This document shows, in pieces, positions 1 to 53,490 of a DNA stretch of 53,490 nt. The notes under the pieces were generated by a model. That model saw only the letters and a list, made by a program, of their open reading frames with translations, did not search any database and had not been told where the DNA came from. The position numbers were made by a program, and so were the translations under genes. The stretch lies in the UHGV virus genome UHGV-1366525. One strand, 5' to 3'. Numbering within the stretch: the stretch's first letter is position 1; each line of letters begins with the position of its first letter. Source of the DNA: a virus.

Positions 1-1877
1 ATTTTTTTCCAAACATCTGTGAATGTTGCAATACTTGACCAAGCGTTAGTATAGTATGCAACATCTGCAGAGCCGATTACGTATCCTACTCGAAACTCAT
101 TTGTGCCATAAATAGGTACAAACTCTGTTACCATACCCCACTCACTTGAAGAATTAGGTCTGCATACACCACTTGCGGTCATCTTATTTCCAGCTATATA
201 TCCAATTTCTGTAAGATATTCAGGCAGTGAAGTTTTATTAAATGACGTTGTACTAGCATTTATAATGCTAAAGGATAACCTAAGATTGGCTCGAATCTGC
301 ATGTTAATATTGTGTTGATAAACCTGTGCCCAAGCAGGAGTACTATTACCGTTAGAGGTTAGTATTTGTCCGTTAGTACCTTGACTTGTCGGTGCATAAA
401 AATTAGAAGTAAGTTGTGAATTCGTAGTATTAAATGACTGTCCGTTTAATTTCAAATATGGAATAGTACTTACATTCTCCATATACCAAAAATGCATAGT
501 ACCACTATATTGCCCGTGCCTCAAATGATAACGATTATAGGTACCTGCATTAGTAGTAACGGTAAAAGTATACGTACCACCCATAGAGCCACTGAGGGTT
601 ATTTCATAATTACCTTCAATAAACCAATCTTGAATCCAATGAATTGCTCCAGAGGCAAAATTCGTAAATTGTCTTGTACACTGAAGCGTCCCCTGTATCA
701 TATTACCATTAACAGGCAAATCTATAACAAGGTCTGCTGTTCCATTACCATTTTTGCCAAGTAAAATACGTGCAGTACCTTGTGTACCATTCGAAGGACT
801 CTGAATTTTGACCGGTGCTCCAACAAATGGCGTCGATAACATAGCCACCGTACCAGTCAACAAATAAGTCTGTACGCCATCTATAATACAATATGTGGTA
901 GTTGACCTACTGTCTACCCAATTAAGACCACTACTCGTAAGTTCTGCCCCACCGGTAACTACTCCCGCAGAAGGTGACATACCGACTTTTACCATAGAAT
1001 CAGAAATCTGTACACCACTACCACTTGTGTCATCTCTTATAATCAGAGGGTTTACAACTTGTGGATTGACAAAGGTTGCCGTTTTTACAGTAACAGACCA
1101 TTTATTAACCAGAACTGCAGAACTATCTAATGCTGTAATTGTACCTGCTATCAACCATCTACGAGGGTCATCTGAAATCATCGCAAGACAAGTAATATAA
1201 TCCCCAATGACGGGGGCTCTATTAAAACCAGCATTAGTTGCTTTCAGACTTGATATAGTACCAACTATATTCTCAGCAGGTTCTTCTGTAAATTGTGCAG
1301 TAGTTGTAGTGGTCAGGGCATCTTTTCCTGCAGCACCCTGTGGTCCTTGAGGACCTTGAGCACCAACAGGACCCTGAGCACCTATAGCACCATCTGCACC
1401 ATCAGCGCCCGGAGCACCTGTTTCGCCCTTTTGTCCTTGAGGCCCACGAAGATTGCCTGTCTTGATACCAGCAGTATTACTCGTAGAACGAATGACATCA
1501 CCTACAGCGGCAGAGACACCGAGAATGTTTATAGTTGTAGAACCAGCATTAACAAAGGCATCACCAACGATCGCGGTAGAACTATAACCAGATACACTCG
1601 GCACTGCTGTGGTTACGTGCCACGTCTGTGCTCCTCTATCACCTGTGTCACCTTTTGGCCCCTGCTGTCCAGAAGGTCCTGTTGGACCGGTTGCTCCCTG
1701 AGGACCTGTAGCACCTTGCAAACCTTGGGGACCGCGCTCTCCTTGCAAACCTCGTGGCCCCTGTGGACCTGTATCACCTTTTTCGCCCCTTTCACCTTGT
1801 GGGGCGGTGAAAGTACCCATTTCAAGGGTACTTCCATCCGTCATTGTAGCTGTAAGTTTATACTTATTGTCAGCCAT
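1..1877 (-). CDS. collagen-like repeat tail fibre protein (partial; C-terminus beyond window start)
   Basis: Reverse-strand ATG at 1877..1875, RBS-like GGAGAATAG just upstream. By-eye translation [52 protein letters not shown]... gives G-X-Y tracts interrupted by a non-collagen insert homologous to inserts in the neighbouring 987-aa fibre. No complete reverse ORF is listed for 1..1600, which fits a frame open to the window edge. Confidence 0.7.
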
Positions 1878-1889
1878 ATCTATTCTCCT

Positions 1890-4853
1890 TTAATTACCAC
1901 CTGAAGGTATTTCTAAAATTACAGTAACATCGAAACTATCACCTGTACCATCTTTAACAGTATAAAGGGTAGGATAAGAAATGCCTCCACCTGTATTTGG
2001 ATAATTAGCAAGTTCAATTAAAACTGTTGTGTCATTACCTACAACAGTTCCTATACGTCCATTCTCTTCAGCGCCACCCCATTTATTCTCATCAGTAATA
2101 TAGAAAATATTTGCATTCATCGCCTGTACACCCGGAGAAGCATTCGCTTTACAAGTTATATTATAAACCTTACTCTTATCAGCATTTTGGAATCTAATTA
2201 CTGCAATATCAGGTGAATCTACGATAAACGGAAGAGAGACAAGTTCTATCGCAATGGATGCAATGCCTACACCAGTATCACCTTTGACACCTTGTACTCC
2301 CTGTGGTCCTGTCGGTCCGGCCGGTCCTTGAGGACCTGTGTCACCTGGGTCTCCCTTATCACCTTTAAGACCTTGTGGCCCTTGTGAACCTGTATCACCT
2401 TTTAACCCTTGAGGCCCTTGTTCACCTTGCTCACCTTGAGGACCGACAGGACCAATCTCTCCTTGGGGACCAACAGGACCAGTAGGACCTTCTGGTCCTT
2501 GAGCACCAGTGTCACCTTTCAATCCTTGGGCACCTTGAGGACCTCTAATATTACCCACCTTTGCGCCCATAGGTGCAGTAGTTTTTTGATATTGAACAAC
2601 ATCACCTAAAACCGTACTGACACCAAAAATTGTAAGACCTGCTACGGCTGCAACAACATAGTCATTTAAAATAATGCCCGGAACATCTGTAACACTCGTA
2701 ACATTCTCTGTTGCAAAGAAATATTCTGTTCCACGTTCACCAGTATCACCTTTTGGTCCTTGAGCGCCTGTATCACCTTTGAGACCTTGAACACCCTGTG
2801 GTCCCTGAGGTCCCTGTTCACCTGTGTCACCTTTAAGACCTTGAGGACCTTGTTCGCCCTGCTCTCCCTGTGGACCAACAGGACCTTGAATACCTTGCAA
2901 TCCTTGTGGACCTTGAGGACCTATATCGCCTTTTGGTCCTTGAAGAGGTCCATGATTCACCCATGTATAATTCCCACCATATAACTCACAAACATAGATG
3001 TCATATGGCTCAGTTGCTCCAACAGAAAAGGCGTGTCCTACAAGAGAGACATCTGCAGCGGGCAAGGAAGAAGAGGCATCTACATGCTCAGAAATAGAGA
3101 ATGATTGACCATCATCGCCTTTATCTCCCTTGTCACCTTTCGGTCCTTGAACACCCTGTGCACCAGCAGGTCCCTGAGCACCTGTATCACCTTTGATACC
3201 TTGAATACCTTGAGGACCTTGCTCGCCTTTCAAACCCTGCGGTCCTTGCGCACCAGCGGGTCCCTGTGGACCTTGAGCACCATCCGCACCTTTTGGCCCC
3301 TGTGGTCCTGTATCACCTTTAGGACCGGCAGGACCGGCGGGACCGGCGGGACCGGTATCACCAGTATCACCTTTAGGACCAGCAGGACCCTGTACTCCAG
3401 CAGGACCTGTGGCACCTGTCTCACCTTTTGGGCCTGTAGGACCTGTCGCACCTGTCTCACCTTTTACACCTTGTAAACCTTGTGGTCCTTGAGGACCTGT
3501 CTCACCTTGCAAGCCTTGAGGCCCTTGTTCACCTGGTTCACCTTTATCACCCTTTTCGCCTTGAATACCTTGCGGTCCTTGAGGCCCTTGAGCACCGGCC
3601 GGTCCCTGAGCACCCGTGTCACCTTTGAGACCTTGTGGTCCTTGCTCACCCGGGTCACCTTTAAGACCAACTGCGCCTGCGTCACCTTTATCACCTTTAG
3701 GACCTTGAATACCTTGCGGACCCTGTTCACCTTGCGGACCAACCGCACCCTGCAATCCTTGTGGTCCCTGAGGACCTGTTGGTCCCATAGGCCCCTCTGG
3801 ACCAGTTTGTCCTCTCGGTCCTTCCGGACCAGGAGCTCCTTGTGGCCCTTGAGGACCTGTCGCACCTGTATCACCTTTCAGACCCTGTGCACCTCTTACA
3901 CCTTGAGGACCTTCCGGACCTGTCTGTCCTTGAATACCTTGCAGACCTTGAGGTCCCTGTGGACCTGCCACACCTCTTGGACCTTCTGGACCTTGAGGAC
4001 CGGCTACACCAGCAGGCCCCTGTTCGCCTTTTGGACCTTGAGGACCTGCAGGACCTTCGCCAGCAATCAACTGCCACAAAGGAGAAGTCTTACTCGGTGT
4101 AACACCTTGTGTACCATCTGTCGTACAGACAAAAGATTCATTGTCATACGAGCAAGAGTCGAGCCTATTGTAGACACGAGTTGGGCTATAATCACCTGTG
4201 GGATTAAGTTCAGTATAACCTGTAGGACCTTCAGGACCAGGCTCGCCTTGTGGTCCCTGTGGACCCATAGGACCTTGAGGACCTGTATCACCCTTGTCAC
4301 CTTTGTCACCTTTGGGACCTACAGTACTACTATCGACAGGAATAAAATAAGGCACGGCAGAAGAACCTTCAGGAGTAACGACGATACCGTCAACAACTTC
4401 AAGTTGCCTCGTCCAAATACGACCATTCGCGAGGAGAACTTCTGTCAAGACATAGTTAAGGTCGTTTACCCATGTTGATACACCTTCAAGAAGAGCACCT
4501 GTTACGGTGATATATTCATTTTCACCATCAGGTACAATCTTATCTACAACAGTATTTGTATAGTTATAATACCAAATATTCGGTGTCTTTGTACCATCAA
4601 CACCATCATAAGTTATCCCATCAGGTATTGTACCAAGCACATTAACCTTATTGACGAAACGGTCCATGAGAGAAGGACTCGCCGAAACAATCTGGTCTTT
4701 AACTACAAAATCGGCAGGATTAAAACCTGCCATACCTACCTTATTAACATCTGCGACAGGAGCAAACAAGTTATACTTATCTTTTTGCATCACTACGCCA
4801 GACGCAGGGTTATAAGGAATTATACTTCTTTCTACAACATTCTTATCTGGCAT
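1890..4853 (-). CDS. collagen-like repeat tail fibre protein (987 aa)
   Basis: ORF track. Long G-X-Y tracts (GPQGPQG, GEQGPQG, KGDTG) in about seven blocks, separated by globular inserts, with non-collagen N- and C-terminal domains. RBS AGGGAGG upstream. Start overlaps the stop of the upstream gene. Confidence 0.85.
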
Positions 4854-6045
4854 TTGTCACGCCTCCCTGTATATTTGCACTTACAAATAATTTTTTAGGT
4901 TCAAGTATAATTGACTTAGTATCATAAGTAGGCATAATCGGCATACCCGAGTCATACAATTCTTGCATCTCTTTTCTAACTCGCCAGTCACTTATGAGTT
5001 TAATCTGTTCTTGCAGCTCAGCATCTGTCCAAGGAAGTTCAGGCACATCGTCACCTTCCGACAACAAGATACCATACACATGTTCTGCAACAGATTCACC
5101 TGCAAGGACTTTCGCATCATACAAATAAGTCTGTTCAGTCCAATCTTTCGTGTTAAATTGTTTAACTACCCGGAAGTTATAATCGTACCACTTATACTCA
5201 CCCTTGGCCGCAGGCGCATATCTCATGACATTGTGTGCTCTCTGCCAGTCAGAACTATTTGGAATAGACTCGCGTGTACCATTAGGATTTATAACATAAT
5301 AAATCGTATTATCATAGATACAAGTTTGACCCGCAGCATATGGCTGTCTCAACTCTTCAAATGTACGATATACCTCATCATACTGTAAATCATAAGTACC
5401 TTCATCTGTTATCATTTTAAGCCATTGTGTAGCAGTATCTGAAGGTTCTTCTGTAGGACTATCTTGTAGAGCCGCCCATACAGCATTATTATGGACGCAT
5501 GTGAATCCCCGCATTATATTTATACCGGGCGTATATTTTGGCGTGATAGGAAAACGATACACAGTAAGAATAGCCTCAGGCCAACAATATTTATACTGTC
5601 TATTACCATCATTATTAGAATCGGTATAGAACAAGTAATTACCTACAAAAAAGTCAGAAGTAGCGCTATCATTCATCTGTCCGCCTGCTTGATAGCCATA
5701 AAGACTAAGTGCCTCTGTGACACTGAAAGTCGAAAGATACAAGGCTTCTGTCTCAATAAACTTCTTACGCGGGCCTATCGACACAACTTTACCTGTTTTA
5801 TCCTCTTTCCATTCATTCGACAAATCAAGCCACCATGTCGTCCTAAAATCACCTTCTTGCTCATATCTTGCGGCGCTAACAGTGATTGCAAGATATGGAT
5901 TATCCCAGCCAATAAAGAGCATATAAGGGTCGCCTTTCTCATTCGTCACCTCAAAGTCAAGTGACCATGTCTCTCCTCGCTGGATATAAACATCATCTCC
6001 AACAGTTCTCATACTCACTCCTTGTCGGCCGTAATACCTGTACAT
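4843..6045 (-). CDS. hypothetical virion or tail protein (400 aa)
   Basis: ORF track. Sits in an operon with the fibre genes, with an overlapping start/stop. Confidence 0.7.
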
Positions 6046-6335
6046 ACCTCATACAGAACTTGCAAACCTTTCTGATGTTTTAACTCTTCTGCGATATATT
6101 CTTTTGTTTTCTCAATGCACAATTTTATAAACTTTTTATCGGCAGCAGCGGTCGGAGTAGGCTCATCTTTTTGTGTCTCCGGATTCCATGTTGTGAACAA
6201 ATAGCCTGCAGACAAAAGGTCATTCAGATTGTTTAGCATCTTTTGATAACCAGAGATAGCCTCAGCCTCATCTTCAAGATTCTCTTGTAGCCAAGATGCA
6301 ATCATCCCGAGCTTATTTTTATCTAACTTTGCCAT
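6015..6335 (-). CDS. hypothetical protein (106 aa)
   Basis: ORF track. Lies between the portal candidate and the 400-aa gene. Confidence 0.55.
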   Translation of the reverse strand: MAKLDKNKLGMIASWLQENLEDEAEAISGYQKMLNNLNDLLSAGYLFTTWNPETQKDEPTPTAAADKKFIKLCIEKTKEYIAEELKHQKGLQVLYEVCTGITADKE

Positions 6336-8398
6336 TATCTATTACCTCCACTTAATTGTACTTGTTGTTGCACAGAAGTTCTCTCTGTCTCGGCTGAGTT
6401 CTTCTGATTTGTCTTATCCACATTTGCTGCATGTGTCTGCCCATTACCTTCAGGCCCGGAATTAGGTCTTGCCCCTCCTTGCCCGCTACTTTGCTGAGTG
6501 AGGGCTGCTGCCTGCTGCAAAATTTGCGGATTCTGCAAGAGGGCTTGCTCAAGGTCAGCAGGAATATGAGCAGATGCTTCTTGAATACCAGCGAGAGCCA
6601 TTTTTGACAGGGGGTATTGCATTTCATCCATAATATTCCAATACAGCTCAAGAACTCTCGGGTCTTGTGGATTGCCGAATGTCCCCATTGTGAATTGCTG
6701 CAGAGCTTCTTGCCACATCTGCACACGATTATTAGAGAGTGTGGCCGCCGGGTCAGTTGAGAAGGCAAAATCGTCTGCATAGTACAAGTTGCCCCATTTA
6801 TCTTTACGGAGGAACATGTACTTATTCCACAACATTTCTTCTTTCTGACCGTTGGGCAAGACTTTCACGAATCTGCGTGTCTCATCAGAGAATGCTAAGA
6901 GATACTTGAACATAAGCTCATAGACACCAGCAAATGCTGCGCTCTTCATCACACGCAAGGACTCAAGACGTCCCGCACTCTGTAAGGCAGAAATCTCTTT
7001 TGCTTTACCAGAAGTAGCCGTAGAATCTGTCTGACCTTGATAAGCTTGTGTAACACCGGAAGATGCTCTTGCACTCTCATAGAACAATTGTGCCGCGGCA
7101 ATATCCTGTGAGACATCGGCGAGTACTTGCTTAGACTGCACCATCTGTGCCTCTTCTGTCGTACGTACGCCCATAATCTTAAAAGTCTCATCCTCACTGT
7201 TCATCTTCATCTTTTGAGGCTTGGTAACCACAGTGCCAGACTTTAAGATTTTATCTTCTACTTTTGTGAGTATCTTATTGACAGAATCTTGCATCTCAAG
7301 CAAGATACCTACTTCAGAAATCCCATAAATTGTTTCCAAGGATGACACAGCCGGACGCGGAACAAAGGGAAGTTGCCGAATCTGATAGAACGGAACCTCT
7401 GTGCCTGCCTCGAGAAATGTCACTACCTCTGCGTTGTTGGTCGGGTCATCTGTCTCACCCTCGGCATAAGGATTTCTCAACAACTGTAAATCTTCTTCAA
7501 GAATCTCAGTCGTTGCATTCTCATAGTGAAAGTGTGTATTGCCACAATTCCTACAGACATCACCGATTGGATTCACCGTGCCACAGGCAGTACATTTACG
7601 AAGTTTGCGAATCTGCCAGTCATCGTCCCATGCAATTACTTGTCGCGACTGAGATGCATACATAAATCTGCCGATAACGCCATTCTCATTTCTATAATAA
7701 TAAGAAATGACCTCAGTCGTATTATTACCTGTGTTAATAGGAATTATGAGCCTGTGGTACAAATCATAGATTCTCGAGAGGCTCATCTCCGAGCGCTCAA
7801 ACCCATAGTTCATTATTCTATAATCTGTGCACCCGGGCTCGGGAATAAACTGGTCAGCGAGGAGACACTCTACTCTAAGGTCACCAGAACGCTCATAAGT
7901 ATTATCTAAGGAGTCCCAACAGATTTTATACCAAGAGGTGCCATCAATGTACGTCGCTCTCTCGGAACGGTCGTTCTCTTGTTCTGTCAGCATTCTGTCT
8001 ATCTCAAACTTCAGATAGTTCTCAGTCACATCAACAAGAGGGAGGTCCTCTTTCCGTCGCGGGGACAAACGAGGCATGGGAATAGAGTTATCAACAGTAG
8101 ACTCTATCAGCTCATATATCATCTTCCGCAAAGAAATAGACTTCCGCTTTGATTCTTTGCCAGTATCTCTGTCAAGCGCATTCAGCGTGCCGAGATAAGC
8201 TTTCCGCCACTTCCGCAAATTCTCTGGCGACACATAGGATATGCCCTCTTGATATGAAGAAGCGATGGCATAGAGAGCTGCTACCTTCTCTACCATAGCT
8301 TGTTCTTTCGGCGTGTTCTGATACCTATGGTCGATATTCCATTGTAGGTATAAATCTATTCTATCCATGCTTTTCCTCACTTTATTACACTCTATCAA
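6335..8398 (-). CDS. putative portal protein (687 aa)
   Basis: Assigned by position (first large gene after the large terminase) and by size. Contains a CxxC...CxxC insert (CTACGTVNPIGDVCRNCGN). No diagnostic motif was verified. Confidence 0.5.
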   Translation of the reverse strand: MIECNKVRKSMDRIDLYLQWNIDHRYQNTPKEQAMVEKVAALYAIASSYQEGISYVSPENLRKWRKAYLGTLNALDRDTGKESKRKSISLRKMIYELIESTVDNSIPMPRLSPRRKEDLPLVDVTENYLKFEIDRMLTEQENDRSERATYIDGTSWYKICWDSLDNTYERSGDLRVECLLADQFIPEPGCTDYRIMNYGFERSEMSLSRIYDLYHRLIIPINTGNNTTEVISYYYRNENGVIGRFMYASQSRQVIAWDDDWQIRKLRKCTACGTVNPIGDVCRNCGNTHFHYENATTEILEEDLQLLRNPYAEGETDDPTNNAEVVTFLEAGTEVPFYQIRQLPFVPRPAVSSLETIYGISEVGILLEMQDSVNKILTKVEDKILKSGTVVTKPQKMKMNSEDETFKIMGVRTTEEAQMVQSKQVLADVSQDIAAAQLFYESARASSGVTQAYQGQTDSTATSGKAKEISALQSAGRLESLRVMKSAAFAGVYELMFKYLLAFSDETRRFVKVLPNGQKEEMLWNKYMFLRKDKWGNLYYADDFAFSTDPAATLSNNRVQMWQEALQQFTMGTFGNPQDPRVLELYWNIMDEMQYPLSKMALAGIQEASAHIPADLEQALLQNPQILQQAAALTQQSSGQGGARPNSGPEGNGQTHAANVDKTNQKNSAETERTSVQQQVQLSGGNR

Positions 8399-8418
8399 TT
8401 ATCTTATACGGATATATC

Positions 8419-8433
8419 AGTTTTATACGACAA
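8419..8433 (-). promoter_or_regulatory. conserved motif TTGTCGTATAAAACT upstream of the portal gene (candidate late promoter, TATAAA-type -10)
   Basis: 13 of 14 nt match a second copy at 11208..11220, both 20-50 nt upstream of minus-strand late gene starts. TATAAAA resembles -10-only late promoters. Confidence 0.35.
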
Positions 8434-8504
8434 AATTACCGTCTTTCTGACTGTCACTTTTAAGGAAAATCCCGAAAGAAATCATCTCAAAATATCGTGA
8501 ATAT

Positions 8505-8594
8505 GGATTTTAAGATATGATAGAGAGGAATTAAATATCCTCTTGAGATAATATTCACGGGAGAATATCATCCCTCTATTATATCTTAAAATCC
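8505..8594. repeat. palindromic hairpin element, copy 1 (arms GGATTTTAAGATATGATAGAGAGG / CCCTCTATTATATCTTAAAATCC)
   Basis: Inverted arms of 23-24 bp around a ~43-nt spacer that has its own internal pairing (CGTGAATAT / ATATTCACG). Intergenic, between the TerL stop and the portal start. Confidence 0.8.
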
Positions 8595-8617
8595 TTTCCG
8601 GTATATAATGACAAAAG

Positions 8618-10282
8618 TTATTCTCTCCATTCTTCTGGTGCTCCGTATGTCTGAATAAATTTTGCTTGTGCCTCTGCCGACATCTGCTCAAAGTCCTCCC
8701 ACATATCCGGATACCAATGAGTATAACGTATGAACCTACGCTCAGCCTTGGGTGTTTCCCCTGTGATTAGCTTGATTAGGCGGATTACACCTTGGCTGCA
8801 TTCGTCCACCATGTCATCATGTTTCCCATACGGGAATGACCTAAACTGTGTTATGACCTTGTCTCGCGGGGACAAAGTGGTCTGCATATACCAGTCGACA
8901 TCTTCTGCAGGCAGGTCATCTGCAATGTAATAATGCCCCGCTGTGACAAATGGAGAAATCGCGGAGGCTCGGGAGACCTTACCGCCCATAGGATTTACCG
9001 ACACAACGGGAGGAATAGAAGGGATATAGCGTAAGGTATCTGCAATTGCTGGCCCATTCGCTTTATCCTCTATGACCATCTCGTCAATCTCCGGAAACTC
9101 CTCAGCGAACCACTTTATTTTCTCTAATGTCTCTGTGAAGGTTAGACGCTTATTCACCTGATGATAGAGGTATATATCGCCTTCATAAATACCTCTCAGC
9201 CCCATCGCCACAAAGTCGTTTTCTTCTGTGCCCTTAAATGTCGCGTCAATAGATAACTGAAGATACTCAAACTTCTTACGGGCTTTAATCTCTTGCGGTG
9301 AGAGATGCGGAATATCTCGTTCTAACACGAAGTCTGTTCGGTGAAATTGACGGAATGTGGTTGCGTCAAATAAGTTGCCGGTAGCACCTGTGGGCCGTCC
9401 TTGATACAAGGAGTTCCACACACGCTCACCCTCAGCGGCTCGCACAACCATTTTCTTTGATTTTAGCCACTCATTGTCGTTACAAATTTTCTGTGGCAGA
9501 AGAGGGTCTCCAAGATGTGGGCCCATCAGAGAGTCTCCAAGGTGACGACCTAAAGGGTCAGGCCCTTCATTGGCGGCTACCTCGTCATACTCACAAGGGA
9601 GGTTAATATCTTTCCATATGAACTCTGACCAATTATCCTTAATAAACCCGACGACGTCGTTCTCTACCCACCTTGTCTGTATTACAATCAGCTTCCCATG
9701 CGGATAAATACGACTCTGCACAGATGGCCCCATCTCGGCAAGAATCTTCTTTATAATAACCTCGCTAGATGCCTCAGCAGCATTCTTGATAGGGTCATCA
9801 ATGATAAATAGCTCAGCACCAAAGCCTGTAATACCGGCATCCAAGCCAGCCGCACGACATTTACCGCCTTTCTCTGTTGCCCACAGCTCAGCTCTCTGCA
9901 GATTCTTATCCGGGCCTACATGCCAGATTAACGGAGCTAATCGATTAAACTTATCACGACAAGACTTAGAGAACCCTTCGGCAAAAGTGCTCTGATATGA
10001 GCATAAGATGACCTCACCTCTCGGATTGTTACCAAGAAACCATGCCGGTAAGGTCTCCGTCAACATATACGTCTTACCATGTCTCGGTGGAACAGACAAG
10101 AGCAATATATCAAACGCGTTCTCTGTCTTTGCTGACATAAACTCCTGTACTTGCTCTGTGACGTATTTGTGAAAATGTGTCATGCAAAAGCCTTCGTTGG
10201 CAAACTCAACGAAGGCCGGATATGAGCGCATAAGCTCTCTTCTTTTTAATTCTCCCTTTACACCTACAAAGACGTCACTCAT
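8618..10282 (-). CDS. terL: terminase large subunit (554 aa)
   Basis: Walker-A-like PRHGKTYML, Walker-B-like IIDDPIK, C-terminal nuclease-like acidic residues. Position upstream of the portal. Confidence 0.85.
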   Translation of the reverse strand: MSDVFVGVKGELKRRELMRSYPAFVEFANEGFCMTHFHKYVTEQVQEFMSAKTENAFDILLLSVPPRHGKTYMLTETLPAWFLGNNPRGEVILCSYQSTFAEGFSKSCRDKFNRLAPLIWHVGPDKNLQRAELWATEKGGKCRAAGLDAGITGFGAELFIIDDPIKNAAEASSEVIIKKILAEMGPSVQSRIYPHGKLIVIQTRWVENDVVGFIKDNWSEFIWKDINLPCEYDEVAANEGPDPLGRHLGDSLMGPHLGDPLLPQKICNDNEWLKSKKMVVRAAEGERVWNSLYQGRPTGATGNLFDATTFRQFHRTDFVLERDIPHLSPQEIKARKKFEYLQLSIDATFKGTEENDFVAMGLRGIYEGDIYLYHQVNKRLTFTETLEKIKWFAEEFPEIDEMVIEDKANGPAIADTLRYIPSIPPVVSVNPMGGKVSRASAISPFVTAGHYYIADDLPAEDVDWYMQTTLSPRDKVITQFRSFPYGKHDDMVDECSQGVIRLIKLITGETPKAERRFIRYTHWYPDMWEDFEQMSAEAQAKFIQTYGAPEEWRE

Positions 10283-10454
10283 GACTGAATCTCACTTTTC
10301 GTTTATTATCTTCTATAACGTCTGGACTAATTGTCATAGGCTTTTGTGGTGTATTGCTATTATCTTTTATGACAGAGGCTTTCTTGATTATAACCTCATT
10401 ACTCAGACGTATTCTATCTACCGTTCCGCTATTCGCAGTTGACATGTCACTCAT
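10275..10454 (-). CDS. small hypothetical protein (59 aa, below the ORF-track cutoff)
   Basis: Read by eye: AGGAGG then ATG, MSDMSTANSGTVDRIRLSNEV..., stop overlapping the TerL start by 8 nt. Confidence 0.4.
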   Translation of the reverse strand: MSDMSTANSGTVDRIRLSNEVIIKKASVIKDNSNTPQKPMTISPDVIEDNKRKVRFSHE

Positions 10455-10475
10455 AATACCTCCTTGATGTTGCAG

Positions 10476-10670
10476 CTATTCGCGTCCCTTAGAAGGAGAC
10501 CAATCAGGTAACTCCCATGTCGGCTTCCAATTTGGGTCATACAACGGGTCCTCATATTTCGACGGCGGCTGGGAATCTTTTTCCTTCTTATCACATGCCG
10601 ACATAGGAACAAGAAAGAGGAAGGCCAGGGCTATTAGGAGAATGCTACATATCTTCTTTATATGGCGCAT
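10476..10670 (-). CDS. small secreted lipoprotein (signal peptide plus lipobox, Pro-rich ~40-aa mature part)
   Basis: Internal start MRHIKKICSILLIALAFLFLVPMSAC with GAGGT RBS. Lipobox-like MSAC, then DKKEKDSQPPSKYEDPLYDPNWKPTWELPDWSPSKGRE. Confidence 0.55.
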   Translation of the reverse strand: MRHIKKICSILLIALAFLFLVPMSACDKKEKDSQPPSKYEDPLYDPNWKPTWELPDWSPSKGRE

Positions 10671-11172
10671 ATTGTACCTCATCTTCTTTTGTGTCTGGCA
10701 TGCGAGGAATAGAGGTATCAGGCAGCGCTTGAGCAGAGTGATAGCCATCTAAGGCTTTTTGCATAACCTCGAGCTCCTCGTCAGTCAGCGACTCTAAGGG
10801 ATTAGTTACTTGTATCTGCTGTTTTGTTTCATCTATTGGTTTTGCTCCGATGCTATCCCGACGTGCAATATAAGATGAGGCATTATGTCTTGCATAATAA
10901 GACTGACAGCCCTCCATCATTTCACCTTCTGTTGGCAGACGCGATAATCCTTCTGCGCGGAGTTCTTCACACAGCTGCTCATATACGGCCTTCTCGATGA
11001 GATACTCCGGCGCGGGTACGTTATTTTTGTCATAGATAGGAACAGGAGGCAAAGCAGGTCGAGCCCATCTATCGACAATATTTTGTGACCAAGCAGCTCT
11101 CGCCCTCTTCGGGTCCTTAAAAATAACCTCAAATTCACGTTGGTCTCGCAACATCTTGTTCGTAATTTCCAT
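10645..11172 (-). CDS. hypothetical protein (175 aa); possible terminase small subunit by position only
   Basis: First gene of the minus-strand packaging block, upstream of terL. RBS GAGGTG. No motif verified. Confidence 0.6.
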   Translation of the reverse strand: MEITNKMLRDQREFEVIFKDPKRARAAWSQNIVDRWARPALPPVPIYDKNNVPAPEYLIEKAVYEQLCEELRAEGLSRLPTEGEMMEGCQSYYARHNASSYIARRDSIGAKPIDETKQQIQVTNPLESLTDEELEVMQKALDGYHSAQALPDTSIPRMPDTKEDEVQYAPYKEDM

Positions 11173-11207
11173 TTTATCACCTCATTCTATTTTATGAAAA
11201 ATTTTGA

Positions 11208-11220
11208 AATTTTATACGAC
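11208..11220 (-). promoter_or_regulatory. conserved motif TTGTCGTATAAAAT upstream of the first late-block gene
   Basis: Second copy of the motif seen at 8421..8433, about 35 nt upstream of the ATG at 11172. Confidence 0.35.
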
Positions 11221-11345
11221 AAGAAAACAAGAAGAAGGCGGAGCGGGAGGAAGAAACTAATATGGTTCAAACTAATTAGTTTGATGTATATGCAAGCTCT
11301 CGTGTGCGCACGCGATTATCCATATTATATAGGGATTTCTTTTGT

Positions 11346-11407
11346 GTTTGGTAGTTTGTTGGTTTATATGTTTGGTAGTTTGTTGGTTTATATGTTTGGT
11401 AGTTTTT
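11346..11407. repeat. tandem direct repeat, 24-bp unit GTTTGGTAGTTTGTTGGTTTATAT x ~2.6
   Basis: Read directly. Lies in the divergent intergenic region between the minus late block and the plus early block. Confidence 0.85.
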
Positions 11408-11672
11408 ATAACTTAAATATTTGAAACCAAAATTCTTATGAGCATTAGAGCAGAATGTCATATATCCTCTCCTCTGAAGAGCCGCCCGGGCTCGAATTTT
11501 AATATGGTTCAAAATACATATAACCATCTCTCGAAGAGGTCGAGAGAGAAAGACCCCTCACAATCGAATAAGACAATGCCTCTCTCTTTCAGAGTTCTCT
11601 CTCAGTCCATGATGATGAACACTGCGCTCGACCCGGGTTTTCTCCGATAGGTGGAATCTCGAACAACCAAAC

Positions 11673-11707
11673 CGTCAGAGATGACCCGGAGCAAATCAGC
11701 CTTGGAA
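11673..11707. repeat. left arm of a perfect 35-bp inverted repeat (CGTCAGAGATGACCCGGAGCAAATCAGCCTTGGAA)
   Basis: Exact reverse complement of 12834..12868. Extends to 39/40 identity with flanks. Confidence 0.9.
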
Positions 11708-11725
11708 TCTCGTTCAGAAGTCAAG

Positions 11726-11968
11726 ATGACAGGATTAGGATTAGTTTACAAGAAGTCAGAGAGAAGAGTCCGAGAAATCAAAGAGAGTTTAGTGGACTTC
11801 CTCGACGGTAGCGACAAGAGAAGAATCAAGAATGCCCGCCGATATGAAGATTGGCGAATGGAACAAGAGTACAAAGAAGAACATAGAAAAGGTTATTGTC
11901 CCACCTGCTTCTGTTTGAGAATGAAGTCAGGTAAATGCCCGAATGGGTGTGATAGCACGCGCGATTAG
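11726..11968 (+). CDS. possible small Cys-rich protein (C-terminal CPTCFC...CPNGC)
   Basis: Within ORF-track frame 11651..11968. No convincing RBS. Overlaps IR-L. Low confidence. Confidence 0.25.
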   Translation: MTGLGLVYKKSERRVREIKESLVDFLDGSDKRRIKNARRYEDWRMEQEYKEEHRKGYCPTCFCLRMKSGKCPNGCDSTRD

Positions 11969-12000
11969 CGATGCTGATGATTAAAAGATAGGAGGTTATT

Positions 12001-12420
12001 ATGAATAGAGTTTACAAGGTTGACGATGGTTTTGAAGTAGTCTGCGACAATGGAGAAGTTGTCAAAGGTGTCAGATGGTTTGAGAAAAAGACTGGTGTCT
12101 GGCATATCAAACTGCCTGCGAATAATCCGACAGGGAGGACCTATATCAGAGAATCGAAACTCAATGCCGATGGTGAATATGAGTTCGAGACCAAGACGAC
12201 GGGTCCGCGAGTCATCGGAAGTGATTTCCTCGATAGAATGACCGAAGAAGAAAGAGACGAATACGAGGAACTCGCCGAACAGAAGAAAGAGATTGACGAG
12301 AGACTCGACGAACTCAAGAAGCTCGCGCTCAGCAGACCGAAGCCGGAGTTGACCGAAGAAGAGAAGTTGCAAAGAGAGATTGAGAAGCTGCAGGCCAAAC
12401 TCAAGATGCTGAAGAAGTAA
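12001..12420 (+). CDS. hypothetical protein, paralog family member A (N-domain WFEK..WHI..L...KTTGPRxIG plus C-terminal coiled coil TEEEKL..IEKLQ.KL)
   Basis: ORF track. RBS AGGAGG. Clear paralogy with 14564..15004 and 15080..15286. Confidence 0.85.
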   Translation: MNRVYKVDDGFEVVCDNGEVVKGVRWFEKKTGVWHIKLPANNPTGRTYIRESKLNADGEYEFETKTTGPRVIGSDFLDRMTEEERDEYEELAEQKKEIDERLDELKKLALSRPKPELTEEEKLQREIEKLQAKLKMLKK

Positions 12421-12432
12421 GGAGATAAGAGA

Positions 12433-12615
12433 ATGAACGAGACACCTATGACCTGTGCAATATGTGGTTGCATCATAGATGATAACGACATGTGGGAATG
12501 CGAAAATTGCGGCAGAATCGTCTGTGGTTATTGTATTGATAGTGAGGGACTCTGTGACGATTGTCATGATGAGTTTGAAGAGAAGTTCAAAAGCACGCAC
12601 GGATTCATGTGGTAG
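12433..12615 (+). CDS. small zinc-ribbon protein (4x CxxC), single unit
   Basis: CAICGC..CENCG..CGYC..CDDC. RBS AAGGAG. The unit is repeated twice in 13016..13297. Confidence 0.8.
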   Translation: MNETPMTCAICGCIIDDNDMWECENCGRIVCGYCIDSEGLCDDCHDEFEEKFKSTHGFMW

Positions 12616-12628
12616 GAGGTAAATAGAC

Positions 12629-12823
12629 ATGACGATGAACGAGAAGAACAAGGTATACGAACTCACGAAACTCGCGCTCGATGGATTAACGACAGAAGAG
12701 AAACTTGACCTTGATTGGGCAGGCCTGCCGAGCCCAGAGCATGCTGTCGTCGTAACTGTTGCCGACATGCTCAACTATGATGCAAGTAATGACGAAATTG
12801 AAGAGATAGTGAATGAACTGTAA
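12629..12823 (+). CDS. small acidic hypothetical protein (64 aa)
   Basis: ORF track. RBS AGGAGG. Confidence 0.7.
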   Translation: MTMNEKNKVYELTKLALDGLTTEEKLDLDWAGLPSPEHAVVVTVADMLNYDASNDEIEEIVNEL

Positions 12824-12833
12824 TGTAATGAGG

Positions 12834-12868
12834 TTCCAAGGCTGATTTGCTCCGGGTCATCTCTGACG
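12834..12868. repeat. right arm of the perfect 35-bp inverted repeat
   Basis: Reverse complement of 11673..11707. Confidence 0.9.
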
Positions 12869-13015
12869 ATTTAGTCACACTTAGACGAGACAATTAGGGA
12901 GTACAGAGTAATACAAGTAGAGGAGGTGAGTAATAGATAGAATAGAGCACGGTATCCCAAGGGGTTATTCTACCCAAATGAGCTGTAAAACTAAATACAT
13001 ATTAGGAGGTTAGTT

Positions 13016-13297
13016 ATGTACAAGTGTAGTATTTGTGGTCGTAGTATCGACATTGATAAAGACGAACATTTTGTTTGTGATGAATGTGGTGAAATCGTCT
13101 GTCCTGATTGTATCTCTGATAGAGGTTTCTGTAAAAACTGTACCGATTTTGAACCTGATGTGTTTTACTGTCATGTTTGTGGTCGTATATGTGACACAGA
13201 AGATGGTGATTATGAGGTCTGTGACGAATGTGGACATGTTGTTTGCCCAGATTGTTTTGACAGGTATTCCGGATTGTGTCGAAAATGTTTGATGTAA
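13016..13297 (+). CDS. tandem-duplicated zinc-ribbon protein (two 4xCxxC units)
   Basis: CSICG..CDECG..CPDC..CKNC followed by CHVCG..CDECG..CPDC..CRKC. RBS AGGAGG. Confidence 0.8.
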   Translation: MYKCSICGRSIDIDKDEHFVCDECGEIVCPDCISDRGFCKNCTDFEPDVFYCHVCGRICDTEDGDYEVCDECGHVVCPDCFDRYSGLCRKCLM

Positions 13298-13315
13298 GGA
13301 GGAATATCGAGTAAA

Positions 13316-13540
13316 ATGCACTATCACATCATGGTTCATCACGACAATAAGAACAAAGAAGTCTTTCTCGAAGGTGAATTCAACGAAAGTATGTTACTTA
13401 GATACCTAAAACGTGAGTTCGGGAAGGATTTTATCGCGTCTGTCTATGTTTCTGAGGAGTCTTACAGTGAGACTATCCTCGAAAGTTGGTCATTTTGTAG
13501 TCATGGAGGTGTTGTAGAGACAAAGAAAAGTAGAATTTAA
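13316..13540 (+). CDS. hypothetical protein (74 aa)
   Basis: ORF track. RBS AAGGAGG. Confidence 0.65.
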   Translation: MHYHIMVHHDNKNKEVFLEGEFNESMLLRYLKREFGKDFIASVYVSEESYSETILESWSFCSHGGVVETKKSRI

Positions 13541-13577
13541 GTGATTTATCATATTATCATATATCGATTTTTGAGAT

Positions 13578-13694
13578 ATACCGCTTAATTTTCATCGTCA
13601 TTTTATCCGGACAAGAGAGGAAAATCATCGCTTTTAGTCTTATACCGCTTATTTTCCTCGCTATTTTGCTCTGACAAGAGGGAAAATCCTCATC
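13578..13694. repeat. two ~53-bp imperfect direct repeats (iterons), 64-bp period: ATACCGCTTAATTTTCATCGTCATTTTATCCGGACAAGAGAGGAAAATCATCGC / ATACCGCTTATTTTCCTCGCTATTTTGCTCTGACAAGAGGGAAAATCCTCATC
   Basis: Read directly. Each unit also holds a short internal inverted repeat (TTTTCCTC / GAGGGAAAA). Confidence 0.8.
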
Positions 13695-13970
13695 ATATGA
13701 TATGATTTTGTATAATATAAGATAAAATCCCTTAGAGAAATAAAAAATTTCATCATATTATCATATATCATATTATCATATGACTTTTTAAAAATAAAAT
13801 ATAGACCTATAAATATTATAGTATATTATATAATATATAATAATATAAATAGTACTATATTATCTTAAAAATAAAAAGTCATATGATAATATGATATATG
13901 ATAATATGATAGAATTTTTATTTTTCCTATAGGGAATCATCTTATATTATACAAAATCATATCATATGAT
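13691..13970. repeat. ~280-bp AT-rich imperfect palindrome (outer 33-bp arms 13691..13723 and 13938..13970; inner 37-bp arms 13752..13788 and 13874..13910); candidate replication origin
   Basis: Both arm pairs are exact reverse complements. The centre TATATTATATAATATATA is itself palindromic. Iterons lie immediately upstream. Confidence 0.7.
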
Positions 13971-14071
13971 GAGAGATTATACCTTACGACCATATAACCA
14001 TTGTAATCCGGATATCTTGCAAATCTTATTCTCATTGTAACTACATAATTCAACATTAGGAGGCATAAATA

Positions 14072-14443
14072 ATGAATATCGTGTACGACCCTGTAGATAA
14101 CTTAACTTTCAATGAGCAAAAATATATTGACCCACACACGCATATCTTTATAAAGAAGAGACCCCTCATACCGAATGAGCAATGGCAAACGTCTATCTTT
14201 GTAGAAGCCCCTGCTCATCCGGCAATGCAATCAAAAGCAATCTTATTGTCAAGTGCAATCAGTAACAAATCCGAGAATGATGCCACCTGTAGAGCAGTAG
14301 ACAATTATAATTATATTGTCCAAACTATCAATCAATTTATTATCGAAACACATCCCACGACAGTTCCTCCTCGTCCCTTCCCTCTGCTCCCGCCTCTGAC
14401 ATATCTCATTGTCAATACGCTGAAAGATATTACACAATTATAG
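14072..14443 (+). CDS. hypothetical protein (123 aa)
   Basis: ORF track. RBS AGGAGG. Confidence 0.7.
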   Translation: MNIVYDPVDNLTFNEQKYIDPHTHIFIKKRPLIPNEQWQTSIFVEAPAHPAMQSKAILLSSAISNKSENDATCRAVDNYNYIVQTINQFIIETHPTTVPPRPFPLLPPLTYLIVNTLKDITQL

Positions 14444-14475
14444 GTTCTTCAATTAAAGGTTCATAATTCTAAAAT

Positions 14476-14510
14476 AAGTGCATATAATATATATGTAGCA
14501 ATTCGAGAGA
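14476..14510 (+). promoter_or_regulatory. candidate sigma-70-type promoter (TTCATA, 17 nt, TATAAT)
   Basis: Perfect -10 TATAAT with 4/6 -35 at 17-bp spacing, about 55 nt upstream of the 14564 gene. Confidence 0.35.
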
Positions 14511-14563
14511 ATCCTCTATCGATTCCCTCTTAGGCAAATAACCAAATTTAAAAGGAGAGTATC

Positions 14564-15004
14564 ATGTCTGTCAAAATCACCTGTATCAACAAAGAAACTG
14601 AGTCCGGAGTCCCCGAGTTTGAGGCTCTTGACCTCGCTACCAACGAATCCATTCCTATCAAGAATTGGTTCGAGAAGAGCAAGGACAAATGGCACATCGT
14701 CCTTGGCCCTAACTCCGCAAATCGTAAGTATATTGCACATAATGAGTTCTTCGCTAAGGCCGAGAATGACGAATATATTGTCGAGGATAAGACTACTGGT
14801 CCTCGCAAAATCGGAACGAGCCAGCCTGACCGCCATCTCATTCCTTTCATGACGGCAGAAGATAAGGAAGCGTACGATAGTATCATTGCGCGTGCAATCG
14901 AGAATCGTAATGCCCAGAAAGCCCAGAAGCCCGTCATGACTGAGGAAGAAAAGCTCATGGCGCAGATTGAGAAGTTGCAGAAGAAGCTCGCAGCTCTTAA
15001 CTAA
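14564..15004 (+). CDS. hypothetical protein, paralog family member B (full length)
   Basis: Shares NWFEKSKDKWHIVL...KTTGPRKIG and C-terminal MTEEEKLMAQIEKLQKKL with 12001..12420. RBS AAGGAG. Confidence 0.85.
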   Translation: MSVKITCINKETESGVPEFEALDLATNESIPIKNWFEKSKDKWHIVLGPNSANRKYIAHNEFFAKAENDEYIVEDKTTGPRKIGTSQPDRHLIPFMTAEDKEAYDSIIARAIENRNAQKAQKPVMTEEEKLMAQIEKLQKKLAALN

Positions 15005-15079
15005 TCTATAAACATACTGTCTTATAGATAGAGTATAAGACAGCAGCAATATATCTTATTAAATAAAGGAGTAAATGAA

Positions 15080-15286
15080 ATGACGATTATTGACTATATC
15101 CTCCCTGAGGACCAAGAGCTGTACAAGCAGATTATCGAAAGAGCGGCAGAAGCCAAGGCAAATGCTCCGAAAGCATCTCGTGCCCCGAGAGGTCCCATGA
15201 CAGAAGAGCAGAAAATTAAGATGGCAGAAGGTAAGCTCGCGAAGCTGCAGGCCAAGCTGGAAGCCCTCAGAGCGCAGCAGGCGTAA
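15080..15286 (+). CDS. hypothetical protein, paralog family member C (C-terminal coiled-coil module only)
   Basis: DQELYKQIIERAAEAK...MTEEQKIKMAEGKLAKLQAKLEAL aligns to the C-terminus of 14564..15004. RBS AAGGAG. Confidence 0.75.
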   Translation: MTIIDYILPEDQELYKQIIERAAEAKANAPKASRAPRGPMTEEQKIKMAEGKLAKLQAKLEALRAQQA

Positions 15287-15303
15287 CACACACCACCCCA
15301 CAA

Positions 15304-15326
15304 GCCCCGATAATCGGGGCTTTATA
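15304..15326 (+). terminator. candidate intrinsic terminator (GCCCCGA-TAA-TCGGGGC then TTTAT)
   Basis: 7-bp GC stem with a short T tract after the 15080..15286 stop. Confidence 0.45.
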
Positions 15327-15344
15327 CATATTAAGGAGTATAAC

Positions 15345-16166
15345 ATGAGAAATTTAACGCTCGTCATAAAACCAGAAGAAACAGTTTCAGACTTAATAGA
15401 AGAAATCTGCGATGAAGAGAGCATCTTACCACAAACACCGTTTGCGTTCTCGGCGTTCTGTCAAAACTCTCTCTTGCAGATAAACATAGTAGATGACCTT
15501 CCCCTCCACACTCATCAGGTCAACACCTACACACCAAATGATATAGCCTCTATTCTCTCCCCATCTAACAGTAAATGCAAAACGCAATATATGAATCCGC
15601 CGTTAGAAGCATATCTCTTAGTCTATAAGCCTCTCTTATCAAAGATGGTAGAGCGAGTGTACCCACGCTATTGTGCCTATATTCCAGAGAAAGATGACCT
15701 CTTATCAATCTTGTATTTAACCCTTGTCCGCCTTCACAATAAGAATTATTACTTACACCAGAATCTTGTCTATCGCTCATACTTAAACGCCTTGAATTTA
15801 GAGATAAGAACCATGAAGAAAATGCCTCAAGGAGACCAACTCACCTCATTCGATGCGCCAATAGCAGAAACAGATAATGGTGAAGAGGTTTCCCTCTACG
15901 ACCTCCTCGCAGACCCCATATCGTCAGAACAAGCATATGATATGTATCATTACTCTGTACATGATGCATTAGAAGATATGTTCGAGCGAGTAAAGGCGGC
16001 TATGTTACATAATATGTCCACTCTTTCCTTTGACCGCATCCTCATACAATTAAAGACAAAATCTATTGACCCATCTACAGCAAAACTTCTGGCTAAATAT
16101 AGGGAGCGATTCAGTCCGGGTCTAGCCCTGAGGTCAACAAAAGGCAAATCTAAACAAAGTAAATAA
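15345..16166 (+). CDS. hypothetical protein (273 aa); weak resemblance to a sigma-70-family factor (region-2-like segment YKPLLSKMVERVYPRY...KDDLLSILYLTLVRLHNK)
   Basis: ORF track. RBS AAGGAG. The sigma resemblance is pattern-level only. Confidence 0.7.
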   Translation: MRNLTLVIKPEETVSDLIEEICDEESILPQTPFAFSAFCQNSLLQINIVDDLPLHTHQVNTYTPNDIASILSPSNSKCKTQYMNPPLEAYLLVYKPLLSKMVERVYPRYCAYIPEKDDLLSILYLTLVRLHNKNYYLHQNLVYRSYLNALNLEIRTMKKMPQGDQLTSFDAPIAETDNGEEVSLYDLLADPISSEQAYDMYHYSVHDALEDMFERVKAAMLHNMSTLSFDRILIQLKTKSIDPSTAKLLAKYRERFSPGLALRSTKGKSKQSK

Positions 16167-16187
16167 TATAAAAGGAGAAAGAACATA

Positions 16188-16457
16188 ATGACAGAAGAGC
16201 AAAAGTTACAACTGAGATGTGTCACTGAGATGGAGTTGACAAATTTCTATATTGACCCACTCACAAAGTGTGACCTTCTCCGGAAACTGAGGCAGTTAGG
16301 TCTGCAAGAAGAAAAAGGTGCCTTCTCGGCGACAATCCGTGTGCTGCTGCAGTATTTCGCCGACTCTAAATTTGACGGCATTATTGATGACATCCACACG
16401 TCTATTCGCAGAGAGGTGCTTCTCACAAAATCCAAAAGTAAGAGGTCTACGCTATGA
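16188..16457 (+). CDS. small protein upstream of, and translationally coupled to, the MazF-like gene (candidate cognate antitoxin)
   Basis: ATGA overlap with the 16454 gene, the classic antitoxin-first layout. RBS AAGGAGAAAG. No sequence similarity to MazE was verified. Confidence 0.65.
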   Translation: MTEEQKLQLRCVTEMELTNFYIDPLTKCDLLRKLRQLGLQEEKGAFSATIRVLLQYFADSKFDGIIDDIHTSIRREVLLTKSKSKRSTL

Positions 16458-17140
16458 CAAATACCGTCTACATCCACAAAGGTGACATCTTTTGGCTGTC
16501 TCTCCCTCAGGCCTCTGCATCCTCTACCTCTATTCAGCAAGGGAACAGACCGTATATCGTTATCTCATCTAACTCCGGTTGCATCTCCAGTCCCGTGATT
16601 TCGGTTATCCCTTGTACGACGAAGTTTAAGTCCCTCTCTATTAACGTCACCTTATCGTACAATATCAAAGGGCTGCCGATGCAAGCGTTGTGTAATCAGA
16701 TTCAAACAATCCCGAGAGAGCTCCTCCTCTCTCATAATTATATCGGCAGAGTTACGGACATTGACCTCTCTAATATAGATGAGGCAATCTGTAAAGCATA
16801 TTCTCTCCACCAGACCACCCCATCCTCAACTCCTCTTGTCGATATGCAACAGCAGTTTACCCAAATAGTAGCAAAGATTAAAGAAGAATGCCTCTCCCTC
16901 ACAAAAGACTTGTCTTTTACGGAGAAGCTTATTCATCCGCAAGATAAAAAGCCGTATCTACGCAGAACTACTCTTGACAAGATTAGATTTATGGAAGATT
17001 GGCAATCTTCCATGACACGAGAAGAAGTTGCCGAGAAGCATCACTTTTCTTCGGTGTCGGTAGCAAGAGCAACGTATGGCAGATGGTCGCCATGGTATAA
17101 GAATTTGAGAAGGAGTAAGAGTAATGGAACCGGAGATTAA
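16454..17140 (+). CDS. MazF/PemK/Kid-family toxin domain (N-terminal ~115 aa) fused to a C-terminal HTH-containing domain
   Basis: KGDIFWLSLPQ...GNRPYIVIS...VIPCTTKFKSLSINVTL...MQALCNQIQTI aligns with E. coli MazF (GDLIWVDFDPT..RPAVVLS..CVPCTTQSKGYPFEVVL..VALADQVKSI) and Kid. The C-terminal MTREEVAEKHHFSSVSVARATYGRW is HTH-like. Confidence 0.8.
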   Translation: MTNTVYIHKGDIFWLSLPQASASSTSIQQGNRPYIVISSNSGCISSPVISVIPCTTKFKSLSINVTLSYNIKGLPMQALCNQIQTIPRELLLSHNYIGRVTDIDLSNIDEAICKAYSLHQTTPSSTPLVDMQQQFTQIVAKIKEECLSLTKDLSFTEKLIHPQDKKPYLRRTTLDKIRFMEDWQSSMTREEVAEKHHFSSVSVARATYGRWSPWYKNLRRSKSNGTGD

Positions 17141-17558
17141 AGTAGCATGTAAGTTATCATATGAGGTCATAGATTATTTTCATGACTATGACCTGTCACG
17201 ATTGGCGGACTTATTGCTGGAACAATATGACGTTACGTCACTGCCGCCTATCTCATTTGACCAGATGGTACAGAGGAATCTCGTCATAACGAATCAGTAC
17301 TATATAGAATTAAAGCAGGCATTCCCTCCTACTTCTCCGAAGATTTCCTTGTCTCGCTTGTTTGAGTATGCCTACACGCAGGATATTCTTGCAGACCCGG
17401 TGCCGTATTCATCTGCCTACAAGCATACGCAGAAATCTTATATAGATTATCTGCGCAAGGCGAAGAATTTTATTCGTACAGCGTCTCATATGGCGCCAGA
17501 TAATGTGCAGCCACTCTTGCAAGATTTAATTGCAACAATAAACGAGGTGACAGAGTGA
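17124..17558 (+). CDS. hypothetical protein (144 aa)
   Basis: ORF track. Overlaps the upstream gene by 17 nt. RBS AGGAG. Confidence 0.7.
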   Translation: MEPEIKVACKLSYEVIDYFHDYDLSRLADLLLEQYDVTSLPPISFDQMVQRNLVITNQYYIELKQAFPPTSPKISLSRLFEYAYTQDILADPVPYSSAYKHTQKSYIDYLRKAKNFIRTASHMAPDNVQPLLQDLIATINEVTE

Positions 17559-17726
17559 AAAGTATTTATATTGAGATTAAAGCTAGAAATGACAAAGTAT
17601 TTATTGTGTTCGTAGATAACATTTCCCTTGTCTATAGAGCGCAAGGGGTGACGTATGTTGAGATGAACAATGGGTCAAAAATTTGCACAAACGAGTCTCC
17701 TGACTCGATATTAAGGAGGGCATTAT

Positions 17727-17921
17727 ATGAATAATTGTGAGTGTCTGTGTGCACATTGTATCTTGCTGAGAAGATGTAAAGAAATAGTGTGTGCAGATTG
17801 TGTTGACTCGTCAACTGCGAATAGCGTAGAAGAATCGATGTACATTCCAGTCACAGGTTGTGACGAGTATGAACCTAATCCGGAGGACCCTGTCTATGGA
17901 TACAATACAAAAGACTTATGA
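17727..17921 (+). CDS. small Cys-rich protein (64 aa)
   Basis: CECLCAHC...CKEIVCADC. RBS AAGGAGG. Confidence 0.65.
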   Translation: MNNCECLCAHCILLRRCKEIVCADCVDSSTANSVEESMYIPVTGCDEYEPNPEDPVYGYNTKDL

Positions 17922-18132
17922 GTCTCCCACCTTTGCTGTTAAACCATGTCCTAATTGTCTTTCTAAGCAATTCTTCCTCATGCAGAAAGGACCTCATATC
18001 GGCGCATATTGCACAAAATGTGGGTCTTATATTTGTTGGGTGAAAAAGAATAAAATCGTAGAACAGGAGGTAATAACTAATGAGCAACATATCGCACAGA
18101 GCATCGACGATGACGAGTTACCGTGGCTGTGA
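17897..18132 (+). CDS. small zinc-ribbon protein (CPNC...CTKCGSYIC)
   Basis: Internal ATG at 17897 preceded by GGAGGA at 9-nt spacing. The ORF-track frame is 17860..18132. Confidence 0.6.
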
Positions 18133-18277
18133 GAATTGTAGTAATTTCTTCACTTCCAAACATCTTAAATGTCCTTCTTGTAAAGTATTTGGTGGAGTGA
18201 ATGACAAATTACTTGACTTCATTGGTGTGACGTCAGCAGAAGAGTGCAAGTTCTATGAGAAGAGGAAACAAAAATGA
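18080..18277 (+). CDS. small zinc-ribbon protein (CENC...CPSC)
   Basis: AGGAGG RBS 9 nt upstream of the ATG. Confidence 0.65.
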   Translation: MSNISHRASTMTSYRGCENCSNFFTSKHLKCPSCKVFGGVNDKLLDFIGVTSAEECKFYEKRKQK

Positions 18278-19599
18278 CGATTTATGAAAGAATAACAGCA
18301 TTTGACTATTTATTCTATAATTTACAAAACACAAATAGCAGAATTGAGAAAGAGCAACTTATCAAGCAGTTCTTAAAAGACTCTCCAGATTTACAAGATG
18401 ATTGGAAGTTCATCTTAGAAACCTTATCCGGAGAGCATCCCATCGGCTTTACATTTACTCCTCCTCCTTCTAACCCATATGCCGGTGACCTTAATCAGTC
18501 TATCTCTTCTGTCATAGAGTATCTTACTCATCTGCCTGATACTACAAATGATACAATCACAAAAGCAGAAAGATTCATAGGTAGAGAGTTAGGAGAGTTC
18601 ATTGCGCCGATTGTGAACAGAACCCTTCGCTTAGGTATCGGCAAATCTCTCCTGTCAACGAAAATTTATACACCGATGCTTGCAAAGAAGTTTGAGCCTT
18701 TTAAGCATAGACTCTCCGCTCTGCAGAGCTTCTTTATCACAGAGAAACTTGACGGTAATAGGTGTATAGCATCTTATGACTACAATCTTGGTACGTGGAG
18801 GTTTACCTCAAGAACCGGCAAACCACTCAAGGTCTGGTTCAATATGTCGAATTTCCCGAAAGACATTATTTTTGACGGTGAAATCTTATCGCAAGAACAG
18901 ACAGCATTATCTTACAAAAGAACGTATTATCTGATGAGTAACATCTCTGATATCTCATTGCAACCAGATTCCTCTCTCTTGTTCAACAAAACGACAGGAG
19001 CTATTTCTTCCGGCACCTCCGATAAATCTTCTCTTGTCTATAATATTTTTGATATTGTTGATAGCTCCAAATCTTACGAGCAACGACGTAAGATATTATC
19101 GCAGTTTATGCCGAATAATGACAAGATTCGGATTTTGCCTGTCTTGGCGGAGACTAAGAGCAAAGAAGAAGTTTCGTCTATTCTCGGCAAGATGACGCAG
19201 ATGGGAGCAGAAGGTATTATGCTGAATATTTCTGACGCGCCATATGAGCAGAAACGCTCTTCCTCATTGTTAAAATGCAAAAATGTCCAGACAATGGATA
19301 TGCTTGTTGTAGATATCTTTGAAGGTAAAGGCAAATATGAGAATCAATGTGGAGGTCTTATTTGTAAACTAATCACAGCATCTGGAGATGTCATCTCTTG
19401 TGAGGTAGGAACAGGCCTCTCTGATGCTGAGAGAGAAGAGTTCTGGTCTAACCCAGATTTAGTCATCGGCAAAGTTGTAGAGATTGGGTATCATGAGAAA
19501 TGTCAGTCGGCATCCACCTTGGGCACAAAACAATACTCATTAAGGTTCCCACGGTTTATTAAAATAAGGAGTGATAAAAAAGATGGCAGCGAATGGTAA
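18274..19599 (+). CDS. ATP-dependent DNA ligase
   Basis: Motif I KLDGNRC (lysine nucleophile), motif III FDGEIL, motif IV EGIMLN, motif V LLKCK. 441 aa. Confidence 0.85.
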   Translation: MTIYERITAFDYLFYNLQNTNSRIEKEQLIKQFLKDSPDLQDDWKFILETLSGEHPIGFTFTPPPSNPYAGDLNQSISSVIEYLTHLPDTTNDTITKAERFIGRELGEFIAPIVNRTLRLGIGKSLLSTKIYTPMLAKKFEPFKHRLSALQSFFITEKLDGNRCIASYDYNLGTWRFTSRTGKPLKVWFNMSNFPKDIIFDGEILSQEQTALSYKRTYYLMSNISDISLQPDSSLLFNKTTGAISSGTSDKSSLVYNIFDIVDSSKSYEQRRKILSQFMPNNDKIRILPVLAETKSKEEVSSILGKMTQMGAEGIMLNISDAPYEQKRSSSLLKCKNVQTMDMLVVDIFEGKGKYENQCGGLICKLITASGDVISCEVGTGLSDAEREEFWSNPDLVIGKVVEIGYHEKCQSASTLGTKQYSLRFPRFIKIRSDKKDGSEW

Positions 19600-20002
19600 T
19601 GATGAGTTTATAGAGAATCTAACCGTTCATCTCGAGCAAATTATTAAGTATTGTCAAGAACAGATTGATGATGCTAATACAAAGATTGATGCACTCGAGC
19701 AATCTCAACCTGTTAGGCTTGAAGATATGTCGCAATACTGGCTTGAGCGTGAGCGTTTCACGTTGATATTTATGAACTATATCGATACAGATATGTTTGA
19801 TAACATGTGGTGCGATTCCGGAACAACTGATTCTTTTCACTGGTGGCAAGATAGTGATGAATACTATATTGTCCATATGCCTTCTGGTATGATGGTGAAT
19901 TGGTACAAACATCTTGGCAGAACAAATACTTGTTCTCAGCCGTGGCGCAATGAGAAAGATTTTAAGGAATTTTGCAGACTTCTTGCAGAAGAAATCAAAT
20001 AA
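19583..20002 (+). CDS. hypothetical protein (139 aa)
   Basis: ATG at 19583 with AAGGAG 11 nt upstream. ORF-track frame is 19571..20002. Confidence 0.65.
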   Translation: MAANGNDEFIENLTVHLEQIIKYCQEQIDDANTKIDALEQSQPVRLEDMSQYWLERERFTLIFMNYIDTDMFDNMWCDSGTTDSFHWWQDSDEYYIVHMPSGMMVNWYKHLGRTNTCSQPWRNEKDFKEFCRLLAEEIK

Positions 20003-20012
20003 CCTTTATCCT

Positions 20013-20118
20013 TTTTAAGATATAATAGAAGGGAGGAATTAGAGTGCGGATTCTTTATCGAGACTCTATCTAATTCCTCCCTATTATATCTTAAAATCCA
20101 AATAGCTCGTATTCTGGG
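20013..20118. repeat. palindromic hairpin element, copy 2 (with 3' flank extension AAATAGCTCGTATTCTGGG)
   Basis: Arms TTTTTAAGATATAATAGAAGGGAGGAATTAGAG / CTCTATCTAATTCCTCCCTATTATATCTTAAAATCC. The extension is the reverse complement of the 5' extension of copy 3. Confidence 0.85.
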
Positions 20119-20178
20119 AGAGATTCTAAAAAGATTCATAATTCCGGAAAATCTGCATATAATATAATGTAGGAATTT

Positions 20179-20451
20179 TTGAGGAGAACAGCAATGAACG
20201 AGAAAATAACTATCAATGACCGTATTTTGCAGTATGGCGTTCTGTCGAGTGATGAAGGTTATCAGCTTTATCTTTATCCTGGTATGACAGTAGCAGAGAT
20301 TGCATTCGATGTGATGGTAACGATTAGACTCTTATTACAAGATGGTCATATTAAAGAGAAGGCAGAGTTTGACAAACTTGTAGAGAAATATTTCACAGAC
20401 CCACAATATGCACCTGTCCAGAAGAATGATATAGAGGTGAAAGATGATTGA
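20179..20451 (+). CDS. hypothetical protein (90 aa)
   Basis: ORF track. RBS GAGGAG. Confidence 0.65.
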   Translation: MRRTAMNEKITINDRILQYGVLSSDEGYQLYLYPGMTVAEIAFDVMVTIRLLLQDGHIKEKAEFDKLVEKYFTDPQYAPVQKNDIEVKDD

Positions 20452-21103
20452 AGTAAGAATTTTAAATCATAACTTCAATGGTATGCCTCTGTTCTTGGCG
20501 AAACTCACGCAGAGAGGAGAGAAAATATCGAACATGAACGACTTACTTCAGTTGTATCATGATTGTATTCATAAAGTTCCATCGAATGCTCTCTTGTCAC
20601 TGCCTCATTCAACAATCAAAAGAATGTGTCATTTGACTGTAGCAATCACAGGATTGTCTACAAAGTGTGTGTCTCAGCTTAGAACTCATGCAAAGAGAGC
20701 AACATTCATGTCTACATCAACACAATATAGTGCATTTGATAAACGTAAAGACAACTTCGATGATTTTGGCAATAAATATATGCGAGAAGCTTACAATATT
20801 GTGGAAGAGGCATATAGAAAATGTCTTGAGAATGGTGTAGACAAAGATATTGCCTCGTATCTCCTTCCTCAAGCTCTTAAGAAATCTCTTGTCATAGATG
20901 CAAATCTTGCAGACTGGGAGTACATGATGCAGACTCGTCTATGTTATAGAAATTCTCTTGAGACACAAGAAGTAATGCGAAAGATTCGGCAAGAGATAAG
21001 CCATTATTGTGGGAGAGAGTGGGTAATAAATATGGTTCCGAATTGTATGTTGCAAGGTTGTCAAGAAGGTAAATTTTCGTGTGGGAGGAAGTTTGAATTA
21101 TGA
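20444..21103 (+). CDS. possible flavin-dependent thymidylate synthase (ThyX-like), 219 aa
   Basis: Size, plus LRTHAKRATFMSTSTQY resembling the ThyX RHRxxSxxxxSxRY signature, plus a C-terminal N.L...QTR..R..ETQE pattern. Pattern-level only. Confidence 0.4.
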   Translation: MIEVRILNHNFNGMPLFLAKLTQRGEKISNMNDLLQLYHDCIHKVPSNALLSLPHSTIKRMCHLTVAITGLSTKCVSQLRTHAKRATFMSTSTQYSAFDKRKDNFDDFGNKYMREAYNIVEEAYRKCLENGVDKDIASYLLPQALKKSLVIDANLADWEYMMQTRLCYRNSLETQEVMRKIRQEISHYCGREWVINMVPNCMLQGCQEGKFSCGRKFEL

Positions 21104-21441
21104 CTTATGAAGAAGAAGTAAAATGTTTTGAAGAAATTGTGAAAGAAATGCTTGAGACTTTCAAAAGAAAGCGTGCAGATTATGGTCCGTCTACGACAGA
21201 TACATGGAAGTTGTATGGTCCGGTGTCTATGATGACGAGATTGCGTGATAAAATCAATAGACTTGACAATCTCCTTGTCCGGAATAGAGAACCTCTTGTC
21301 ATGGACGAAAGCATTGTTGATACTCTTTATGACCTTGCGAATTATGCAATAATTACTTGTATTGAGCTGGCTAAAGAGCGAGAAAATCTCAAAAAAGATT
21401 GTGTTAATGAGACATATCAGTATCCAATTCACAATTGTTGA
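21100..21441 (+). CDS. hypothetical all-alpha protein, possibly a MazG-like NTP pyrophosphohydrolase
   Basis: FEEIVKEMLETFKRKRADYG...ESIVDTLYDLANYAI. Association with the ThyX-like gene. Confidence 0.5.
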   Translation: MTYEEEVKCFEEIVKEMLETFKRKRADYGPSTTDTWKLYGPVSMMTRLRDKINRLDNLLVRNREPLVMDESIVDTLYDLANYAIITCIELAKERENLKKDCVNETYQYPIHNC

Positions 21442-21450
21442 CTAAAGGAG

Positions 21451-21861
21451 GTGAGTTTATTGAAAAAGGTATGGACGGCAAAAGATGTAGAATTTCTTCA
21501 AATGCTGATGATAGAACCTGTATCAATTTCGTCACCTATAGGTAATCCGGATACAGAGCAAGATACAGAGCTTGGAGATATGATACCAGACCAACAGCCT
21601 GGACCTGAAGAACTCGCCTCTATTGCATTTAGAAATAAGGTATTGGAAGATACAATAGAAGAATATCTTTGTCCGAGAGAACAAATTGTTATCAAGATGA
21701 GATATGGCTTGATAACAGGTCATCAGATGACTCTTGAAGAGGTCGGAGATAAGTTTGGAGTGACAAGAGAAAGAATAAGACAGATTGAAGCTAAAGCATT
21801 GAGACGATTGAAAATTGCTCTTGTAAATAGAAAACATTTAAGTTTTGGAGATATGTTATAA
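21451..21861 (+). CDS. free-standing sigma-70 C-terminal fragment (regions 3.2 and 4 only)
   Basis: LEEVGDKFGVTRERIRQIEAKALRRLK is nearly identical to region 4.2 of primary sigma factors (RpoD/SigA: LEEVGKxFxVTRERIRQIEAKALRKLRH). Region 4.1 reads LCPREQIVIKMRYGL. Region 3.2-like SPIGNPDTEQDTELGDMIPD. No region 2. The likely start is TTG at 21460 (AGGAGG at 21445). Confidence 0.85.
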   Translation: MSLLKKVWTAKDVEFLQMLMIEPVSISSPIGNPDTEQDTELGDMIPDQQPGPEELASIAFRNKVLEDTIEEYLCPREQIVIKMRYGLITGHQMTLEEVGDKFGVTRERIRQIEAKALRRLKIALVNRKHLSFGDML

Positions 21862-23063
21862 TGTCAGAAAGAAATCATGCTATATTGTCTGCATCTGCCG
21901 CTCACAGATGGCTGTATTGTACGCCATCGGCAAGACTTGAGCAAGAAGAAGGCGCGAATGAGTGTTCTGTCTATGCAGAAGAAGGAACGGCAGCACATGC
22001 GTTAGCAGAATTAAAGCTCTCATATACGTACGGGCATATCTCATATTATGACTATCAGAAAGCATATGATGAGTTTAAGACGACATCAGAATATGCTAAG
22101 TATTATAATCCGGAGTTTGAGGAGTTTGTAGATTCATTTGTAGATTATGTGTGCTCACAGACAGATGGTCTTAAAAACTTTCATATCTATTTTGAGTTGA
22201 GAGTAAACTTCTCTAATGTGGTGCCACAAGGATTTGGTACGAGTGACGTTGTGATTGTAGATGAAGAGCAGATTCACATTATTGACTTGAAGTTTGGCAA
22301 AGGCGTGCCTGTATCGGCAATAAATAATCCACAGCTCCGTCTATATGGTATGGGAGCATTAAATCTATTTCCTAATACCAAGACAATTAAAATGTCTATT
22401 AACCAGCCCCGTTTGGCCTCTTGTGATTCCGAGGTCTTGACAAAGAAAGAACTTCTTGATTGGTCATTTAATTTTGTCAAGCCAAGAGCTGATGAGGCAA
22501 TAGAAGGAAAAGGCGTATTTCATGCATCAGAAGATGCCTGCAGATTCTGCAAACTCAGAGGTAAATGCAAAGTACGCGCAGACCAGCAACTCGCCGTTGC
22601 ACAGAAAGAATTTGAGATTGTAGAAGAAAAACAATTCTCGGTGACAGCTTTAGATGAGCAACAGATTGCGAACATCTTAGAAGTTGCACCGTTATTTATA
22701 GATTGGTTCAAAGATGTCCAGTCGTACGCATTAGGTCAGTTGATGCGTGGCGTAAAAATACCGGGCTTTAAGTTGGTAGAAGGCAGGAGCAACAGAGTAA
22801 TTATTGATGAGAACAAAGTGAAAGAAACTCTCATCTCAGCAGGCTATAAAGAGGAAGAGCTTACGAAACCTGCAGAGATGTTAGGTCTCTCGAAACTTGA
22901 AACTCTCGTTGGTAAGAAGAAATTGCAGGAACTTTGTGCTGACTACATTGTAAAGCCGCAAGGTAAGCTGACATTGGCTCCGGAAAGTGACAGGCGACCG
23001 GAGGTATCATCTCTTGTAGCGGCTCAAAATGAGTTTGCTGCATTTCCTGTCGAAGAAGATTAA
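21861..23063 (+). CDS. Cas4-like / PD-(D/E)xK exonuclease (DUF2800-type) with C-terminal Cys cluster
   Basis: N-terminal LSASAAHRWLYCTPS, ...IIDLKFGKG..., C-terminal CRFCKLRGKCKV (Fe-S-like). Confidence 0.65.
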   Translation: MSERNHAILSASAAHRWLYCTPSARLEQEEGANECSVYAEEGTAAHALAELKLSYTYGHISYYDYQKAYDEFKTTSEYAKYYNPEFEEFVDSFVDYVCSQTDGLKNFHIYFELRVNFSNVVPQGFGTSDVVIVDEEQIHIIDLKFGKGVPVSAINNPQLRLYGMGALNLFPNTKTIKMSINQPRLASCDSEVLTKKELLDWSFNFVKPRADEAIEGKGVFHASEDACRFCKLRGKCKVRADQQLAVAQKEFEIVEEKQFSVTALDEQQIANILEVAPLFIDWFKDVQSYALGQLMRGVKIPGFKLVEGRSNRVIIDENKVKETLISAGYKEEELTKPAEMLGLSKLETLVGKKKLQELCADYIVKPQGKLTLAPESDRRPEVSSLVAAQNEFAAFPVEED

Positions 23064-23082
23064 CATGTCAAAGGAGATTATC

Positions 23083-23628
23083 ATGGAAACAGTTAGCACA
23101 AAGGTTGTCACAGGAAAATGCCGGTTCTCGTTTGTAAATGCGTTCGAGCCCAAGTCTTTCGCGGAAGGCATGGAGCCGAAGTACTCGGTTATGTTGCTCA
23201 TTCCGAAGAGTGACGTCGGAACTATTGAGCGCATGAAGAAGGCGATTGACGCTGCGGCACAGAAAGGACTCTCCACCAAGTTTGGTGGCAAGATGCCCGC
23301 TGTTCTAAAGACTACCCTCAAAGATGCAGACAAAGACACGAATCAAGACGGCGAAGTTTTGAAGGATATTTGGCCTTATGCAGCAGGTCATTATGTCATC
23401 AATGTGTCGAGCAAGAATGCCCCGCAGGTTGTTGATGCGGACCGTAATCCTATTATGGACCCCACAGAATTATATTCTGGCTGTTATGGTCGTGCGAGCA
23501 TTAACTTCTTTGCTTATAACACAAATGGCAATAAGGGAATCTCGGCAGGACTTGGCAACTTGCAAAAACTTGAAGATGGTGAGCCTCTCGGAACGATGAC
23601 AACAGCAGACCAAGACTTCAAGGACTAA
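23083..23628 (+). CDS. DUF2815-like phage ssDNA-binding protein
   Basis: TGKCRFSFVNAFEP...PKYSVMLLIPKSD matches my recollection of the DUF2815 signature. Start at 23083 with AAGGAG at 6-nt spacing. Follows the DUF2800-type nuclease as in known phage modules. Confidence 0.6.
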   Translation: METVSTKVVTGKCRFSFVNAFEPKSFAEGMEPKYSVMLLIPKSDVGTIERMKKAIDAAAQKGLSTKFGGKMPAVLKTTLKDADKDTNQDGEVLKDIWPYAAGHYVINVSSKNAPQVVDADRNPIMDPTELYSGCYGRASINFFAYNTNGNKGISAGLGNLQKLEDGEPLGTMTTADQDFKD

Positions 23629-23639
23629 TAGATTTAATA

Positions 23640-23665
23640 AGAGCAGACTGACCCTGCTCTTTTAT
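23640..23665 (+). terminator. intrinsic terminator (AGAGCAG-ACTGACC-CTGCTCT then TTTTAT)
   Basis: 7-bp stem followed by a T tract, directly after the 23628 stop and before the tRNA cluster. Confidence 0.6.
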
Positions 23666-23740
23666 CGAGGTGTAGCGCAATGGTAGCGCGCTTGCTTTGG
23701 GAGCAAGATGCTGCAGGTTCGAGTCCTGTCACCTCGACCA
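23666..23740 (+). tRNA. tRNA-Pro (anticodon TGG)
   Basis: Cloverleaf folded by hand: acceptor CGAGGTG/CACCTCG, D arm GCGC, anticodon loop TTTGGGA, T loop TTCGAGT, encoded CCA. Confidence 0.85.
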
Positions 23741-23743
23741 TCT

Positions 23744-23819
23744 GGACCTATAGCACAATGGTGAGTGCATCCGGCTCATAACCGGACGGTTTTTGGTTCG
23801 AGTCCAAATAGGTCCACCA
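23744..23819 (+). tRNA. tRNA-Met (anticodon CAT; initiator/elongator/Ile2 not resolved)
   Basis: Acceptor GGACCTA/TAGGTCC, anticodon stem TCCGG/CCGGA with loop CTCATAA, T arm TTTGG-TTCGAGT-CCAAA, CCA. Confidence 0.85.
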
Positions 23820-23822
23820 TTT

Positions 23823-23898
23823 GCTGGTATAGCTCAATAGGCAGAGCAACTGACTTGTAATCAGTAGGTTGTCGGTTCAAGTCCGACTATCAGCTCCA
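23823..23898 (+). tRNA. tRNA-Thr (anticodon TGT)
   Basis: Acceptor GCTGGTA/TATCAGC (one G-U), anticodon stem ACTGA/TCAGT with loop CTTGTAA, T loop TTCAAGT, CCA. Confidence 0.85.
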
Positions 23899-23990
23899 AT
23901 CTCTACAACTGAACTCTTTAGCGAACAATCAAAATCCCCCGAAAGGTTTATCAGTTTGCCGTGATAAGAAAGCAGGTTGTAGAGAACTAA

Positions 23991-24065
23991 TGGGGTTTAG
24001 CCAAGCGGTAAGGCATGGGACTTTGACTCCCACATTCACAGGTTCAAATCCTGTAACCCCAGCCA
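23991..24065 (+). tRNA. tRNA-Gln (anticodon TTG)
   Basis: Near-identical architecture to E. coli tRNA-Gln(UUG) (UGGGGU..GCCAAGCGGUAAGGC..CUUUGAC..UUCAAAUCC..ACCCCAGCCA). U1-A72 pair. Confidence 0.85.
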
Positions 24066-24073
24066 TTAAATAT

Positions 24074-24173
24074 GAGGGTATAGCTCAATTGGACAGAGCT
24101 CATGCGCAATCGTAAGTAGGAGTAGCTAACCGAACACACGATGACCCAAGTTCGATTCTTGGTACCTTCACCA
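24074..24173 (+). tRNA. aberrant 100-nt tRNA-like sequence (intron-containing tRNA or pseudo-tRNA; anticodon unassigned)
   Basis: Good acceptor stem GAGGGTA/TACCTTC, D arm GCTC-AATTGGACA-GAGC, T arm CCAAG-TTCGATT-CTTGG and CCA. The 45 nt between D and T arms contain no canonical 5-bp/7-nt anticodon hairpin when checked by hand. Confidence 0.4.
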
Positions 24174-24194
24174 TTAAAACAATAGGAGGGCATT

Positions 24195-24364
24195 ATGAGA
24201 GGACATATTCCAAACTGGATTAAAGAGGCTGCTAAATCAGAAATAGAAAAACATGGTGTACTTATGGCGCGTCATTATGCTTGTTATAACACGAATTGGA
24301 GCAATCCAAATATTGACGACTTGCGCTTGATTTCCGCTATTGAAAAGTTGGGAGGTTTGAAATG
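24195..24364 (+). CDS. small hypothetical protein (56 aa, below the ORF-track cutoff)
   Basis: AGGAGG RBS, MRGHIPNWIKEAAKSEIEKHGVLMARHYACYNTNW..., ATGA overlap with the next gene. Confidence 0.5.
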
Positions 24365-24661
24365 ACACACGATGAATTAGTAGAAGCGTTTTGTGAAGAG
24401 AATGGTTACAAAATATGTCCATTGACAGAAAATGTAGGTAATATTTGTTATAATCCTGTTGACTGTGAACATTGTAATGAACGATACATAACATGGTTAT
24501 GCAACAAAGAGTTAAACAAAAGATATTTTAAGAAGGCTTATATGAAGTTCTTTGAAAAGTTAAATTTTGACAAAGATTTTTGCAATAAATTTAATAAAGC
24601 AACATTAGGTTGTCAAATTAAAATGTTTGAAGATATACTTGATGAGGAGATGAACAAATGA
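24362..24661 (+). CDS. hypothetical protein (99 aa, CEHC motif)
   Basis: ORF track. RBS GGGAGG. Confidence 0.65.
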   Translation: MTHDELVEAFCEENGYKICPLTENVGNICYNPVDCEHCNERYITWLCNKELNKRYFKKAYMKFFEKLNFDKDFCNKFNKATLGCQIKMFEDILDEEMNK

Positions 24662-25146
24662 GCGCATGGCCTGAATACAGTTATATAAATGGAGCAGGTG
24701 AATGGGATAACTTCGGCAGATATTGGCCTGATGCTAAATTAGATACACAGCATTTCATTGATGTATATAAAGGTTATATCTTGCAGGGAGTAGGTTCTGT
24801 TGAATGCGCTAAGAGAACCATTGCAGCTCTTAAAGATGAGAAAGATGGTCAACTAATAACAGGATTCTTTGGACCTAATTCTCAGCCAAAAGAAAATTGG
24901 GCTTACAAAGTATTAAGAGATGATGGCAAGGTATGTCCTATTTGTGGCAAGAAGTTAGACGGTACAGGAGTTGCCGATAGTCATGGCTCTCATCTTTGTA
25001 GCAATTGTATTACAGGTCATGACATTCAGAATAGCAATGTCTTATTTGCATTAAATTTCATGATTAAGTGGCTCTCTGCAAATGCAGATGAGAAACTCTT
25101 AAACAAATTTATTGATTTCTTGTATACTTTAAGAGGTGAACGATGA
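24658..25146 (+). CDS. hypothetical protein with zinc ribbon (CPICG...CSNC), 162 aa
   Basis: ORF track. RBS GAGGAG. Confidence 0.7.
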   Translation: MSAWPEYSYINGAGEWDNFGRYWPDAKLDTQHFIDVYKGYILQGVGSVECAKRTIAALKDEKDGQLITGFFGPNSQPKENWAYKVLRDDGKVCPICGKKLDGTGVADSHGSHLCSNCITGHDIQNSNVLFALNFMIKWLSANADEKLLNKFIDFLYTLRGER

Positions 25147-25325
25147 TTAAAATTATTGAGCATGGATATAAAACGTACGAAATCTATTGTGATAATTGTA
25201 ATTGTCATTTTAAGTATGACATCAGCGATATAATAAATGGACATGTTTATTGTCCGGATTGTGGAAGTGTACTTGTTCATTTTATATCTAATAATACAGG
25301 AGAAACATGTGGAGATGAAGAATGA
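25143..25325 (+). CDS. small zinc-ribbon protein (CDNCNC...CPDCG), 60 aa
   Basis: ORF track. RBS AGAGGTG. Confidence 0.65.
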   Translation: MIKIIEHGYKTYEIYCDNCNCHFKYDISDIINGHVYCPDCGSVLVHFISNNTGETCGDEE

Positions 25326-25677
25326 GCTTGAGAGTTCGATTCAGCGTCGTTGTCAAAAGATAATTAAAGACAACGACGCGTTTGTATTTAAGACACATGG
25401 TGATATGTATGGGAGAGCAGGAATTCCCGACCTTGTAGCCTGTGTTCCTGTTGATGTTACCACATTAGAGAAAATGATGCAAGAAGATTGGTTCTCTAAC
25501 AAGACAATCGGTATATTCGTAGGCATAGAATTGAAACGACCAGGTCATATGAGTGAAGTCTCTTCCGCACAGATTATTGTAGGCAAAGAGATTAAAAAGG
25601 CTGGCGGTCTTTGGTATGCGACAGATGATGTTGATACAATAGAGGCTCTGATGTTGACAATGAGAGGTAAGATTTAA
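25315..25677 (+). CDS. VRR-NUC domain nuclease (PD-(D/E)xK)
   Basis: GIPDLVACVP...FVGIELKRPG gives the D...ExK arrangement typical of VRR-NUC. Internal start at 25315 (MKNELESS) with AGGAGA RBS. Adjacent to an SNF2 helicase, as in many phages. Confidence 0.7.
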   Translation: MKNELESSIQRRCQKIIKDNDAFVFKTHGDMYGRAGIPDLVACVPVDVTTLEKMMQEDWFSNKTIGIFVGIELKRPGHMSEVSSAQIIVGKEIKKAGGLWYATDDVDTIEALMLTMRGKI

Positions 25678-26945
25678 TGCAGTATGTAGATTATGTAAAT
25701 CATCGTCGGCAATATCAAGAACTCGGCAGAGACCTTCTCTTGACAAAGAAACATGCTTGTCTATTTTTTGAGCCCGGAAAAGGAAAGACGTATCCTTGCA
25801 TTGATGCAATGAGAGAAATTGATAAGCAAAAAGATGGCAAGGCGAATGTGCTGATTATCTCATCGGCAGATGCTATCCGTAGAATGTGGAACGTAGATAT
25901 AGTTCCTCAGCATATCTTGCCGAAGAATACTTTTCTTGTCACAGACAGAACAGCAATAGGTGATACTTCTCAAATCCTCTTGGCAAAGAGATGGGATATT
26001 CTTGTTGTAGATGAATGTCATATCCTTAAAGCGAATAGTTCAAAGATTCATAAGTTAATCTATAAACTTGCAAAGAATATTGATTATGTATGGGGATTAA
26101 CCGGAACACCACGAGGCAATAGTGACATTGATATTTGGTGTCAATTGCAGGCGATGTGGATTGGTGGTCAAGGTAAATTCTCTTATACGGCATGGACGAG
26201 AACTTTCTGTGATTTTGAGACAGGTTATTCAGCATATGGCAGATTTCAAAAGCCAACAGGTCTTAAAGAAAAGTATCGTTCATGGTGGAATGATTTGCTT
26301 GATGAGTGTTGCCTGTTTGTAAATTACGATGAAGAAGATGACATGCCAGACCTCAATATTGAAGTATTGAAGGTACCTTATAAAAAGACAGAAGATTATG
26401 ACAATGCTATCCAAGGCATTATTTCTGTTGGAGAGTTCGCCACGACAATGCAAAAGATTGTGGCAATAAATAAAGCTCAGCAGGTCTGTAATGGATACAT
26501 CTATTTGCCTGATAAATCTGTGCATAGGTATCATGCAAATGGCAAGATACAATATCTTGATGCTCTCTTAAAAGGACAAAAGACAGTTATTGTATATAAG
26601 CATATTGCAGATTATGAGGAACTTCTTGCTCATTATGGTAAGAGAGCGACAAATGATATTGATGTATTTAAGCTTGGTCGGCATGAGATATTACTTCTGC
26701 AATGTGGAGAATGTAAATCATTTAACTTGCAATCTCATTGTCATCTAATCATCTTCTACACAATGGATTATTCATTTATCAAGTTTAAGCAGATGATTCA
26801 TAGATGTTGGCGTCTCGGACAGAATATTGCGACAAATGTCATTGTAATGCAGCACGAAGGTACTGTTGAGAAACAGATATGGAATGCTGTACAAGGAAAA
26901 TACAAGATTCACGATTTGTATATGAGTATCAAAAAGGCGGTGTGA
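25677..26945 (+). CDS. SNF2/DEAD-like superfamily-2 helicase
   Basis: Walker A EPGKGKTY, DEXH box LVVDECHILK, SNF2-type LTGTPRGNS, C-terminal helicase domain. Confidence 0.8.
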   Translation: MQYVDYVNHRRQYQELGRDLLLTKKHACLFFEPGKGKTYPCIDAMREIDKQKDGKANVLIISSADAIRRMWNVDIVPQHILPKNTFLVTDRTAIGDTSQILLAKRWDILVVDECHILKANSSKIHKLIYKLAKNIDYVWGLTGTPRGNSDIDIWCQLQAMWIGGQGKFSYTAWTRTFCDFETGYSAYGRFQKPTGLKEKYRSWWNDLLDECCLFVNYDEEDDMPDLNIEVLKVPYKKTEDYDNAIQGIISVGEFATTMQKIVAINKAQQVCNGYIYLPDKSVHRYHANGKIQYLDALLKGQKTVIVYKHIADYEELLAHYGKRATNDIDVFKLGRHEILLLQCGECKSFNLQSHCHLIIFYTMDYSFIKFKQMIHRCWRLGQNIATNVIVMQHEGTVEKQIWNAVQGKYKIHDLYMSIKKAV

Positions 26946-26946
26946 T

Positions 26947-29031
26947 ATGGACAAAATGCTCGAGCGGCTTAATGAGAGATTTCCGAATTGCTTGTATGTA
27001 CAGATTAGGAAATACGACCATAAGTTCTGGGAAGGCAAAGAATATGATTCTAAGCATGAGAATAAAGCGCCGCTCACGCCATGGAGAACAAATCCCTTGT
27101 CATTTGAGCAGGCAGAAAAATGTGCCGAAGAAGATTATAGAATCGGTTGGATTGTACCAGAAGGATATGTCATTGTAGATGTAGACAATGAGGACCATCC
27201 GGAGAGTTCTGCGAAAGTAGAGCAGATTCTCACAGCATTAAATATTAAGTATGGTTATAACAGAACTTCTCGTGGCGTTCACTTCTTGTTCAAAGATACG
27301 AAACTTTCTTGTACAAGTGATGCCGTTACAAAATGTTCTCTCGGAATTACCGTCGACCATAGAGCAAATAGAAAAGGTTATGTCATCTTGCCTACGAATG
27401 ACCCTCATCGCGTATGGGGAGAAATTCCGGATGAGCTTGATGAGATTCCTTATTTCTTAAAGCCTATGATGCTCGCTAAAGGACAGATTGAGTCTTTCAT
27501 TGGCATGGGCGAAGGCGATGGCAGAAATGAAGCATTGTTCAAATGGCGTTCTGCCTTATTGAGAACAAACAAATTGTTGACAGAAGAAATAACAGAATCT
27601 CTCAAACTTATCAATGAATACTTGTTCGCTGTTCCTATGCCTGAAAGTGAGATGAAAGGTTCTGTTACAAAAGAACGTAAGACAGATGAGAAGTATCGGC
27701 AGAGTGGTGAGAAGGTAAAACTTAATGTCCTTGAAAAGGAAAATATCTGCAATGTCATTGCCTCTAAAATGGCAAGAGAATATGACTTAATGTGTATTGG
27801 TAAGAAACAGTTTTATAGATTCGATAAGACACATTATAAGTCATTAGATACGATTGACGTAGAACGGATGATTCACTATGACATCAGTGAGAATCTGTCG
27901 AGTTCTCATCGTAAAGAAATAATGGAATTCTTAGCAATGAAAACATATGTTAAAGCAAATACCGTCGACCAGATTTGGAATAAGATTGCTGTAGGAAATG
28001 GCGTTCTTGACCTCGTAACAGGTGAATTATATGAACCTGACCCAGAAGAGAAAAACACCATTTCTATACCGTGGAATTACAACTCTGACCCTCTGCCATC
28101 TCCAAAGATACAAGAGTTCATGGCTCATATATCTGCAAATAAAGATGGTTCGCCGAATGTACAGAAAATGCAATTCTTGTATCAAATCGCAGGCTATTGC
28201 CTATTAAAGAGAAACTACTTCTCTAAGTTCTTCATCTTTCAAGGCGATGGTGGTACAGGCAAATCTACGTATCAAGACCTCATCGTTAAACTCATAGGTG
28301 AGAATAATAGAGCACGTGTCGCGATTGATAAAATGGACAACGACTATTATCTCGCGACTCTCTTGTCGAAACTCATCAATATTGATGATGACGCTGTAGA
28401 TGGTAAAGTTCTTGAGAACACAGGTAGGTTCAAATCTCTTATCTCTGGCAATGAGATAACAGTTCGGCAAATCTTCCAAGAACCTATCACGTTTATTCCC
28501 TTTGCGACATGTATGTTCTCTTGTAATAAGTTGCCGAGAATTATGGATAAAACTTCCGGGCTTTATCGTCGAATTGTTATCATCGAGTTGAACAATAAGA
28601 TTGAAAAGCCTGACCCATTATTCTTATTTAAGCTCACTCCTCTTGATATGGAATACTTCTTGTATCAATCGGTTTATTGGCTCGGTATTGCATTGAGAGA
28701 AGGACAGTTTAGAATATCGCAAAGTGAGGCAGACCTTCTGCGTAAATTCAAATGCAGACAGAGTAGCTTGAATGAATGGTGTTACGAAGAGAATATCACC
28801 TTACGTGATGTATATGGTAAACAGATTAACTACTTATATTCTACGTATATCGAATGGGCTCAGAAAAATGGGTATCAAAAGTTGCCGAGTATGTTGACGT
28901 TCAAAGAAGATATTTGTGCTTTGTATAAAGTGGTGCCTATGTATCTCGATGATAACAAGAGAGCAACGACCCAAATCTTTGGTAGAACCGTAGAACCTAC
29001 TCTTGAACAAATGACAGAGGTACCATTCTGA
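26947..29031 (+). CDS. primase-helicase (AEP/PrimPol-type primase N-domain fused to a D5/SF3-type P-loop NTPase)
   Basis: AEP DxD motif VIVDVDNED and SRGVHFLF. Walker A FIFQGDGGTGKST. 694 aa. Confidence 0.75.
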   Translation: MDKMLERLNERFPNCLYVQIRKYDHKFWEGKEYDSKHENKAPLTPWRTNPLSFEQAEKCAEEDYRIGWIVPEGYVIVDVDNEDHPESSAKVEQILTALNIKYGYNRTSRGVHFLFKDTKLSCTSDAVTKCSLGITVDHRANRKGYVILPTNDPHRVWGEIPDELDEIPYFLKPMMLAKGQIESFIGMGEGDGRNEALFKWRSALLRTNKLLTEEITESLKLINEYLFAVPMPESEMKGSVTKERKTDEKYRQSGEKVKLNVLEKENICNVIASKMAREYDLMCIGKKQFYRFDKTHYKSLDTIDVERMIHYDISENLSSSHRKEIMEFLAMKTYVKANTVDQIWNKIAVGNGVLDLVTGELYEPDPEEKNTISIPWNYNSDPLPSPKIQEFMAHISANKDGSPNVQKMQFLYQIAGYCLLKRNYFSKFFIFQGDGGTGKSTYQDLIVKLIGENNRARVAIDKMDNDYYLATLLSKLINIDDDAVDGKVLENTGRFKSLISGNEITVRQIFQEPITFIPFATCMFSCNKLPRIMDKTSGLYRRIVIIELNNKIEKPDPLFLFKLTPLDMEYFLYQSVYWLGIALREGQFRISQSEADLLRKFKCRQSSLNEWCYEENITLRDVYGKQINYLYSTYIEWAQKNGYQKLPSMLTFKEDICALYKVVPMYLDDNKRATTQIFGRTVEPTLEQMTEVPF

Positions 29032-29624
29032 TGTTTATAATAGAATCATCACAAGAGAAAGTATTACAGGATTTGCAAGAATACGCGATTACAGATAAGC
29101 ATGATACGTTCGGATACTTAACTTTTAAGTATCCGGCGATTTATTCTATCGAGCCTGTTAAAGACAAAGAAAAACAAGAAACAAATACTACCTTCGTAGA
29201 GTCGGCAGAGATTCAGCAGATACCTCTTCCCCTCTTCGGAGGTACTATTGTCAATAATGCCGGCGATTTGGGATTTCTTCTTGTCTCGCGTGACCGTTGG
29301 AGTAAGTGGGAATATGGAGCAATGAAGTTTCTGAAAAGATACCTTGCCAAACATTATGGTATAAGTACAGAGATTAAAGGCAATGACATGTTGATTGATG
29401 GCAAGAAATTCGTAGGTACAGCTCATGGGTTCACACAATATCATAGATTATCTGCAATGTTTGTATCTATGAATTCTGACACAGAATGGTTAATAAAGCA
29501 TGTTTGTATGAAAGAAAATAAACATAAAGGCTTTATCGGATTAGACATTTTCGGTGTCTGTCCAAAAAAGTTAATAAATGCAATGAAAAATTACGCAATC
29601 AGATGGGAGGGTTACGAGTTATGA
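29031..29624 (+). CDS. hypothetical protein (197 aa)
   Basis: ORF track. RBS GAGGTA. Confidence 0.65.
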   Translation: MFIIESSQEKVLQDLQEYAITDKHDTFGYLTFKYPAIYSIEPVKDKEKQETNTTFVESAEIQQIPLPLFGGTIVNNAGDLGFLLVSRDRWSKWEYGAMKFLKRYLAKHYGISTEIKGNDMLIDGKKFVGTAHGFTQYHRLSAMFVSMNSDTEWLIKHVCMKENKHKGFIGLDIFGVCPKKLINAMKNYAIRWEGYEL

Positions 29625-31591
29625 AAGAACAGTTTTTTGACTTTGAGGTATTTCCTCAATGGTGGTGTTGTGTCATTGGAGAGTATGTAGATGATGAGAC
29701 AGCAAAGAATGAGTCTGCAAAAGATAACTTCTATGTTATATCATCTGATGACTTTGACGCTCGTAATCGTCTGCTGAATTTATTGACAAGAGAAGATTTC
29801 GTGGCAATCGGTTATAACAATAAAGGTTACGACAATATCATTCTTAACGCTATCTCTTGTAGTCTTACTCCCTCACAAGTATATGCCGTATCACAGATTA
29901 TCATAGGCGGTGATGAATGTGAATATGCTCTGATGTATCCAATGCTTATCTCATTCGCTCATAAGAGATATGCTAATTTTACCTATCAGGATATGCTTGA
30001 TGATAACACAGGCTCTCTGAAAGAAAAAGAGGCATGCATGGAACTTGACATTAGAGAAAGCGATGTGCCATTTGGCAAGAAAGATTTAACTGCTGCCGAG
30101 AAAGCCGATATTATTTCCTATTGTAAACATGACGTTTGGTCTGGTATGCAATTTTATCGTATTGTGCTTAAGCCATTTGTGGCGACAAAATTGCTCGTTG
30201 GCAAGGTTTTTAACATTGCGGAAAATGTGTGTTATATGTGCACCAATGCAAAATTGTCAGCGCGAGCACTACAAGCAACAAGAAAGAGTTTCCCAGATAA
30301 AGACAGACAAGATATTGTCATTCCGGACGGACTCAAGAGCTATATAACTTATAGTCTGCCGGCTGAAGTGGTCAAGAAAGTTTGTGCCTCTCCGGAGAAC
30401 TTCGACGTACAGTTATTTGGTAATAAAGTATCATATGCAAACGGCGGTATACATTCTGTTCCTCGTGAGAATATTATCGCAGGTGCTGATGAAGAATGGG
30501 CACTCATTAACGTTGATGCCGCATCTTTTTATCCGGCAATGATGATAAATTGGGGTCTCTTGTCAAGAGGAGTTCAACATCCTGAGAAGTTCAAAGAAAT
30601 GTACGAGGCAAGACTTAATTTCAAAAAAGTCATAGAACCATTTGAAGAGAAATGGGGCAAGAACACACATCTCGCACCGAAAGAAGAATACGAACATTAC
30701 AAGAATTGTAAAGAAACTTCTCAAGCATATAAACTCATTCTTAATACAACCTATGGTGCAAGCGGTAATAAATATCTTGACCTATATGACCCATATCATA
30801 CGACAAAGACATGCAGAATCGGTCAATTATTATTGACATCTCTTGCAAATAATATTTACAATCAATTAGGCACCGCAAATGTTGTAATATTGCAGACTAA
30901 CACTGATGGCGTTCTTTGTCTTGTGAAGAGAGATAAAATTGACCTTATGCATGCAATAGGTGATGAGTTTACAAGAGTAACGCATATTCTCCTTGAGTTT
31001 GAAGAAGAGCAAAAGATATGGCAGAAAGATGTTAACAATTACATCATGTTGAAGAAATCTGGACGTGAGAAGTCAAAAGGTGGTTTCTTTGTAACAGATA
31101 TGATTCAGCCCGGATACAACAGAGTAAGACCTCTCAACTGTTATGTGTGCCGTGAGGCGATTAAAGGTCTGTTGATGAGAGGTGAAGATATTGTAGAGCA
31201 TATTTACAATGAGAAAAGATTGTCTAAGTTTGTGATGACTTATGCAAAAGGCTCATTCTCCGGAATAGTACGAGAGTTTACCGACGGCAGAGAAGATGAA
31301 GTGTTGCAGAAAACAAATCGTTGTTATGCATCACTCAACACATCACTCGGAGAGATTAAAAAGCTCAAACGATACAAAGGTGAGGTCCGTAAATATAAAG
31401 CCCCCGGCTGTCCTCCCCATTGTGAACTCTTAAATAAGTCGCTTGATAAGTATGATATGAACGAAGTATCAAAAGATATAGATTATATGTGGTATATCCA
31501 AGAAACTTTGCGTTTATTATCTGATGTATGGTATGAAGTAAAAGATGGTAAGCTCATTCCTGTGGAGATTCTCCCCGAAGAATATAGATAA
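29621..31591 (+). CDS. family-B DNA polymerase with 3'-5' exonuclease domain
   Basis: Exo I FDFEVF, Exo II-like YNNKGYDNIIL, Pol motif A DAASFYPAMM, motif B KLILNTTYGASG, motif C LQTNTDGVL. Start at 29621 (MKEQFF) with GGGAGG RBS. Confidence 0.85.
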   Translation: MKEQFFDFEVFPQWWCCVIGEYVDDETAKNESAKDNFYVISSDDFDARNRLLNLLTREDFVAIGYNNKGYDNIILNAISCSLTPSQVYAVSQIIIGGDECEYALMYPMLISFAHKRYANFTYQDMLDDNTGSLKEKEACMELDIRESDVPFGKKDLTAAEKADIISYCKHDVWSGMQFYRIVLKPFVATKLLVGKVFNIAENVCYMCTNAKLSARALQATRKSFPDKDRQDIVIPDGLKSYITYSLPAEVVKKVCASPENFDVQLFGNKVSYANGGIHSVPRENIIAGADEEWALINVDAASFYPAMMINWGLLSRGVQHPEKFKEMYEARLNFKKVIEPFEEKWGKNTHLAPKEEYEHYKNCKETSQAYKLILNTTYGASGNKYLDLYDPYHTTKTCRIGQLLLTSLANNIYNQLGTANVVILQTNTDGVLCLVKRDKIDLMHAIGDEFTRVTHILLEFEEEQKIWQKDVNNYIMLKKSGREKSKGGFFVTDMIQPGYNRVRPLNCYVCREAIKGLLMRGEDIVEHIYNEKRLSKFVMTYAKGSFSGIVREFTDGREDEVLQKTNRCYASLNTSLGEIKKLKRYKGEVRKYKAPGCPPHCELLNKSLDKYDMNEVSKDIDYMWYIQETLRLLSDVWYEVKDGKLIPVEILPEEYR

Positions 31592-31592
31592 T

Positions 31593-31699
31593 CCCAGAAT
31601 ACGAGCTATTTGGATTTTAAGATATAATAGAGAGGAATTATAGAGAGTCTCGAATAAATCCTCATCAAGAATAATGGAATCTCTATTATATCTTAAAAA
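31593..31699. repeat. palindromic hairpin element, copy 3 (with 5' flank extension CCCAGAATACGAGCTATTTGG)
   Basis: Arms GGATTTTAAGATATAATAGAGAGG / CTCTATTATATCTTAAAAA, spacer ~45 nt. Immediately after the DNA-polymerase stop. Confidence 0.85.
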
Positions 31700-31707
31700 G
31701 GACAGAG

Positions 31708-32007
31708 GTGATAGATATGTACAAGCGAGGATACTCGATAATTGAAGGAAATATATTAGTCATAGGTGACACGACGACACCCTATGACTTTTGGACATGG
31801 AGAGAGGCGGCAAACTTTCTAATTGACAAATGTTATGGCATGAAGAAGGCAATGTATTTAGTAGAAAAAGACAGAGAACACCTGGTACTCAGGTGTCCTC
31901 TGACTGGAGAGTATCTTACGGTCCTCGGAAGCGAGGCCGATTTGGAGAAAATCAACAGAACTTTTATTCTACAAAACCTCTATCGCCAAGATAAACGCCA
32001 GAAGTAA
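31708..32007 (+). CDS. hypothetical protein (99 aa); last gene of the plus-strand block
   Basis: ORF track. RBS AGAGGTG. Its 3' end overlaps the 3' end of the convergent giant gene by 44 nt. Confidence 0.65.
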   Translation: MIDMYKRGYSIIEGNILVIGDTTTPYDFWTWREAANFLIDKCYGMKKAMYLVEKDREHLVLRCPLTGEYLTVLGSEADLEKINRTFILQNLYRQDKRQK

Positions 32008-35000
32008 CTCCTGCCGCCCGTAGACGTTGATACAAAGAGTTCTCTGCATAGTATTTGTGTCCTTGTTTAGTCCAATACCATATCTTTGCAATGGTAGAGT
32101 TTTGTGTCATTGTCCTATTTATTACGTTTGCCTTCTGCTCATCACTGAGTTTCGACCAAGGTAATGTACGATAACTGCCATCTTTCATCTTCACATTGTG
32201 TGATTGATTCTTGATATTCGCAAGAGCTATCTTGTTGAGTTCACCATATTTCTTGTTAACTTCATACCAATCAAGCTCTTTCTGGGCGCCATCTACTGTG
32301 ATATTCGCAGTTATGGCGCCCTTTTTCATACCCAAGCTCTCTGCATATTCTTGCATATCGCTTTGATATTCCCAAAGGATTCTCGGACCTATCAAACCAC
32401 CTTTCAGAAGTTCACCTATGAATGGCAAGGCATATTTCATTTGCGTTTCACCTGTGTAAGGGTCAACATATCTCTCGCCAAGAGGTTGGGTAGGAATCCA
32501 AGAATTAAGCCAACGTTCCCACATACCTTTCATACCTGAGGAGTATTTTATCTTCTCATTGTTGAGTGCTCTCACAAACAATTGCACAAACTGTGGTACA
32601 AAAGAACGGAGAATAGACTCAGTCTCTGTCAGCATAGCCTCATACATAGAACTGTCCCATCTGTGACGGTCGATAATGTCTTTCAACAAGAAGCCCTCTG
32701 TATAAGTGTTCCAGATGAAGTCCATAATATCTGTGGCACTCTTTTTGCCTATCTGCATGAGGGAAGCACCGACAAGGATAGACGAAGAGGCAAAGATGTT
32801 ACTGATATCTACTTTCACATCGCCAACAGTCATATAGAACTTGTCGTCATCATCCTCAATTTTCAGTACTCCTGTCGCAGCAAGAATTGCACCAAGCCCG
32901 AGCATTAACATTCCTATAACGCCTTTGCCTAAGTCACGCCGAGCATAAAACTCTGCCATTCTACTGTCAATAACGCTTTCACCTTTACGACGTCTCTCTG
33001 CAAGCTTTTGAGCTGTCTGTTCTATCTTTGTCATATTGTAGATAGAACGAATAAGACCTGCAGGTGTATATTTAAGCATTTCTTGGAACCAGTTGAATGA
33101 AGAGTTAATGAATGGTTGGAACCAATGCAATACTTCATACAATGTTCTGTGCTTGTCATACAGACCATCAATCATATCTGCAAGAGCAGAACGTTTCCGC
33201 ATGTAATCTGTATTAGCAGCAAGAATAGACTCTGCAAAAAGATTCAGCACATCGTGAGAAAGTCCTTGGTCAAGAGACACATTGCCTTTTTCTACCTCTA
33301 TTGTCAGCATCTTGCCGAGATAACGTGTAGCAGCGAGTTTGATAAAAGCTTTATCACTAATCATTCTATTGACAAAGTTAGAAATCATATTAGCTGTCTT
33401 GCTATCAAATCTGTGTTCTGCGGCATATTTTCTCTCAAGTGCTTGAGTAATGAGGCTTATAAAGAGTGTTTGCTCTCTCGTTTTCTCCTTGCCACGATAG
33501 TCATACTTGTTAACGCCCTCAAACAAATCTTTGAATGCCGGGTTGTTTTTAATCTCTCTGTCTATGAATGCCTTAACCTCATCGGAAGTTTTTACTTTTG
33601 CCAAGTTCCATTGGTCGGCTCTCTTATAAGAATCTTTCGGCATACCAATATTGCCAATGGCATCAGCAGCTCTATTAAGGACAAGGTTCACAACGTTAGA
33701 GACTTGGTTCCTCACCCATGTCATTGGAGATGACAGCATGAACGTATATCTTGCCGAAGTAAGTTTCTTGTACCATCTCTTGCCAAAGCCTTTTGGTTCT
33801 AAGCTTTTTTCTACAAAGAGATTTTCTACTCGCTTCATTTCCTCGGCAACTACTACCGCTCTCTGCTTGCGTTCTTCATAAGTTTTAGCATTCTGCAGAG
33901 CTTCAATCGCATCATACAAAGGTTCTGCCTCAAGTTCTGTGATATTATACTCATCAAGCATTCTCTGTTGAATTTGCTTGAGAGGATTTATCACATTGAG
34001 CATTTGTGAGACAGCCTGCAATCCGGAGCCATACGCACTTGCCAATCTCTCATACGTTTGTTGTACAATAGCCAGCTCAGCATCTGACATATTCCAGCCA
34101 TTTGTATTGCGTCTACCGGCATCAATTACATAACCCAGCAAGAAGAGTTGGAAAGCGTACAATTTGTTGACAGGGCCATTAAGAGTAGCGACACCAGACT
34201 GAATGAACTCTACCATATCGAGCATCTCTTGCCGAGTCATGTTCATAAGTGTCTCTCTATTTGCCTCATAAAAAGTATTCCAATTAGCTACCTCATGCTG
34301 CAATCTACTCTTAAACTCTTTAGAATCTTTTGTATAGAGATTGCCATTCTCATCAACAGACGCAAATTGTACCTTTGTATCTGCCATATCAGCAAAAGAA
34401 GTATCAAATATCTTGCGGACTATATCTGGCATTTCTACAGCAGAGACGATATTAAACACGTTAGGCGTATCAGAAGTTTTCTTTTTCTTCTTGTCTACCT
34501 TGAATTCTGTTGTTTTTACATTCTCTGGTGCTTTTATTTTGCCTTTCGATTTGTTAAGTGCCTCTACATCTTTTGCGATACGACGCTCTCTTTCTGTCTC
34601 TAATTGTTTAACACGTTTTGCCGTATCTTTGTTTTGATACACACCTGCTCTTGCATCTCTCGCTACAGCCTTCAAACGTTCTTCATTTCTTTGTGCAAAG
34701 GTTGTATCTTTTATATTCTGTCCACCGCGACCTACAAGATAGGTGTCCTCTTTCAATTTGCGTGTTTGATACTTCTTGCCATTCTCATCAGTTGTGGTGA
34801 CAGTTTCAAACATGTTGCGTACATCTTCAGGCAGAAGAGACCAAACAAGTTGACCTTCATTCACACGTTTCAATAATTGATTCGCATAACGAATAATATT
34901 CGCACGTACCTGTACATATTTCTTACGAGGAACTTCTCTACCGTCTATCTCTACTGTCGGACTCACGTCAGTATTCTGTGCATCTCTGATATAGTTATAT

Positions 35001-38000
35001 CTCAATGCAAGCTCTTGGTCTGTCATTCCTTCAAGTTTATTGCGATACTCGTCAACGGCTCTATCAACAGACTGCCTAATGAGTGCTCTCCTTTCTGTGT
35101 CAGACTTAAAAGTTCTGCTCTTTGCCTTCTGCTCTGCCTGCTGCTGATAGAATTTCTCTTGTCTTGTACTGAGAGCATAGATTACAGCGTCGCGGTTAAT
35201 CTCTGCGACTTCTTCCTCATACATGCCAATTATATCTCTTGCAGCCTCAGCATACTCACCTGTATAGCCTTCTTCTGTAGAGAATGTCTCGGCAAATGTT
35301 TTGTCCTCACCTTCCTTTATTTCTTTGTCAAGACTACCGACAATATTTCTATCTCTGTTCTGATAGTCTCTAATAACTCTACGGATAGCTCTTGCCGCAT
35401 AGAATGCGCCGGCTAATGTGCCATCATAGTACTGCATCATGAGAACTCTTGCCCATTGTGCTGTCTCATTGGCAAATTCTATCTCTTTACGTTTTAATTT
35501 GCCGGTGTTCTTATCTTCTACATAATACCAGTTAAACTTCTTAGCTTGATTCTCAATTTTGCGTTTCCATTTAGTGCCTTCAAGACTGTTTATAAATTTG
35601 AGGAAGGCATTTATATCATTTTCTTGTACAAGAGAGGCAAGGCTAAGACCCTCTCTACGAAGGACAAGAGCAGATGCATAGAAGATGGCAGGGTCAACAG
35701 TAGTTAATTTCTCAAGTTGAGACATATTCTCAATGGCTTTATTGTTGAAGAAAGACTCATTTATCAAGTCAAAGGTAAAGTCATTTACACTCTTAGCATC
35801 AACATTTCTAAACCATTCAAAGAATTTCTGCCGCGTCAGTTTGCCTCGTTTGATAGAATACACAAGCTCAGACGGTAACTCTTTCTCATGCCCAGTACTT
35901 TTAATAACAAAGTTTTGCAGGTCTGGGTCCATTTCATTAGAGCCATTCTTCTTGTAGAAATACTCAAGATTTGTACCCTCAGCCTTCGCCTTGGTAAACT
36001 TTCTGTCATTTTTGTACTGATACTTTCCCTCTGTAATCTTTTTACCTTTACGAGTTTTCGTCACGGCAGGGAGTTGCTCAATGCCTTTCTTCTCTTTACC
36101 AAATGTGGCTTTTTCAGGTTTCTTTGCCTTTTCTTTGGCTTTTGTAGTCTTTTCTTCGGCGGCTTTTATACGTTCAGGGTCATTAGCATTTAACCATGCC
36201 TCTGCCTCATCTTCATACTTATTAGAGATAAACTCTGTGTCATACATGCCTTCACCTGTTTTAGCATCATACCAAGGCATGAATATTTTTGCTTTACCTC
36301 CTTCGATTGTTACGTAGGCAGGTTTTGCTTGTATAATCGCAGGATTTATGCCAAAAGCTTGTTGCTCACCTCCTACAAGATAATATACGAATCTTTTAGC
36401 TATATCCACATCAGTGAGCCCAGAATTAGGATATACTTTACGGAACTCTGTAAACAAAGAAGGCGCATGCTTTTTAATATCTTTGAACATGGCATCTGTC
36501 ATCTCAAAGTCAACAGTAAAGCCACCCTCAAATCTATTGTACTCTTGCATCAAATGCCTAAACTCATGGTTTACTCTGTCCAAGAAATTGGCATTATCAC
36601 GCCCCTGCACATAGCCAATAGTTATCGCACCGTCAGGATATTTACTTGTTACGACAAATTGATTCTTAAGCCCGGGTTCAACAAGAACAACGATGTCACC
36701 CGGAACGCCTAATTTGTCAAGTTCTTCTTTAGAGTAAATCTCATCAAGTCTTGTTTCTTTTCCTTTATACTTCTCTTGTAAGTCTGTTTCCGTGTCATTG
36801 TTCTTTTTAAGAATGTCTTTTCTCAGCAAATCATCGAAAGAGTTATCATTAACAATGACATACTGATGCGTAGCTGCATTTCTATCAAGAGAGATGCCCG
36901 GATTGCTTTGCTCAATATAAGTTCTGAGGAACGAGTACACCTCACCTTCTGTCATATTTGCCGTACGAGCTACCAAATCTTCACGCAGATATTGCTGAGG
37001 ATTACGTACAATCTCGTCAATATTCACAGTACTTCTGGTAATAATGTCAAGACCATCTCTGAGCAAATTCCAGACAACTTGTGTAGCAGAACTTCTTGTC
37101 AATCTCGAATGGTAAGTATTTTTTCTGTTCTCATTATCAATAGGTCCTTCGTCGATAGCTTGCCGAACATTGAGGAACGTAGATATGAGCAATGCTTCTT
37201 CAGCCTGAGGACCGAGTTTAGCATTTGCATCTACCGAGAAAGCAGGAGCTTCAACAGTACGGAAAGGTATTCTGAATCTTGTGCCATCAGGTGCAACAAG
37301 ATAAGTAATGCCATTCTCTTCTTTACGTGTAAAACCTTTGACGAGTTTGCCATTGTGCATATTCATCTCGGACCAAAGTTCTCCTTGTACAAGACGATAT
37401 GCAGCATATGACAAAATATTCCTTGTATCTTCAGACAAAGAAGTTATCTTATTACTTGATAAATTACCTTGAATATTGTCAAGAGTTGTACCATTTCTCT
37501 TTGCGATATACTCAACAAGTGGAGTATAATGATTGTAGACATAAGCAAGTAAGTCTGTCATTTGATTAGCATTTTCACTCGAAAAGCCTGTACTTATGAA
37601 GTACTCGTATTGCAGCATATGATTCAGCTCATGTACAAGAGTACTTAATAGACCTTCTTGCCGAGCGTCAATCTCTATTCTTCTGTTCTCATAATTTGTA
37701 AGACCGAGATTTGTAGAACTCATATCTACACTATAAACATGCCAATTAGCAAGAATAGAGGCGAGCTTTGGATTATACGCGGTATTTAACTTCAGTATTT
37801 CTGTAAGAGCAACACCATCAGTATTTTGCAAAATAGTTCTAATCATGTTGTCTTGCTCTTCTATAGTACCTTTCAGCAACGTATCTACAAGGAGGTCTTG
37901 CGGAGCTATCTTTTTAACAATAGCAAAATCACCTACGACAGATTCTCCACTCTCACGTATATAAGTAACGACATCATCTGCCTCAGCAAGAATTGCCTGT

Positions 38001-41000
38001 AACTCTATAGCATGAGCAGATGGATTTTTGAGCAACTCCGCAAGATTGTCTTTGTTTAGTGTATCATTTATGACAGTAAAATTATTTGCAAAATCTACAA
38101 GAGACACCTGTTCTCCGCGGAGCATCTGAGCCAGAAGGTCATATGCTTTAGAAGTAGCCTCCTCTAAATGATTCACATTTGTTGTGCCCCTCCTGTAAAT
38201 AGGGGTAACCACATAATCTGTGCCGAGATATTGCTCAAGCTTTCTCACGACAAAATCCGCATCGCTCGTGACATTCATAGCAAGCTTCTCTTGTTCAATC
38301 TTGCGATATTGTGAAGCCTTTGTAAAGATATAACCTTGCATTATCTCAAGAGGAGATGCACCGTACTCTCTTGTAAATCTGTTTATAGCATCATTCTTTG
38401 CTTGAGTAGAATTTTTACCCTCAATGCCAAAATCTATACAAGCCTGCAAGGTCATAGCAAAGAGGCCCGGATTTTTTGCCTGTGCTGCTTTCGTTACCAA
38501 AGAACGAGCTTGCCGCATATCATTGTTTACATCTACAAAGAATTGCTTGAAGTTATTTATAATTTGAGCAAGGTCATGATTAGGATTCTGCTTGATATAA
38601 TCAAGAATAGTTTGCGTCTCTTCAAGCATTTGCCTATTGCCTGTATAATTTGCAATCGTCTCGACTTCTTTTGTTAAAGCTTGCAGATGAGCAAAAATCT
38701 CAGTAGAAGTAGCTCTACGATTATTCGCATCGAGCAACCAATTCATATGGGTATTGATATTACCCATAGAAGTGGTAAGAATATTCTTGCTAATATCAGT
38801 AGTTGTGAATCTTACGTCTGCTTCATTCAGCAGTGCTACAGCAATCAATCTTTGCTCATCGGTGGCTTTCTCAGAAAGACCTTCTTCAATAAGTGCTCTT
38901 TCAGATTCATTGAAATTGCCTATTTGCAAAAGCGTCTTTGCCTCTTCTGCGTATTCGTTCGATATTTTGCCGGGCTTTAAGGCATTAGAGGCTCTCTGTT
39001 TACGTACATTATACTGATTGACAAATTGCAAATCAGCCTCGTTAAGAATAGCATCAGCACCTACGGCTTGCGGGTCTATATTCCAATTAAGAATAGCCTT
39101 TAATGTCGCAGGTCTCATTGTCTTTCTAATTTGTTCTTTTATTTGCCGAATATAGTTCTTGCCCTCTTCACTTGTTTCTGTCTTGAGCATTCTATCTACA
39201 ATGGTATACATTCTGAATACAATATCCATAAATGCATGCACATTGCCGCCATTGTTCTTTAACAAGAAATGAGTATAGAAGCTCTCATTGAACAAGAACT
39301 CCATCAATGCTTTCTCTCTGGTTACATTCTTTATACCAGAAATCTGCTTAAAGTCTTTGACTAATTCTTGCAAGAAAGATGTCATAGATTTGTTTTCAAG
39401 AATAGTAGTTAGGACTTTATCTTGTTGTAAGAACTTGTAAATTTCGCTCTTCTTGTAATTACGTAACCATGCAAGAGGTACGAACACCATATTGTCTATC
39501 TGTACGGCCACAGAACCATCTGTCGTGAACACCCAATCATACTCTTTAGCGAGTTCGTTACGAGTATTATTTATCTTTGTGCTCTCAGGGTCTATATTCT
39601 GCTCAGCATTAGTTGGTTTCTTCCCACGTTTCTTGGCATTCTTTGCTAACTCTTCTTCTACTTTTATGATGTCTGGGTCACGAGTATAAGTTTCACCATT
39701 CTTATTAGTAGCAGCATCAACATGTTTAACATTCGCTTCTACAAGCTTTTCTTTAATCTCATCGGCGGCCTTTTCTATCTCTTGCAATTGTTTTGTAGAT
39801 ACGGCAGAAGAGAGCATCTCATGCAAATCGGTTTTATAAATACCACCGATTACTTTCAACATCTCACGCTGTCTTGCCTGTACCAACGGAGCGGTAGCCT
39901 GCTTAGCAATATCTGTGAAAGTCTCTTGTGTAAGAATCATCGCAGGTCTTTCATTTTGCCGCTTATATTCTTGTACATAACTATTCTCAAGCTCTCTAAC
40001 TTTAGAAAGAAGTCGCTCGCAATTTTTAATTCTCTGTTGGTCAAATCCTTGATAATAGCCGCTCAACAACTCAAGTATGCCATATACTTCTTGTGCAGTT
40101 TCGAGATTCTTGTTTGGGGATACCTTTTCCTTTGTGAGTTGGTTTATAGATTCTTCAACAGATTTAAGCATATCATCAAAAGCAAGACGACGCAGACCGC
40201 CAACACGTTCTACTTCTCCTTGTTTTTGCTCAATATAAATATCACCTTTTCCATCTGTGACAGCAGATTTTGTCTTATTCCAAGCAACCTTGCCGGTACT
40301 CATAACAATAGATGCCGCTGCACCAACAAGGAAAGAATCGATAAGAGTTTGGAAAGTTACTTTCTCATACTCCCAGCCTTCGTCAATGAGTTGCGTAAAA
40401 GCATCAACGCAGTTAGTAGAGAAGTCTTGCAAAAATTCTTCTGTGCCTTCTTGTAAAGCAGACTTTGCCAAGTATCTCCAGCCTGCAGCTTTAGACAAGG
40501 ATTTTGCTACGCTTTTGATGCCGGCGGCTTTTCCGGACAGACCGAGTAATTTGTTACTAACTGTGCCACCGAGTAATTTATCAAGAGCAACTTCAATAAG
40601 TGCCTCTGCGGCTGCTTTTGTCGCCGTGTTAAGATAAACTACAGCAGAAGGACTATCCGGATTAGCTCTACTGCTCTCTACAATATTACTACTAAACACA
40701 CCTCCATAGAAAGCAACCATACCTACGCCTGCCGCGCCACCTGTGGCAACATTTGCGACAATGGCAGGTATCATCATACCGATAGAATTAGCAATACCAC
40801 CAAGATATTTACCCCAGCCAGTAATATTGCCGTCTATATCTTTCATGAGTGTACTTGTTCTCTCCCACTCGTCAAGTGCAGCACGCACATTATCTTTCTC
40901 CATAGCAGTAAGAGAATCGTTTGCCATGTAATCTACATAAGCATCAAGAATATCAGTTTGTTGTCCACCTGTGAATAATTGTTGACCGAGACCTACAAGT

Positions 41001-41629
41001 TGCCAAGGAGAAGTAGCAACAAACTCGAGAAGCCCTGTCAATGAGCTCAAAAGTCCTTCTCCAAATTCTGCAAGACCTGCGAGAAGAGTGTTGCCGAATT
41101 GAGCCCACCAGCCCATATTATCTTTTCTAAGTTGCTCTATTTTCCGAGTTATCTCATATGAACGAGCTTCTCTCTGTTGTTGCAAGACACGAGTAACATA
41201 TTGCTGCTCTGTCATATTGCCGATAGAAACTTCTTCCCATTCACCTGTTTCTGGATTAAACTGATTTTCAAAGCGCTCCTCTTCTTTCTCATTGTCAAGG
41301 AAAGGAAGTTTTAATTCGAGCATTGCGGTTTGGTAATCATAATACAAATCGTTGTAATACTCTTTACTCAATGTCCTATCTTTATTAGCCTCAAGCAAGG
41401 CAACAAGTTCATCTTGTTCACCCAATTGAAATGCCGTCTGCCAAAGGTCATCTCTGAAATTCTGTGTGTTGTTAAATCGTTGTGCATAAAAATCATACGT
41501 GTTGGCATAAGAAGAAGAAGCAAATTTGTTTATTTGCTCTGCTCTATTATCAATGCCTTTCTTGTCTGTGGTTACTCCATTGGTATTGTTGTACTGTGTC
41601 AACAATGCCGCTGCTTGTTGAAGTGCCAT
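31964..41629 (-). CDS. giant virion-associated multidomain protein (3221 aa) with two HExxH zincin-like motifs and Gly/Ala-rich hydrophobic segments; candidate ejection/internal virion or tape-measure-like protein
   Basis: Uninterrupted 9.67-kb ORF with AGGAGG RBS. Motifs LVHELNHMLQYEY and VNHEFRHLMQEY. Hydrophobic GGIANSIGMMIPAIVANVATGGAAGVGMVAFYGG and GVIGMLMLGLGAILAATGVL. Last gene of the structural block. Confidence 0.85.
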   Translation of the reverse strand: MALQQAAALLTQYNNTNGVTTDKKGIDNRAEQINKFASSSYANTYDFYAQRFNNTQNFRDDLWQTAFQLGEQDELVALLEANKDRTLSKEYYNDLYYDYQTAMLELKLPFLDNEKEEERFENQFNPETGEWEEVSIGNMTEQQYVTRVLQQQREARSYEITRKIEQLRKDNMGWWAQFGNTLLAGLAEFGEGLLSSLTGLLEFVATSPWQLVGLGQQLFTGGQQTDILDAYVDYMANDSLTAMEKDNVRAALDEWERTSTLMKDIDGNITGWGKYLGGIANSIGMMIPAIVANVATGGAAGVGMVAFYGGVFSSNIVESSRANPDSPSAVVYLNTATKAAAEALIEVALDKLLGGTVSNKLLGLSGKAAGIKSVAKSLSKAAGWRYLAKSALQEGTEEFLQDFSTNCVDAFTQLIDEGWEYEKVTFQTLIDSFLVGAAASIVMSTGKVAWNKTKSAVTDGKGDIYIEQKQGEVERVGGLRRLAFDDMLKSVEESINQLTKEKVSPNKNLETAQEVYGILELLSGYYQGFDQQRIKNCERLLSKVRELENSYVQEYKRQNERPAMILTQETFTDIAKQATAPLVQARQREMLKVIGGIYKTDLHEMLSSAVSTKQLQEIEKAADEIKEKLVEANVKHVDAATNKNGETYTRDPDIIKVEEELAKNAKKRGKKPTNAEQNIDPESTKINNTRNELAKEYDWVFTTDGSVAVQIDNMVFVPLAWLRNYKKSEIYKFLQQDKVLTTILENKSMTSFLQELVKDFKQISGIKNVTREKALMEFLFNESFYTHFLLKNNGGNVHAFMDIVFRMYTIVDRMLKTETSEEGKNYIRQIKEQIRKTMRPATLKAILNWNIDPQAVGADAILNEADLQFVNQYNVRKQRASNALKPGKISNEYAEEAKTLLQIGNFNESERALIEEGLSEKATDEQRLIAVALLNEADVRFTTTDISKNILTTSMGNINTHMNWLLDANNRRATSTEIFAHLQALTKEVETIANYTGNRQMLEETQTILDYIKQNPNHDLAQIINNFKQFFVDVNNDMRQARSLVTKAAQAKNPGLFAMTLQACIDFGIEGKNSTQAKNDAINRFTREYGASPLEIMQGYIFTKASQYRKIEQEKLAMNVTSDADFVVRKLEQYLGTDYVVTPIYRRGTTNVNHLEEATSKAYDLLAQMLRGEQVSLVDFANNFTVINDTLNKDNLAELLKNPSAHAIELQAILAEADDVVTYIRESGESVVGDFAIVKKIAPQDLLVDTLLKGTIEEQDNMIRTILQNTDGVALTEILKLNTAYNPKLASILANWHVYSVDMSSTNLGLTNYENRRIEIDARQEGLLSTLVHELNHMLQYEYFISTGFSSENANQMTDLLAYVYNHYTPLVEYIAKRNGTTLDNIQGNLSSNKITSLSEDTRNILSYAAYRLVQGELWSEMNMHNGKLVKGFTRKEENGITYLVAPDGTRFRIPFRTVEAPAFSVDANAKLGPQAEEALLISTFLNVRQAIDEGPIDNENRKNTYHSRLTRSSATQVVWNLLRDGLDIITRSTVNIDEIVRNPQQYLREDLVARTANMTEGEVYSFLRTYIEQSNPGISLDRNAATHQYVIVNDNSFDDLLRKDILKKNNDTETDLQEKYKGKETRLDEIYSKEELDKLGVPGDIVVLVEPGLKNQFVVTSKYPDGAITIGYVQGRDNANFLDRVNHEFRHLMQEYNRFEGGFTVDFEMTDAMFKDIKKHAPSLFTEFRKVYPNSGLTDVDIAKRFVYYLVGGEQQAFGINPAIIQAKPAYVTIEGGKAKIFMPWYDAKTGEGMYDTEFISNKYEDEAEAWLNANDPERIKAAEEKTTKAKEKAKKPEKATFGKEKKGIEQLPAVTKTRKGKKITEGKYQYKNDRKFTKAKAEGTNLEYFYKKNGSNEMDPDLQNFVIKSTGHEKELPSELVYSIKRGKLTRQKFFEWFRNVDAKSVNDFTFDLINESFFNNKAIENMSQLEKLTTVDPAIFYASALVLRREGLSLASLVQENDINAFLKFINSLEGTKWKRKIENQAKKFNWYYVEDKNTGKLKRKEIEFANETAQWARVLMMQYYDGTLAGAFYAARAIRRVIRDYQNRDRNIVGSLDKEIKEGEDKTFAETFSTEEGYTGEYAEAARDIIGMYEEEVAEINRDAVIYALSTRQEKFYQQQAEQKAKSRTFKSDTERRALIRQSVDRAVDEYRNKLEGMTDQELALRYNYIRDAQNTDVSPTVEIDGREVPRKKYVQVRANIIRYANQLLKRVNEGQLVWSLLPEDVRNMFETVTTTDENGKKYQTRKLKEDTYLVGRGGQNIKDTTFAQRNEERLKAVARDARAGVYQNKDTAKRVKQLETERERRIAKDVEALNKSKGKIKAPENVKTTEFKVDKKKKKTSDTPNVFNIVSAVEMPDIVRKIFDTSFADMADTKVQFASVDENGNLYTKDSKEFKSRLQHEVANWNTFYEANRETLMNMTRQEMLDMVEFIQSGVATLNGPVNKLYAFQLFLLGYVIDAGRRNTNGWNMSDAELAIVQQTYERLASAYGSGLQAVSQMLNVINPLKQIQQRMLDEYNITELEAEPLYDAIEALQNAKTYEERKQRAVVVAEEMKRVENLFVEKSLEPKGFGKRWYKKLTSARYTFMLSSPMTWVRNQVSNVVNLVLNRAADAIGNIGMPKDSYKRADQWNLAKVKTSDEVKAFIDREIKNNPAFKDLFEGVNKYDYRGKEKTREQTLFISLITQALERKYAAEHRFDSKTANMISNFVNRMISDKAFIKLAATRYLGKMLTIEVEKGNVSLDQGLSHDVLNLFAESILAANTDYMRKRSALADMIDGLYDKHRTLYEVLHWFQPFINSSFNWFQEMLKYTPAGLIRSIYNMTKIEQTAQKLAERRRKGESVIDSRMAEFYARRDLGKGVIGMLMLGLGAILAATGVLKIEDDDDKFYMTVGDVKVDISNIFASSSILVGASLMQIGKKSATDIMDFIWNTYTEGFLLKDIIDRHRWDSSMYEAMLTETESILRSFVPQFVQLFVRALNNEKIKYSSGMKGMWERWLNSWIPTQPLGERYVDPYTGETQMKYALPFIGELLKGGLIGPRILWEYQSDMQEYAESLGMKKGAITANITVDGAQKELDWYEVNKKYGELNKIALANIKNQSHNVKMKDGSYRTLPWSKLSDEQKANVINRTMTQNSTIAKIWYWTKQGHKYYAENSLYQRLRAAGVTSGVYLGDRGFVE

Positions 41630-41707
41630 AAATAATACCTCCTGCCGGCTCTTCGCCGGTGATAATATTCTTTCAAGGATAAAATCCTTGAGAGTATCGC
41701 TTTTAGA

Positions 41708-41796
41708 GATTTTAAGATATAATGGGAAGGATTCGCAACAATCCTTGGGAGAATCATCGCGAATCTTTTTCGTCCTTCTATTATATCTTAAAATCC
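41708..41796. repeat. palindromic hairpin element, copy 4
   Basis: Arms GATTTTAAGATATAATGGGAAGGA / TCCTTCTATTATATCTTAAAATCC. Spacer carries GATTCGC...GCGAATC. Lies between the 475-aa gene stop and the giant gene start. Confidence 0.8.
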
Positions 41797-43215
41797 TGAT
41801 GTGCCTTTCTTATTAGATTGCTTATTCGATGCATAAGTATTTGCGGAATCTACAAGTTTTTGATATGCGGCGTTAATCTTAGCCTTCTGTGATTTGACAT
41901 AATCATTCATTTTCGCCAACAATCTCTTAGCCTCTGCCCGTGCTTCTTCTAATTGTTTCTCTAATCTGCTCTTCTCATAGGTATCACCTATTGTAAGACC
42001 ATCTATTTTGCTCTGAATACTTGCTACTCTTCTCTGTGCAGTCTGTTGTGCTTTAGACAAGGATTGATACTCACCATTAACAAGTTCGTTAGAAAGGCTT
42101 TCAAACTCATCAAAAGCACTCTTATTAGCATCATAGAACTCACGATATTGCTCAGCATTAAATTTCTTTTGTAGCTCATCAGTGAGTGTCTCGTAAGACT
42201 TCTGCACTTCTTTGGTGTATTCATCCCAAGTATGCTGACCTTCAATATTAAATGTCGGAGCAGAAAGTGTACCTGCAGTCTCATTACTAAGATACTCACC
42301 TTCATTATAAGCTTCGTCTGTAGATTCTCTACCAGCATAAGCCGCAGCAGTTCCGGCGTTTGTGCCTTTGAAAGTATAATTGAATGGGTCAGCACTCGCA
42401 AACCATGTACGCAACTCCGGATTTTCTTCAGCAAGCCAAGCATCGAACGATTTGACAGCAGTACCATCTGCTTTAGTATAACCTTCAGGTCGCATGTTCA
42501 TAAGTTGGTCAAAGTACTGAATACCTCTTTGCGTCAAAGCTCCAGAGTCATCAAACAAGAGAGTTGACAATTGTTCCCAAGGAAGAGCTTGACCGCTATC
42601 CGGGTCGACGAGCCAACCGAGTCCTTGACCTATTGCGATGTCCTCAGGTTTCTTTGCTTGTCCTGCATACTCTTTACCCTTGCCACCTTCTGTCGTCGTA
42701 GTACCTTCTTCTTTGTTCTCATAATACAAGGGAGTATCTGGGTCAGTAACAAGATGAGTAGAACCAACGAGCTCTTTGGCAAGATATTGATATGCGCTAT
42801 TATACAAGTTTGCAAAGTTTTCTGCTCTTTCATTCAGCGCAGTATCAATCATGCCTACTTCATCTTGATAAGTTTGAGCCACTTCACTCTGTGCATTCTG
42901 ATAGTCACGCATATAATTAGAATAAGCACTGAGCAAATCTTGCCGATTCATACCGATAAGTTCTTGTGTAGCACCAACATTTAAGCCTTGACCCATTAAA
43001 TTATTTTGCTGCTGAAAATTTGCCGCATAGGCATCTGCAATAGCTTTATTGTAATCAGTCTTTAAGGCGTCAGCTTGAGCCTCATAACCGAGGCTCGCAT
43101 TGCCGAAGAGCTGACGCCAAGAACGAATACCTGTCTGCTGTTTATCATTCTGCTCTATGATATTACGCATATCACTCGCTGTAATATTGATGCCATATGG
43201 TAATGTGTTAGCCAT
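41788..43215 (-). CDS. hypothetical virion protein (475 aa), Q/N-rich with C-terminal coiled coil
   Basis: ORF track. RBS GAGGG. Start overlaps the stop of the upstream gene. Confidence 0.75.
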   Translation of the reverse strand: MANTLPYGINITASDMRNIIEQNDKQQTGIRSWRQLFGNASLGYEAQADALKTDYNKAIADAYAANFQQQNNLMGQGLNVGATQELIGMNRQDLLSAYSNYMRDYQNAQSEVAQTYQDEVGMIDTALNERAENFANLYNSAYQYLAKELVGSTHLVTDPDTPLYYENKEEGTTTTEGGKGKEYAGQAKKPEDIAIGQGLGWLVDPDSGQALPWEQLSTLLFDDSGALTQRGIQYFDQLMNMRPEGYTKADGTAVKSFDAWLAEENPELRTWFASADPFNYTFKGTNAGTAAAYAGRESTDEAYNEGEYLSNETAGTLSAPTFNIEGQHTWDEYTKEVQKSYETLTDELQKKFNAEQYREFYDANKSAFDEFESLSNELVNGEYQSLSKAQQTAQRRVASIQSKIDGLTIGDTYEKSRLEKQLEEARAEAKRLLAKMNDYVKSQKAKINAAYQKLVDSANTYASNKQSNKKGTSGF

Positions 43216-46200
43216 TAGCGTACCCTCTCTTTGAGTTCATATTTTACGCTTAAAGAATTAAGTCTCAACTGCGCCTGTGTATCTACAGCAACATCATTTG
43301 ACAATGAATATTGGAAATACACACAATGCATAATGTTCATGCGACGAATATAAGTGCGAAGGTCAGAAATTTTTATCTCTACAACCTCTGACTTTTCAGG
43401 GTGATAATAGTCACGGAATGCTTTGGTTGTAAGCTTTGCCGTCATAACGCTATCACCTTGAGCACTCATATTTATTGCCTTAATCAACTTGTAATTGTTA
43501 ATCTGCCCGAAGTGTAATCTTTGTGAAGTAAAGCTCCAACGAATAATAGGTTCTGCATATCTGAATATATTGCGTCCGCCATTATCTTTGTAGACATTAC
43601 CATCGAGTGCACCCGCTACGATGTCATCGAGATAAGCAATGGAGTTATTCTCAATCTCTCTGTCACACCAGACAAAGTTGCGTCCATACAAAGGAAGTTT
43701 CGGAGGAGGGAACACAATCTCAAGTTGTTCTGTGGGATTGAAGTCGATTTGCTGTATGAAATGCAACCTTTCACCTACATCAACTTTAATAATAGGATAC
43801 TGTGTAGACCATCTCCACCATGTGCCAGTTCGTGTGTCGAATGCAAGACATACATTGTACATATATCTATAGAAGATAAGCCAATACTTGTATGTCGCAA
43901 TTTTAATCATCGGGTCATAACCTTTAGGCGCCGAATCATCCCAAGGCATAAGTCTTGCCGACGGAATAATATCATTGTAGAAATGTGTATACTCGCTTTG
44001 TATTGCATCTGACAAATATTTGATGGTACGTTCAGTCGTAGCAACAAAATCTTGTGGCTCCATGGCAGCGATACCTTTTGGTGCACTAAATAAAATTACT
44101 TGTCCATCAAGCGCTGTAACGACATCACTGCCATCTCTGCAACCAAGCGGAATCTTTGATTTTACAGGTGCGGTATAGGCAACTTTACCTGTGTTAAGTT
44201 CAACAGGTGAGACGTAGTAAATCTCATTATCTGTGAATACTGCCATACTCGCGTCAGAGATAGGATGCAAGTTTGTAATCTTTTGTGAGAATGGCTGCTC
44301 ATTACTCTTTGGCAAATATAACAAGAAGTCTCGTCCTTCCTCACTAAAGAGCTTTTCTACATCTCGCCTTGTTTCTGTGACTTCTAACAAGAATCTACCG
44401 TCCGGATTAACAAAGGAGAAGAAGTATTCACTAAGTTGCATAAAATGGTCCGGAGTTGTATAATTCATTTTCGGCAGGCCATCAGAAGTCGCATCTAATA
44501 ACTCATCAAGCTCAAGAGATATATCTGGTTGCAAAGAACTCGTCCAAAGAGTACCGTCAATAACATACCATGTACCGAGAGAGCCATAATATAATGGAGT
44601 AACTATTCGCTCGATACCGAGTTTGCCCCAATAATTTATGAAACCACTCGGTAATGCATCTCCGGCTTTCCACTCACGATACTCACCTGTTTCTATATCT
44701 ATTAGAACAGGCTTTGGGATATTCTGCCATTCTGTAGTAGTCGGCCAATCATCGCCGAGTGTCCAACCCGTTGGTGCGGCAGGATAACTTGTCGTACTAC
44801 TTCTTAATCTTACAAGTGTAGAGATATTTAATGGTCCACTAATAATTGTCCAATTATTAGAGCCATCATTTGCCATATGCTGAATGAGATAGTTATCATC
44901 ATTCATCAATACTCTATCACCTGACCGGATTATTCCGACAGTAGACTTGCCATCTTTTGCTTTTATCGCCTTACCACTCAACACAATTTCTGTGGAATTG
45001 AAGTAGTTGAATACAACAAGATTATCACCAGAAACAAGAGAACGTTCATCGTCATCAACATATTGTGACAATTCACCATTCCTCGGCAATTCAACTATCT
45101 CACCACCTATATATAAATATTGGTCGGTAATATAGTCTGTGCTATTCTGTTTCATCTTAAACTGATTAGACAGCTTGGGAATTACAGTTCTGGTATAAGT
45201 CGTATCTTCTGCATTCTCATTTGTGAAACTTATTATAGAATACACATCTTGTGGGACATTGTCAGCGCCTGTGAGCTGATTATATGCTGCATATAATGTG
45301 AAGGTTATCTTATCGCCACTATACGTCGGGTCACTTACAACATAATCAAAATTCTCACAAGGACTTACAAAGGTTCTATCAGAATAACTCGCACCCTCAG
45401 AATCTAAAAGTAATTGTGCCGTACGTTCAAGAATAGATGTTGCCGACATATGACAGATATAATAATAGCCTTCTTCATCTGACAATGTATTTGTTTCTAC
45501 TTTAAGATTTCCGGCTTTATATGAAGTGTCCCAACTGCCATCGGCCCAATTAAAATTACCGAAATAATTTTGTGCCTCTATAGCTGTATAATTAAGAGTT
45601 TCATTGAGCGGAGTCAAACGAATTTGCTGGTTAGGATAGAAATTCTCATCTGTGCTGTTTACATGTGAGATTTTGTATCGAGTAGTTCTATTCAAAGAAT
45701 AACGCAACAAAGAAGAGGCATCTGGTATTGTAGTAGTACCGCCACCATTATTTGTAAAAGACCAATCTCCATATACAGCGCCTGATACAAATTCCCAATA
45801 AGCATTACTCCCTTCACCAGTAGGCAAAGATTCTAAATTATTATTCACCAATGAACGATAACAAAATAGAGTACCACTTCTATCAATGGAGGCGACTTCT
45901 CCTTTTCCATAAGCGTACCCTTGTATCCATTGCCATCTTGGGTCACTTGTGTCCATAGGTGTAGGAGTTATACCAACTATATCTCCTTCAGTAATATTTC
46001 CATATGGGTCGGGCGTCTTACCATCAGTGCCGAATCTGAAAATATAGAATGGAGAGTTACTTTCTGTGAATTGTATTAGGTCATTACTTCTTATTAGAGG
46101 AGAACGTTGATTGTAATCTCTTTTATAGATAAAAGCATAAATCGCCGTAGTTACAAGAGAGTTTGGAGAGACAAGTTCTCCAGCAAGAGGAGTCATAAGA

Positions 46201-47660
46201 GATATGACAGGCGCAGCAGTTTTATTATCTGGCGTAGGTGTTACATACTTAAATTTGATATTATAATTATCGCCCATCAAGTATTGCCAATTAACACCTG
46301 CACCATCAGCATTATAATTCAACAAATAAAATGCAGATTGAACACCAGAAGTACCTGCTAACCATTCTGAATACATGACAGGAAGATATGCTGTAGAACC
46401 CGTGGTCAATCCATTGTTCTTAGCCCATACTACGTAACAGAATTGGTCTGATGTCATGAAATCACCACGAGGTGTCTTTGTCACATCAATCTCATCTATT
46501 ACAACCGTTCCATTTACAACAAAGATACCACCCTGCCCTGTGGTCTTTTGTGCATATCTACAATAGTTATGAATGACCCAAGAAAAAGAATCTGCTGACA
46601 CGAAATCATCAGAATCTTGTGCCACTAATTTACACATGGCAAGACCTGTTCTCGTGAATGCCACAGCAGATAAACCATCTTTTGTAAGACAAGGATTACC
46701 AACTATTTCTTGAAGAACCGGCAGATTCCGCCAAGAACTGCCATCAAAACTTACCTCGATTGTGTCAAAAATAGGCGAATACCGCAAGATAACCATTGCT
46801 CTTGTAGTTTCAACCATATCAATAATATAGTCATTACCTATTTGACTATAGGGATAAATTAAGGTATCTTTGCTATTTGGATTGAGAGTAGTATCATACA
46901 GATGTTTTGAACTATTCTGTGTCTGTTCACTATTCAGAGAGACAGACACTCTCTTACCACTCATTTGTTGAAAATTTATACCAGAAACAGTAGAATACAA
47001 GTAACGTTTCTTGTGAGTTTCTGTCAAATAATTATTGCTCTCAAGCGAACTGGTAATACCATTTGTTACCAAATCTGTTACAGGCACATAAACATACTTT
47101 TCAGCTTGCTCAAAATAATTGCCTACGACATTGTAGCAAACGAAAGCCATATCTGCAAACCAGAAGTAGATTTTATCTTCAATCTGTGCAGGTGTAATCT
47201 TTGGAATTGCATCAACTCCGGCTTCTGTGTATTTAATCGCCCAAGACATATAATTGTATTGGCCTTCATCCGGATTCATAACGAGCTCATGAGTAATACA
47301 CTCAAGCTTATAATATAAATAAGTATTCTCTAAATCTGCTCCTTCGAGCGTTTCGAGGGTCTTATAACCTGTATCAGTGTATTCTCTGAAATACTTGTAA
47401 ACTCGAAATCCAAACTGCCCAAAATACCATTCGTAAATGATATTCGTCTTGTCATCATAGAATCTAAGAGGTGGTCTGCTTGTAAGTACGTCATTGTCAC
47501 TTACAAACATATTCTCTATAGCCGCGAAAGTCTGCTGGTCTATGCTAACCTCATTACGATTATCACATAGACCTTTGAACTGAGCGGTATTAAAGAATCC
47601 GGCACTGTTTGACGGAATAGACACCTCCATAGGTTCTCTATTAACAGTGCGATTTGCCAT
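43215..47660 (-). CDS. large hypothetical virion/tail protein (~1481 aa)
   Basis: Long ORF. ATG at 47660 with GGAGGTG at 7-nt spacing; the ORF track extends to a TTG at 47666. Confidence 0.8.
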   Translation of the reverse strand: MANRTVNREPMEVSIPSNSAGFFNTAQFKGLCDNRNEVSIDQQTFAAIENMFVSDNDVLTSRPPLRFYDDKTNIIYEWYFGQFGFRVYKYFREYTDTGYKTLETLEGADLENTYLYYKLECITHELVMNPDEGQYNYMSWAIKYTEAGVDAIPKITPAQIEDKIYFWFADMAFVCYNVVGNYFEQAEKYVYVPVTDLVTNGITSSLESNNYLTETHKKRYLYSTVSGINFQQMSGKRVSVSLNSEQTQNSSKHLYDTTLNPNSKDTLIYPYSQIGNDYIIDMVETTRAMVILRYSPIFDTIEVSFDGSSWRNLPVLQEIVGNPCLTKDGLSAVAFTRTGLAMCKLVAQDSDDFVSADSFSWVIHNYCRYAQKTTGQGGIFVVNGTVVIDEIDVTKTPRGDFMTSDQFCYVVWAKNNGLTTGSTAYLPVMYSEWLAGTSGVQSAFYLLNYNADGAGVNWQYLMGDNYNIKFKYVTPTPDNKTAAPVISLMTPLAGELVSPNSLVTTAIYAFIYKRDYNQRSPLIRSNDLIQFTESNSPFYIFRFGTDGKTPDPYGNITEGDIVGITPTPMDTSDPRWQWIQGYAYGKGEVASIDRSGTLFCYRSLVNNNLESLPTGEGSNAYWEFVSGAVYGDWSFTNNGGGTTTIPDASSLLRYSLNRTTRYKISHVNSTDENFYPNQQIRLTPLNETLNYTAIEAQNYFGNFNWADGSWDTSYKAGNLKVETNTLSDEEGYYYICHMSATSILERTAQLLLDSEGASYSDRTFVSPCENFDYVVSDPTYSGDKITFTLYAAYNQLTGADNVPQDVYSIISFTNENAEDTTYTRTVIPKLSNQFKMKQNSTDYITDQYLYIGGEIVELPRNGELSQYVDDDERSLVSGDNLVVFNYFNSTEIVLSGKAIKAKDGKSTVGIIRSGDRVLMNDDNYLIQHMANDGSNNWTIISGPLNISTLVRLRSSTTSYPAAPTGWTLGDDWPTTTEWQNIPKPVLIDIETGEYREWKAGDALPSGFINYWGKLGIERIVTPLYYGSLGTWYVIDGTLWTSSLQPDISLELDELLDATSDGLPKMNYTTPDHFMQLSEYFFSFVNPDGRFLLEVTETRRDVEKLFSEEGRDFLLYLPKSNEQPFSQKITNLHPISDASMAVFTDNEIYYVSPVELNTGKVAYTAPVKSKIPLGCRDGSDVVTALDGQVILFSAPKGIAAMEPQDFVATTERTIKYLSDAIQSEYTHFYNDIIPSARLMPWDDSAPKGYDPMIKIATYKYWLIFYRYMYNVCLAFDTRTGTWWRWSTQYPIIKVDVGERLHFIQQIDFNPTEQLEIVFPPPKLPLYGRNFVWCDREIENNSIAYLDDIVAGALDGNVYKDNGGRNIFRYAEPIIRWSFTSQRLHFGQINNYKLIKAINMSAQGDSVMTAKLTTKAFRDYYHPEKSEVVEIKISDLRTYIRRMNIMHCVYFQYSLSNDVAVDTQAQLRLNSLSVKYELKERVR

Positions 47661-48445
47661 TACCAACCACCTCCAATATGCAATGTACGTTGAGACCTGA
47701 AACTCGTATTGTCAATTCTTGCAAGGAATATCTCGTACTCATTTCTGAAAATCGCTGCCTTCTGTTCATCATCAATCTTCAAACATTGAGATACAATATA
47801 AGAAGGAATAGCATCACAAACATCAGCAGGAGCTGTGATTTTATCCGCGTCCGCGAGGTCTTTTGTGAAAAAGAACCAACGAGCATGATAAGGAATACGA
47901 TACTCACCATCACAATGACAAAGAACTTGGTTATAACCATAATACTCTATCACCTCATCACCCACCTCTTTGAATTTCGGCACATCTACGAGGACACCTT
48001 GGACAAAGAGAGGAGGTGCTTTGTACTCCGCAACATCATCACTGAACGAGATGAAATCCTCGGGAAACTCAATAGGCTCGTCTACGAAAGACAAAGTGTG
48101 CCATTTCTCCCAAAAGGCTTTCTTCTTCTCATACATATCATCACCGGGCATGGGCGTCATTTCTTTGTGTTCCGGACAATCACAATAAACACCAAACTCG
48201 TGAGTGTAATATTTCCAAGCATCATGTTTCTTCCATACTTTGACAATAAGGAATTCCTCATGTGGCATAATAGACGAGCAAATTTGTGTCATAGCCTCAT
48301 TTGCATAGTAAGGAAAGTTAGAGAGGAAGTTCTGCTGATTAGCTTCCTCTTCTGTCAGATTTAACTTTGCCAATGCGTTTTCTTTGATATAACCCCAAGT
48401 ATAATACATATAAACCTCACTTGCCGACTCGAACGGCATCATCAC
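47660..48445 (-). CDS. hypothetical virion protein (261 aa)
   Basis: ORF track. Follows hairpin element copy 5. Confidence 0.7.
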   Translation of the reverse strand: MMMPFESASEVYMYYTWGYIKENALAKLNLTEEEANQQNFLSNFPYYANEAMTQICSSIMPHEEFLIVKVWKKHDAWKYYTHEFGVYCDCPEHKEMTPMPGDDMYEKKKAFWEKWHTLSFVDEPIEFPEDFISFSDDVAEYKAPPLFVQGVLVDVPKFKEVGDEVIEYYGYNQVLCHCDGEYRIPYHARWFFFTKDLADADKITAPADVCDAIPSYIVSQCLKIDDEQKAAIFRNEYEIFLARIDNTSFRSQRTLHIGGGW

Positions 48446-48452
48446 TCTAATA

Positions 48453-48542
48453 GATTTTAAGATATAATAGGGATTCGTTTATATTTCTTGATGAGATATT
48501 CGAGAATCCCCGCGAATCCTCTCTATTATATCTTAAAATCCC
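48453..48542. repeat. palindromic hairpin element, copy 5
   Basis: Arms GATTTTAAGATATAATAGGG / CCTCTCTATTATATCTTAAAATCCC. Spacer carries GGATTCG...CGCGAATCC. Directly downstream of the capsid gene stop. Confidence 0.8.
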
Positions 48543-48621
48543 TAAAAGCGGCATTTTAAGATGATTCCCTTTAAGAGGATAAAAAGAGGACGACAATAGT
48601 TGCCGTCCTCTTGTGTTAGGG

Positions 48622-49890
48622 TTAAGCTCCAGCCGTTTCCGTGGTAACCGTGCCGACGACAGTCACAGGTTTCACGATTGTCGCAATCGGGGTGAGTTTC
48701 GTCATAGCCGCAAAACCGGTAACGGTCGAGACCGCGCCTGTATTGCTGACAGAAGGAGTGCTCACATCCGGTGCTGTCGTGCCGATATACACGTAAGCGA
48801 TACCGCGCCAGCTCGCAACGTTGATGTCAAACCGCTCACGAGCATCATAACTGATGCCATAAGGATTTTTCTTTTCATCAACGTTCATCGTGAGAGCAAT
48901 ACGTTGCGTGAACTCAGGTCCCTGATTTTCCGCATTGTACGCCTTATCAACGATGAAGAAACCAACGCCCTTGCCATTCGTCTTGTCAAAGACAGCCGGA
49001 ATATCACGGAGGTAAGGAGTCGTGTCAAGTTCTGCCGCCTTGAACGCTGGGTTCGGTCCGGTCTCTTTGAACATGTCCATAGAGAGCGCAGACTCAAGCA
49101 TTGCCTTCAGACGTGCATCGTTCGGAGCGACAATTCGCTTAGCCCCGATGACGCCGGCATACTTGTCATTGTCATCCTTGTAGTTCTCCATGATGGTAAT
49201 GACTTGATTGATGATGTCCGCGAGTTTCGCAATCTTGCCCGGGTCATTACCGCTGAGGTCAATACCTCCGTCAACATAGAACGAGTTAGATTGCTTGGCA
49301 TCAAAGAGTTGCTGAGCACTCATACCCTTTCTTTTGACAATGGTGTGGTTGTTGGTGAAAAGCGGGTTCTTCGTGGCAGTCATTAGCGCGCCATCAGCCG
49401 TGTCAGCAGAAGTCATCATCAGCTGACTCTCGCCGCCGTTACTCTCATCGCCAAAAGTAACAACCTTACCAAAGCCAGAGCCAATAGCTGCCATCGCGTA
49501 CTCAACTTGGTCACCGTGCCAACGAGTAATAAACTGATTAGCCGTATTCTTGACAGTATTGTAGGCTTGGTCCTCAAGCACTTGCTGAGTGATGATGAAT
49601 CCGCCTTGGAACGTACGAGTCGTATAAACCTTCGAGAAACCTTCATGTGTGTTGAAGATAGGCGCTACCGCATAATCCCCTGTCTCAGCAAACGCATGCT
49701 GGAATCCGATAGACGACGTATATGTCTCTTGGAATTTGTCGATAGTGCCGCGCTTAAACAAGAAATCAATCGGATTTTGACGCTCCCAGGCCTCTTGTTT
49801 ACGCTTGAGCATATCATTGATAGGTTCGCGCAGAACGTTATAGTCTGCTCTGTTCTCGAGTGCTTCAGCAATGTTAATAATCATTCCCAT
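48622..49890 (-). CDS. putative major capsid protein (422 aa)
   Basis: Assigned by position (follows a scaffold-like gene and a small head gene), by size and by AGGAGA RBS. Fold not verified. Confidence 0.55.
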   Translation of the reverse strand: MGMIINIAEALENRADYNVLREPINDMLKRKQEAWERQNPIDFLFKRGTIDKFQETYTSSIGFQHAFAETGDYAVAPIFNTHEGFSKVYTTRTFQGGFIITQQVLEDQAYNTVKNTANQFITRWHGDQVEYAMAAIGSGFGKVVTFGDESNGGESQLMMTSADTADGALMTATKNPLFTNNHTIVKRKGMSAQQLFDAKQSNSFYVDGGIDLSGNDPGKIAKLADIINQVITIMENYKDDNDKYAGVIGAKRIVAPNDARLKAMLESALSMDMFKETGPNPAFKAAELDTTPYLRDIPAVFDKTNGKGVGFFIVDKAYNAENQGPEFTQRIALTMNVDEKKNPYGISYDARERFDINVASWRGIAYVYIGTTAPDVSTPSVSNTGAVSTVTGFAAMTKLTPIATIVKPVTVVGTVTTETAGA

Positions 49891-49908
49891 AGTTAGTATC
49901 TCCTATTG

Positions 49909-50334
49909 TTAATTAGCCAAGACATCCATGCCATCAGCATCGGGAACAATATCGCCCCATTCGTAGATGGGATAAAGTCCAACCTTCTTGACAAGAGCAT
50001 CATCACCAGTAGCCGCAGCCGTTGCCTTCGTAGCGCCTACAAGCTCGCTCGGACGATAATCTTTTCTGTCAGTAGGTACATGCCCATCACCGATAGTCAT
50101 ATCAGTGAGAGCAACAATGTGTGTTGCCGTCTTTGCCGTCACTTGCGCAGCAGTTGCTTTCTTGATAGACGCCGGAACCGTAGAAGTCGCAGGCGTATAA
50201 ACAACAAAGTCATTGCGGCAGATGGCTGTCTTTCTGTTCGCAGAAGTAACTTCTGCGCCTTCATTCACAGCACCGACAACGACAACATCGAGCGGAATCA
50301 TTCTCTGCAAGTAAGCAGTCTTAAATTGTGCCAT
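49909..50334 (-). CDS. hypothetical head protein (141 aa)
   Basis: ORF track. Between the scaffold-like and capsid genes. Confidence 0.65.
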   Translation of the reverse strand: MAQFKTAYLQRMIPLDVVVVGAVNEGAEVTSANRKTAICRNDFVVYTPATSTVPASIKKATAAQVTAKTATHIVALTDMTIGDGHVPTDRKDYRPSELVGATKATAAATGDDALVKKVGLYPIYEWGDIVPDADGMDVLAN

Positions 50335-50345
50335 TTGTTTTCTCC

Positions 50346-51095
50346 TTAAATTGATTTAGTCATTTTGGACAATTCTTCGTCCGTAACATCCGGATTGAAC
50401 AAGCGATAAATATCTTTTTCTTTCTGCGTGAAGGGGCGCCTATTTCCTTCACTCATAGGTGGCGGTGCACCGTGTGGACTTTGCATGTGGCTGGTGGACG
50501 CTTTACTCTGTACACTCGCGACGCCTTTCTGCATCTCTCTTATCAACTCTTCACCCTTTAATTCAAGGTAAGCTGCTTTGAGTGAACCTTTCTGTTTCCA
50601 CAGCTCAACAACATCTTTCGGAACGTCCTCTAATTTAGAGATACGACCGTTCGTCAGAGTTTTGAGCTCTGCCAACTCATGTTTTGCCCACTCCATGGCT
50701 TTCTTTTCTTTGAGCTCTTCAAGCTCTTTCAACCGTGGGTCCTCAGCGAGCCGTTTTTGCACTATCTCTTCTACAACCGGAGCTACTTCGTCGGGGTCCA
50801 AACCCTTTTGTTCGAGCATGCTTTTCTCACGAGACTTAACGAGGTCCTCGTAACTCTCATAGCCAAGCTCTTTTGCCATATTATCACGCTCTTCTCTACG
50901 AGCTTTCGTAGTAGCCTCTTTTAGGCGATGAGCGAACGCTTGGGTCTCTGTGACATCAGGCTTTTTGCCTTCGTCGCCCTGAGTCTGGGGAGCAGTTTCT
51001 TGTTGTTCTTCATCAGCAGTCGGTGATTCTGCCCCTTCACTATTAAGGAACTGCTCAATGTCCTTAATAGTGAATTCGTTTGCACCAAATTCCAT
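50346..51095 (-). CDS. putative scaffolding protein (249 aa, highly charged and helical)
   Basis: Charged coiled-coil composition (KELEELKEKKAMEWAKHELAELK) and position upstream of the capsid gene. Confidence 0.5.
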   Translation of the reverse strand: MEFGANEFTIKDIEQFLNSEGAESPTADEEQQETAPQTQGDEGKKPDVTETQAFAHRLKEATTKARREERDNMAKELGYESYEDLVKSREKSMLEQKGLDPDEVAPVVEEIVQKRLAEDPRLKELEELKEKKAMEWAKHELAELKTLTNGRISKLEDVPKDVVELWKQKGSLKAAYLELKGEELIREMQKGVASVQSKASTSHMQSPHGAPPPMSEGNRRPFTQKEKDIYRLFNPDVTDEELSKMTKSI

Positions 51096-51183
51096 GTTGC
51101 ACTCTCCTCGACAGTTTTAGACGAATGTCGGTTGTCAGCCGTTTTGCAGTCTATCATTCTATTATATTACGGAAAAAGAGTTT

Positions 51184-51411
51184 TTATACACCTTTTAATT
51201 GTTCTTTAACGCGTTCACGCCGCAAAATTTCTCGTCTCTCGAACTCCTCTACTTTCGTACGCAGAGCGATAATCTCTTCTCTTTGTGCACTGACCTGTAA
51301 AGACAAATCACGATACAACTGGTCAAACAACTTCCGATTGTCCGTCTGCTGCTTTTTCAGCGTCCTGTCCATTTCCGATAACTTCGCCATCATTGCTGTC
51401 ATCTGGTCCAT
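51184..51411 (-). CDS. small coiled-coil protein (75 aa); uncertain
   Basis: ORF track. Overlaps 51323..51769 by 89 nt in another frame. Confidence 0.3.
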   Translation of the reverse strand: MDQMTAMMAKLSEMDRTLKKQQTDNRKLFDQLYRDLSLQVSAQREEIIALRTKVEEFERREILRRERVKEQLKGV

Positions 51412-51769
51412 TTTCGACTACCTCCTCTGCGATAAATTCTTGAGCGCTCACATCTGCGATTGCCGCAACCATCTGTTCGTTTTTGTCCATTCGCTCATTA
51501 AGCTTTTTCATCATAATCTGCAGCTCTTGCGCTTGCTGTTTGATGATGGCACTTTGCTCTAATACTTGTTGCCGAAGAGCCTCTTCTCGCTGATTCACAG
51601 CAGCAGTATTCTCTTTCACAAGTAAGGTCATACCCTTGCCTATTCTGCTCGCCTTCGATTTGACAATGAAGTAAAGAGCGTAGCCAAGGACGGTAAGAGC
51701 ATAAGATATAATAATCGGTATATGCTCTTGAATGTACTGTAGTACCTGTTCCCAACTCATTAGAACCAC
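51323..51769 (-). CDS. membrane-anchored coiled-coil protein (N-terminal TM, then coiled coil, then acidic tail); i-spanin-like architecture
   Basis: IPIIISYALTVLGYALYFIV transmembrane segment followed by a heptad-rich region. Confidence 0.5.
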   Translation of the reverse strand: MVLMSWEQVLQYIQEHIPIIISYALTVLGYALYFIVKSKASRIGKGMTLLVKENTAAVNQREEALRQQVLEQSAIIKQQAQELQIMMKKLNERMDKNEQMVAAIADVSAQEFIAEEVVENGPDDSNDGEVIGNGQDAEKAADGQSEVV

Positions 51770-52284
51770 TCCTTTTGGCTTTTCTTGCCAGTCATTTCTT
51801 CTACTTGTGACATAGTTTTCAATGTCGCTATGTCAACCATTTCGCTATTACTATCTGTGTACATTTTTGCCAATCGAGGAAACAAGATTTTGCCTATTAT
51901 GATTGCAAGACAGAGACAGACAATAGAGAGGACCATATAGGTTATCATCAGTCCGGAGAATAAAGCGGCACGTACATCAACATATCTGACTACAAAGCCA
52001 GAATTATTTTCACCGATGATTTCCCATTCACCCCATTTCTCAATGAGAGCCGCGTAATTTGCCTCTATCTGCTCACCAGAATAAACGTCTTTGTCAAGCA
52101 AATGCAGAATCTCCGTCACATTGCCGATACTATTTTTGCTCATTAGTATGACAAAGATTATCGTCAGGCCCATGAAAAACCAGAACATTATCGGGCTCAG
52201 CCTTTGGAATATCTTTGACTTTCTCTTGTTTACTTTGTACATCTGTTCCGCCGTCAGAGGCTGTTTTACTTTCTTCTCGTTCAT
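51760..52284 (-). CDS. membrane protein (174 aa); start uncertain
   Basis: TM segments IMFWFFMGLTIIFVILM and LMITYMVLSIVCLCLAIIIG. Overlaps the upstream gene by 155 nt, so an internal start is likely. Confidence 0.5.
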   Translation of the reverse strand: MNEKKVKQPLTAEQMYKVNKRKSKIFQRLSPIMFWFFMGLTIIFVILMSKNSIGNVTEILHLLDKDVYSGEQIEANYAALIEKWGEWEIIGENNSGFVVRYVDVRAALFSGLMITYMVLSIVCLCLAIIIGKILFPRLAKMYTDSNSEMVDIATLKTMSQVEEMTGKKSQKEWF

Positions 52285-53137
52285 CTTCTACCTCCTTTGA
52301 CGAATTGAACTCTTCAACTTCTTTCACAACCCATTCAGGTGTTTCCCAGTTTTTGAACTCTCGCCAGATTTCATTTATTTCATCAAGCTCATTAGGAACG
52401 CCAAACGCGCCTTTTTCATACTCTTTGATTATAGCAAGCACAGAAGTCATTGCCATGACAATGATGTAAGATAGTAACTTCACAAACTTTTGCCATAGGG
52501 GTTCTCCGCTAGGCGTGAAAAATAGACCTCTAGTCAAGAAAGTGATACCTATCATAAAGAACAAAGCTTTAACGATACCATTCATAGTTCTCTTAGCTCT
52601 ATGCTCTGCAAGAGTGAGTATCTGTCCTTTCTTATTATAGATAACCTCAGTAGTTGCCCATTTGATTCGATTGACAGTTAAGAAAACCCGTATCTTCTCA
52701 TACTTTCTGATGAGCCGCCGATTCTCTGATTGATACAAAGCTTTTTCAGAATGAAAATTGTTATTTACAAGGAATTCTTGCTTTTTAAGAGCAGTATGTC
52801 TACGATTATAAGTTTGCAAGAAATAAGGCATATACATTATTCTGTCATTTGCCGACTTAACCAAATCTCTATGCTCTTGATACTTTTTAGCCGTATTTTC
52901 TGTATTAAGACCTCTCTGTAAAGCTTGCTCACTCACACCTTGCTTGATAGACACTTGTATCATCGTGAGTGCAATACTCATAAAACTGATTGAGGTAAGA
53001 TTATCTTTGACATTCTGCCAATATTGCTCTGTCATAATCTCGCCCAAATCACCAAATGTCAATATTGCCAGAAGAACAAGACCAAAACTCGCGATAATCG
53101 TACCGATATTTTTGCGCAAGATGTTCATGAGTTTCAT
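52130..53137 (-). CDS. polytopic membrane protein (335 aa)
   Basis: Three to four hydrophobic helices (IIASFGLVLLAILTF, FMSIALTMIQVSI, ALFFMIGITFLT, LLSYIIVMAMTSVLAII). Acidic C-terminal tail. Confidence 0.7.
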   Translation of the reverse strand: MKLMNILRKNIGTIIASFGLVLLAILTFGDLGEIMTEQYWQNVKDNLTSISFMSIALTMIQVSIKQGVSEQALQRGLNTENTAKKYQEHRDLVKSANDRIMYMPYFLQTYNRRHTALKKQEFLVNNNFHSEKALYQSENRRLIRKYEKIRVFLTVNRIKWATTEVIYNKKGQILTLAEHRAKRTMNGIVKALFFMIGITFLTRGLFFTPSGEPLWQKFVKLLSYIIVMAMTSVLAIIKEYEKGAFGVPNELDEINEIWREFKNWETPEWVVKEVEEFNSSKEVEDEREESKTASDGGTDVQSKQEKVKDIPKAEPDNVLVFHGPDDNLCHTNEQK

Positions 53138-53139
53138 AG

Positions 53140-53469
53140 TTAATTACCTCGCCATAGATTCACATTGATACTTTCTACCTTATTATAATCTGGAACTTCT
53201 TTCGACAAAGAAACAGGCCCCATATAAACAGTATCTGTATCTTCGTAATTAAGAACTTCGCAAATAACGTTTCTTTCATTTATACTGATGATTTTACTCC
53301 TACAACGTTTAAGATGATTAAAGTTAAGGTCGAAGAGTGTTATTGTGAAGTGTGCTCCTTTTACAAGATACTTCTCTTGCAAGAGGCCGGTACCAAAACT
53401 GAATTTGGTACCAGCGCATATTGCATGTTCTACCGGAATATATTGTGTATTCCATTCACTACTAATCAT
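53140..53469 (-). CDS. hypothetical protein (109 aa)
   Basis: ORF track. GAGG-containing RBS region at 53470..53485. Confidence 0.6.
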   Translation of the reverse strand: MISSEWNTQYIPVEHAICAGTKFSFGTGLLQEKYLVKGAHFTITLFDLNFNHLKRCRSKIISINERNVICEVLNYEDTDTVYMGPVSLSKEVPDYNKVESINVNLWRGN

Positions 53470-53490
53470 TATGGTTACTCCTATAATACA

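Follow-up and report, generated by a model that had tools for sequence, protein, structure and literature searches.

A polar palindromic cassette conserved at gene-module borders in a family of uncultured phages

The five dispersed hairpins of the window, the 53,490-nt stretch of phage DNA that was analysed, are copies of a polar cis-element kept by a whole phage family at the borders of gene modules. The element is a palindromic DNA cassette of roughly 90-110 bp, and the same cassette was recovered in approximately 40 related phage contigs. The comparative data tentatively point to a partly mobile transcription-boundary cassette that may act as a promoter or operator recognised in double-stranded DNA.

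Organisation and position of the copies

All five hairpins reported by the initial annotation were recovered where it had placed them, each copy of TTTTAAGATATAATAG…CTATTATATCTTAAAA being intergenic. The core TTTTAAGATATAATAG starts on the plus strand at 8508, 20013, 31615, 41710, and 48455 and its reverse complement at 8576, 20081, 31683, 41778, and 48523, with an arm-to-arm offset of exactly 68 nt in five of five copies. Eleven half-sites with at most two mismatches were observed against 0.06 expected from shuffled sequence, and long hairpins with 46-52-nt loops were confined to the five copies (c1 to c5) and an AT-rich repeat at 13.7 kb. Copy c1 (8505-8594, plus strand) belongs to the 84-bp class, with arms at 8508-8522 and 8577-8591. 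The orientation of c2 (20013-20119, minus strand, including a 23-nt flank block at 20097-20119) is opposite to that of the other four, namely c1, c3 (31592-31698, plus strand, including a 23-nt flank block at 31592-31614), c4 (41708-41796, plus strand), and c5 (48453-48541, plus strand). The arms had been described as perfect over 19-24 bp, which does not hold, as c1 and c4 each contain a G.T mismatch, the c2 stem is bulged (16 perfect pairs, a 3-nt bulge, and 13 more pairs), and c5 has one mismatch in a stem of 18-21 pairs; the c3 stem has 19 pairs. Across copies the stems measure 16-28 bp and the loop region 44-54 nt.

The spacers, initially said to differ between copies, can be aligned once c2 is reverse-complemented and have a central box in common: TTGAGATAATAT in c1 (8543-8554, plus strand, interior positions 21-32), TCGATAAAGAAT in c2 (20050-20061, minus strand), TCGAATAAATCC in c3 (31650-31661, plus strand), TTGGGAGAATCA in c4 (41745-41756, plus strand), and TTGATGAGATAT in c5 (48488-48499, plus strand), the last displaced by 2 nt from its position elsewhere. 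Other earlier observations stood: GGATTCG..CGAATCC is common to c4 and c5, the palindromic element has polarity, and the c2 flank block is the exact reverse complement of the c3 block, over 23 nt rather than the 21 nt first given. Over 62 nt, c2 and c3 are 95% identical in inverted orientation and flank the replication module as a pair. A -10-type hexamer is present in every arm, although the left arm of c1 carries TATGAT and not the TATAAT that had been assigned to all. A 3' U-tract is absent from all five copies, as had been noted, and the sequence beyond the second arm is TCC.., AGG.. or TCA.. on either strand; the reported flanking pattern of T then A was not seen at the copies.

The description of all copies as lying between co-directional genes was roughly right, while several of the gene labels attached to it, three of the contexts among them, required correction. 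Copy c1 separates the TerL stop (8618) from the portal ATG (8368), with its polar half toward the portal gene. Copy c2 follows not the capsid gene but a 143-aa ORF (stop codon at 20002) located after the DNA ligase gene, and precedes the ThyX/replication operon. Copy c3 begins immediately past the stop of the DNA polymerase gene (31591), and a conserved 96-aa gene has its ATG (31717) 18 nt beyond the end of the right arm. This copy also lies at the 3' end of the giant gene, from which it is separated by a canonical intrinsic terminator (31872-31902, minus strand) made of a 13-bp stem and a T-run. Directly upstream of the giant gene (ATG at 41629) lies c4, not c3; its polar half is directed toward the giant gene and its right arm contains the TAA stop codon (41788-41790) of a 475-aa gene. 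Copy c5 is located between a second canonical terminator (48584-48612, minus strand, 13-bp stem then TTTTT), which follows a 422-aa gene and lies 43 nt away on the upstream side in the minus-strand sense, and a 250-aa gene, with 43 nt separating c5 from the true ATG of the next gene (48409, MYYTWGY). Copies c1, c2, and c4 are 78-135 nt upstream of the following gene, and the genes on either side of c1 to c4 are co-transcribable without a terminator between them. The copies bracket modules, the replication genes by c2 and c3 and the giant gene by c3 and c4. Downstream of c2 is a promoter-like box (20135-20163, plus strand, TTCATA-17-TATAAT, family consensus TTGAATATAATATAAT) that is kept in relatives and followed by a ribosome-binding site.

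Conservation across the phage family

The carriers are uncultured phages of 50-55 kb, in which cassettes with arms (GA)TTTTAATATATAATA occupy three syntenic intergenic sites: after the DNA polymerase gene, before the ThyX/replication operon, and before the giant gene. Each phage genome contains only 1-5 cassettes, mostly at these sites, and gene order and orientation around the three core sites were identical in all relatives examined, although DNA polymerase identity among carriers is 36-69%. The 85 unique copies of the comparative set fall into two length classes, of 74 (50 copies) or 75 bp (7 copies) and of 84 (16), 85 (10) or 86 bp (2), with no copy of 76-83 bp among them. The box TYGATWAAWTAT is off-centre and fixed 20 nt from the left arm in both classes, and the extra 10 nt of the longer class always lie on the opposite side of the central box from the fixed arm. 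An extra flank block of approximately 20 nt is present in the clade of the window.

Between orthologous pairs, the left arm diverges by 0.2% and the right arm by 1.1%, compared with 4-12% for the interior and 22-30% for the flanks, corresponding to cassette evolution 20-100 times slower than that of the flanks. A search for the core in related phages, proposed in the initial annotation, was thus positive, with arms that diverge by 0.2-1.1% around more variable interiors. Synteny at 36-69% DNA polymerase identity combined with such slow evolution argues for purifying selection, not decay after insertion. The two-arm pattern had zero matches in 185,579 bacterial and archaeal species genomes. Searches with Rfam covariance models, at gathering thresholds and at E<=1, gave no match overlapping a copy.

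Each genome keeps to a single arm variant (G7 in the window, TTCTAAT in one clade, TATCAT in another), a uniformity that could reflect gene conversion rather than co-evolution with a factor. Two distant relatives (L143 and L147) carry a diverged cassette without TATAAT, in a spacer with two convergent terminators at its borders. Among the genes within 10 kb of the DNA polymerase gene, none co-varies with the cassette, and a sigma region 3/4-like gene is patchy among relatives.

Folding and pairing of the arms

Folding of each copy as RNA, a check suggested at the outset, gave stable structures for all five on either strand (-26 to -40 kcal/mol, z-scores -4 to -8). The conserved stem consists of A/T (A-U) pairs only; in the window, pairing continues past the conserved arms through copy-specific complementary sequence, for example GGGAGGAATTAGA with TCTAATTCCTCCC in c2, and the interiors show self-complementarity above shuffled sequence (mean z-score -1.4). 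No strand bias was detected, the better-folding strand being the one in 41 copies and the other in 43. The arms vary too little to be very informative on compensatory change; 28 of 40 arm mismatches are not wobble pairs, and clade-wide compensating double changes number three against at least 28 unpaired non-wobble changes. Arm position 7 is unpaired in all three copies of one relative (L118) and likewise in L132 and L141. Neither covariation in the central box (Y22 versus R35) nor pair covariation in the inner stem was found. The arms therefore appear to be conserved as sequence and not as pairs, with unpaired variants tolerated. Sequence-type conservation of the arms, equal folding of the strands, 10-bp length steps, and the L143 and L147 copies favour DNA-level readings over a pure RNA hairpin. 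The initial annotation had listed four options and chosen none; among these, the comparative data favour a promoter/operator or regulator site.

A predicted transcription boundary

In the preferred reading, still a tentative one, the cassette would be read on double-stranded DNA as a boundary of transcription units. It has three conserved parts: two inverted 17-bp A/T-only boxes (GATTTTAAKATATAATA), each with a -10-type hexamer, and the off-centre box at its constant distance from one arm. Read outwards, the conserved half resembles a sigma-A-type promoter (TCRAGA or TTGATA as a -35-like hexamer, TATTAT after 18 nt, and a purine after another 7 nt), which is predicted to direct transcription outward into the next module. 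The other arm, present at two distances presumably one helical turn apart, may provide an upstream contact or a second binding site, and a sequence-specific factor may bind the boxes besides, or in place of, RNA polymerase. Under read-through transcription the boxes must pair, so that a 16-28-bp AU-rich hairpin would form as a by-product; it may be cleaved or may stabilise the upstream mRNA, a role held to be secondary.

Several features of the copies are consistent with outward promoters. In a consensus scan, TCGAGA-18-TATTAT points out of c2 and c3 with 9 of 12 matches to the sigma-70/sigma-A consensus, and the outward reading of 74-bp copies is TTGATA-18-TATTAT. The 18-nt-spacing side is directed toward the downstream gene at c1, c2, c4, and c5, and family-wide at the c2 and c4 sites. 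Variation between T and C among clades at arm position 3 falls on the predicted +1, where the transcribed side is always a purine. In the window, c5 has a canonical terminator on one side and the next gene on the other, as does its counterpart in the relative L194; the two are in opposite orientations, and in both an 18-nt-spacing side is toward the gene. A ribosome-binding site directly follows the arm in 74-bp copies at the c3 site and is found 0-20 nt past the arm in L194 and c3-type copies. Furthermore, the box read here as the -35, TTGATAAAAT, also forms the -35 of a canonical TTGATA-N16/17-TATAAT promoter beside the c4 element in L116, L125, and L145.

Other features count against the promoter reading. 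The gene-facing -35 match is weak (TCRAGA, 3-4 of 6), and at the c2 and c4 sites the better -35 reading, TTGATA, has its back to the downstream gene. In every genome, the fixed-spacing side of the c3 copy is directed back into the DNA polymerase gene, and in 84-bp c3 copies, including that of the window, the side toward the 96-aa gene has a 28-nt spacer. The c2 and c4 sites already have separate conserved promoter-like boxes, which follow the cassette at variable distances of 2-90 nt on its downstream side. In both arms the perfect TATAAT reads inward, which turns the two hexamers toward each other, and this inward reading is without a -35. The L143 and L147 cassettes lacking TATAAT and the failure to find a co-varying gene point the same way. 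Promoter-consensus matches are common in AT-rich DNA, with 63 observed against 43-57 expected.

Alternative explanations

The main rival reading, possible if on balance unlikely, is that the element acts as an RNA hairpin, with RNase III or another double-strand-specific factor cutting or binding the AU-rich 16-28-bp stem of polycistronic transcripts, an activity which would separate module mRNAs, stabilise the upstream 3' end, or tune translation of the next gene. Strong folding of all copies on either strand agrees with this, as do the copy-specific extension of stems, the self-complementary interiors, and a stem length comparable to the approximately 20 bp or more expected of such a hairpin in a transcribed intercistronic region. 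The element is evidently transcribed at the c2 and c4 sites, because there the first arm adjoins or overlaps the preceding stop codon with no canonical terminator in between; at the c3 site, a ribosome-binding site lies at the foot of the stem. The frequency of about one copy per module recalls the RNase III sites of phage T7, and RNase III targets are also documented in phage SP82, as cited in PMC4838370. However, double-stranded RNA alone does not require arms that are near-invariant across very divergent genomes, and the excess of unpaired over compensating changes, the position-7 mismatch fixed in L118, and the absence of both inner-stem covariation and strand preference run counter to this reading. 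Furthermore, an RNA stem leaves the 10-bp step between length classes unexplained, the direction of the polar interior with respect to the mRNA is not the same at c3 as at c2 and c4, and the c5, L194, L143, and L147 copies are downstream of canonical terminators. A Rho-independent terminator at operon ends is very improbable. The c2 and c4 cassettes do fall precisely in the interval from the upstream stop codon to the following promoter-like box, the expected place for a terminator, but the A-U-only stem, the 44-54-nt loop, and the missing U-tract depart from the GC-rich stem and 3-8-nt loop of such a signal, no copy was called as a terminator by a consensus scan, and the ribosome-binding site of the next gene comes directly after the cassette at the c3 site. 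Canonical GC-rich terminators with T-runs are used elsewhere by the phage, and the fact that two of them adjoin copies argues that the cassette is not one, upholding the initial judgement.

A protein-bound DNA site with a non-transcriptional role, in replication or priming, as a fork or recombination hot spot for module exchange, or for a genome-organising or packaging protein, is unlikely. Sequence-specific arms, 10-bp length steps, and the lack of strand bias fit it equally; copies bracket functional modules, c2 and c3 form the inverted pair around the replication module, and the L143 and L147 element is in a spacer that is probably not transcribed. On the other hand, a typical, AT-rich, iteron-bearing candidate origin is already present at 13.5-14.0 kb, no partner gene was found, and the constant order and orientation of modules in all relatives examined give no sign of inversion or shuffling at the elements; the recombination breakpoint between two close strains falls approximately 100 nt past c2 and not within it. 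Less probable still is a selfish MITE- or REP-like element that spreads within phage genomes and survives in gaps, with no function or with accidental regulatory effects. Terminal inverted repeats (17-bp arms), a small uniform size (74/75 or 84-86 bp), and two size classes, as in Correia elements, would suit it, as would insertion polymorphism: c1 is missing from the TerL-portal spacer of 16 relatives, c5 is missing in L191 and L192 and inverted in L194 relative to the window, and L107 has an extra copy, its two copies being identical over 74 nt plus flanks. The duplicated unit takes in approximately 20 nt of flank. Against it, no direct repeat indicative of target-site duplication surrounds any of the five window copies, no transposase or RAYT-type gene was detected among the subset of ORFs scanned with Pfam and PHROGs, the two-arm pattern had no match in the bacterial and archaeal genomes, and the three syntenic sites retain conserved orientation and slow evolution. 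The MITE option raised initially thus receives limited support, from presence/absence and the orientation flip at non-core sites, and is opposed by the lack of target duplication, transposase, and host copies.

Comparison with known elements

Among known systems, promoter-early stem-loops (PeSLs) are composite promoter-terminator motifs of T4-like phages (PMC4122927, PMC2839356). Like the cassette, they are short, repeated, conserved regulatory units at gene or module borders that differ slightly in sequence from lineage to lineage, and they combine a sigma-70-type promoter (predicted, for the cassette) with a stem-loop. Both are tied to gain or loss of adjacent DNA and so may be counted as mobile regulatory cassettes. 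Promoter-like boxes and a stem-loop coincide at module borders here as well, with a different architecture: PeSLs place a small GC stem-loop beside a separate TTGACA-N17-TATAAT promoter, whereas in the cassette the -10-type boxes themselves form the palindrome arms, a third box lies inside the 74/84-bp palindrome, lengths are quantised, and the 1-5 copies per genome are mostly syntenic, with no indel or shuffling of neighbouring genes seen around the three core sites.

The T7 R sites are RNase III processing hairpins, roughly one per gene group. Early-mRNA RNase III sites of the Bacillus phage SP82 are attributed to Panganiban & Whiteley 1983 in PMC4838370. Both resemble the cassette as dispersed intercistronic non-terminator hairpins, approximately one per gene group and often near promoters, that are long enough for an RNase III substrate. 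They are defined by cleavage and structure, whereas the cassette has a near-invariant sequence in which pairing is not specifically preserved, varies by site in its orientation to the mRNA, and in some copies sits behind terminators. The Correia elements (CREE) of Neisseria are multifunctional MITEs whose hairpin transcripts are cut by RNase III. They share with the cassette a palindromic, intergenic form with terminal inverted repeats, two size classes, an internal box (protein-binding in Correia), outward-facing promoter elements in the ends (predicted in the cassette), and transcripts that fold to hairpins. They number hundreds per bacterial chromosome, with TA target duplications and decay after insertion; the cassette, in contrast, has 1-5 copies per phage genome, lacks a target duplication, and shows both deep synteny and strong purifying selection.

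The temperate coliphages 186 and P2 have face-to-face promoter pairs with ordinary -35 elements, which make up the one developmental switch of each genome. Their opposite-strand -10 boxes, like those of the cassette, face each other across a few tens of bp; the cassette differs in having 3-5 module-border copies, an inward reading without a -35, and arms that are exact inverted copies. Mycobacteriophage stoperators and the start-associated (SAS) and extended (ESAS) sequences of Cluster K are 13-17-bp single sites or loosely spaced inverted repeats in tens of copies. They are likewise short conserved intergenic repeats oriented to transcription and presumed to be recognised by a factor of the phage or host, unlike the cassette in that the latter is one composite 74/84-bp palindrome in few copies. 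In phage N4, the virion RNA polymerase uses hairpin promoters with stems of 5-7 bp and loops of 3 nt, present at early genes only. N4 and this phage have in common conserved hairpin-forming sequences and a giant protein of more than 3,000 aa. An N4-type hairpin promoter was rejected on the 16-28-bp stem, the 44-54-nt loop, the position at middle/late module borders, and the giant protein, whose ORF has no Pfam, PHROG or PDB match and no RNA polymerase motif.

Returning to the promoter or operator reading, new copies of the cassette would arise occasionally, in either orientation, which would make it a mobile regulatory unit as well. For this phage family, the likeliest role of the cassette, still a tentative one, is to set where transcription units start and stop.

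Element copies and genome organization

All five hairpin copies of the initial annotation were located by sequence inspection at its coordinates (c1, 8505..8594; c2, 20013..20119; c3, 31592..31698; c4, 41708..41796; c5, 48453..48541). Half-sites of the 16-mer TTTTAAGATATAATAG and its reverse complement, allowing at most two mismatches, numbered 11 in the window compared with 0.06 expected from shuffles, and the second arm begins exactly 68 nt after the first in all five copies. Each copy folds strongly on either strand, with energies of -26 to -40 kcal/mol. A hairpin scan of the window for other long inverted repeats with a loop of 25-90 nt returned only one, in the 13.7-kb AT-rich region. The 16-mer alone was found in 75 unrelated IMG/VR contigs, with one occurrence apiece, a frequency expected by chance, and the paired pattern had a single match outside this lineage, in AT-rich coding sequence of the contig L094, which was judged to be a chance match. 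Chance origin of the copies was thus ruled out by the excess of half-sites together with the restriction of the paired pattern to the lineage (plus L094). The flank extension described for copies 2 and 3 was also recovered, 23 nt on the c3 side (31592-31614) being the exact reverse complement of 20097-20119 on the c2 side. Other details required correction: the arms, described as perfectly complementary throughout, carry one G.T mismatch each in c1 and c4, and the c2 stem consists of 16 bp, a bulge, and 13 bp; the spacers, thought to differ between copies, proved homologous after c2 was reverse-complemented; and the flanking bases do not read as T then A.

The genome in the window is complete and circularly permuted. 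The metagenomic contig ERZ1026977.88 (L092), 93-98% identical to it, spans its ends, continuing from 45412..53490 directly into 1..1091, and in this contig the three checkable copies (c2, c3, and c5) were essentially unchanged. Genes are arranged in three blocks. A minus-strand block encodes TerL, the portal protein, and a collagen-like protein; a plus-strand block carries small early genes and ligase, followed by ThyX, exonuclease, tRNAs, helicase, primase, and DNA polymerase; and a second minus-strand block ends in ORFs of 1483 aa (43215-47666) and 3221 aa (31964-41629). Neither of these two ORFs had a detectable family (Pfam and PHROG searches were negative, and RNA polymerase motifs were absent), and the giant 3221-aa ORF had no sequence match in PDB. 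A giant ORF of 2,700-3,400 aa is kept at the end of the late block in all relatives.

Copy c1 separates TerL from the portal gene, which starts at ATG 8368 (MDRIDLYLQ), the TTG at 8398 in the mechanical ORF list being too far upstream. Copy c2 is positioned 3' of a 143-aa ORF that itself follows the ligase gene and 5' of the replication operon, c3 after the DNA polymerase gene and before a conserved 96-aa gene overlapping the 3' end of the giant gene, and c4 directly upstream of the giant gene. Copy c5 is located between a canonical terminator (48612-48584) and a gene starting at ATG 48409 (MYYTWGY, with a GAGG ribosome-binding site); the listed GTG at 48445 is too far upstream. A second canonical terminator (31902-31872) ends the giant gene, and the phage therefore employs ordinary terminators where they are needed.

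Several additional features were observed in the window. A 987-aa protein (1890-4853, -; also 1293-1904), encoded downstream of the capsid-region genes, consists mostly of Gly-X-Y repeats of the collagen type (Pfam Collagen, E=8e-81), which dominate the direct-repeat output. A fifth tRNA-like sequence of 97 nt (24074-24170, +) adjoins the four-tRNA cluster; it scored 41.8 bits with Rfam, received no ARAGORN call, and may carry an insertion or be degenerate. An early 228-aa protein (16454-17140, +) carries a PemK/MazF-like endoribonuclease domain at its N terminus (Pfam E=6.5e-14), and in the related contig L096 a weak MazE/AbrB-like ORF lies directly upstream of the c2-site element. A 49-nt inverted repeat (11666-11714 / 12827-12875; 92% complementary) encloses 1.1 kb with a family-less 269-aa ORF, and this segment could be mobile or capable of inversion. 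Where the two early gene blocks diverge, a large AT-rich inverted repeat (13689-13973; 113-nt arms, 85% complementary) contains multiple ATCATATTATCATAT units, two face-to-face TGTATAAT extended -10 boxes, and a lone degenerate half-site of the element (13855-13870); this region is probably an early promoter and/or origin. The box GGGAATCATCTTA occurs both at 13929-13944 in this region and, in inverted orientation, beside c5 at 48557-48571, and may be a shared regulatory motif. Directly upstream of the giant gene (~41630-41665, -), a small hairpin CnGCGAAGAGCnG is followed by AAGGAGTATA and then the ATG. The hairpin is kept family-wide at the same position (L111-L145, L186-L194) and may be a translational or stability signal.

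Distribution among relatives

No close cultured, annotated relative of the phage was found and megablast returned no match; the best identities to Firmicutes phages were at most 34% for TerL and at most 30% for DNA polymerase. More than 1,200 DNA polymerase homologues were recovered from metagenomes. Single-protein scans of IMG/VR detected no relatives of the DNA polymerase or of a 475-aa protein, and alignment-based scans were required to recover them. Relatives identified through DNA polymerase (36-69% identity, contigs up to 55 kb, gene order unchanged) share the element with slightly altered arms, e.g. TTCTAATATATAATAG or TTTTAATATATAATA, at three of the intergenic sites of the window: before the ThyX operon, after DNA polymerase, and before the giant gene. 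A search with the 1483-aa protein yielded further relatives with more c4-site copies and one c5-site copy. The c5 copy is missing in L191 and L192 and has the opposite orientation in L194, the TerL-portal spacer of 16 relatives (TerL 55-80% identical) contained no copy, and L107 has one additional identical copy. The overall picture is one of three old syntenic sites with occasional gain of new ones. In the tail-gene region of L191, a reverse transcriptase (RVT_1; 2206-3249) adjoins DUF6273 genes, suggesting a diversity-generating retroelement that the window does not carry.

None of 185,579 bacterial and archaeal species genomes (GTDB) contained the exact two-arm pattern, nor did IMG/VR; the element is therefore not a host repeat, and a host-derived MITE was rejected on the zero matches in GTDB.

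Anatomy and conservation of the cassette

Cassette anatomy was derived from 85 unique copies, all placed in one orientation. The order is [GA]TTTTAATATATAATA, 20 nt, the central box TYGATWAAWTAT, a variable stretch ending in AA(AA), and TATTATATATTAAAA[TC]. The distance from the central box to the left arm is constant in every copy. Lengths are quantised at 74 (n=50), 75 (n=7), 84 (n=16), 85 (n=10), and 86 (n=2) nt, with no copy of 76-83, and the additional 10 nt always fall on the right-arm side of the central box. Single genomes can carry both length classes, which also occur at all three sites. Orthologous pairs diverge by 0.2% in the left arm and by 1.1% in the right; divergence climbs from 4% to 12% from left to right across the interior and reaches 22-30% in the flanks. 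The element is therefore polar and strongly constrained.

Proposed sequence recognition at the DNA level

The pattern of conservation favours a sequence recognized as DNA over one selected to form an RNA stem. Copies in any one genome share their arm variant, which is G7 in the window, C3 in the nearest clade, and TATCAT in a further clade. Position 7 is unpaired in every copy of the related contig L118, and 28 of 40 arm mismatches are non-wobble. Throughout the family, the polar interior at c3 runs in the opposite sense, relative to the mRNA, to that at c2 and c4. The 10-bp step between the length classes points the same way, as it suggests a possible face-of-the-helix constraint. In the distant relatives L143 and L147, a diverged copy lacking TATAAT is situated between two convergent canonical terminators. 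An inner stem-loop (TYGA..TCRA) was rejected, as it showed no covariation and C22 is commoner with A35 than with G35, and so was a strand-specific RNA, since top and bottom folding energies of 86 copies had no bias (41 vs 43 copies). There is, however, opposing evidence: copies in the window extend pairing by copy-specific sequence, and interiors are moderately self-complementary (mean z = -1.4). Palindromy is thus somehow maintained, which could be due to selection or to hairpin-templated repair.

Proposed function and alternative explanations

Cassettes are positioned at the junctions of transcription units. The stop codon of the upstream gene abuts or falls within the first arm at the c2 and c4 sites, and a separate conserved promoter-like box (TTGAATATAATATAAT at c2, GATATATAATAAAGATATTC at c4) follows 2-90 nt further on. 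At c3 the arm is directly succeeded by the next gene's ribosome-binding site, and at the c5 site (the window and L194) the cassette is the sole conserved non-coding sequence between the terminator and the next gene. Read outward, the conserved half has a -35-like TCRAGA on one strand or TTGATA on the other, an 18-nt spacer, TATTAT, and a purine 7 nt past it; the TTGATAAAAT box also serves as the -35 of a canonical promoter adjoining some c4 copies. Based on this promoter grammar and these positions, the explanation we favour, tentatively, is that the cassette may be a DNA-level boundary unit with putative promoter or operator function. The 84-bp copies have the 18-nt spacing on one side only, which faces the downstream gene at c1, c2, c4, and c5 but not at c3. 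This exception is a weak point of the explanation, as are the poor -35 in the gene-facing direction, the extra promoter boxes downstream at c2 and c4, and the perfect TATAAT that faces inward.

A more speculative and rather improbable version is a new kind of DNA-acting transcription-unit insulator. Two inverted -10-type boxes, one or two extra helical turns apart, would face each other and each capture RNA polymerase holoenzyme or a phage factor, with the third box contributing polarity. The bound complex would halt transcription running on from the upstream module and would release it, or start it anew, in the direction of the next one, such that punctuation would arise from a promoter-like roadblock and not from an RNA terminator. 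Such a design would explain the perfect inward TATAAT, the quantised lengths, arms kept as sequence and not as pairs, and the diverged copy between convergent terminators.

Among the alternatives to a boundary unit, an RNase III-type processing or stability hairpin is the most plausible, since any transcript across the cassette has to fold into the stem, and the maintained palindromy would be consistent with it; given the unpaired and non-wobble arm positions, we consider it unlikely. A DNA site bound by protein for some purpose other than transcription would share the evidence for recognition on DNA and seems less likely again. A selfish MITE-like element is slightly more doubtful still, with no target duplication, no transposase among the ORFs scanned, no host copy, and strong purifying selection. 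An intrinsic terminator is very improbable, as the stem is A/U-only and lacks a U-tract, and canonical terminators adjoin some copies.

Several specific candidates were rejected. A known RNA family or tRNA-like gene found no Rfam match at gathering thresholds or E<=1 and no ARAGORN call. The window encodes a 136-aa protein (21451-21861, +) with sigma-70 regions 3 and 4 only (Pfam region 4 E=4e-17), which was dismissed as the cognate factor on its detection in just 8 of ~80 related loci searched; among genes lying up to 10 kb from the DNA polymerase gene, phyletic profiling revealed no family that tracks element presence. Family, PDB, and motif searches gave no support to the giant or the 1483-aa protein as a hidden hairpin-promoter RNA polymerase. 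An upstream activator site at fixed spacing was discarded because the distance from cassette to downstream promoter-like box varies from 2 to 39 nt.

Comparison with known elements and significance

The RNase III sites of T7 and SP82 and the Correia elements of Neisseria are near analogues of the cassette. It has some features in common with each of these and with a third near analogue, and fits none; in contrast to all three, its -10-type boxes are themselves the palindrome arms, it has a third, asymmetric box and a quantised length, and its copies are few and deeply syntenic. The third analogue is the PeSL composite promoter-terminator cassette of T4-like phages (PMC4122927).

The cassette is not unexpected in principle, but it gives a large uncultured phage family a regulatory signature that is clean, testable, and previously undescribed. 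With few copies, deeply syntenic sites, two discrete lengths, and arm variants supplied by nature, it is an unusually clean test case for telling whether a conserved palindrome exerts its effect at the DNA level, as a promoter, operator, or insulator, or as a processing hairpin in RNA. Should the boxes turn out to be transferable promoters or insulators for use in Firmicutes-type hosts, they would provide compact genetic parts. For a family abundant in metagenomes and without a cultured member, one 74/84-bp cassette that demarcates the replication, giant-gene, and structural modules offers a direct handle on the transcription programme.

Follow-up and report, generated by a model that had tools for sequence, protein, structure and literature searches.

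A perfect 35-nt inverted repeat in the virus genome UHGV-1366525 encloses a block of four early genes, with one arm in the 5' leader and the other directly after the last stop codon. Our preferred explanation, held tentatively, is that the two arms pair on the mRNA as a long-range helix between the 5'UTR and the 3'UTR, which could act as an RNase III target, as a protector of the transcript ends or as a translational brake. A duplex joining the ends of an early transcript was among the options raised by a first-pass annotation of this DNA, and it is now favored by the position of the arms, by a corresponding repeat in a sister lineage (L037) in which seven pairs have changed on both arms, and by the occurrence of the helix in the predicted folds of both lineages.

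The repeat and the genes it encloses

Throughout, "the window" refers to the whole stretch of DNA that was analyzed (53,490 nt). Direct reading and a pattern search both show that CGTCAGAGATGACCCGGAGCAAATCAGCCTTGGAA at 11673–11707 (+ strand) is the exact reverse complement of 12834–12868; the perfect repeat reported in the first-pass annotation is thus borne out, as is the 1126 bp given there for the spacer between the 35-nt arms. Allowing up to 3 mismatches gives no further match in the window, and 100 shuffles yielded none. Base composition would lead one to expect about 4e-12 perfect inverted pairs of 35 nt in 53.5 kb, in agreement with the earlier statement that the repeat is far beyond chance. 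The match had also been said to reach 39/40 with its flanks. It does continue past the core, but at 38/39 when four bases are added on one side (either one) and at 41/43 when they are added on both; a repeat search gives arms of 49 nt with 92% identity (45/49). The description of the genome as AT-rich holds to a moderate degree (40.9% GC), while the arm itself has 54% GC. Coordinates of all features are collected in Table 1.

Table 1. Features of the repeat-bracketed operon and its leader. Positions are those of the window.
Feature	Position	Strand	Description
Promoter-like conserved block GAATTTTAATATGGTTCAAAATACATATAACCATCT	11494–11529	+	Upstream of the leader
Leader hairpin	11527–11547	+	Stem 11527–11534 / 11540–11547, loop AGAGG; directly after the conserved block
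Left arm of long-range inverted repeat	11666–11714	+	Perfect core 11673–11707; in the 5' untranslated leader
ORF80	11726–11968	+	80 aa, C-terminal CPTCFCLRMKSGKCPNGC; first gene of the block; weak Shine-Dalgarno
Gene A	12001–12420	+	139 aa; small beta domain followed by a helical hairpin
Zinc-ribbon gene	12433–12615	+	60 aa; direct repeat of ~30 nt at its bounds
Acidic-protein gene	12629–12823	+	64 aa; last gene of the block
Right arm of long-range inverted repeat	12827–12875	+	Perfect core 12834–12868

The arms enclose four co-oriented genes on the + strand, separated by gaps of 12–32 nt, rather than the three previously counted; ORF80 had been missed. No + strand terminator is predicted between the arms, no conserved ORF lies on the opposite strand of the block, and none of the enclosed proteins has a Pfam or PHROG function. 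ORF80 has a Cys-rich C-terminus, is 66% identical to its L037 homolog, and is restricted to the two repeat-bearing lineages, forming only two protein clusters in 5.8 billion sequences. Gene A is an old paralog of the gene at 14564–15004. The presence of the zinc-ribbon gene varies among near-identical genomes, and the direct repeat that bounds it spans the ribosome-binding and start region. Ribosome-binding sites with strong AGGAGG motifs, together with a TerL distantly similar to those of Bacillus and Staphylococcus phages, weakly suggest that the host is a Firmicute.

Both arms lie outside the genes. The right arm, which begins 3 nt after the stop codon of the acidic-protein gene, is non-coding DNA between that gene and a RING-like gene at 13016. 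The left arm ends 2–3 nt from a weak Shine-Dalgarno-like GAAG (11717–11720) and 11 nt from the ORF80 ATG. We rejected a coding role for the left arm, where an in-frame ATG (11681) and TTG (11702) are used by some gene callers, neither of them with a Shine-Dalgarno; the ATG at 11726 (5744 in L037) is the conserved start, and an N-terminal extension is conceivable. Neither arm contains a sigma-70-like match, so a role of the arms as promoters is not supported.

Paired change in a sister lineage

The L037 lineage, which shares 68% DNA identity with the window across the repeat region, has a perfect repeat of 18 nt at the corresponding positions (about 7e-5 expected by chance in the space searched). 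With 4–5 more pairs on each side of the 18 perfect ones, it would form a helix of about 22–28 bp (22 pairs with a bulge). The homologous part of the window arms comprises 11690–11714 on the left and 12827–12851 on the right, and over these 25 homologous pairs 95% of cells are paired. Between the two lineages, seven of the 25 have changed on both arms yet remain Watson-Crick, compared to 1.3 ± 1.1 in shuffles (none of 500 reached 7) and 0–2 in slid registers. This comparison, which sets the window lineage against one sister lineage, suggests that complementarity has been kept by compensatory change; the same pattern could come from gene conversion or from a protein-binding site that is present twice.

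The relation of the helix to the genes is also kept. Positions in the window are 11714 for the end of the helix, 11726 for the first ATG, 12821–12823 for the last stop codon and 12827 for the resumption of the helix; their L037 counterparts are ~5733, 5744, 7038–7040 and 7042. In each lineage, one end of the helix lies about 11 nt before the first AUG, an AUG served by a weak Shine-Dalgarno, and the other 1–3 nt past the last stop, despite a last gene of 133 aa in L037 vs. 64 aa in the window and a spacing of 1321 vs. 1126 nt.

Gene conversion is central to the first alternative that we weighed, namely that the repeat exists at the DNA level and has no function of its own. It would have arisen by an inverted partial duplication, or by a template switch at the replication fork, followed by templated mutation or gene conversion; conversion would keep the arms alike and would have lengthened them in the window lineage, perhaps promoted by the phage's own exonuclease and annealing protein. 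The phage does encode a DUF2800 PD-(D/E)XK exonuclease and a Gp2.5/Enc34-type ssDNA-binding/annealing protein, and the outer 22 nt of the repeat show a pattern resembling copying from the left arm to the right: on the left they are homologous to unpaired L037 leader, whereas their right-arm counterpart has no L037 homolog. We nevertheless regard this origin as unlikely, if well worth keeping in view. An arm of 18 nt is short for conversion over 1.3 kb, yet the L037 repeat is perfect amid otherwise diverged DNA; conversion between inverted repeats should also produce inversions, and there are none in about 27 contigs; and the match of the helix ends to the first start and last stop in two lineages with different genes is left unexplained.

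Concerted change on the two arms would likewise be expected if they were a pair of inverted target sites for one DNA- or RNA-binding protein and flanked the operon for autoregulation, looping or insulation, with both sites tracking that protein's specificity. A candidate binder would be, for example, the zinc-ribbon protein ORF80, whose gene starts just inside the left arm and which shares the phyletic distribution of the repeat (the window and L037 lineages only). However, perfect matches of 35 nt in the window and 18 nt in L037 are far above what such sites usually need, the internal dyad symmetry of the arm (6/12) equals that of shuffles, and ORF80 and the other enclosed proteins have no match to a DNA-binding family. 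We therefore consider two copies of a binding site improbable.

Variation within the lineage and among relatives

Among members of the window lineage, the arms are about as variable as the DNA around them, with changes at 8 of the 70 core positions vs. 6–16% of sites in neighboring segments. Seven of nine arm changes break a pair and none is compensated. Both observations are on the side of a repeat without function, as are its occurrence in only two related lineages and the existence of a circulating variant (L075) that has lost the right arm, the 3' end of its operon having been replaced by other genes. The left arm of L075 is retained and has no new partner, and the absence of the right arm there means that the helix is dispensable in at least one background.

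The use of wobble pairs does not single out a strand, because the two fixed mismatches at the outer end of the helix (11672/12869 and 11668/12873) are both C.A on the + strand. Within the inner 7 bp, both pairs that depart from Watson-Crick are G.U wobbles on that strand, and the commonest derived arm polymorphism (12838 A>G) gives a U.G pair. A strand-specific wobble test was not decisive, with 3 G.U vs. 2 C.A among fixed or common + strand differences.

Relatives were scanned for helices with exact and wobble-tolerant ungapped searches, accompanied by shuffles. Among more distant relatives, which comprised IMG/VR TerL loci, gene A loci of IMG/VR and of JGI metagenomes, and the lineages L040, L069, L077 and L080, no helix above shuffles was found. 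An apparent 19-nt repeat in L046 proved to be two divergent ribosome-binding sites. An RNAduplex-type energy comparison of leader and downstream sequences was uninformative, as duplexfold pairs whole sequences and shuffles scored almost equally. Searches at the sequence level gave no Rfam family in 10500–14500 (E ≤ 1), no match to the exact 22-nt arm core in IMG/VR, and no match of the region in INPHARED by megablast or word-11 blastn.

Inversion and mobility of the block

The first-pass annotation had offered two further options, both at the DNA level. One was an invertible segment, in which a host-encoded invertase or homologous recombination would flip the 1.1-kb block and turn the four early genes off. 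The size and geometry do resemble the Mu G segment, and a perfect 35-bp repeat would suffice for recombination driven by phage annealases, proteins of a kind that this phage encodes. Even so, we hold inversion to be very improbable. The annotation saw no invertase in the window, and our analysis agrees: Pfam and PHROG searches with 43 ORFs (≥90 aa) distributed over the 53.5-kb genome gave no match to Resolvase, Recombinase or Phage_integrase (the Pfam scan matched 20 families in all), and the serine or tyrosine recombinase that it had proposed to look for elsewhere in the genome was not found in this set. Approximately 27 assembled contigs from independent samples or metagenomes, representing at least 15 haplotypes and two lineages and including short Logan contigs, all place the block in one orientation with respect to the terminase on one side and the RING gene on the other. 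Since the four genes run in the same direction, a flip would bring no alternative genes or promoter into play. The best 12-2-12 dyad within the arm matches at 6/12 positions compared to a shuffle mean of 6.0, the arm is not similar to hix or gix (a comparison that serves as a lead only), and arm length is unequal between the lineages (18 vs. 35–49 nt).

The other option made the arms the terminal inverted repeats of a mobile, moron-like cassette. The 3' part of the block does have a fluid gene content, given the variable zinc-ribbon gene and the swapped 3' end of L075, but the breakpoints coincide with direct repeats within the block rather than with the arms. No transposase was found among the cassette proteins or elsewhere in the genome, and no other copy of the arm was found in the genome, IMG/VR or INPHARED. 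The annotation had itself noted the lack of a target-site duplication; none is seen with either definition of the arm ends, the flanks being GAACAACCAAAC before the left arm and ATTTAGTCACAC after the right. It had also taken family members outside the cassette as fitting mobility. Both paralogs, however, keep constant syntenic positions in relatives lacking the repeat, and gene A adjoins the small gene that lies upstream of the terminase in every relative, repeat-bearing or not. The comparison with related phages that it called for thus recovered gene A in synteny without the repeat, and no inverted form in the contigs. A mobile cassette is largely refuted, and we give it scarcely any credence. 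With one orientation, no recombinase or transposase, and a gene A that is syntenic without the repeat, neither of the two DNA-level options is supported. More generally, a long perfect inverted repeat around genes is not by itself a sign of an invertible or mobile element.

A proposed helix joining the ends of the operon transcript

To return to pairing on the RNA, the helix is present in both the MFE and the centroid folds predicted for operon RNAs of 1.4–1.5 kb from the window and from L037. In the window it comprises the 35 perfect pairs and 7 more (including 2 G.U). According to these models, a duplex of about 20 bp or more would be stable in the context of the full RNA in both lineages.

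Boundaries of the transcript were placed from sequence features, and the promoter and ends given here are accordingly putative. The conserved block upstream of the leader (Table 1) is kept in L037 at 5516–5551 and at 85% over 41 nt in a distant relative (L001), and a second copy of TAATATGGTTCAAA lies at 11258–11274. No good sigma-70 consensus was found in this region; its conservation suggests that the block may be an early promoter. The hairpin that follows it appears in both MFE and centroid predictions, and L037 has a hairpin at the same place in the leader with a different stem (ATCTGAA/TTCAGAT), so it could possibly form the 5'-terminal stem-loop of the early transcript. Because a conserved promoter-like block is followed by a covarying leader hairpin, we infer that transcription starts upstream of 11527.

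From there, the transcript would continue over ORF80, gene A, the zinc-ribbon gene and the acidic-protein gene. The right arm, once made, would pair with the left arm in the leader, and the resulting duplex of 42–49 bp would close the whole translated block into a loop. Such a duplex would probably be a substrate for host RNase III, the cleavage of which would cut the operon mRNA out of a longer early transcript and leave it with both ends base-paired and protected from exonucleases. As the helix ends so close to the weak Shine-Dalgarno of ORF80, it would be expected to limit initiation on the first gene, and ribosomes finishing the last gene, at a stop codon 3 nt from the helix, may transiently open it.

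A more elaborate version of this scheme, in which the operon mRNA works as a closed loop, strikes us as a long shot. The helix would place the last stop codon, 3 nt away from it, next to the first start codon, 11 nt away from it, and ribosomes that finish the last gene would open the helix and start again on the first; or, after RNase III cleavage, the product would be a protected and possibly ligatable pseudo-circular mRNA. If true, this would be a phage-encoded bacterial analog of eukaryotic mRNA circularization, acting on a whole operon.

Comparison with known systems

To our knowledge, pairing between the 5' and 3' ends of a bacterial mRNA has very few experimental cases (among them icaR and hbs), and we know of no end-to-end mRNA pairing of a whole dsDNA-phage operon. 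If true, the helix proposed here would be an unusually long and clean example. Its natural allelic series, from the perfect 35-bp repeat through forms with 1–3 mismatches and the 18-bp repeat of the sister lineage to a variant that lacks the right arm, would make it easy to test how end pairing sets the stability of phage early transcripts, their processing and their translation.

In bacterial rRNA operons, segments 1.5–3 kb apart pair around the 16S and 23S rRNAs and form the RNase III site that releases them. The arrangement is alike in that complementary segments enclose an entire functional unit on one primary transcript, but rRNA stems enclose structural RNAs and are universal, whereas the phage helix would surround a translated operon and is found in two lineages. 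Host RNase III processes the early polycistronic mRNA of T7 to stable units with ends protected by the leftover stem; those sites are local hairpins between genes, in contrast to a stem built from sequences 1.1 kb apart. Among DNA-level systems, the G segment of Mu is flanked by 34-bp inverted repeats (gix), and the hix sites of Salmonella are likewise those of an invertible segment. The phage shares with them an inverted repeat of ~34–35 bp around DNA in the kilobase range, but it lacks an invertase gene, a dyad crossover site and an alternative coding arrangement, and its bracketed block has been seen in a single orientation.

The closest parallels are the two mRNAs with paired ends. In Staphylococcus aureus icaR, pairing of the 5'UTR with the 3'UTR masks the Shine-Dalgarno region and creates an RNase III substrate (Ruiz de los Mozos et al., 2013, PMC3868564); this mRNA is monocistronic, the pairing uses a short UCCCCUG anti-Shine-Dalgarno motif, and the duplex blocks initiation. 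Similarly, the predicted phage helix abuts a weak Shine-Dalgarno of the first gene and should be long enough for RNase III. It differs in its length of 42–49 bp (22–28 bp in the sister lineage), in surrounding a four-gene operon of ~1.1 kb, and in having the Shine-Dalgarno beside the helix and not inside it. In Bacillus subtilis hbs, cleavage by RNase Y is modulated by a 14-bp helix that joins the 5'- and 3'-UTRs (Braun, Durand & Condon, 2017, PMC5737220), which ties mRNA stability to translation through ribonuclease access to the leader (RNase Y/J1). Long-range pairing of two mRNA ends is common to hbs, an mRNA of a Firmicute, and to the phage operon as we propose it, although the hbs helix is much shorter and belongs to a cellular, monocistronic mRNA.

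Structure and setting of the inverted repeat

The cores of the two arms are exact reverse complements, as the first-pass annotation had claimed and as both the sequence and a pattern search bear out. A search allowing up to three mismatches finds no further arm match in the window (and none in 100 shuffles), and base composition predicts about 4e-12 perfect 35-nt inverted pairs in 53.5 kb. The repeat is a real, non-random feature, which a repeat search extends to 49 nt at 92%. Some earlier details need correction: with a flank on either side the match is 38/39 rather than 39/40, the supposed three-gene cassette holds four genes, ORF80 having been overlooked, and the "AT-rich" genome is only moderately so (GC 40.9%). 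Coordinates are collected in the table.

Features of the window and related contigs (L-numbers).
Feature	Coordinates	Strand	Remark
Left arm	11666-11714		core 11673-11707
Right arm	12827-12875		core 12834-12868
ORF80	11726-11968	+	ATG at 11726
Gene A	12001-12420	+
Zinc-ribbon gene	12433-12615	+	60 aa
Acidic-protein gene	12629-12823	+	64 aa; stop codon 12821-12823
Direct repeats bounding zinc-ribbon gene	12414-12442, 12616-12644		about 30 nt
Promoter-like block	11494-11529		upstream of leader
Leader hairpin	11527-11547		directly after block
Second copy of TAATATGGTTCAAA	11258-11274		240 nt upstream
Tandem repeat TTTGGTAGTTTGTTGGTTTATATG	11340-11411		24 nt, three copies
AT-rich hairpin	13689-13973		113-nt arms
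AT-rich hairpin equivalents	L001 6423-6760; L007 1924-2151; L012 7073-7322; L037 7439-7730; L040 7142-7361
TTTTAAGATATAATAGAGAGGA modules	8475-8591, 20013-20119, 31592-31712, 41698-41736, 48455-48571		intergenic, 40-90 nt
Collagen-repeat protein	1890-4853	-	987 aa
PemK/MazF-like protein	16454-17140		228 aa
tRNA cluster	23666-24065		Pro, Met, Thr, Gln
Giant ORFs	31964-41629, 43215-47666	-	3221 and 1483 aa
L037 repeat AGAAGCCTTGATAGCTCG and complement	L037 5710-5727, 7049-7066		18 nt, 1321 nt apart
L037 ORF80 homolog	L037 5744		ATG
L037 direct repeats	L037 5262-5470		different from TTTGGTAGTTTGTTGGTTTATATG, longer
L075 replacement	L075 1409-2049		about 640 nt, for window ~12720-12972

The window is essentially the entire phage genome, and the same sequence recurs as 53.2–54.0 kb contigs in many independent metagenome assemblies; gene A has a GenBank TPA protein record (Caudoviricetes sp.). 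No close cultured phage was found, the best TerL matches being 33–34% identical, in Bacillus and Staphylococcus phages, and INPHARED yielded no DNA match. Left of the repeat the minus strand carries the large terminase and a gene of 175 aa. A long plus-strand series of small genes runs to its right, and beyond it come replication genes (ligase, primase, helicase, polymerase) and genes for a sigma factor, for ThyX and for a MazF-like protein. From this arrangement, the bracketed block comes first among the operons of the presumed early arm.

The left arm sits in the untranslated leader, and the right arm begins just past the last stop codon. The ORF80 start is preceded by a weak GAAG alone, with AGGAGG at every other gene here; gaps between the four enclosed genes are 12–32 nt, and no plus-strand terminator is predicted among them. 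Upstream, a promoter-like block conserved even in distant relatives (GAATTTTAATAyGGTTCAAAATnnATATAACCATCT) leads into a hairpin that occupies the same position with a different stem sequence in the L037 sister lineage, the stem covarying between lineages. The block shows no resemblance to the sigma-70 consensus; together the two are probably an early promoter and 5' stem-loop. TAATATGGTTCAAA occurs again farther upstream, and the TTTGGTAGTTTGTTGGTTTATATG repeat, between the terminase-side operon and the early leader, varies in copy number and unit sequence among otherwise near-identical genomes, with scaffold gaps there.

Elsewhere, the TTTTAAGATATAATAGAGAGGA modules follow the orientation of the gene blocks and probably serve as promoters for the sigma factor that the phage encodes; these modules explain the remaining long "inverted repeats" of the window. 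The PemK/MazF-like endoribonuclease domain (Pfam E=6.5e-14) lies in the early/middle region, where contig L017 has a shorter gene call (153 aa). The giant ORFs have no Pfam match.

Conservation of the arms

Three contigs from three samples (L037, L038 and L039), identical in the region, represent a sister lineage whose gene A is 76% identical to that of the window in protein and whose region is 68% identical in DNA. L037 carries a perfect 18-nt long-range repeat at places homologous to the window arms; in the space searched, the expected number of such repeats is about 7e-5. Its left arm immediately precedes the ORF80 homolog, and its right arm starts 8 nt past the stop codon of the last gene, which there encodes 133 aa (1 nt counting the flanking 4-bp extension). 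A longer alignment of the arms was distorted by gap placement. Covariation was counted over the 25 pairs that are homologous between the lineages (11690-11714 / 12827-12851 in the window): seven of them are changed on both arms yet still Watson-Crick, and pairing holds in 95% of cells. Shuffles gave 1.3 ± 1.1 such changes, none of 500 reaching seven, and slid registers gave 0–2. The complementarity of the arms is conserved, and in both lineages RNAfold predicts the long-range helix in the MFE and the centroid fold of the full 1.4–1.5 kb RNA.

Close relatives (about 27 contigs, at least 15 haplotypes, 92–100% identical in the region) all carry both arms in one orientation relative to the terminase and RING-gene sides, except the short Logan contig L075. 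Among haplotypes examined, the perfect 35-mer occurs in that of the window alone, including the near-identical copies L017, L022, L027 and L030. In most of the remaining haplotypes a G.G mismatch occupies arm position 20 and a U.G wobble is present at 12838; one to three additional arm mismatches occur in a few. The frequency of variable sites in the arm cores (8/70) matches that around them (6–16% in neighbouring segments). The L075 replacement codes for two small, unrelated proteins of 72 and 99 aa. It has taken the place of the right arm, most of the spacer and the 3' half of the acidic-protein gene; the left arm persists, and no new partner for it was found.

Some of these data fit a functionless DNA repeat whose arms would stay alike through templated mutation or gene conversion. 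Of nine within-lineage arm changes, seven disrupt a pair and not one has a compensating change, L075 exists without a right arm, the phage has genes for an exonuclease and an annealing protein, and the outer part of the window right arm resembles a copy of leader sequence unpaired in L037. We consider this explanation unlikely, though deserving of weight; it leaves unexplained both the placement at start and stop codons and a perfect 18-mer amid 68%-identical surroundings.

In more distant relatives (among them IMG/VR and JGI loci and the L040, L069, L077 and L080 lineages), gene A adjoins the small gene upstream of the terminase and its paralog is kept beyond the AT-rich hairpin; no leader/downstream complementarity above shuffles was found among them. 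ORF80 homologs are limited to the two repeat-bearing lineages. Because this distribution matches that of the repeat, ORF80 is a candidate binder if the arms are two inverted copies of one protein site, a reading we hold to be improbable.

In every relative the AT-rich hairpin (13–18% GC, 85% complementarity, palindromic centre) keeps its place between the two paralogs of gene A, and several assemblies begin or stop at it. It could be a replication origin, genome end or bidirectional terminator.

Mobility and inversion as alternative readings

Near-identical genomes differ in the presence of the zinc-ribbon gene, so that inter-arm spacing ranges from 897 to 1099 nt among close relatives. The direct repeat bounding it comprises the ribosome-binding and start region (GTAAGGAGGTAAATAGACATGACrATGAACGA in contig L018), pointing to short-homology recombination as the way in which the gene is gained or lost. 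Such indel breakpoints lie within the block, away from the arms. Neither a transposase nor a target duplication was found, nor a further arm copy anywhere searched, and the enclosed paralog is an old gene fixed in synteny; that the arms are terminal inverted repeats of a mobile cassette is very hard to credit.

Inversion sites are also a poor prospect. The first-pass annotation saw no invertase, and no recombinase was found among the 43 ORFs covering the genome (Pfam matches all listed). Contigs examined show a single orientation, the arm lacks dyad symmetry and hix/gix similarity, and inversion offers no alternative coding arrangement. A host invertase may still act, or a rare minority orientation exist.

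A proposed long-range RNA helix

We tentatively favour, at somewhat under even confidence, a long-range RNA helix in which the 5' leader of one early transcript pairs with the stretch immediately 3' of its last gene. Of the three readings first proposed it is the one favoured, neither the invertible segment nor the mobile cassette being supported by the evidence given. Our preference rests on how exactly the arms bracket the translated block in two lineages that differ in gene content, on the pairs changed in both arms, on the predicted folds and on analogues established by experiment. RNase III would excise the operon mRNA, leaving its ends paired and protected; initiation at the weak ORF80 start may be damped, with relief once ribosomes arrive at the last stop codon.

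Functional analogues include rRNA processing stems and the early RNase III sites of T7. In Staphylococcus aureus, the icaR 3'UTR pairs with the Shine-Dalgarno region, blocking initiation and creating an RNase III site (PMC3868564), and in Bacillus subtilis a 14-bp pairing of the hbs 5' and 3' UTRs modulates RNase Y cleavage (PMC5737220). Most likely, the feature is a phage form of 5'/3' mRNA end pairing, unusually long and extended to the scale of an operon.

Follow-up and report, generated by a model that had tools for sequence, protein, structure and literature searches.

The locus considered here raises the question of what function is served by a long, AT-rich palindrome lying among the early genes of a phage. 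It is located in a window of 53,490 nt (the whole stretch of DNA analysed), for which a sequence-only reading had proposed a replication origin at this site. The phage genome is ~53.5 kb in size; the window coordinates match those of a 53,589-bp JGI metagenome contig, and several other assemblies of ~53.1–53.5 kb are each broken at a different place. Positions 1–11172 carry minus-strand structural and packaging genes, including those for a collagen-like tail fibre, the portal and the large terminase subunit TerL. A plus-strand block, extending from 11.65 to 31.6 kb, opens with tiny early ORFs, followed by genes encoding a MazF/PemK-like protein, a ligase, ThyX and a sigma-70 region-4 protein, then by those for a PD-(D/E)XK exonuclease, a gp2.5/Enc34-type single-strand-binding protein and four tRNAs, and closes with an SNF2-like helicase, a primase-helicase and PolA. 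A second minus-strand block (31.9 to 53.1 kb) contains an ORF of 3221 aa; because this ORF has neither a Pfam hit nor a D-x-D-x-D motif, a virion RNA polymerase cannot be inferred for it.

No nucleotide match to the region was found among 50,697 GenBank phage records with megablast and blastn. The closest cultured relatives of TerL are Bacillus and Staphylococcus phages (~33% identity), and since the best terminase and primase matches come from Bacillus, Staphylococcus, Streptococcus and Paenibacillus phages, the host of the family is probably a member of the Bacillota. The spacer holding the palindrome had been described as non-coding and as flanked by plus-strand genes and members of a paralogue family. 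Both descriptions are borne out: only antisense ORFs of 36 and 39 aa are present in it, and the paralogues straddle the site (12001–12420 with 14564–15004, E 1e-18), with further pairs formed by 14564–15004 and 15080–15286 and by 12433–12615 and 13016–13297. Searches of the flanking small ORFs against PHROGs and Pfam revealed no DNA-binding domain, only weak zinc-ribbon/RING-like hits. Used as queries, the downstream 123-aa protein retrieved no relatives and the ligase retrieved only unrelated large phages.

The palindrome spans 13689–13973 (285 bp) and is near-perfect, with 113-nt arms (13689–13801 and 13861–13973) that are 85% complementary. Its symmetry centre, previously placed near 13830, was measured at 13831.0. 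It consists of the following parts:

13689–13723, no strand assigned: left outer arm, exact over 35 nt, with three overlapping ATCATAT/ATATGAT units and GATTTTG
13724–13751, no strand assigned: left inter-arm segment, version A, unlike its partner 13911–13938 and copied to the right arm in strain L046
13752–13790, no strand assigned: left inner arm, exact over 39 nt, with four ATCATAT units spaced 8, 7 and 8 nt
13791–13871, plus strand: AT-rich centre and candidate DNA-unwinding element, ~9% GC, with a TAGACC core at 13802–13807 and a mini-palindrome at 13822–13837
13872–13910, no strand assigned: right inner arm, exact reverse complement of 13752–13790
13911–13938, no strand assigned: right inter-arm segment, version B, which in L046 is the reverse complement of version A
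13939–13973, no strand assigned: right outer arm, exact reverse complement of 13689–13723

The outer and inner exact arms share one register. The exact 33-bp outer arms of the sequence-only reading are indeed exact, and extend to 35 nt in full, but its coordinates for the right arm were one base off (the correct partner of 13691–13723 is 13939–13971). Its exact 37-bp inner arms were placed correctly and reach 39 nt at their full extent. The palindromic core that it gave is an 18-mer, which begins at 13822; the central mini-palindrome is TATATTATATAATATA, 16 nt, at 13822–13837. When folded as single-stranded DNA the palindrome yields -85.5 kcal/mol, compared with -24.1 +/- 3.4 kcal/mol for 200 shuffled sequences (z = -18.3), and it is the sole local inverted repeat of at least 40 nt in the 53.5 kb.

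The extreme AT-richness noted earlier was confirmed, with a GC content of 16% in the palindrome, 24% in the spacer (13541–14071) and 41% in the window. No other 100-bp stretch of the window is as AT-rich or as unstable as the centre of the palindrome, whose duplex stability of -90.5 kcal/mol lies 5.5 sd below the window mean for 100-bp segments (-130.4 kcal/mol, sd 7.3).

Two kinds of repeats accompany the palindrome, a short unit and a pair of longer direct repeats:

13547–13565, plus strand: solitary ATCATAT cluster TATCATATTATCATATATC, 19 nt, 100% complementary to 13893–13911
13563–13626, plus strand: direct-repeat unit 1, 64-nt period, 52/67 positions identical to unit 2
13627–13691, plus strand: direct-repeat unit 2, abutting and slightly overlapping the left end of the palindrome

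Of the 28 copies of the heptamer ATCATAT in the window, 17 are concentrated in 13548–13970, i.e. in 0.8% of its length. Copies are mostly forward on the left arm (13692, 13752, 13760, 13767 and 13775, among others) and mostly reverse on the right arm (13881, 13889, 13896, 13904 and 13964, among others), and each inner arm is made up of four units at 7–8-nt spacing. The solitary cluster at 13547–13565 is an outlying copy of the inner-arm repeats comprising 2.5 units, and strain L048 has a 16-nt insertion there that adds two more.

The direct repeats, reported earlier as two 53-bp copies, are real (alignment score 55, versus 14 +/- 2.4 in shuffled sequences), but they are imperfect 64-nt units, with 78% identity and two 1-nt indels. 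Neither unit has an unusual RNA fold (z -0.06 and -0.75), and a third copy to the right of the palindrome did not reach significance. Unit 2 varies more among strains than the palindrome does, and no counterpart of the direct repeats was seen in the related palindrome loci inspected. These repeats had been taken for iterons; being 78% identical and lineage-specific, they are probably accessory, and it is the 7–8-bp ATCATAT units in both arms that are iteron-like. Since the iteron-like units lie in both arms and are not the direct repeats, the layout is symmetric. The linear, lambda-like order proposed earlier (iterons, then unwinding element, then palindrome) thus gives way to one of iterons, AT-rich centre and inverted iterons, as in the replication origins of the SaPI elements, the pathogenicity islands of Staphylococcus aureus (PMC9371898).

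An alignment of the window with five strains of the same species, which are 94–98% identical to it over 11–14.2 kb, revealed a single variable column among the 285 of the palindrome across the six sequences. The adjacent non-coding DNA has 22 variable columns of 165 in the repeat spacer on the left and 15 of 98 in the right spacer, including one insertion and one deletion, and the variability of the flanking spacers is 5–15% overall. In strain L046 the asymmetric stretch of the right arm (13911–13938) has been swapped for the reverse complement of the left-arm version, a change which, as read from the alignment, is a conversion from arm to arm.

Relatives were collected by TerL-anchored searches of IMG/VR and of JGI/ENA metagenomes. 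An AT-rich palindrome of 230–340 bp is present in L001, L007, L006 and L011/L012, whose TerL proteins are 72–80% identical to that of the window, as well as in L028 and L029 (56–57%) and in the further contigs L114 and L126. It is located 2.3–3.8 kb upstream of TerL, and in every longer locus in which the scan picks it up no other local inverted repeat is as strong; the copy in L006 is more degenerate and falls under the threshold of the inverted-repeat scan. The arms differ in sequence, but the layout is constant, with units of 5–8 nt in opposite orientations around an AT-rich centre. These short tandem units occupy both outer and inner stretches of the arms and read GTTTC[CG] with a 6-nt period in L001, L006, L007 and L114, TGGTATA in L028, CTGATA-like in L029 and GTTTG/GTTTC in L012; in some lineages G+C clamps stand beside the AT-rich centre. 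The small ORFs flanking the palindromes have no similarity between lineages that is evident by eye.

A central core (TAGACC, CTAACC or TAGACA) with a TA-rich stretch after it is also retained, and its polarity relative to TerL is constant in 7 lineages. Functionally, then, the symmetry of the element is not perfect. The gene following the palindrome begins shortly after the right arm in every lineage, and in L028 a third arm copy lies directly upstream of the ribosome-binding site of that gene. No such palindrome was detected upstream of TerL in L031, L032, L035 and L036, which belong to a clade with ~55% TerL identity (10 kb examined; 3.7 kb for L031). The palindrome is judged to be a real, selected cis element conserved across the family.

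If this element is an origin, an initiator should be sought, and the earlier reading had suggested a search for one among the neighbouring genes. A protein of the type encoded by SaPIs was found, but its gene is 13 kb away:

26947–29031, plus strand: primase-helicase, 694 aa, with Prim-Pol, D5_N, SF3 helicase core and C-terminal domain (Pfam)

The Pfam domains matched are Prim-Pol, D5_N, DUF5906 and Pox_D5. The best match to a solved structure (phmmer) is 7OLA, PriRep5 of SaPI5 (E 2e-21, residues 286–654 versus 380–741), and the match runs into the C-terminal domain, to residue 741 of the 790 of PriRep5. The C-terminal ~60 aa are the part of the primase-helicase that diverges most among relatives, which is compatible with a shifting specificity; both the primase C-terminus and the arm-repeat sequence were available for 2 lineages, and a single-sequence structure model of the C-terminus had a pLDDT of 43. 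No iteron, palindrome or other repeat was found beside the primase gene, which ends at 29031, where the next ORF starts.

SaPI Reps are self-loading initiator-helicases that recognise iterons of five or six nucleotides through a C-terminal winged helix, and a SaPI origin has an AT-rich centre and 6–12 iterons that are halved between its sides, with at least 2 per side in opposite directions (PMC9371898). Like these origins, the palindrome has short repeats in opposite directions on both sides of an AT-rich centre, with a repeat sequence that is specific to the element, and like SaPI5 the phage encodes a fusion of primase and D5-like SF3 helicase, the two proteins being homologues. The initiator family and the iteron layout of a SaPI-type origin are thus both found here; adjacency to rep is not, the SaPI ori lying immediately downstream of rep. 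Further differences are that the arm units are 7–8 nt long, against 5–6 nt for SaPI iterons, and that they are embedded in a near-perfect 285-bp palindrome with long non-iteron stretches, in a lytic-type 53-kb phage.

By this analogy we put the probability that the palindrome at 13689–13973 is the phage origin of bidirectional DNA replication at roughly 0.5. A replication origin, as first proposed, is still the best-supported reading, on other grounds than those originally given and in a symmetric, SaPI-like form. We infer that the repeats are bound and that replication starts at the palindrome. An origin-binding protein encoded by the phage would occupy the ATCATAT arrays of each arm; the PriRep-like primase-helicase, acting through its C-terminal domain, is the best candidate. 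With the two arrays oppositely oriented, a helicase assembly may load on each side of the ~80-bp centre of 9% GC, the pair standing head-to-head or tail-to-tail. The centre would melt before the flanks, and the fused primase would then begin synthesis in both directions, while the oriented core (TAGACC and the TA-rich stretch) may assist opening as a weak promoter or start site. This SaPI-like mechanism is proposed because the element shares the logic of SaPI origins.

Several observations speak for such an origin: the clustering of opposed ATCATAT units around the least stable 100 bp, the conservation among relatives of place and layout but not of sequence, the constraint on the palindrome within the species, and the presence of a PriRep5 homologue together with the lack of a competing structure at the primase gene. 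The element is also not RNA-like, its arm mismatches having no G:U bias and Rfam giving no match. On the other side stand the 13 kb that separate the palindrome from the primase gene, where a SaPI would have its ori immediately 3' of rep; the four ~55% TerL loci that have no palindrome in the upstream sequence examined; the oriented, conserved core, which a purely symmetric model does not require; and a tandem array elsewhere (11345–11405, described below), conserved as a feature in relatives, which could be the origin instead.

GC skew, suggested earlier as a check on the origin, does not speak for it: the cumulative minimum (~11 kb) and maximum (~32 kb) coincide with the two points where transcription changes strand. 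Across the palindrome the sign turns from plus to minus with a local maximum at 13.6 kb, a terminus-like polarity, and the negative-skew island that follows (13.6 to 17 kb) looks like an effect of gene content and not of replication. Since skew tracks gene orientation and content in this genome, the test is uninformative and does not constitute a refutation.

Origins of comparable design are known from other systems. HSV oriL and oriS and the core origins of polyoma- and papillomaviruses are palindromic, with inverted sites for an initiator-helicase (UL9, large T antigen and E1, respectively) flanking an AT-rich centre, and use double-hexamer or bidirectional loading; HSV oriL is 144 bp long. 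These, however, belong to eukaryotic viruses and have unrelated sequences and different initiators. Iteron origins of the lambda and plasmid type share with the palindrome the combination of repeats and an AT-rich unwinding element, but theirs are 17–22-bp direct repeats on one side, with loading of the host DnaB, whereas the units here are 7–8 bp, inverted and symmetric. Several helix-phased direct repeats of 17–22 bp by an unwinding element are not what is found here, where only two 64-nt units occur. The T4 origins oriF and oriG and the T7 primary origin consist of a promoter and a downstream AT-rich unwinding element and are neither palindromic nor flanked by repeats; a promoter-plus-unwinding design of this kind would accommodate the oriented central core.

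That core is also the basis of a different reading, possible if rather doubtful, in which the palindrome switches transcription. The AT-rich centre would contain a promoter (TAGACC-N16-TATTAT) that reads rightwards into the next early genes, the arm repeats would be operator arrays, and a lineage-specific phage regulator would loop or occlude the promoter, so that immediate-early and delayed-early expression are set apart. The conserved fixed polarity of the core, with a -35-like TAGACC/CTAACC/TAGACA and a TA-rich hexamer 16–18 nt later, fits this proposal, as do the short distance from the right arm to the next gene in every lineage, the position of the third arm copy before the ribosome-binding site in L028, and the occurrence of lineage-specific repeats beside lineage-specific small ORFs, as expected of a cassette of regulator and site. 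The core is, however, a weak sigma-70 match (9/12) of a kind expected in AT-rich DNA; it differs from the clear sigma-A-type promoters of the phage (TTCATA-N17-TATAAT at 14460 and 20130) and has no other intergenic copy in the genome, so that it does not represent a promoter family. Moreover, the neighbouring ORFs lack a DNA-binding domain in PHROGs and Pfam, operators of ~100 bp per side in near-perfect symmetry would be unusual, and the left half would be antisense to the upstream genes. A role in RNA, with the early polycistronic transcript forming a long hairpin that would serve as an RNase III site, stabiliser or terminator, appears very unlikely. The palindrome would be transcribed if the early operon reads through, and conserved hairpins occur at five other intergenic sites of the genome. 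No U-tract follows either arm, however, and a search of 11–15 kb against Rfam gave no hit at E <= 1; the arm mismatches (14 G:T, 21 A:C and 109 other) reveal no G:U preference on the sense strand, and the tandem heptamer arrays and the oriented AT-rich core would be left unexplained.

Other proposals make the palindrome a substrate for DNA processing. The telomere-resolution (telRL-like) site offered earlier as an alternative is unsupported, no protelomerase (as that reading itself had said) or tyrosine recombinase being present among the ORFs scanned with PHROGs and Pfam. The telRL sites of N15 and PY54 are likewise palindromes in phage genomes, but are ~56 bp long and need an adjacent protelomerase, and the palindrome described here lies between ordinary unique sequences in contigs that assemble as circles. 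Such a site, or a MITE-like selfish insertion, finds agreement only in the palindromic form, the AT-richness and the arm conversion in L046, and is highly improbable and largely refuted. Against an insertion, the palindrome is single-copy, with no extra copies in the genome and no visible duplication flanking it; a 32-nt stretch of the inner arm has no match in 185,579 species-representative genomes or in IMG/VR; and diverged relatives have the element at the syntenic position with other sequences. We also consider it distinctly unlikely that the palindrome acts through an extruded cruciform or hairpin as the actual substrate, and not only as a symmetric binding array. Extrusion might allow structure-specific initiation, or the phage's junction-type endonuclease might cut the extruded form to give hairpin or defined ends, and such cuts would start recombination-dependent replication or end formation in a poxvirus- or parvovirus-like manner, in a tailed phage. 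The arm conversion in L046 and the family-wide persistence of palindromes of 230–340 bp are compatible with an extruded form; long palindromes are described as normally fragile in bacteria (PMC4245961, PMC3315005).

Contig ends are frequent at the palindrome: L042 starts at 13689 and L043 at 13944, and L050 ends at 13836, L051 and L052 at 13718 and L053 at 13790. Ends also cluster at 11.35–11.65 kb, and the intervening 2.4 kb forms a separate contig in two runs. The left-hand breaks coincide with a further repeat:

11345–11405, no strand assigned: 24-bp tandem array of 2.5 copies in the divergent late/early intergenic region

The copy number and structure of this array and the repeats neighbouring it vary among strains, and at the right-hand breaks the exact arms of 35–39 nt are longer than the assembler k of 31. 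Because the breaks coincide with arms longer than k and with a variable tandem array, they are regarded as assembly effects. Physical termini, a 2.4-kb terminal repeat and an invertible segment were accordingly set aside as less likely explanations of the contig ends, the repeats accounting for the breaks in what are assemblies only. Analogous arrays of 24–29 bp with other sequences occur in L001, L006 and L114. The array at 11345–11405 may be a second conserved cis element. It could serve as a packaging site, given its position upstream of the gene that opens the packaging operon, or it could compete with the palindrome as a candidate origin.

The same region bears on the proposal of a signalling role for the palindrome in DNA entry, at genome termini or in the processing of concatemers, either as the boundary of a first-entering or terminally repeated host-takeover block (11.4–13.7 kb), as in T5, or as an end-processing hairpin. 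We consider this unlikely. The palindrome does follow directly on a 2-kb block of tiny early ORFs that starts at the divergent region, the segment of 11.4–13.8 kb is a separate contig in several samples, and one contig of 51,078 bp, of which one end was read, is ~2.4 kb shorter than the window. The T5 iss region, too, is non-coding and crowded with palindromes and with direct and inverted repeats, is better conserved than the ORFs around it, and extends over 1.2 kb with paired DnaA boxes within the 10-kb terminal repeat (bioRxiv 10.1101/866236). The likeness is closest to repeat region 3 of T5 iss, in that a block of repeats and palindromes ends the first early gene block and exceeds its neighbour ORFs in conservation; but the DnaA-box pattern, the terminal repeat and two-step entry are features of T5, and the phage described here is known from assemblies alone. 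The contig breaks, moreover, are explained by arms longer than k = 31 and the variable array at 11.35–11.45 kb, and the full-length contigs are circles of ~53.5 kb broken arbitrarily.

One consequence concerns the assemblies themselves: short-read assemblies break systematically at the palindrome and at the tandem array near it, and such breaks can mimic genome ends or missing segments. If the origin reading is confirmed, the palindrome would provide a mapped origin for a whole family of uncultivated phages of ~50–55 kb. It would also mean that the SaPI-type logic of a self-loading helicase and facing iterons reaches beyond satellites to a lytic-type phage, with an origin that is unlinked to its initiator gene, and the lineage-specific arm repeats would then offer a natural series for the co-evolution of specificity between initiator and site.

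A strain nearly identical to this phage (L046) differs from it in the right arm of the 285-bp AT-rich palindrome, the candidate replication origin. At L046:9600-9892, the right arm has lost its own asymmetric stretch (equivalent to 13911-13938 of the window) and carries instead the left-arm version in reverse complement, and the palindrome is more perfect in L046 (87.7% vs 84.4%). This replacement, found in one strain, is evidence of conversion between the arms. The palindrome also marks the exact start of an island of negative GC skew (-0.05 to -0.30) in the plus-strand genes at 13.6-17.0 kb, with positive skew in the plus-strand genes on both sides. Further features of the genome are as follows.

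Other features of the window
11262 and 11503: AATATGGTTCAAA, around the tandem array
11345-11405: 24-bp tandem array, unit TGTTTGGTAGTTTGTTGGTTTATA, 2.5 copies, in the divergent late/early intergenic region
11666-11714 and 12827-12875: 49-nt inverted repeat, 92% complementary, relatively G+C-rich
12433-12615 and 13016-13297: paralogous small proteins with repeated CxxC zinc-ribbon/RING-like units, just upstream of the palindrome
14455-14491 and 20130-20166: duplicated sigma-A-type promoter, TTCATA-N17-TATAAT with TGCATATAATATA
16454-17140 (+): MazF/PemK-like toxin domain fused to a C-terminal extension (PHROG 1936, E 3e-19)
29031-29624 (+): 197-aa ORF, flanked by the primase-helicase and PolA genes
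31964-41629 (-): giant ORF, 3221 aa
43215-47666 (-): giant ORF, 1483 aa
8493-8595, 19998-20103, 31600-31712, 41695-41797 and 48440-48541: intergenic hairpin element of ~100 nt, five copies

The tandem array is a candidate packaging site or alternative origin. Its site carries ~165 additional bases in L046 and is adjoined by an additional ~84-nt duplication in a second metagenome locus (L019), and contig ends occur at the array. Analogous arrays of 24-29 bp, of other sequence, are present in three related phages that have their own palindrome upstream of TerL (L001, L006 and L114).

The 49-nt inverted repeat encloses 1.1 kb with three small early ORFs, and may delimit an invertible or mobile cassette or represent paired regulatory sites; its RNA fold was ordinary and it had no Rfam match. 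The MazF/PemK-like fusion is likewise located among early genes. For the 197-aa ORF, the lipoyl-protein ligase A/B catalytic domain was a borderline hit (28.0 bits, cut-off 27) and makes odd company for replication genes. The two giant ORFs probably encode virion or ejection proteins; the larger had neither a Pfam match nor a D-x-D-x-D motif, and Pfam and PHROG searches with the smaller gave no match.

The five hairpin copies share conserved outer stems, GGATTTTAAGATATAATAGAGAGG and its reverse complement, around variable interiors, and were predicted to fold as RNA from either strand at -29 to -45 kcal/mol. The hairpin-element motif GATTTTNNNNTATAAT occurs 9 times (0.8 expected). One copy of the hairpin element lies at the convergent junction of PolA and the 3221-aa giant ORF and another directly upstream of a sigma-A-type promoter. 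The elements probably act in bidirectional termination or as sites of RNA processing. A -10 block identical to that of the duplicated promoter is found in L006, ~190 nt downstream of its palindrome, and promoters of this type are probably those that the host RNA polymerase uses in this group of phages.
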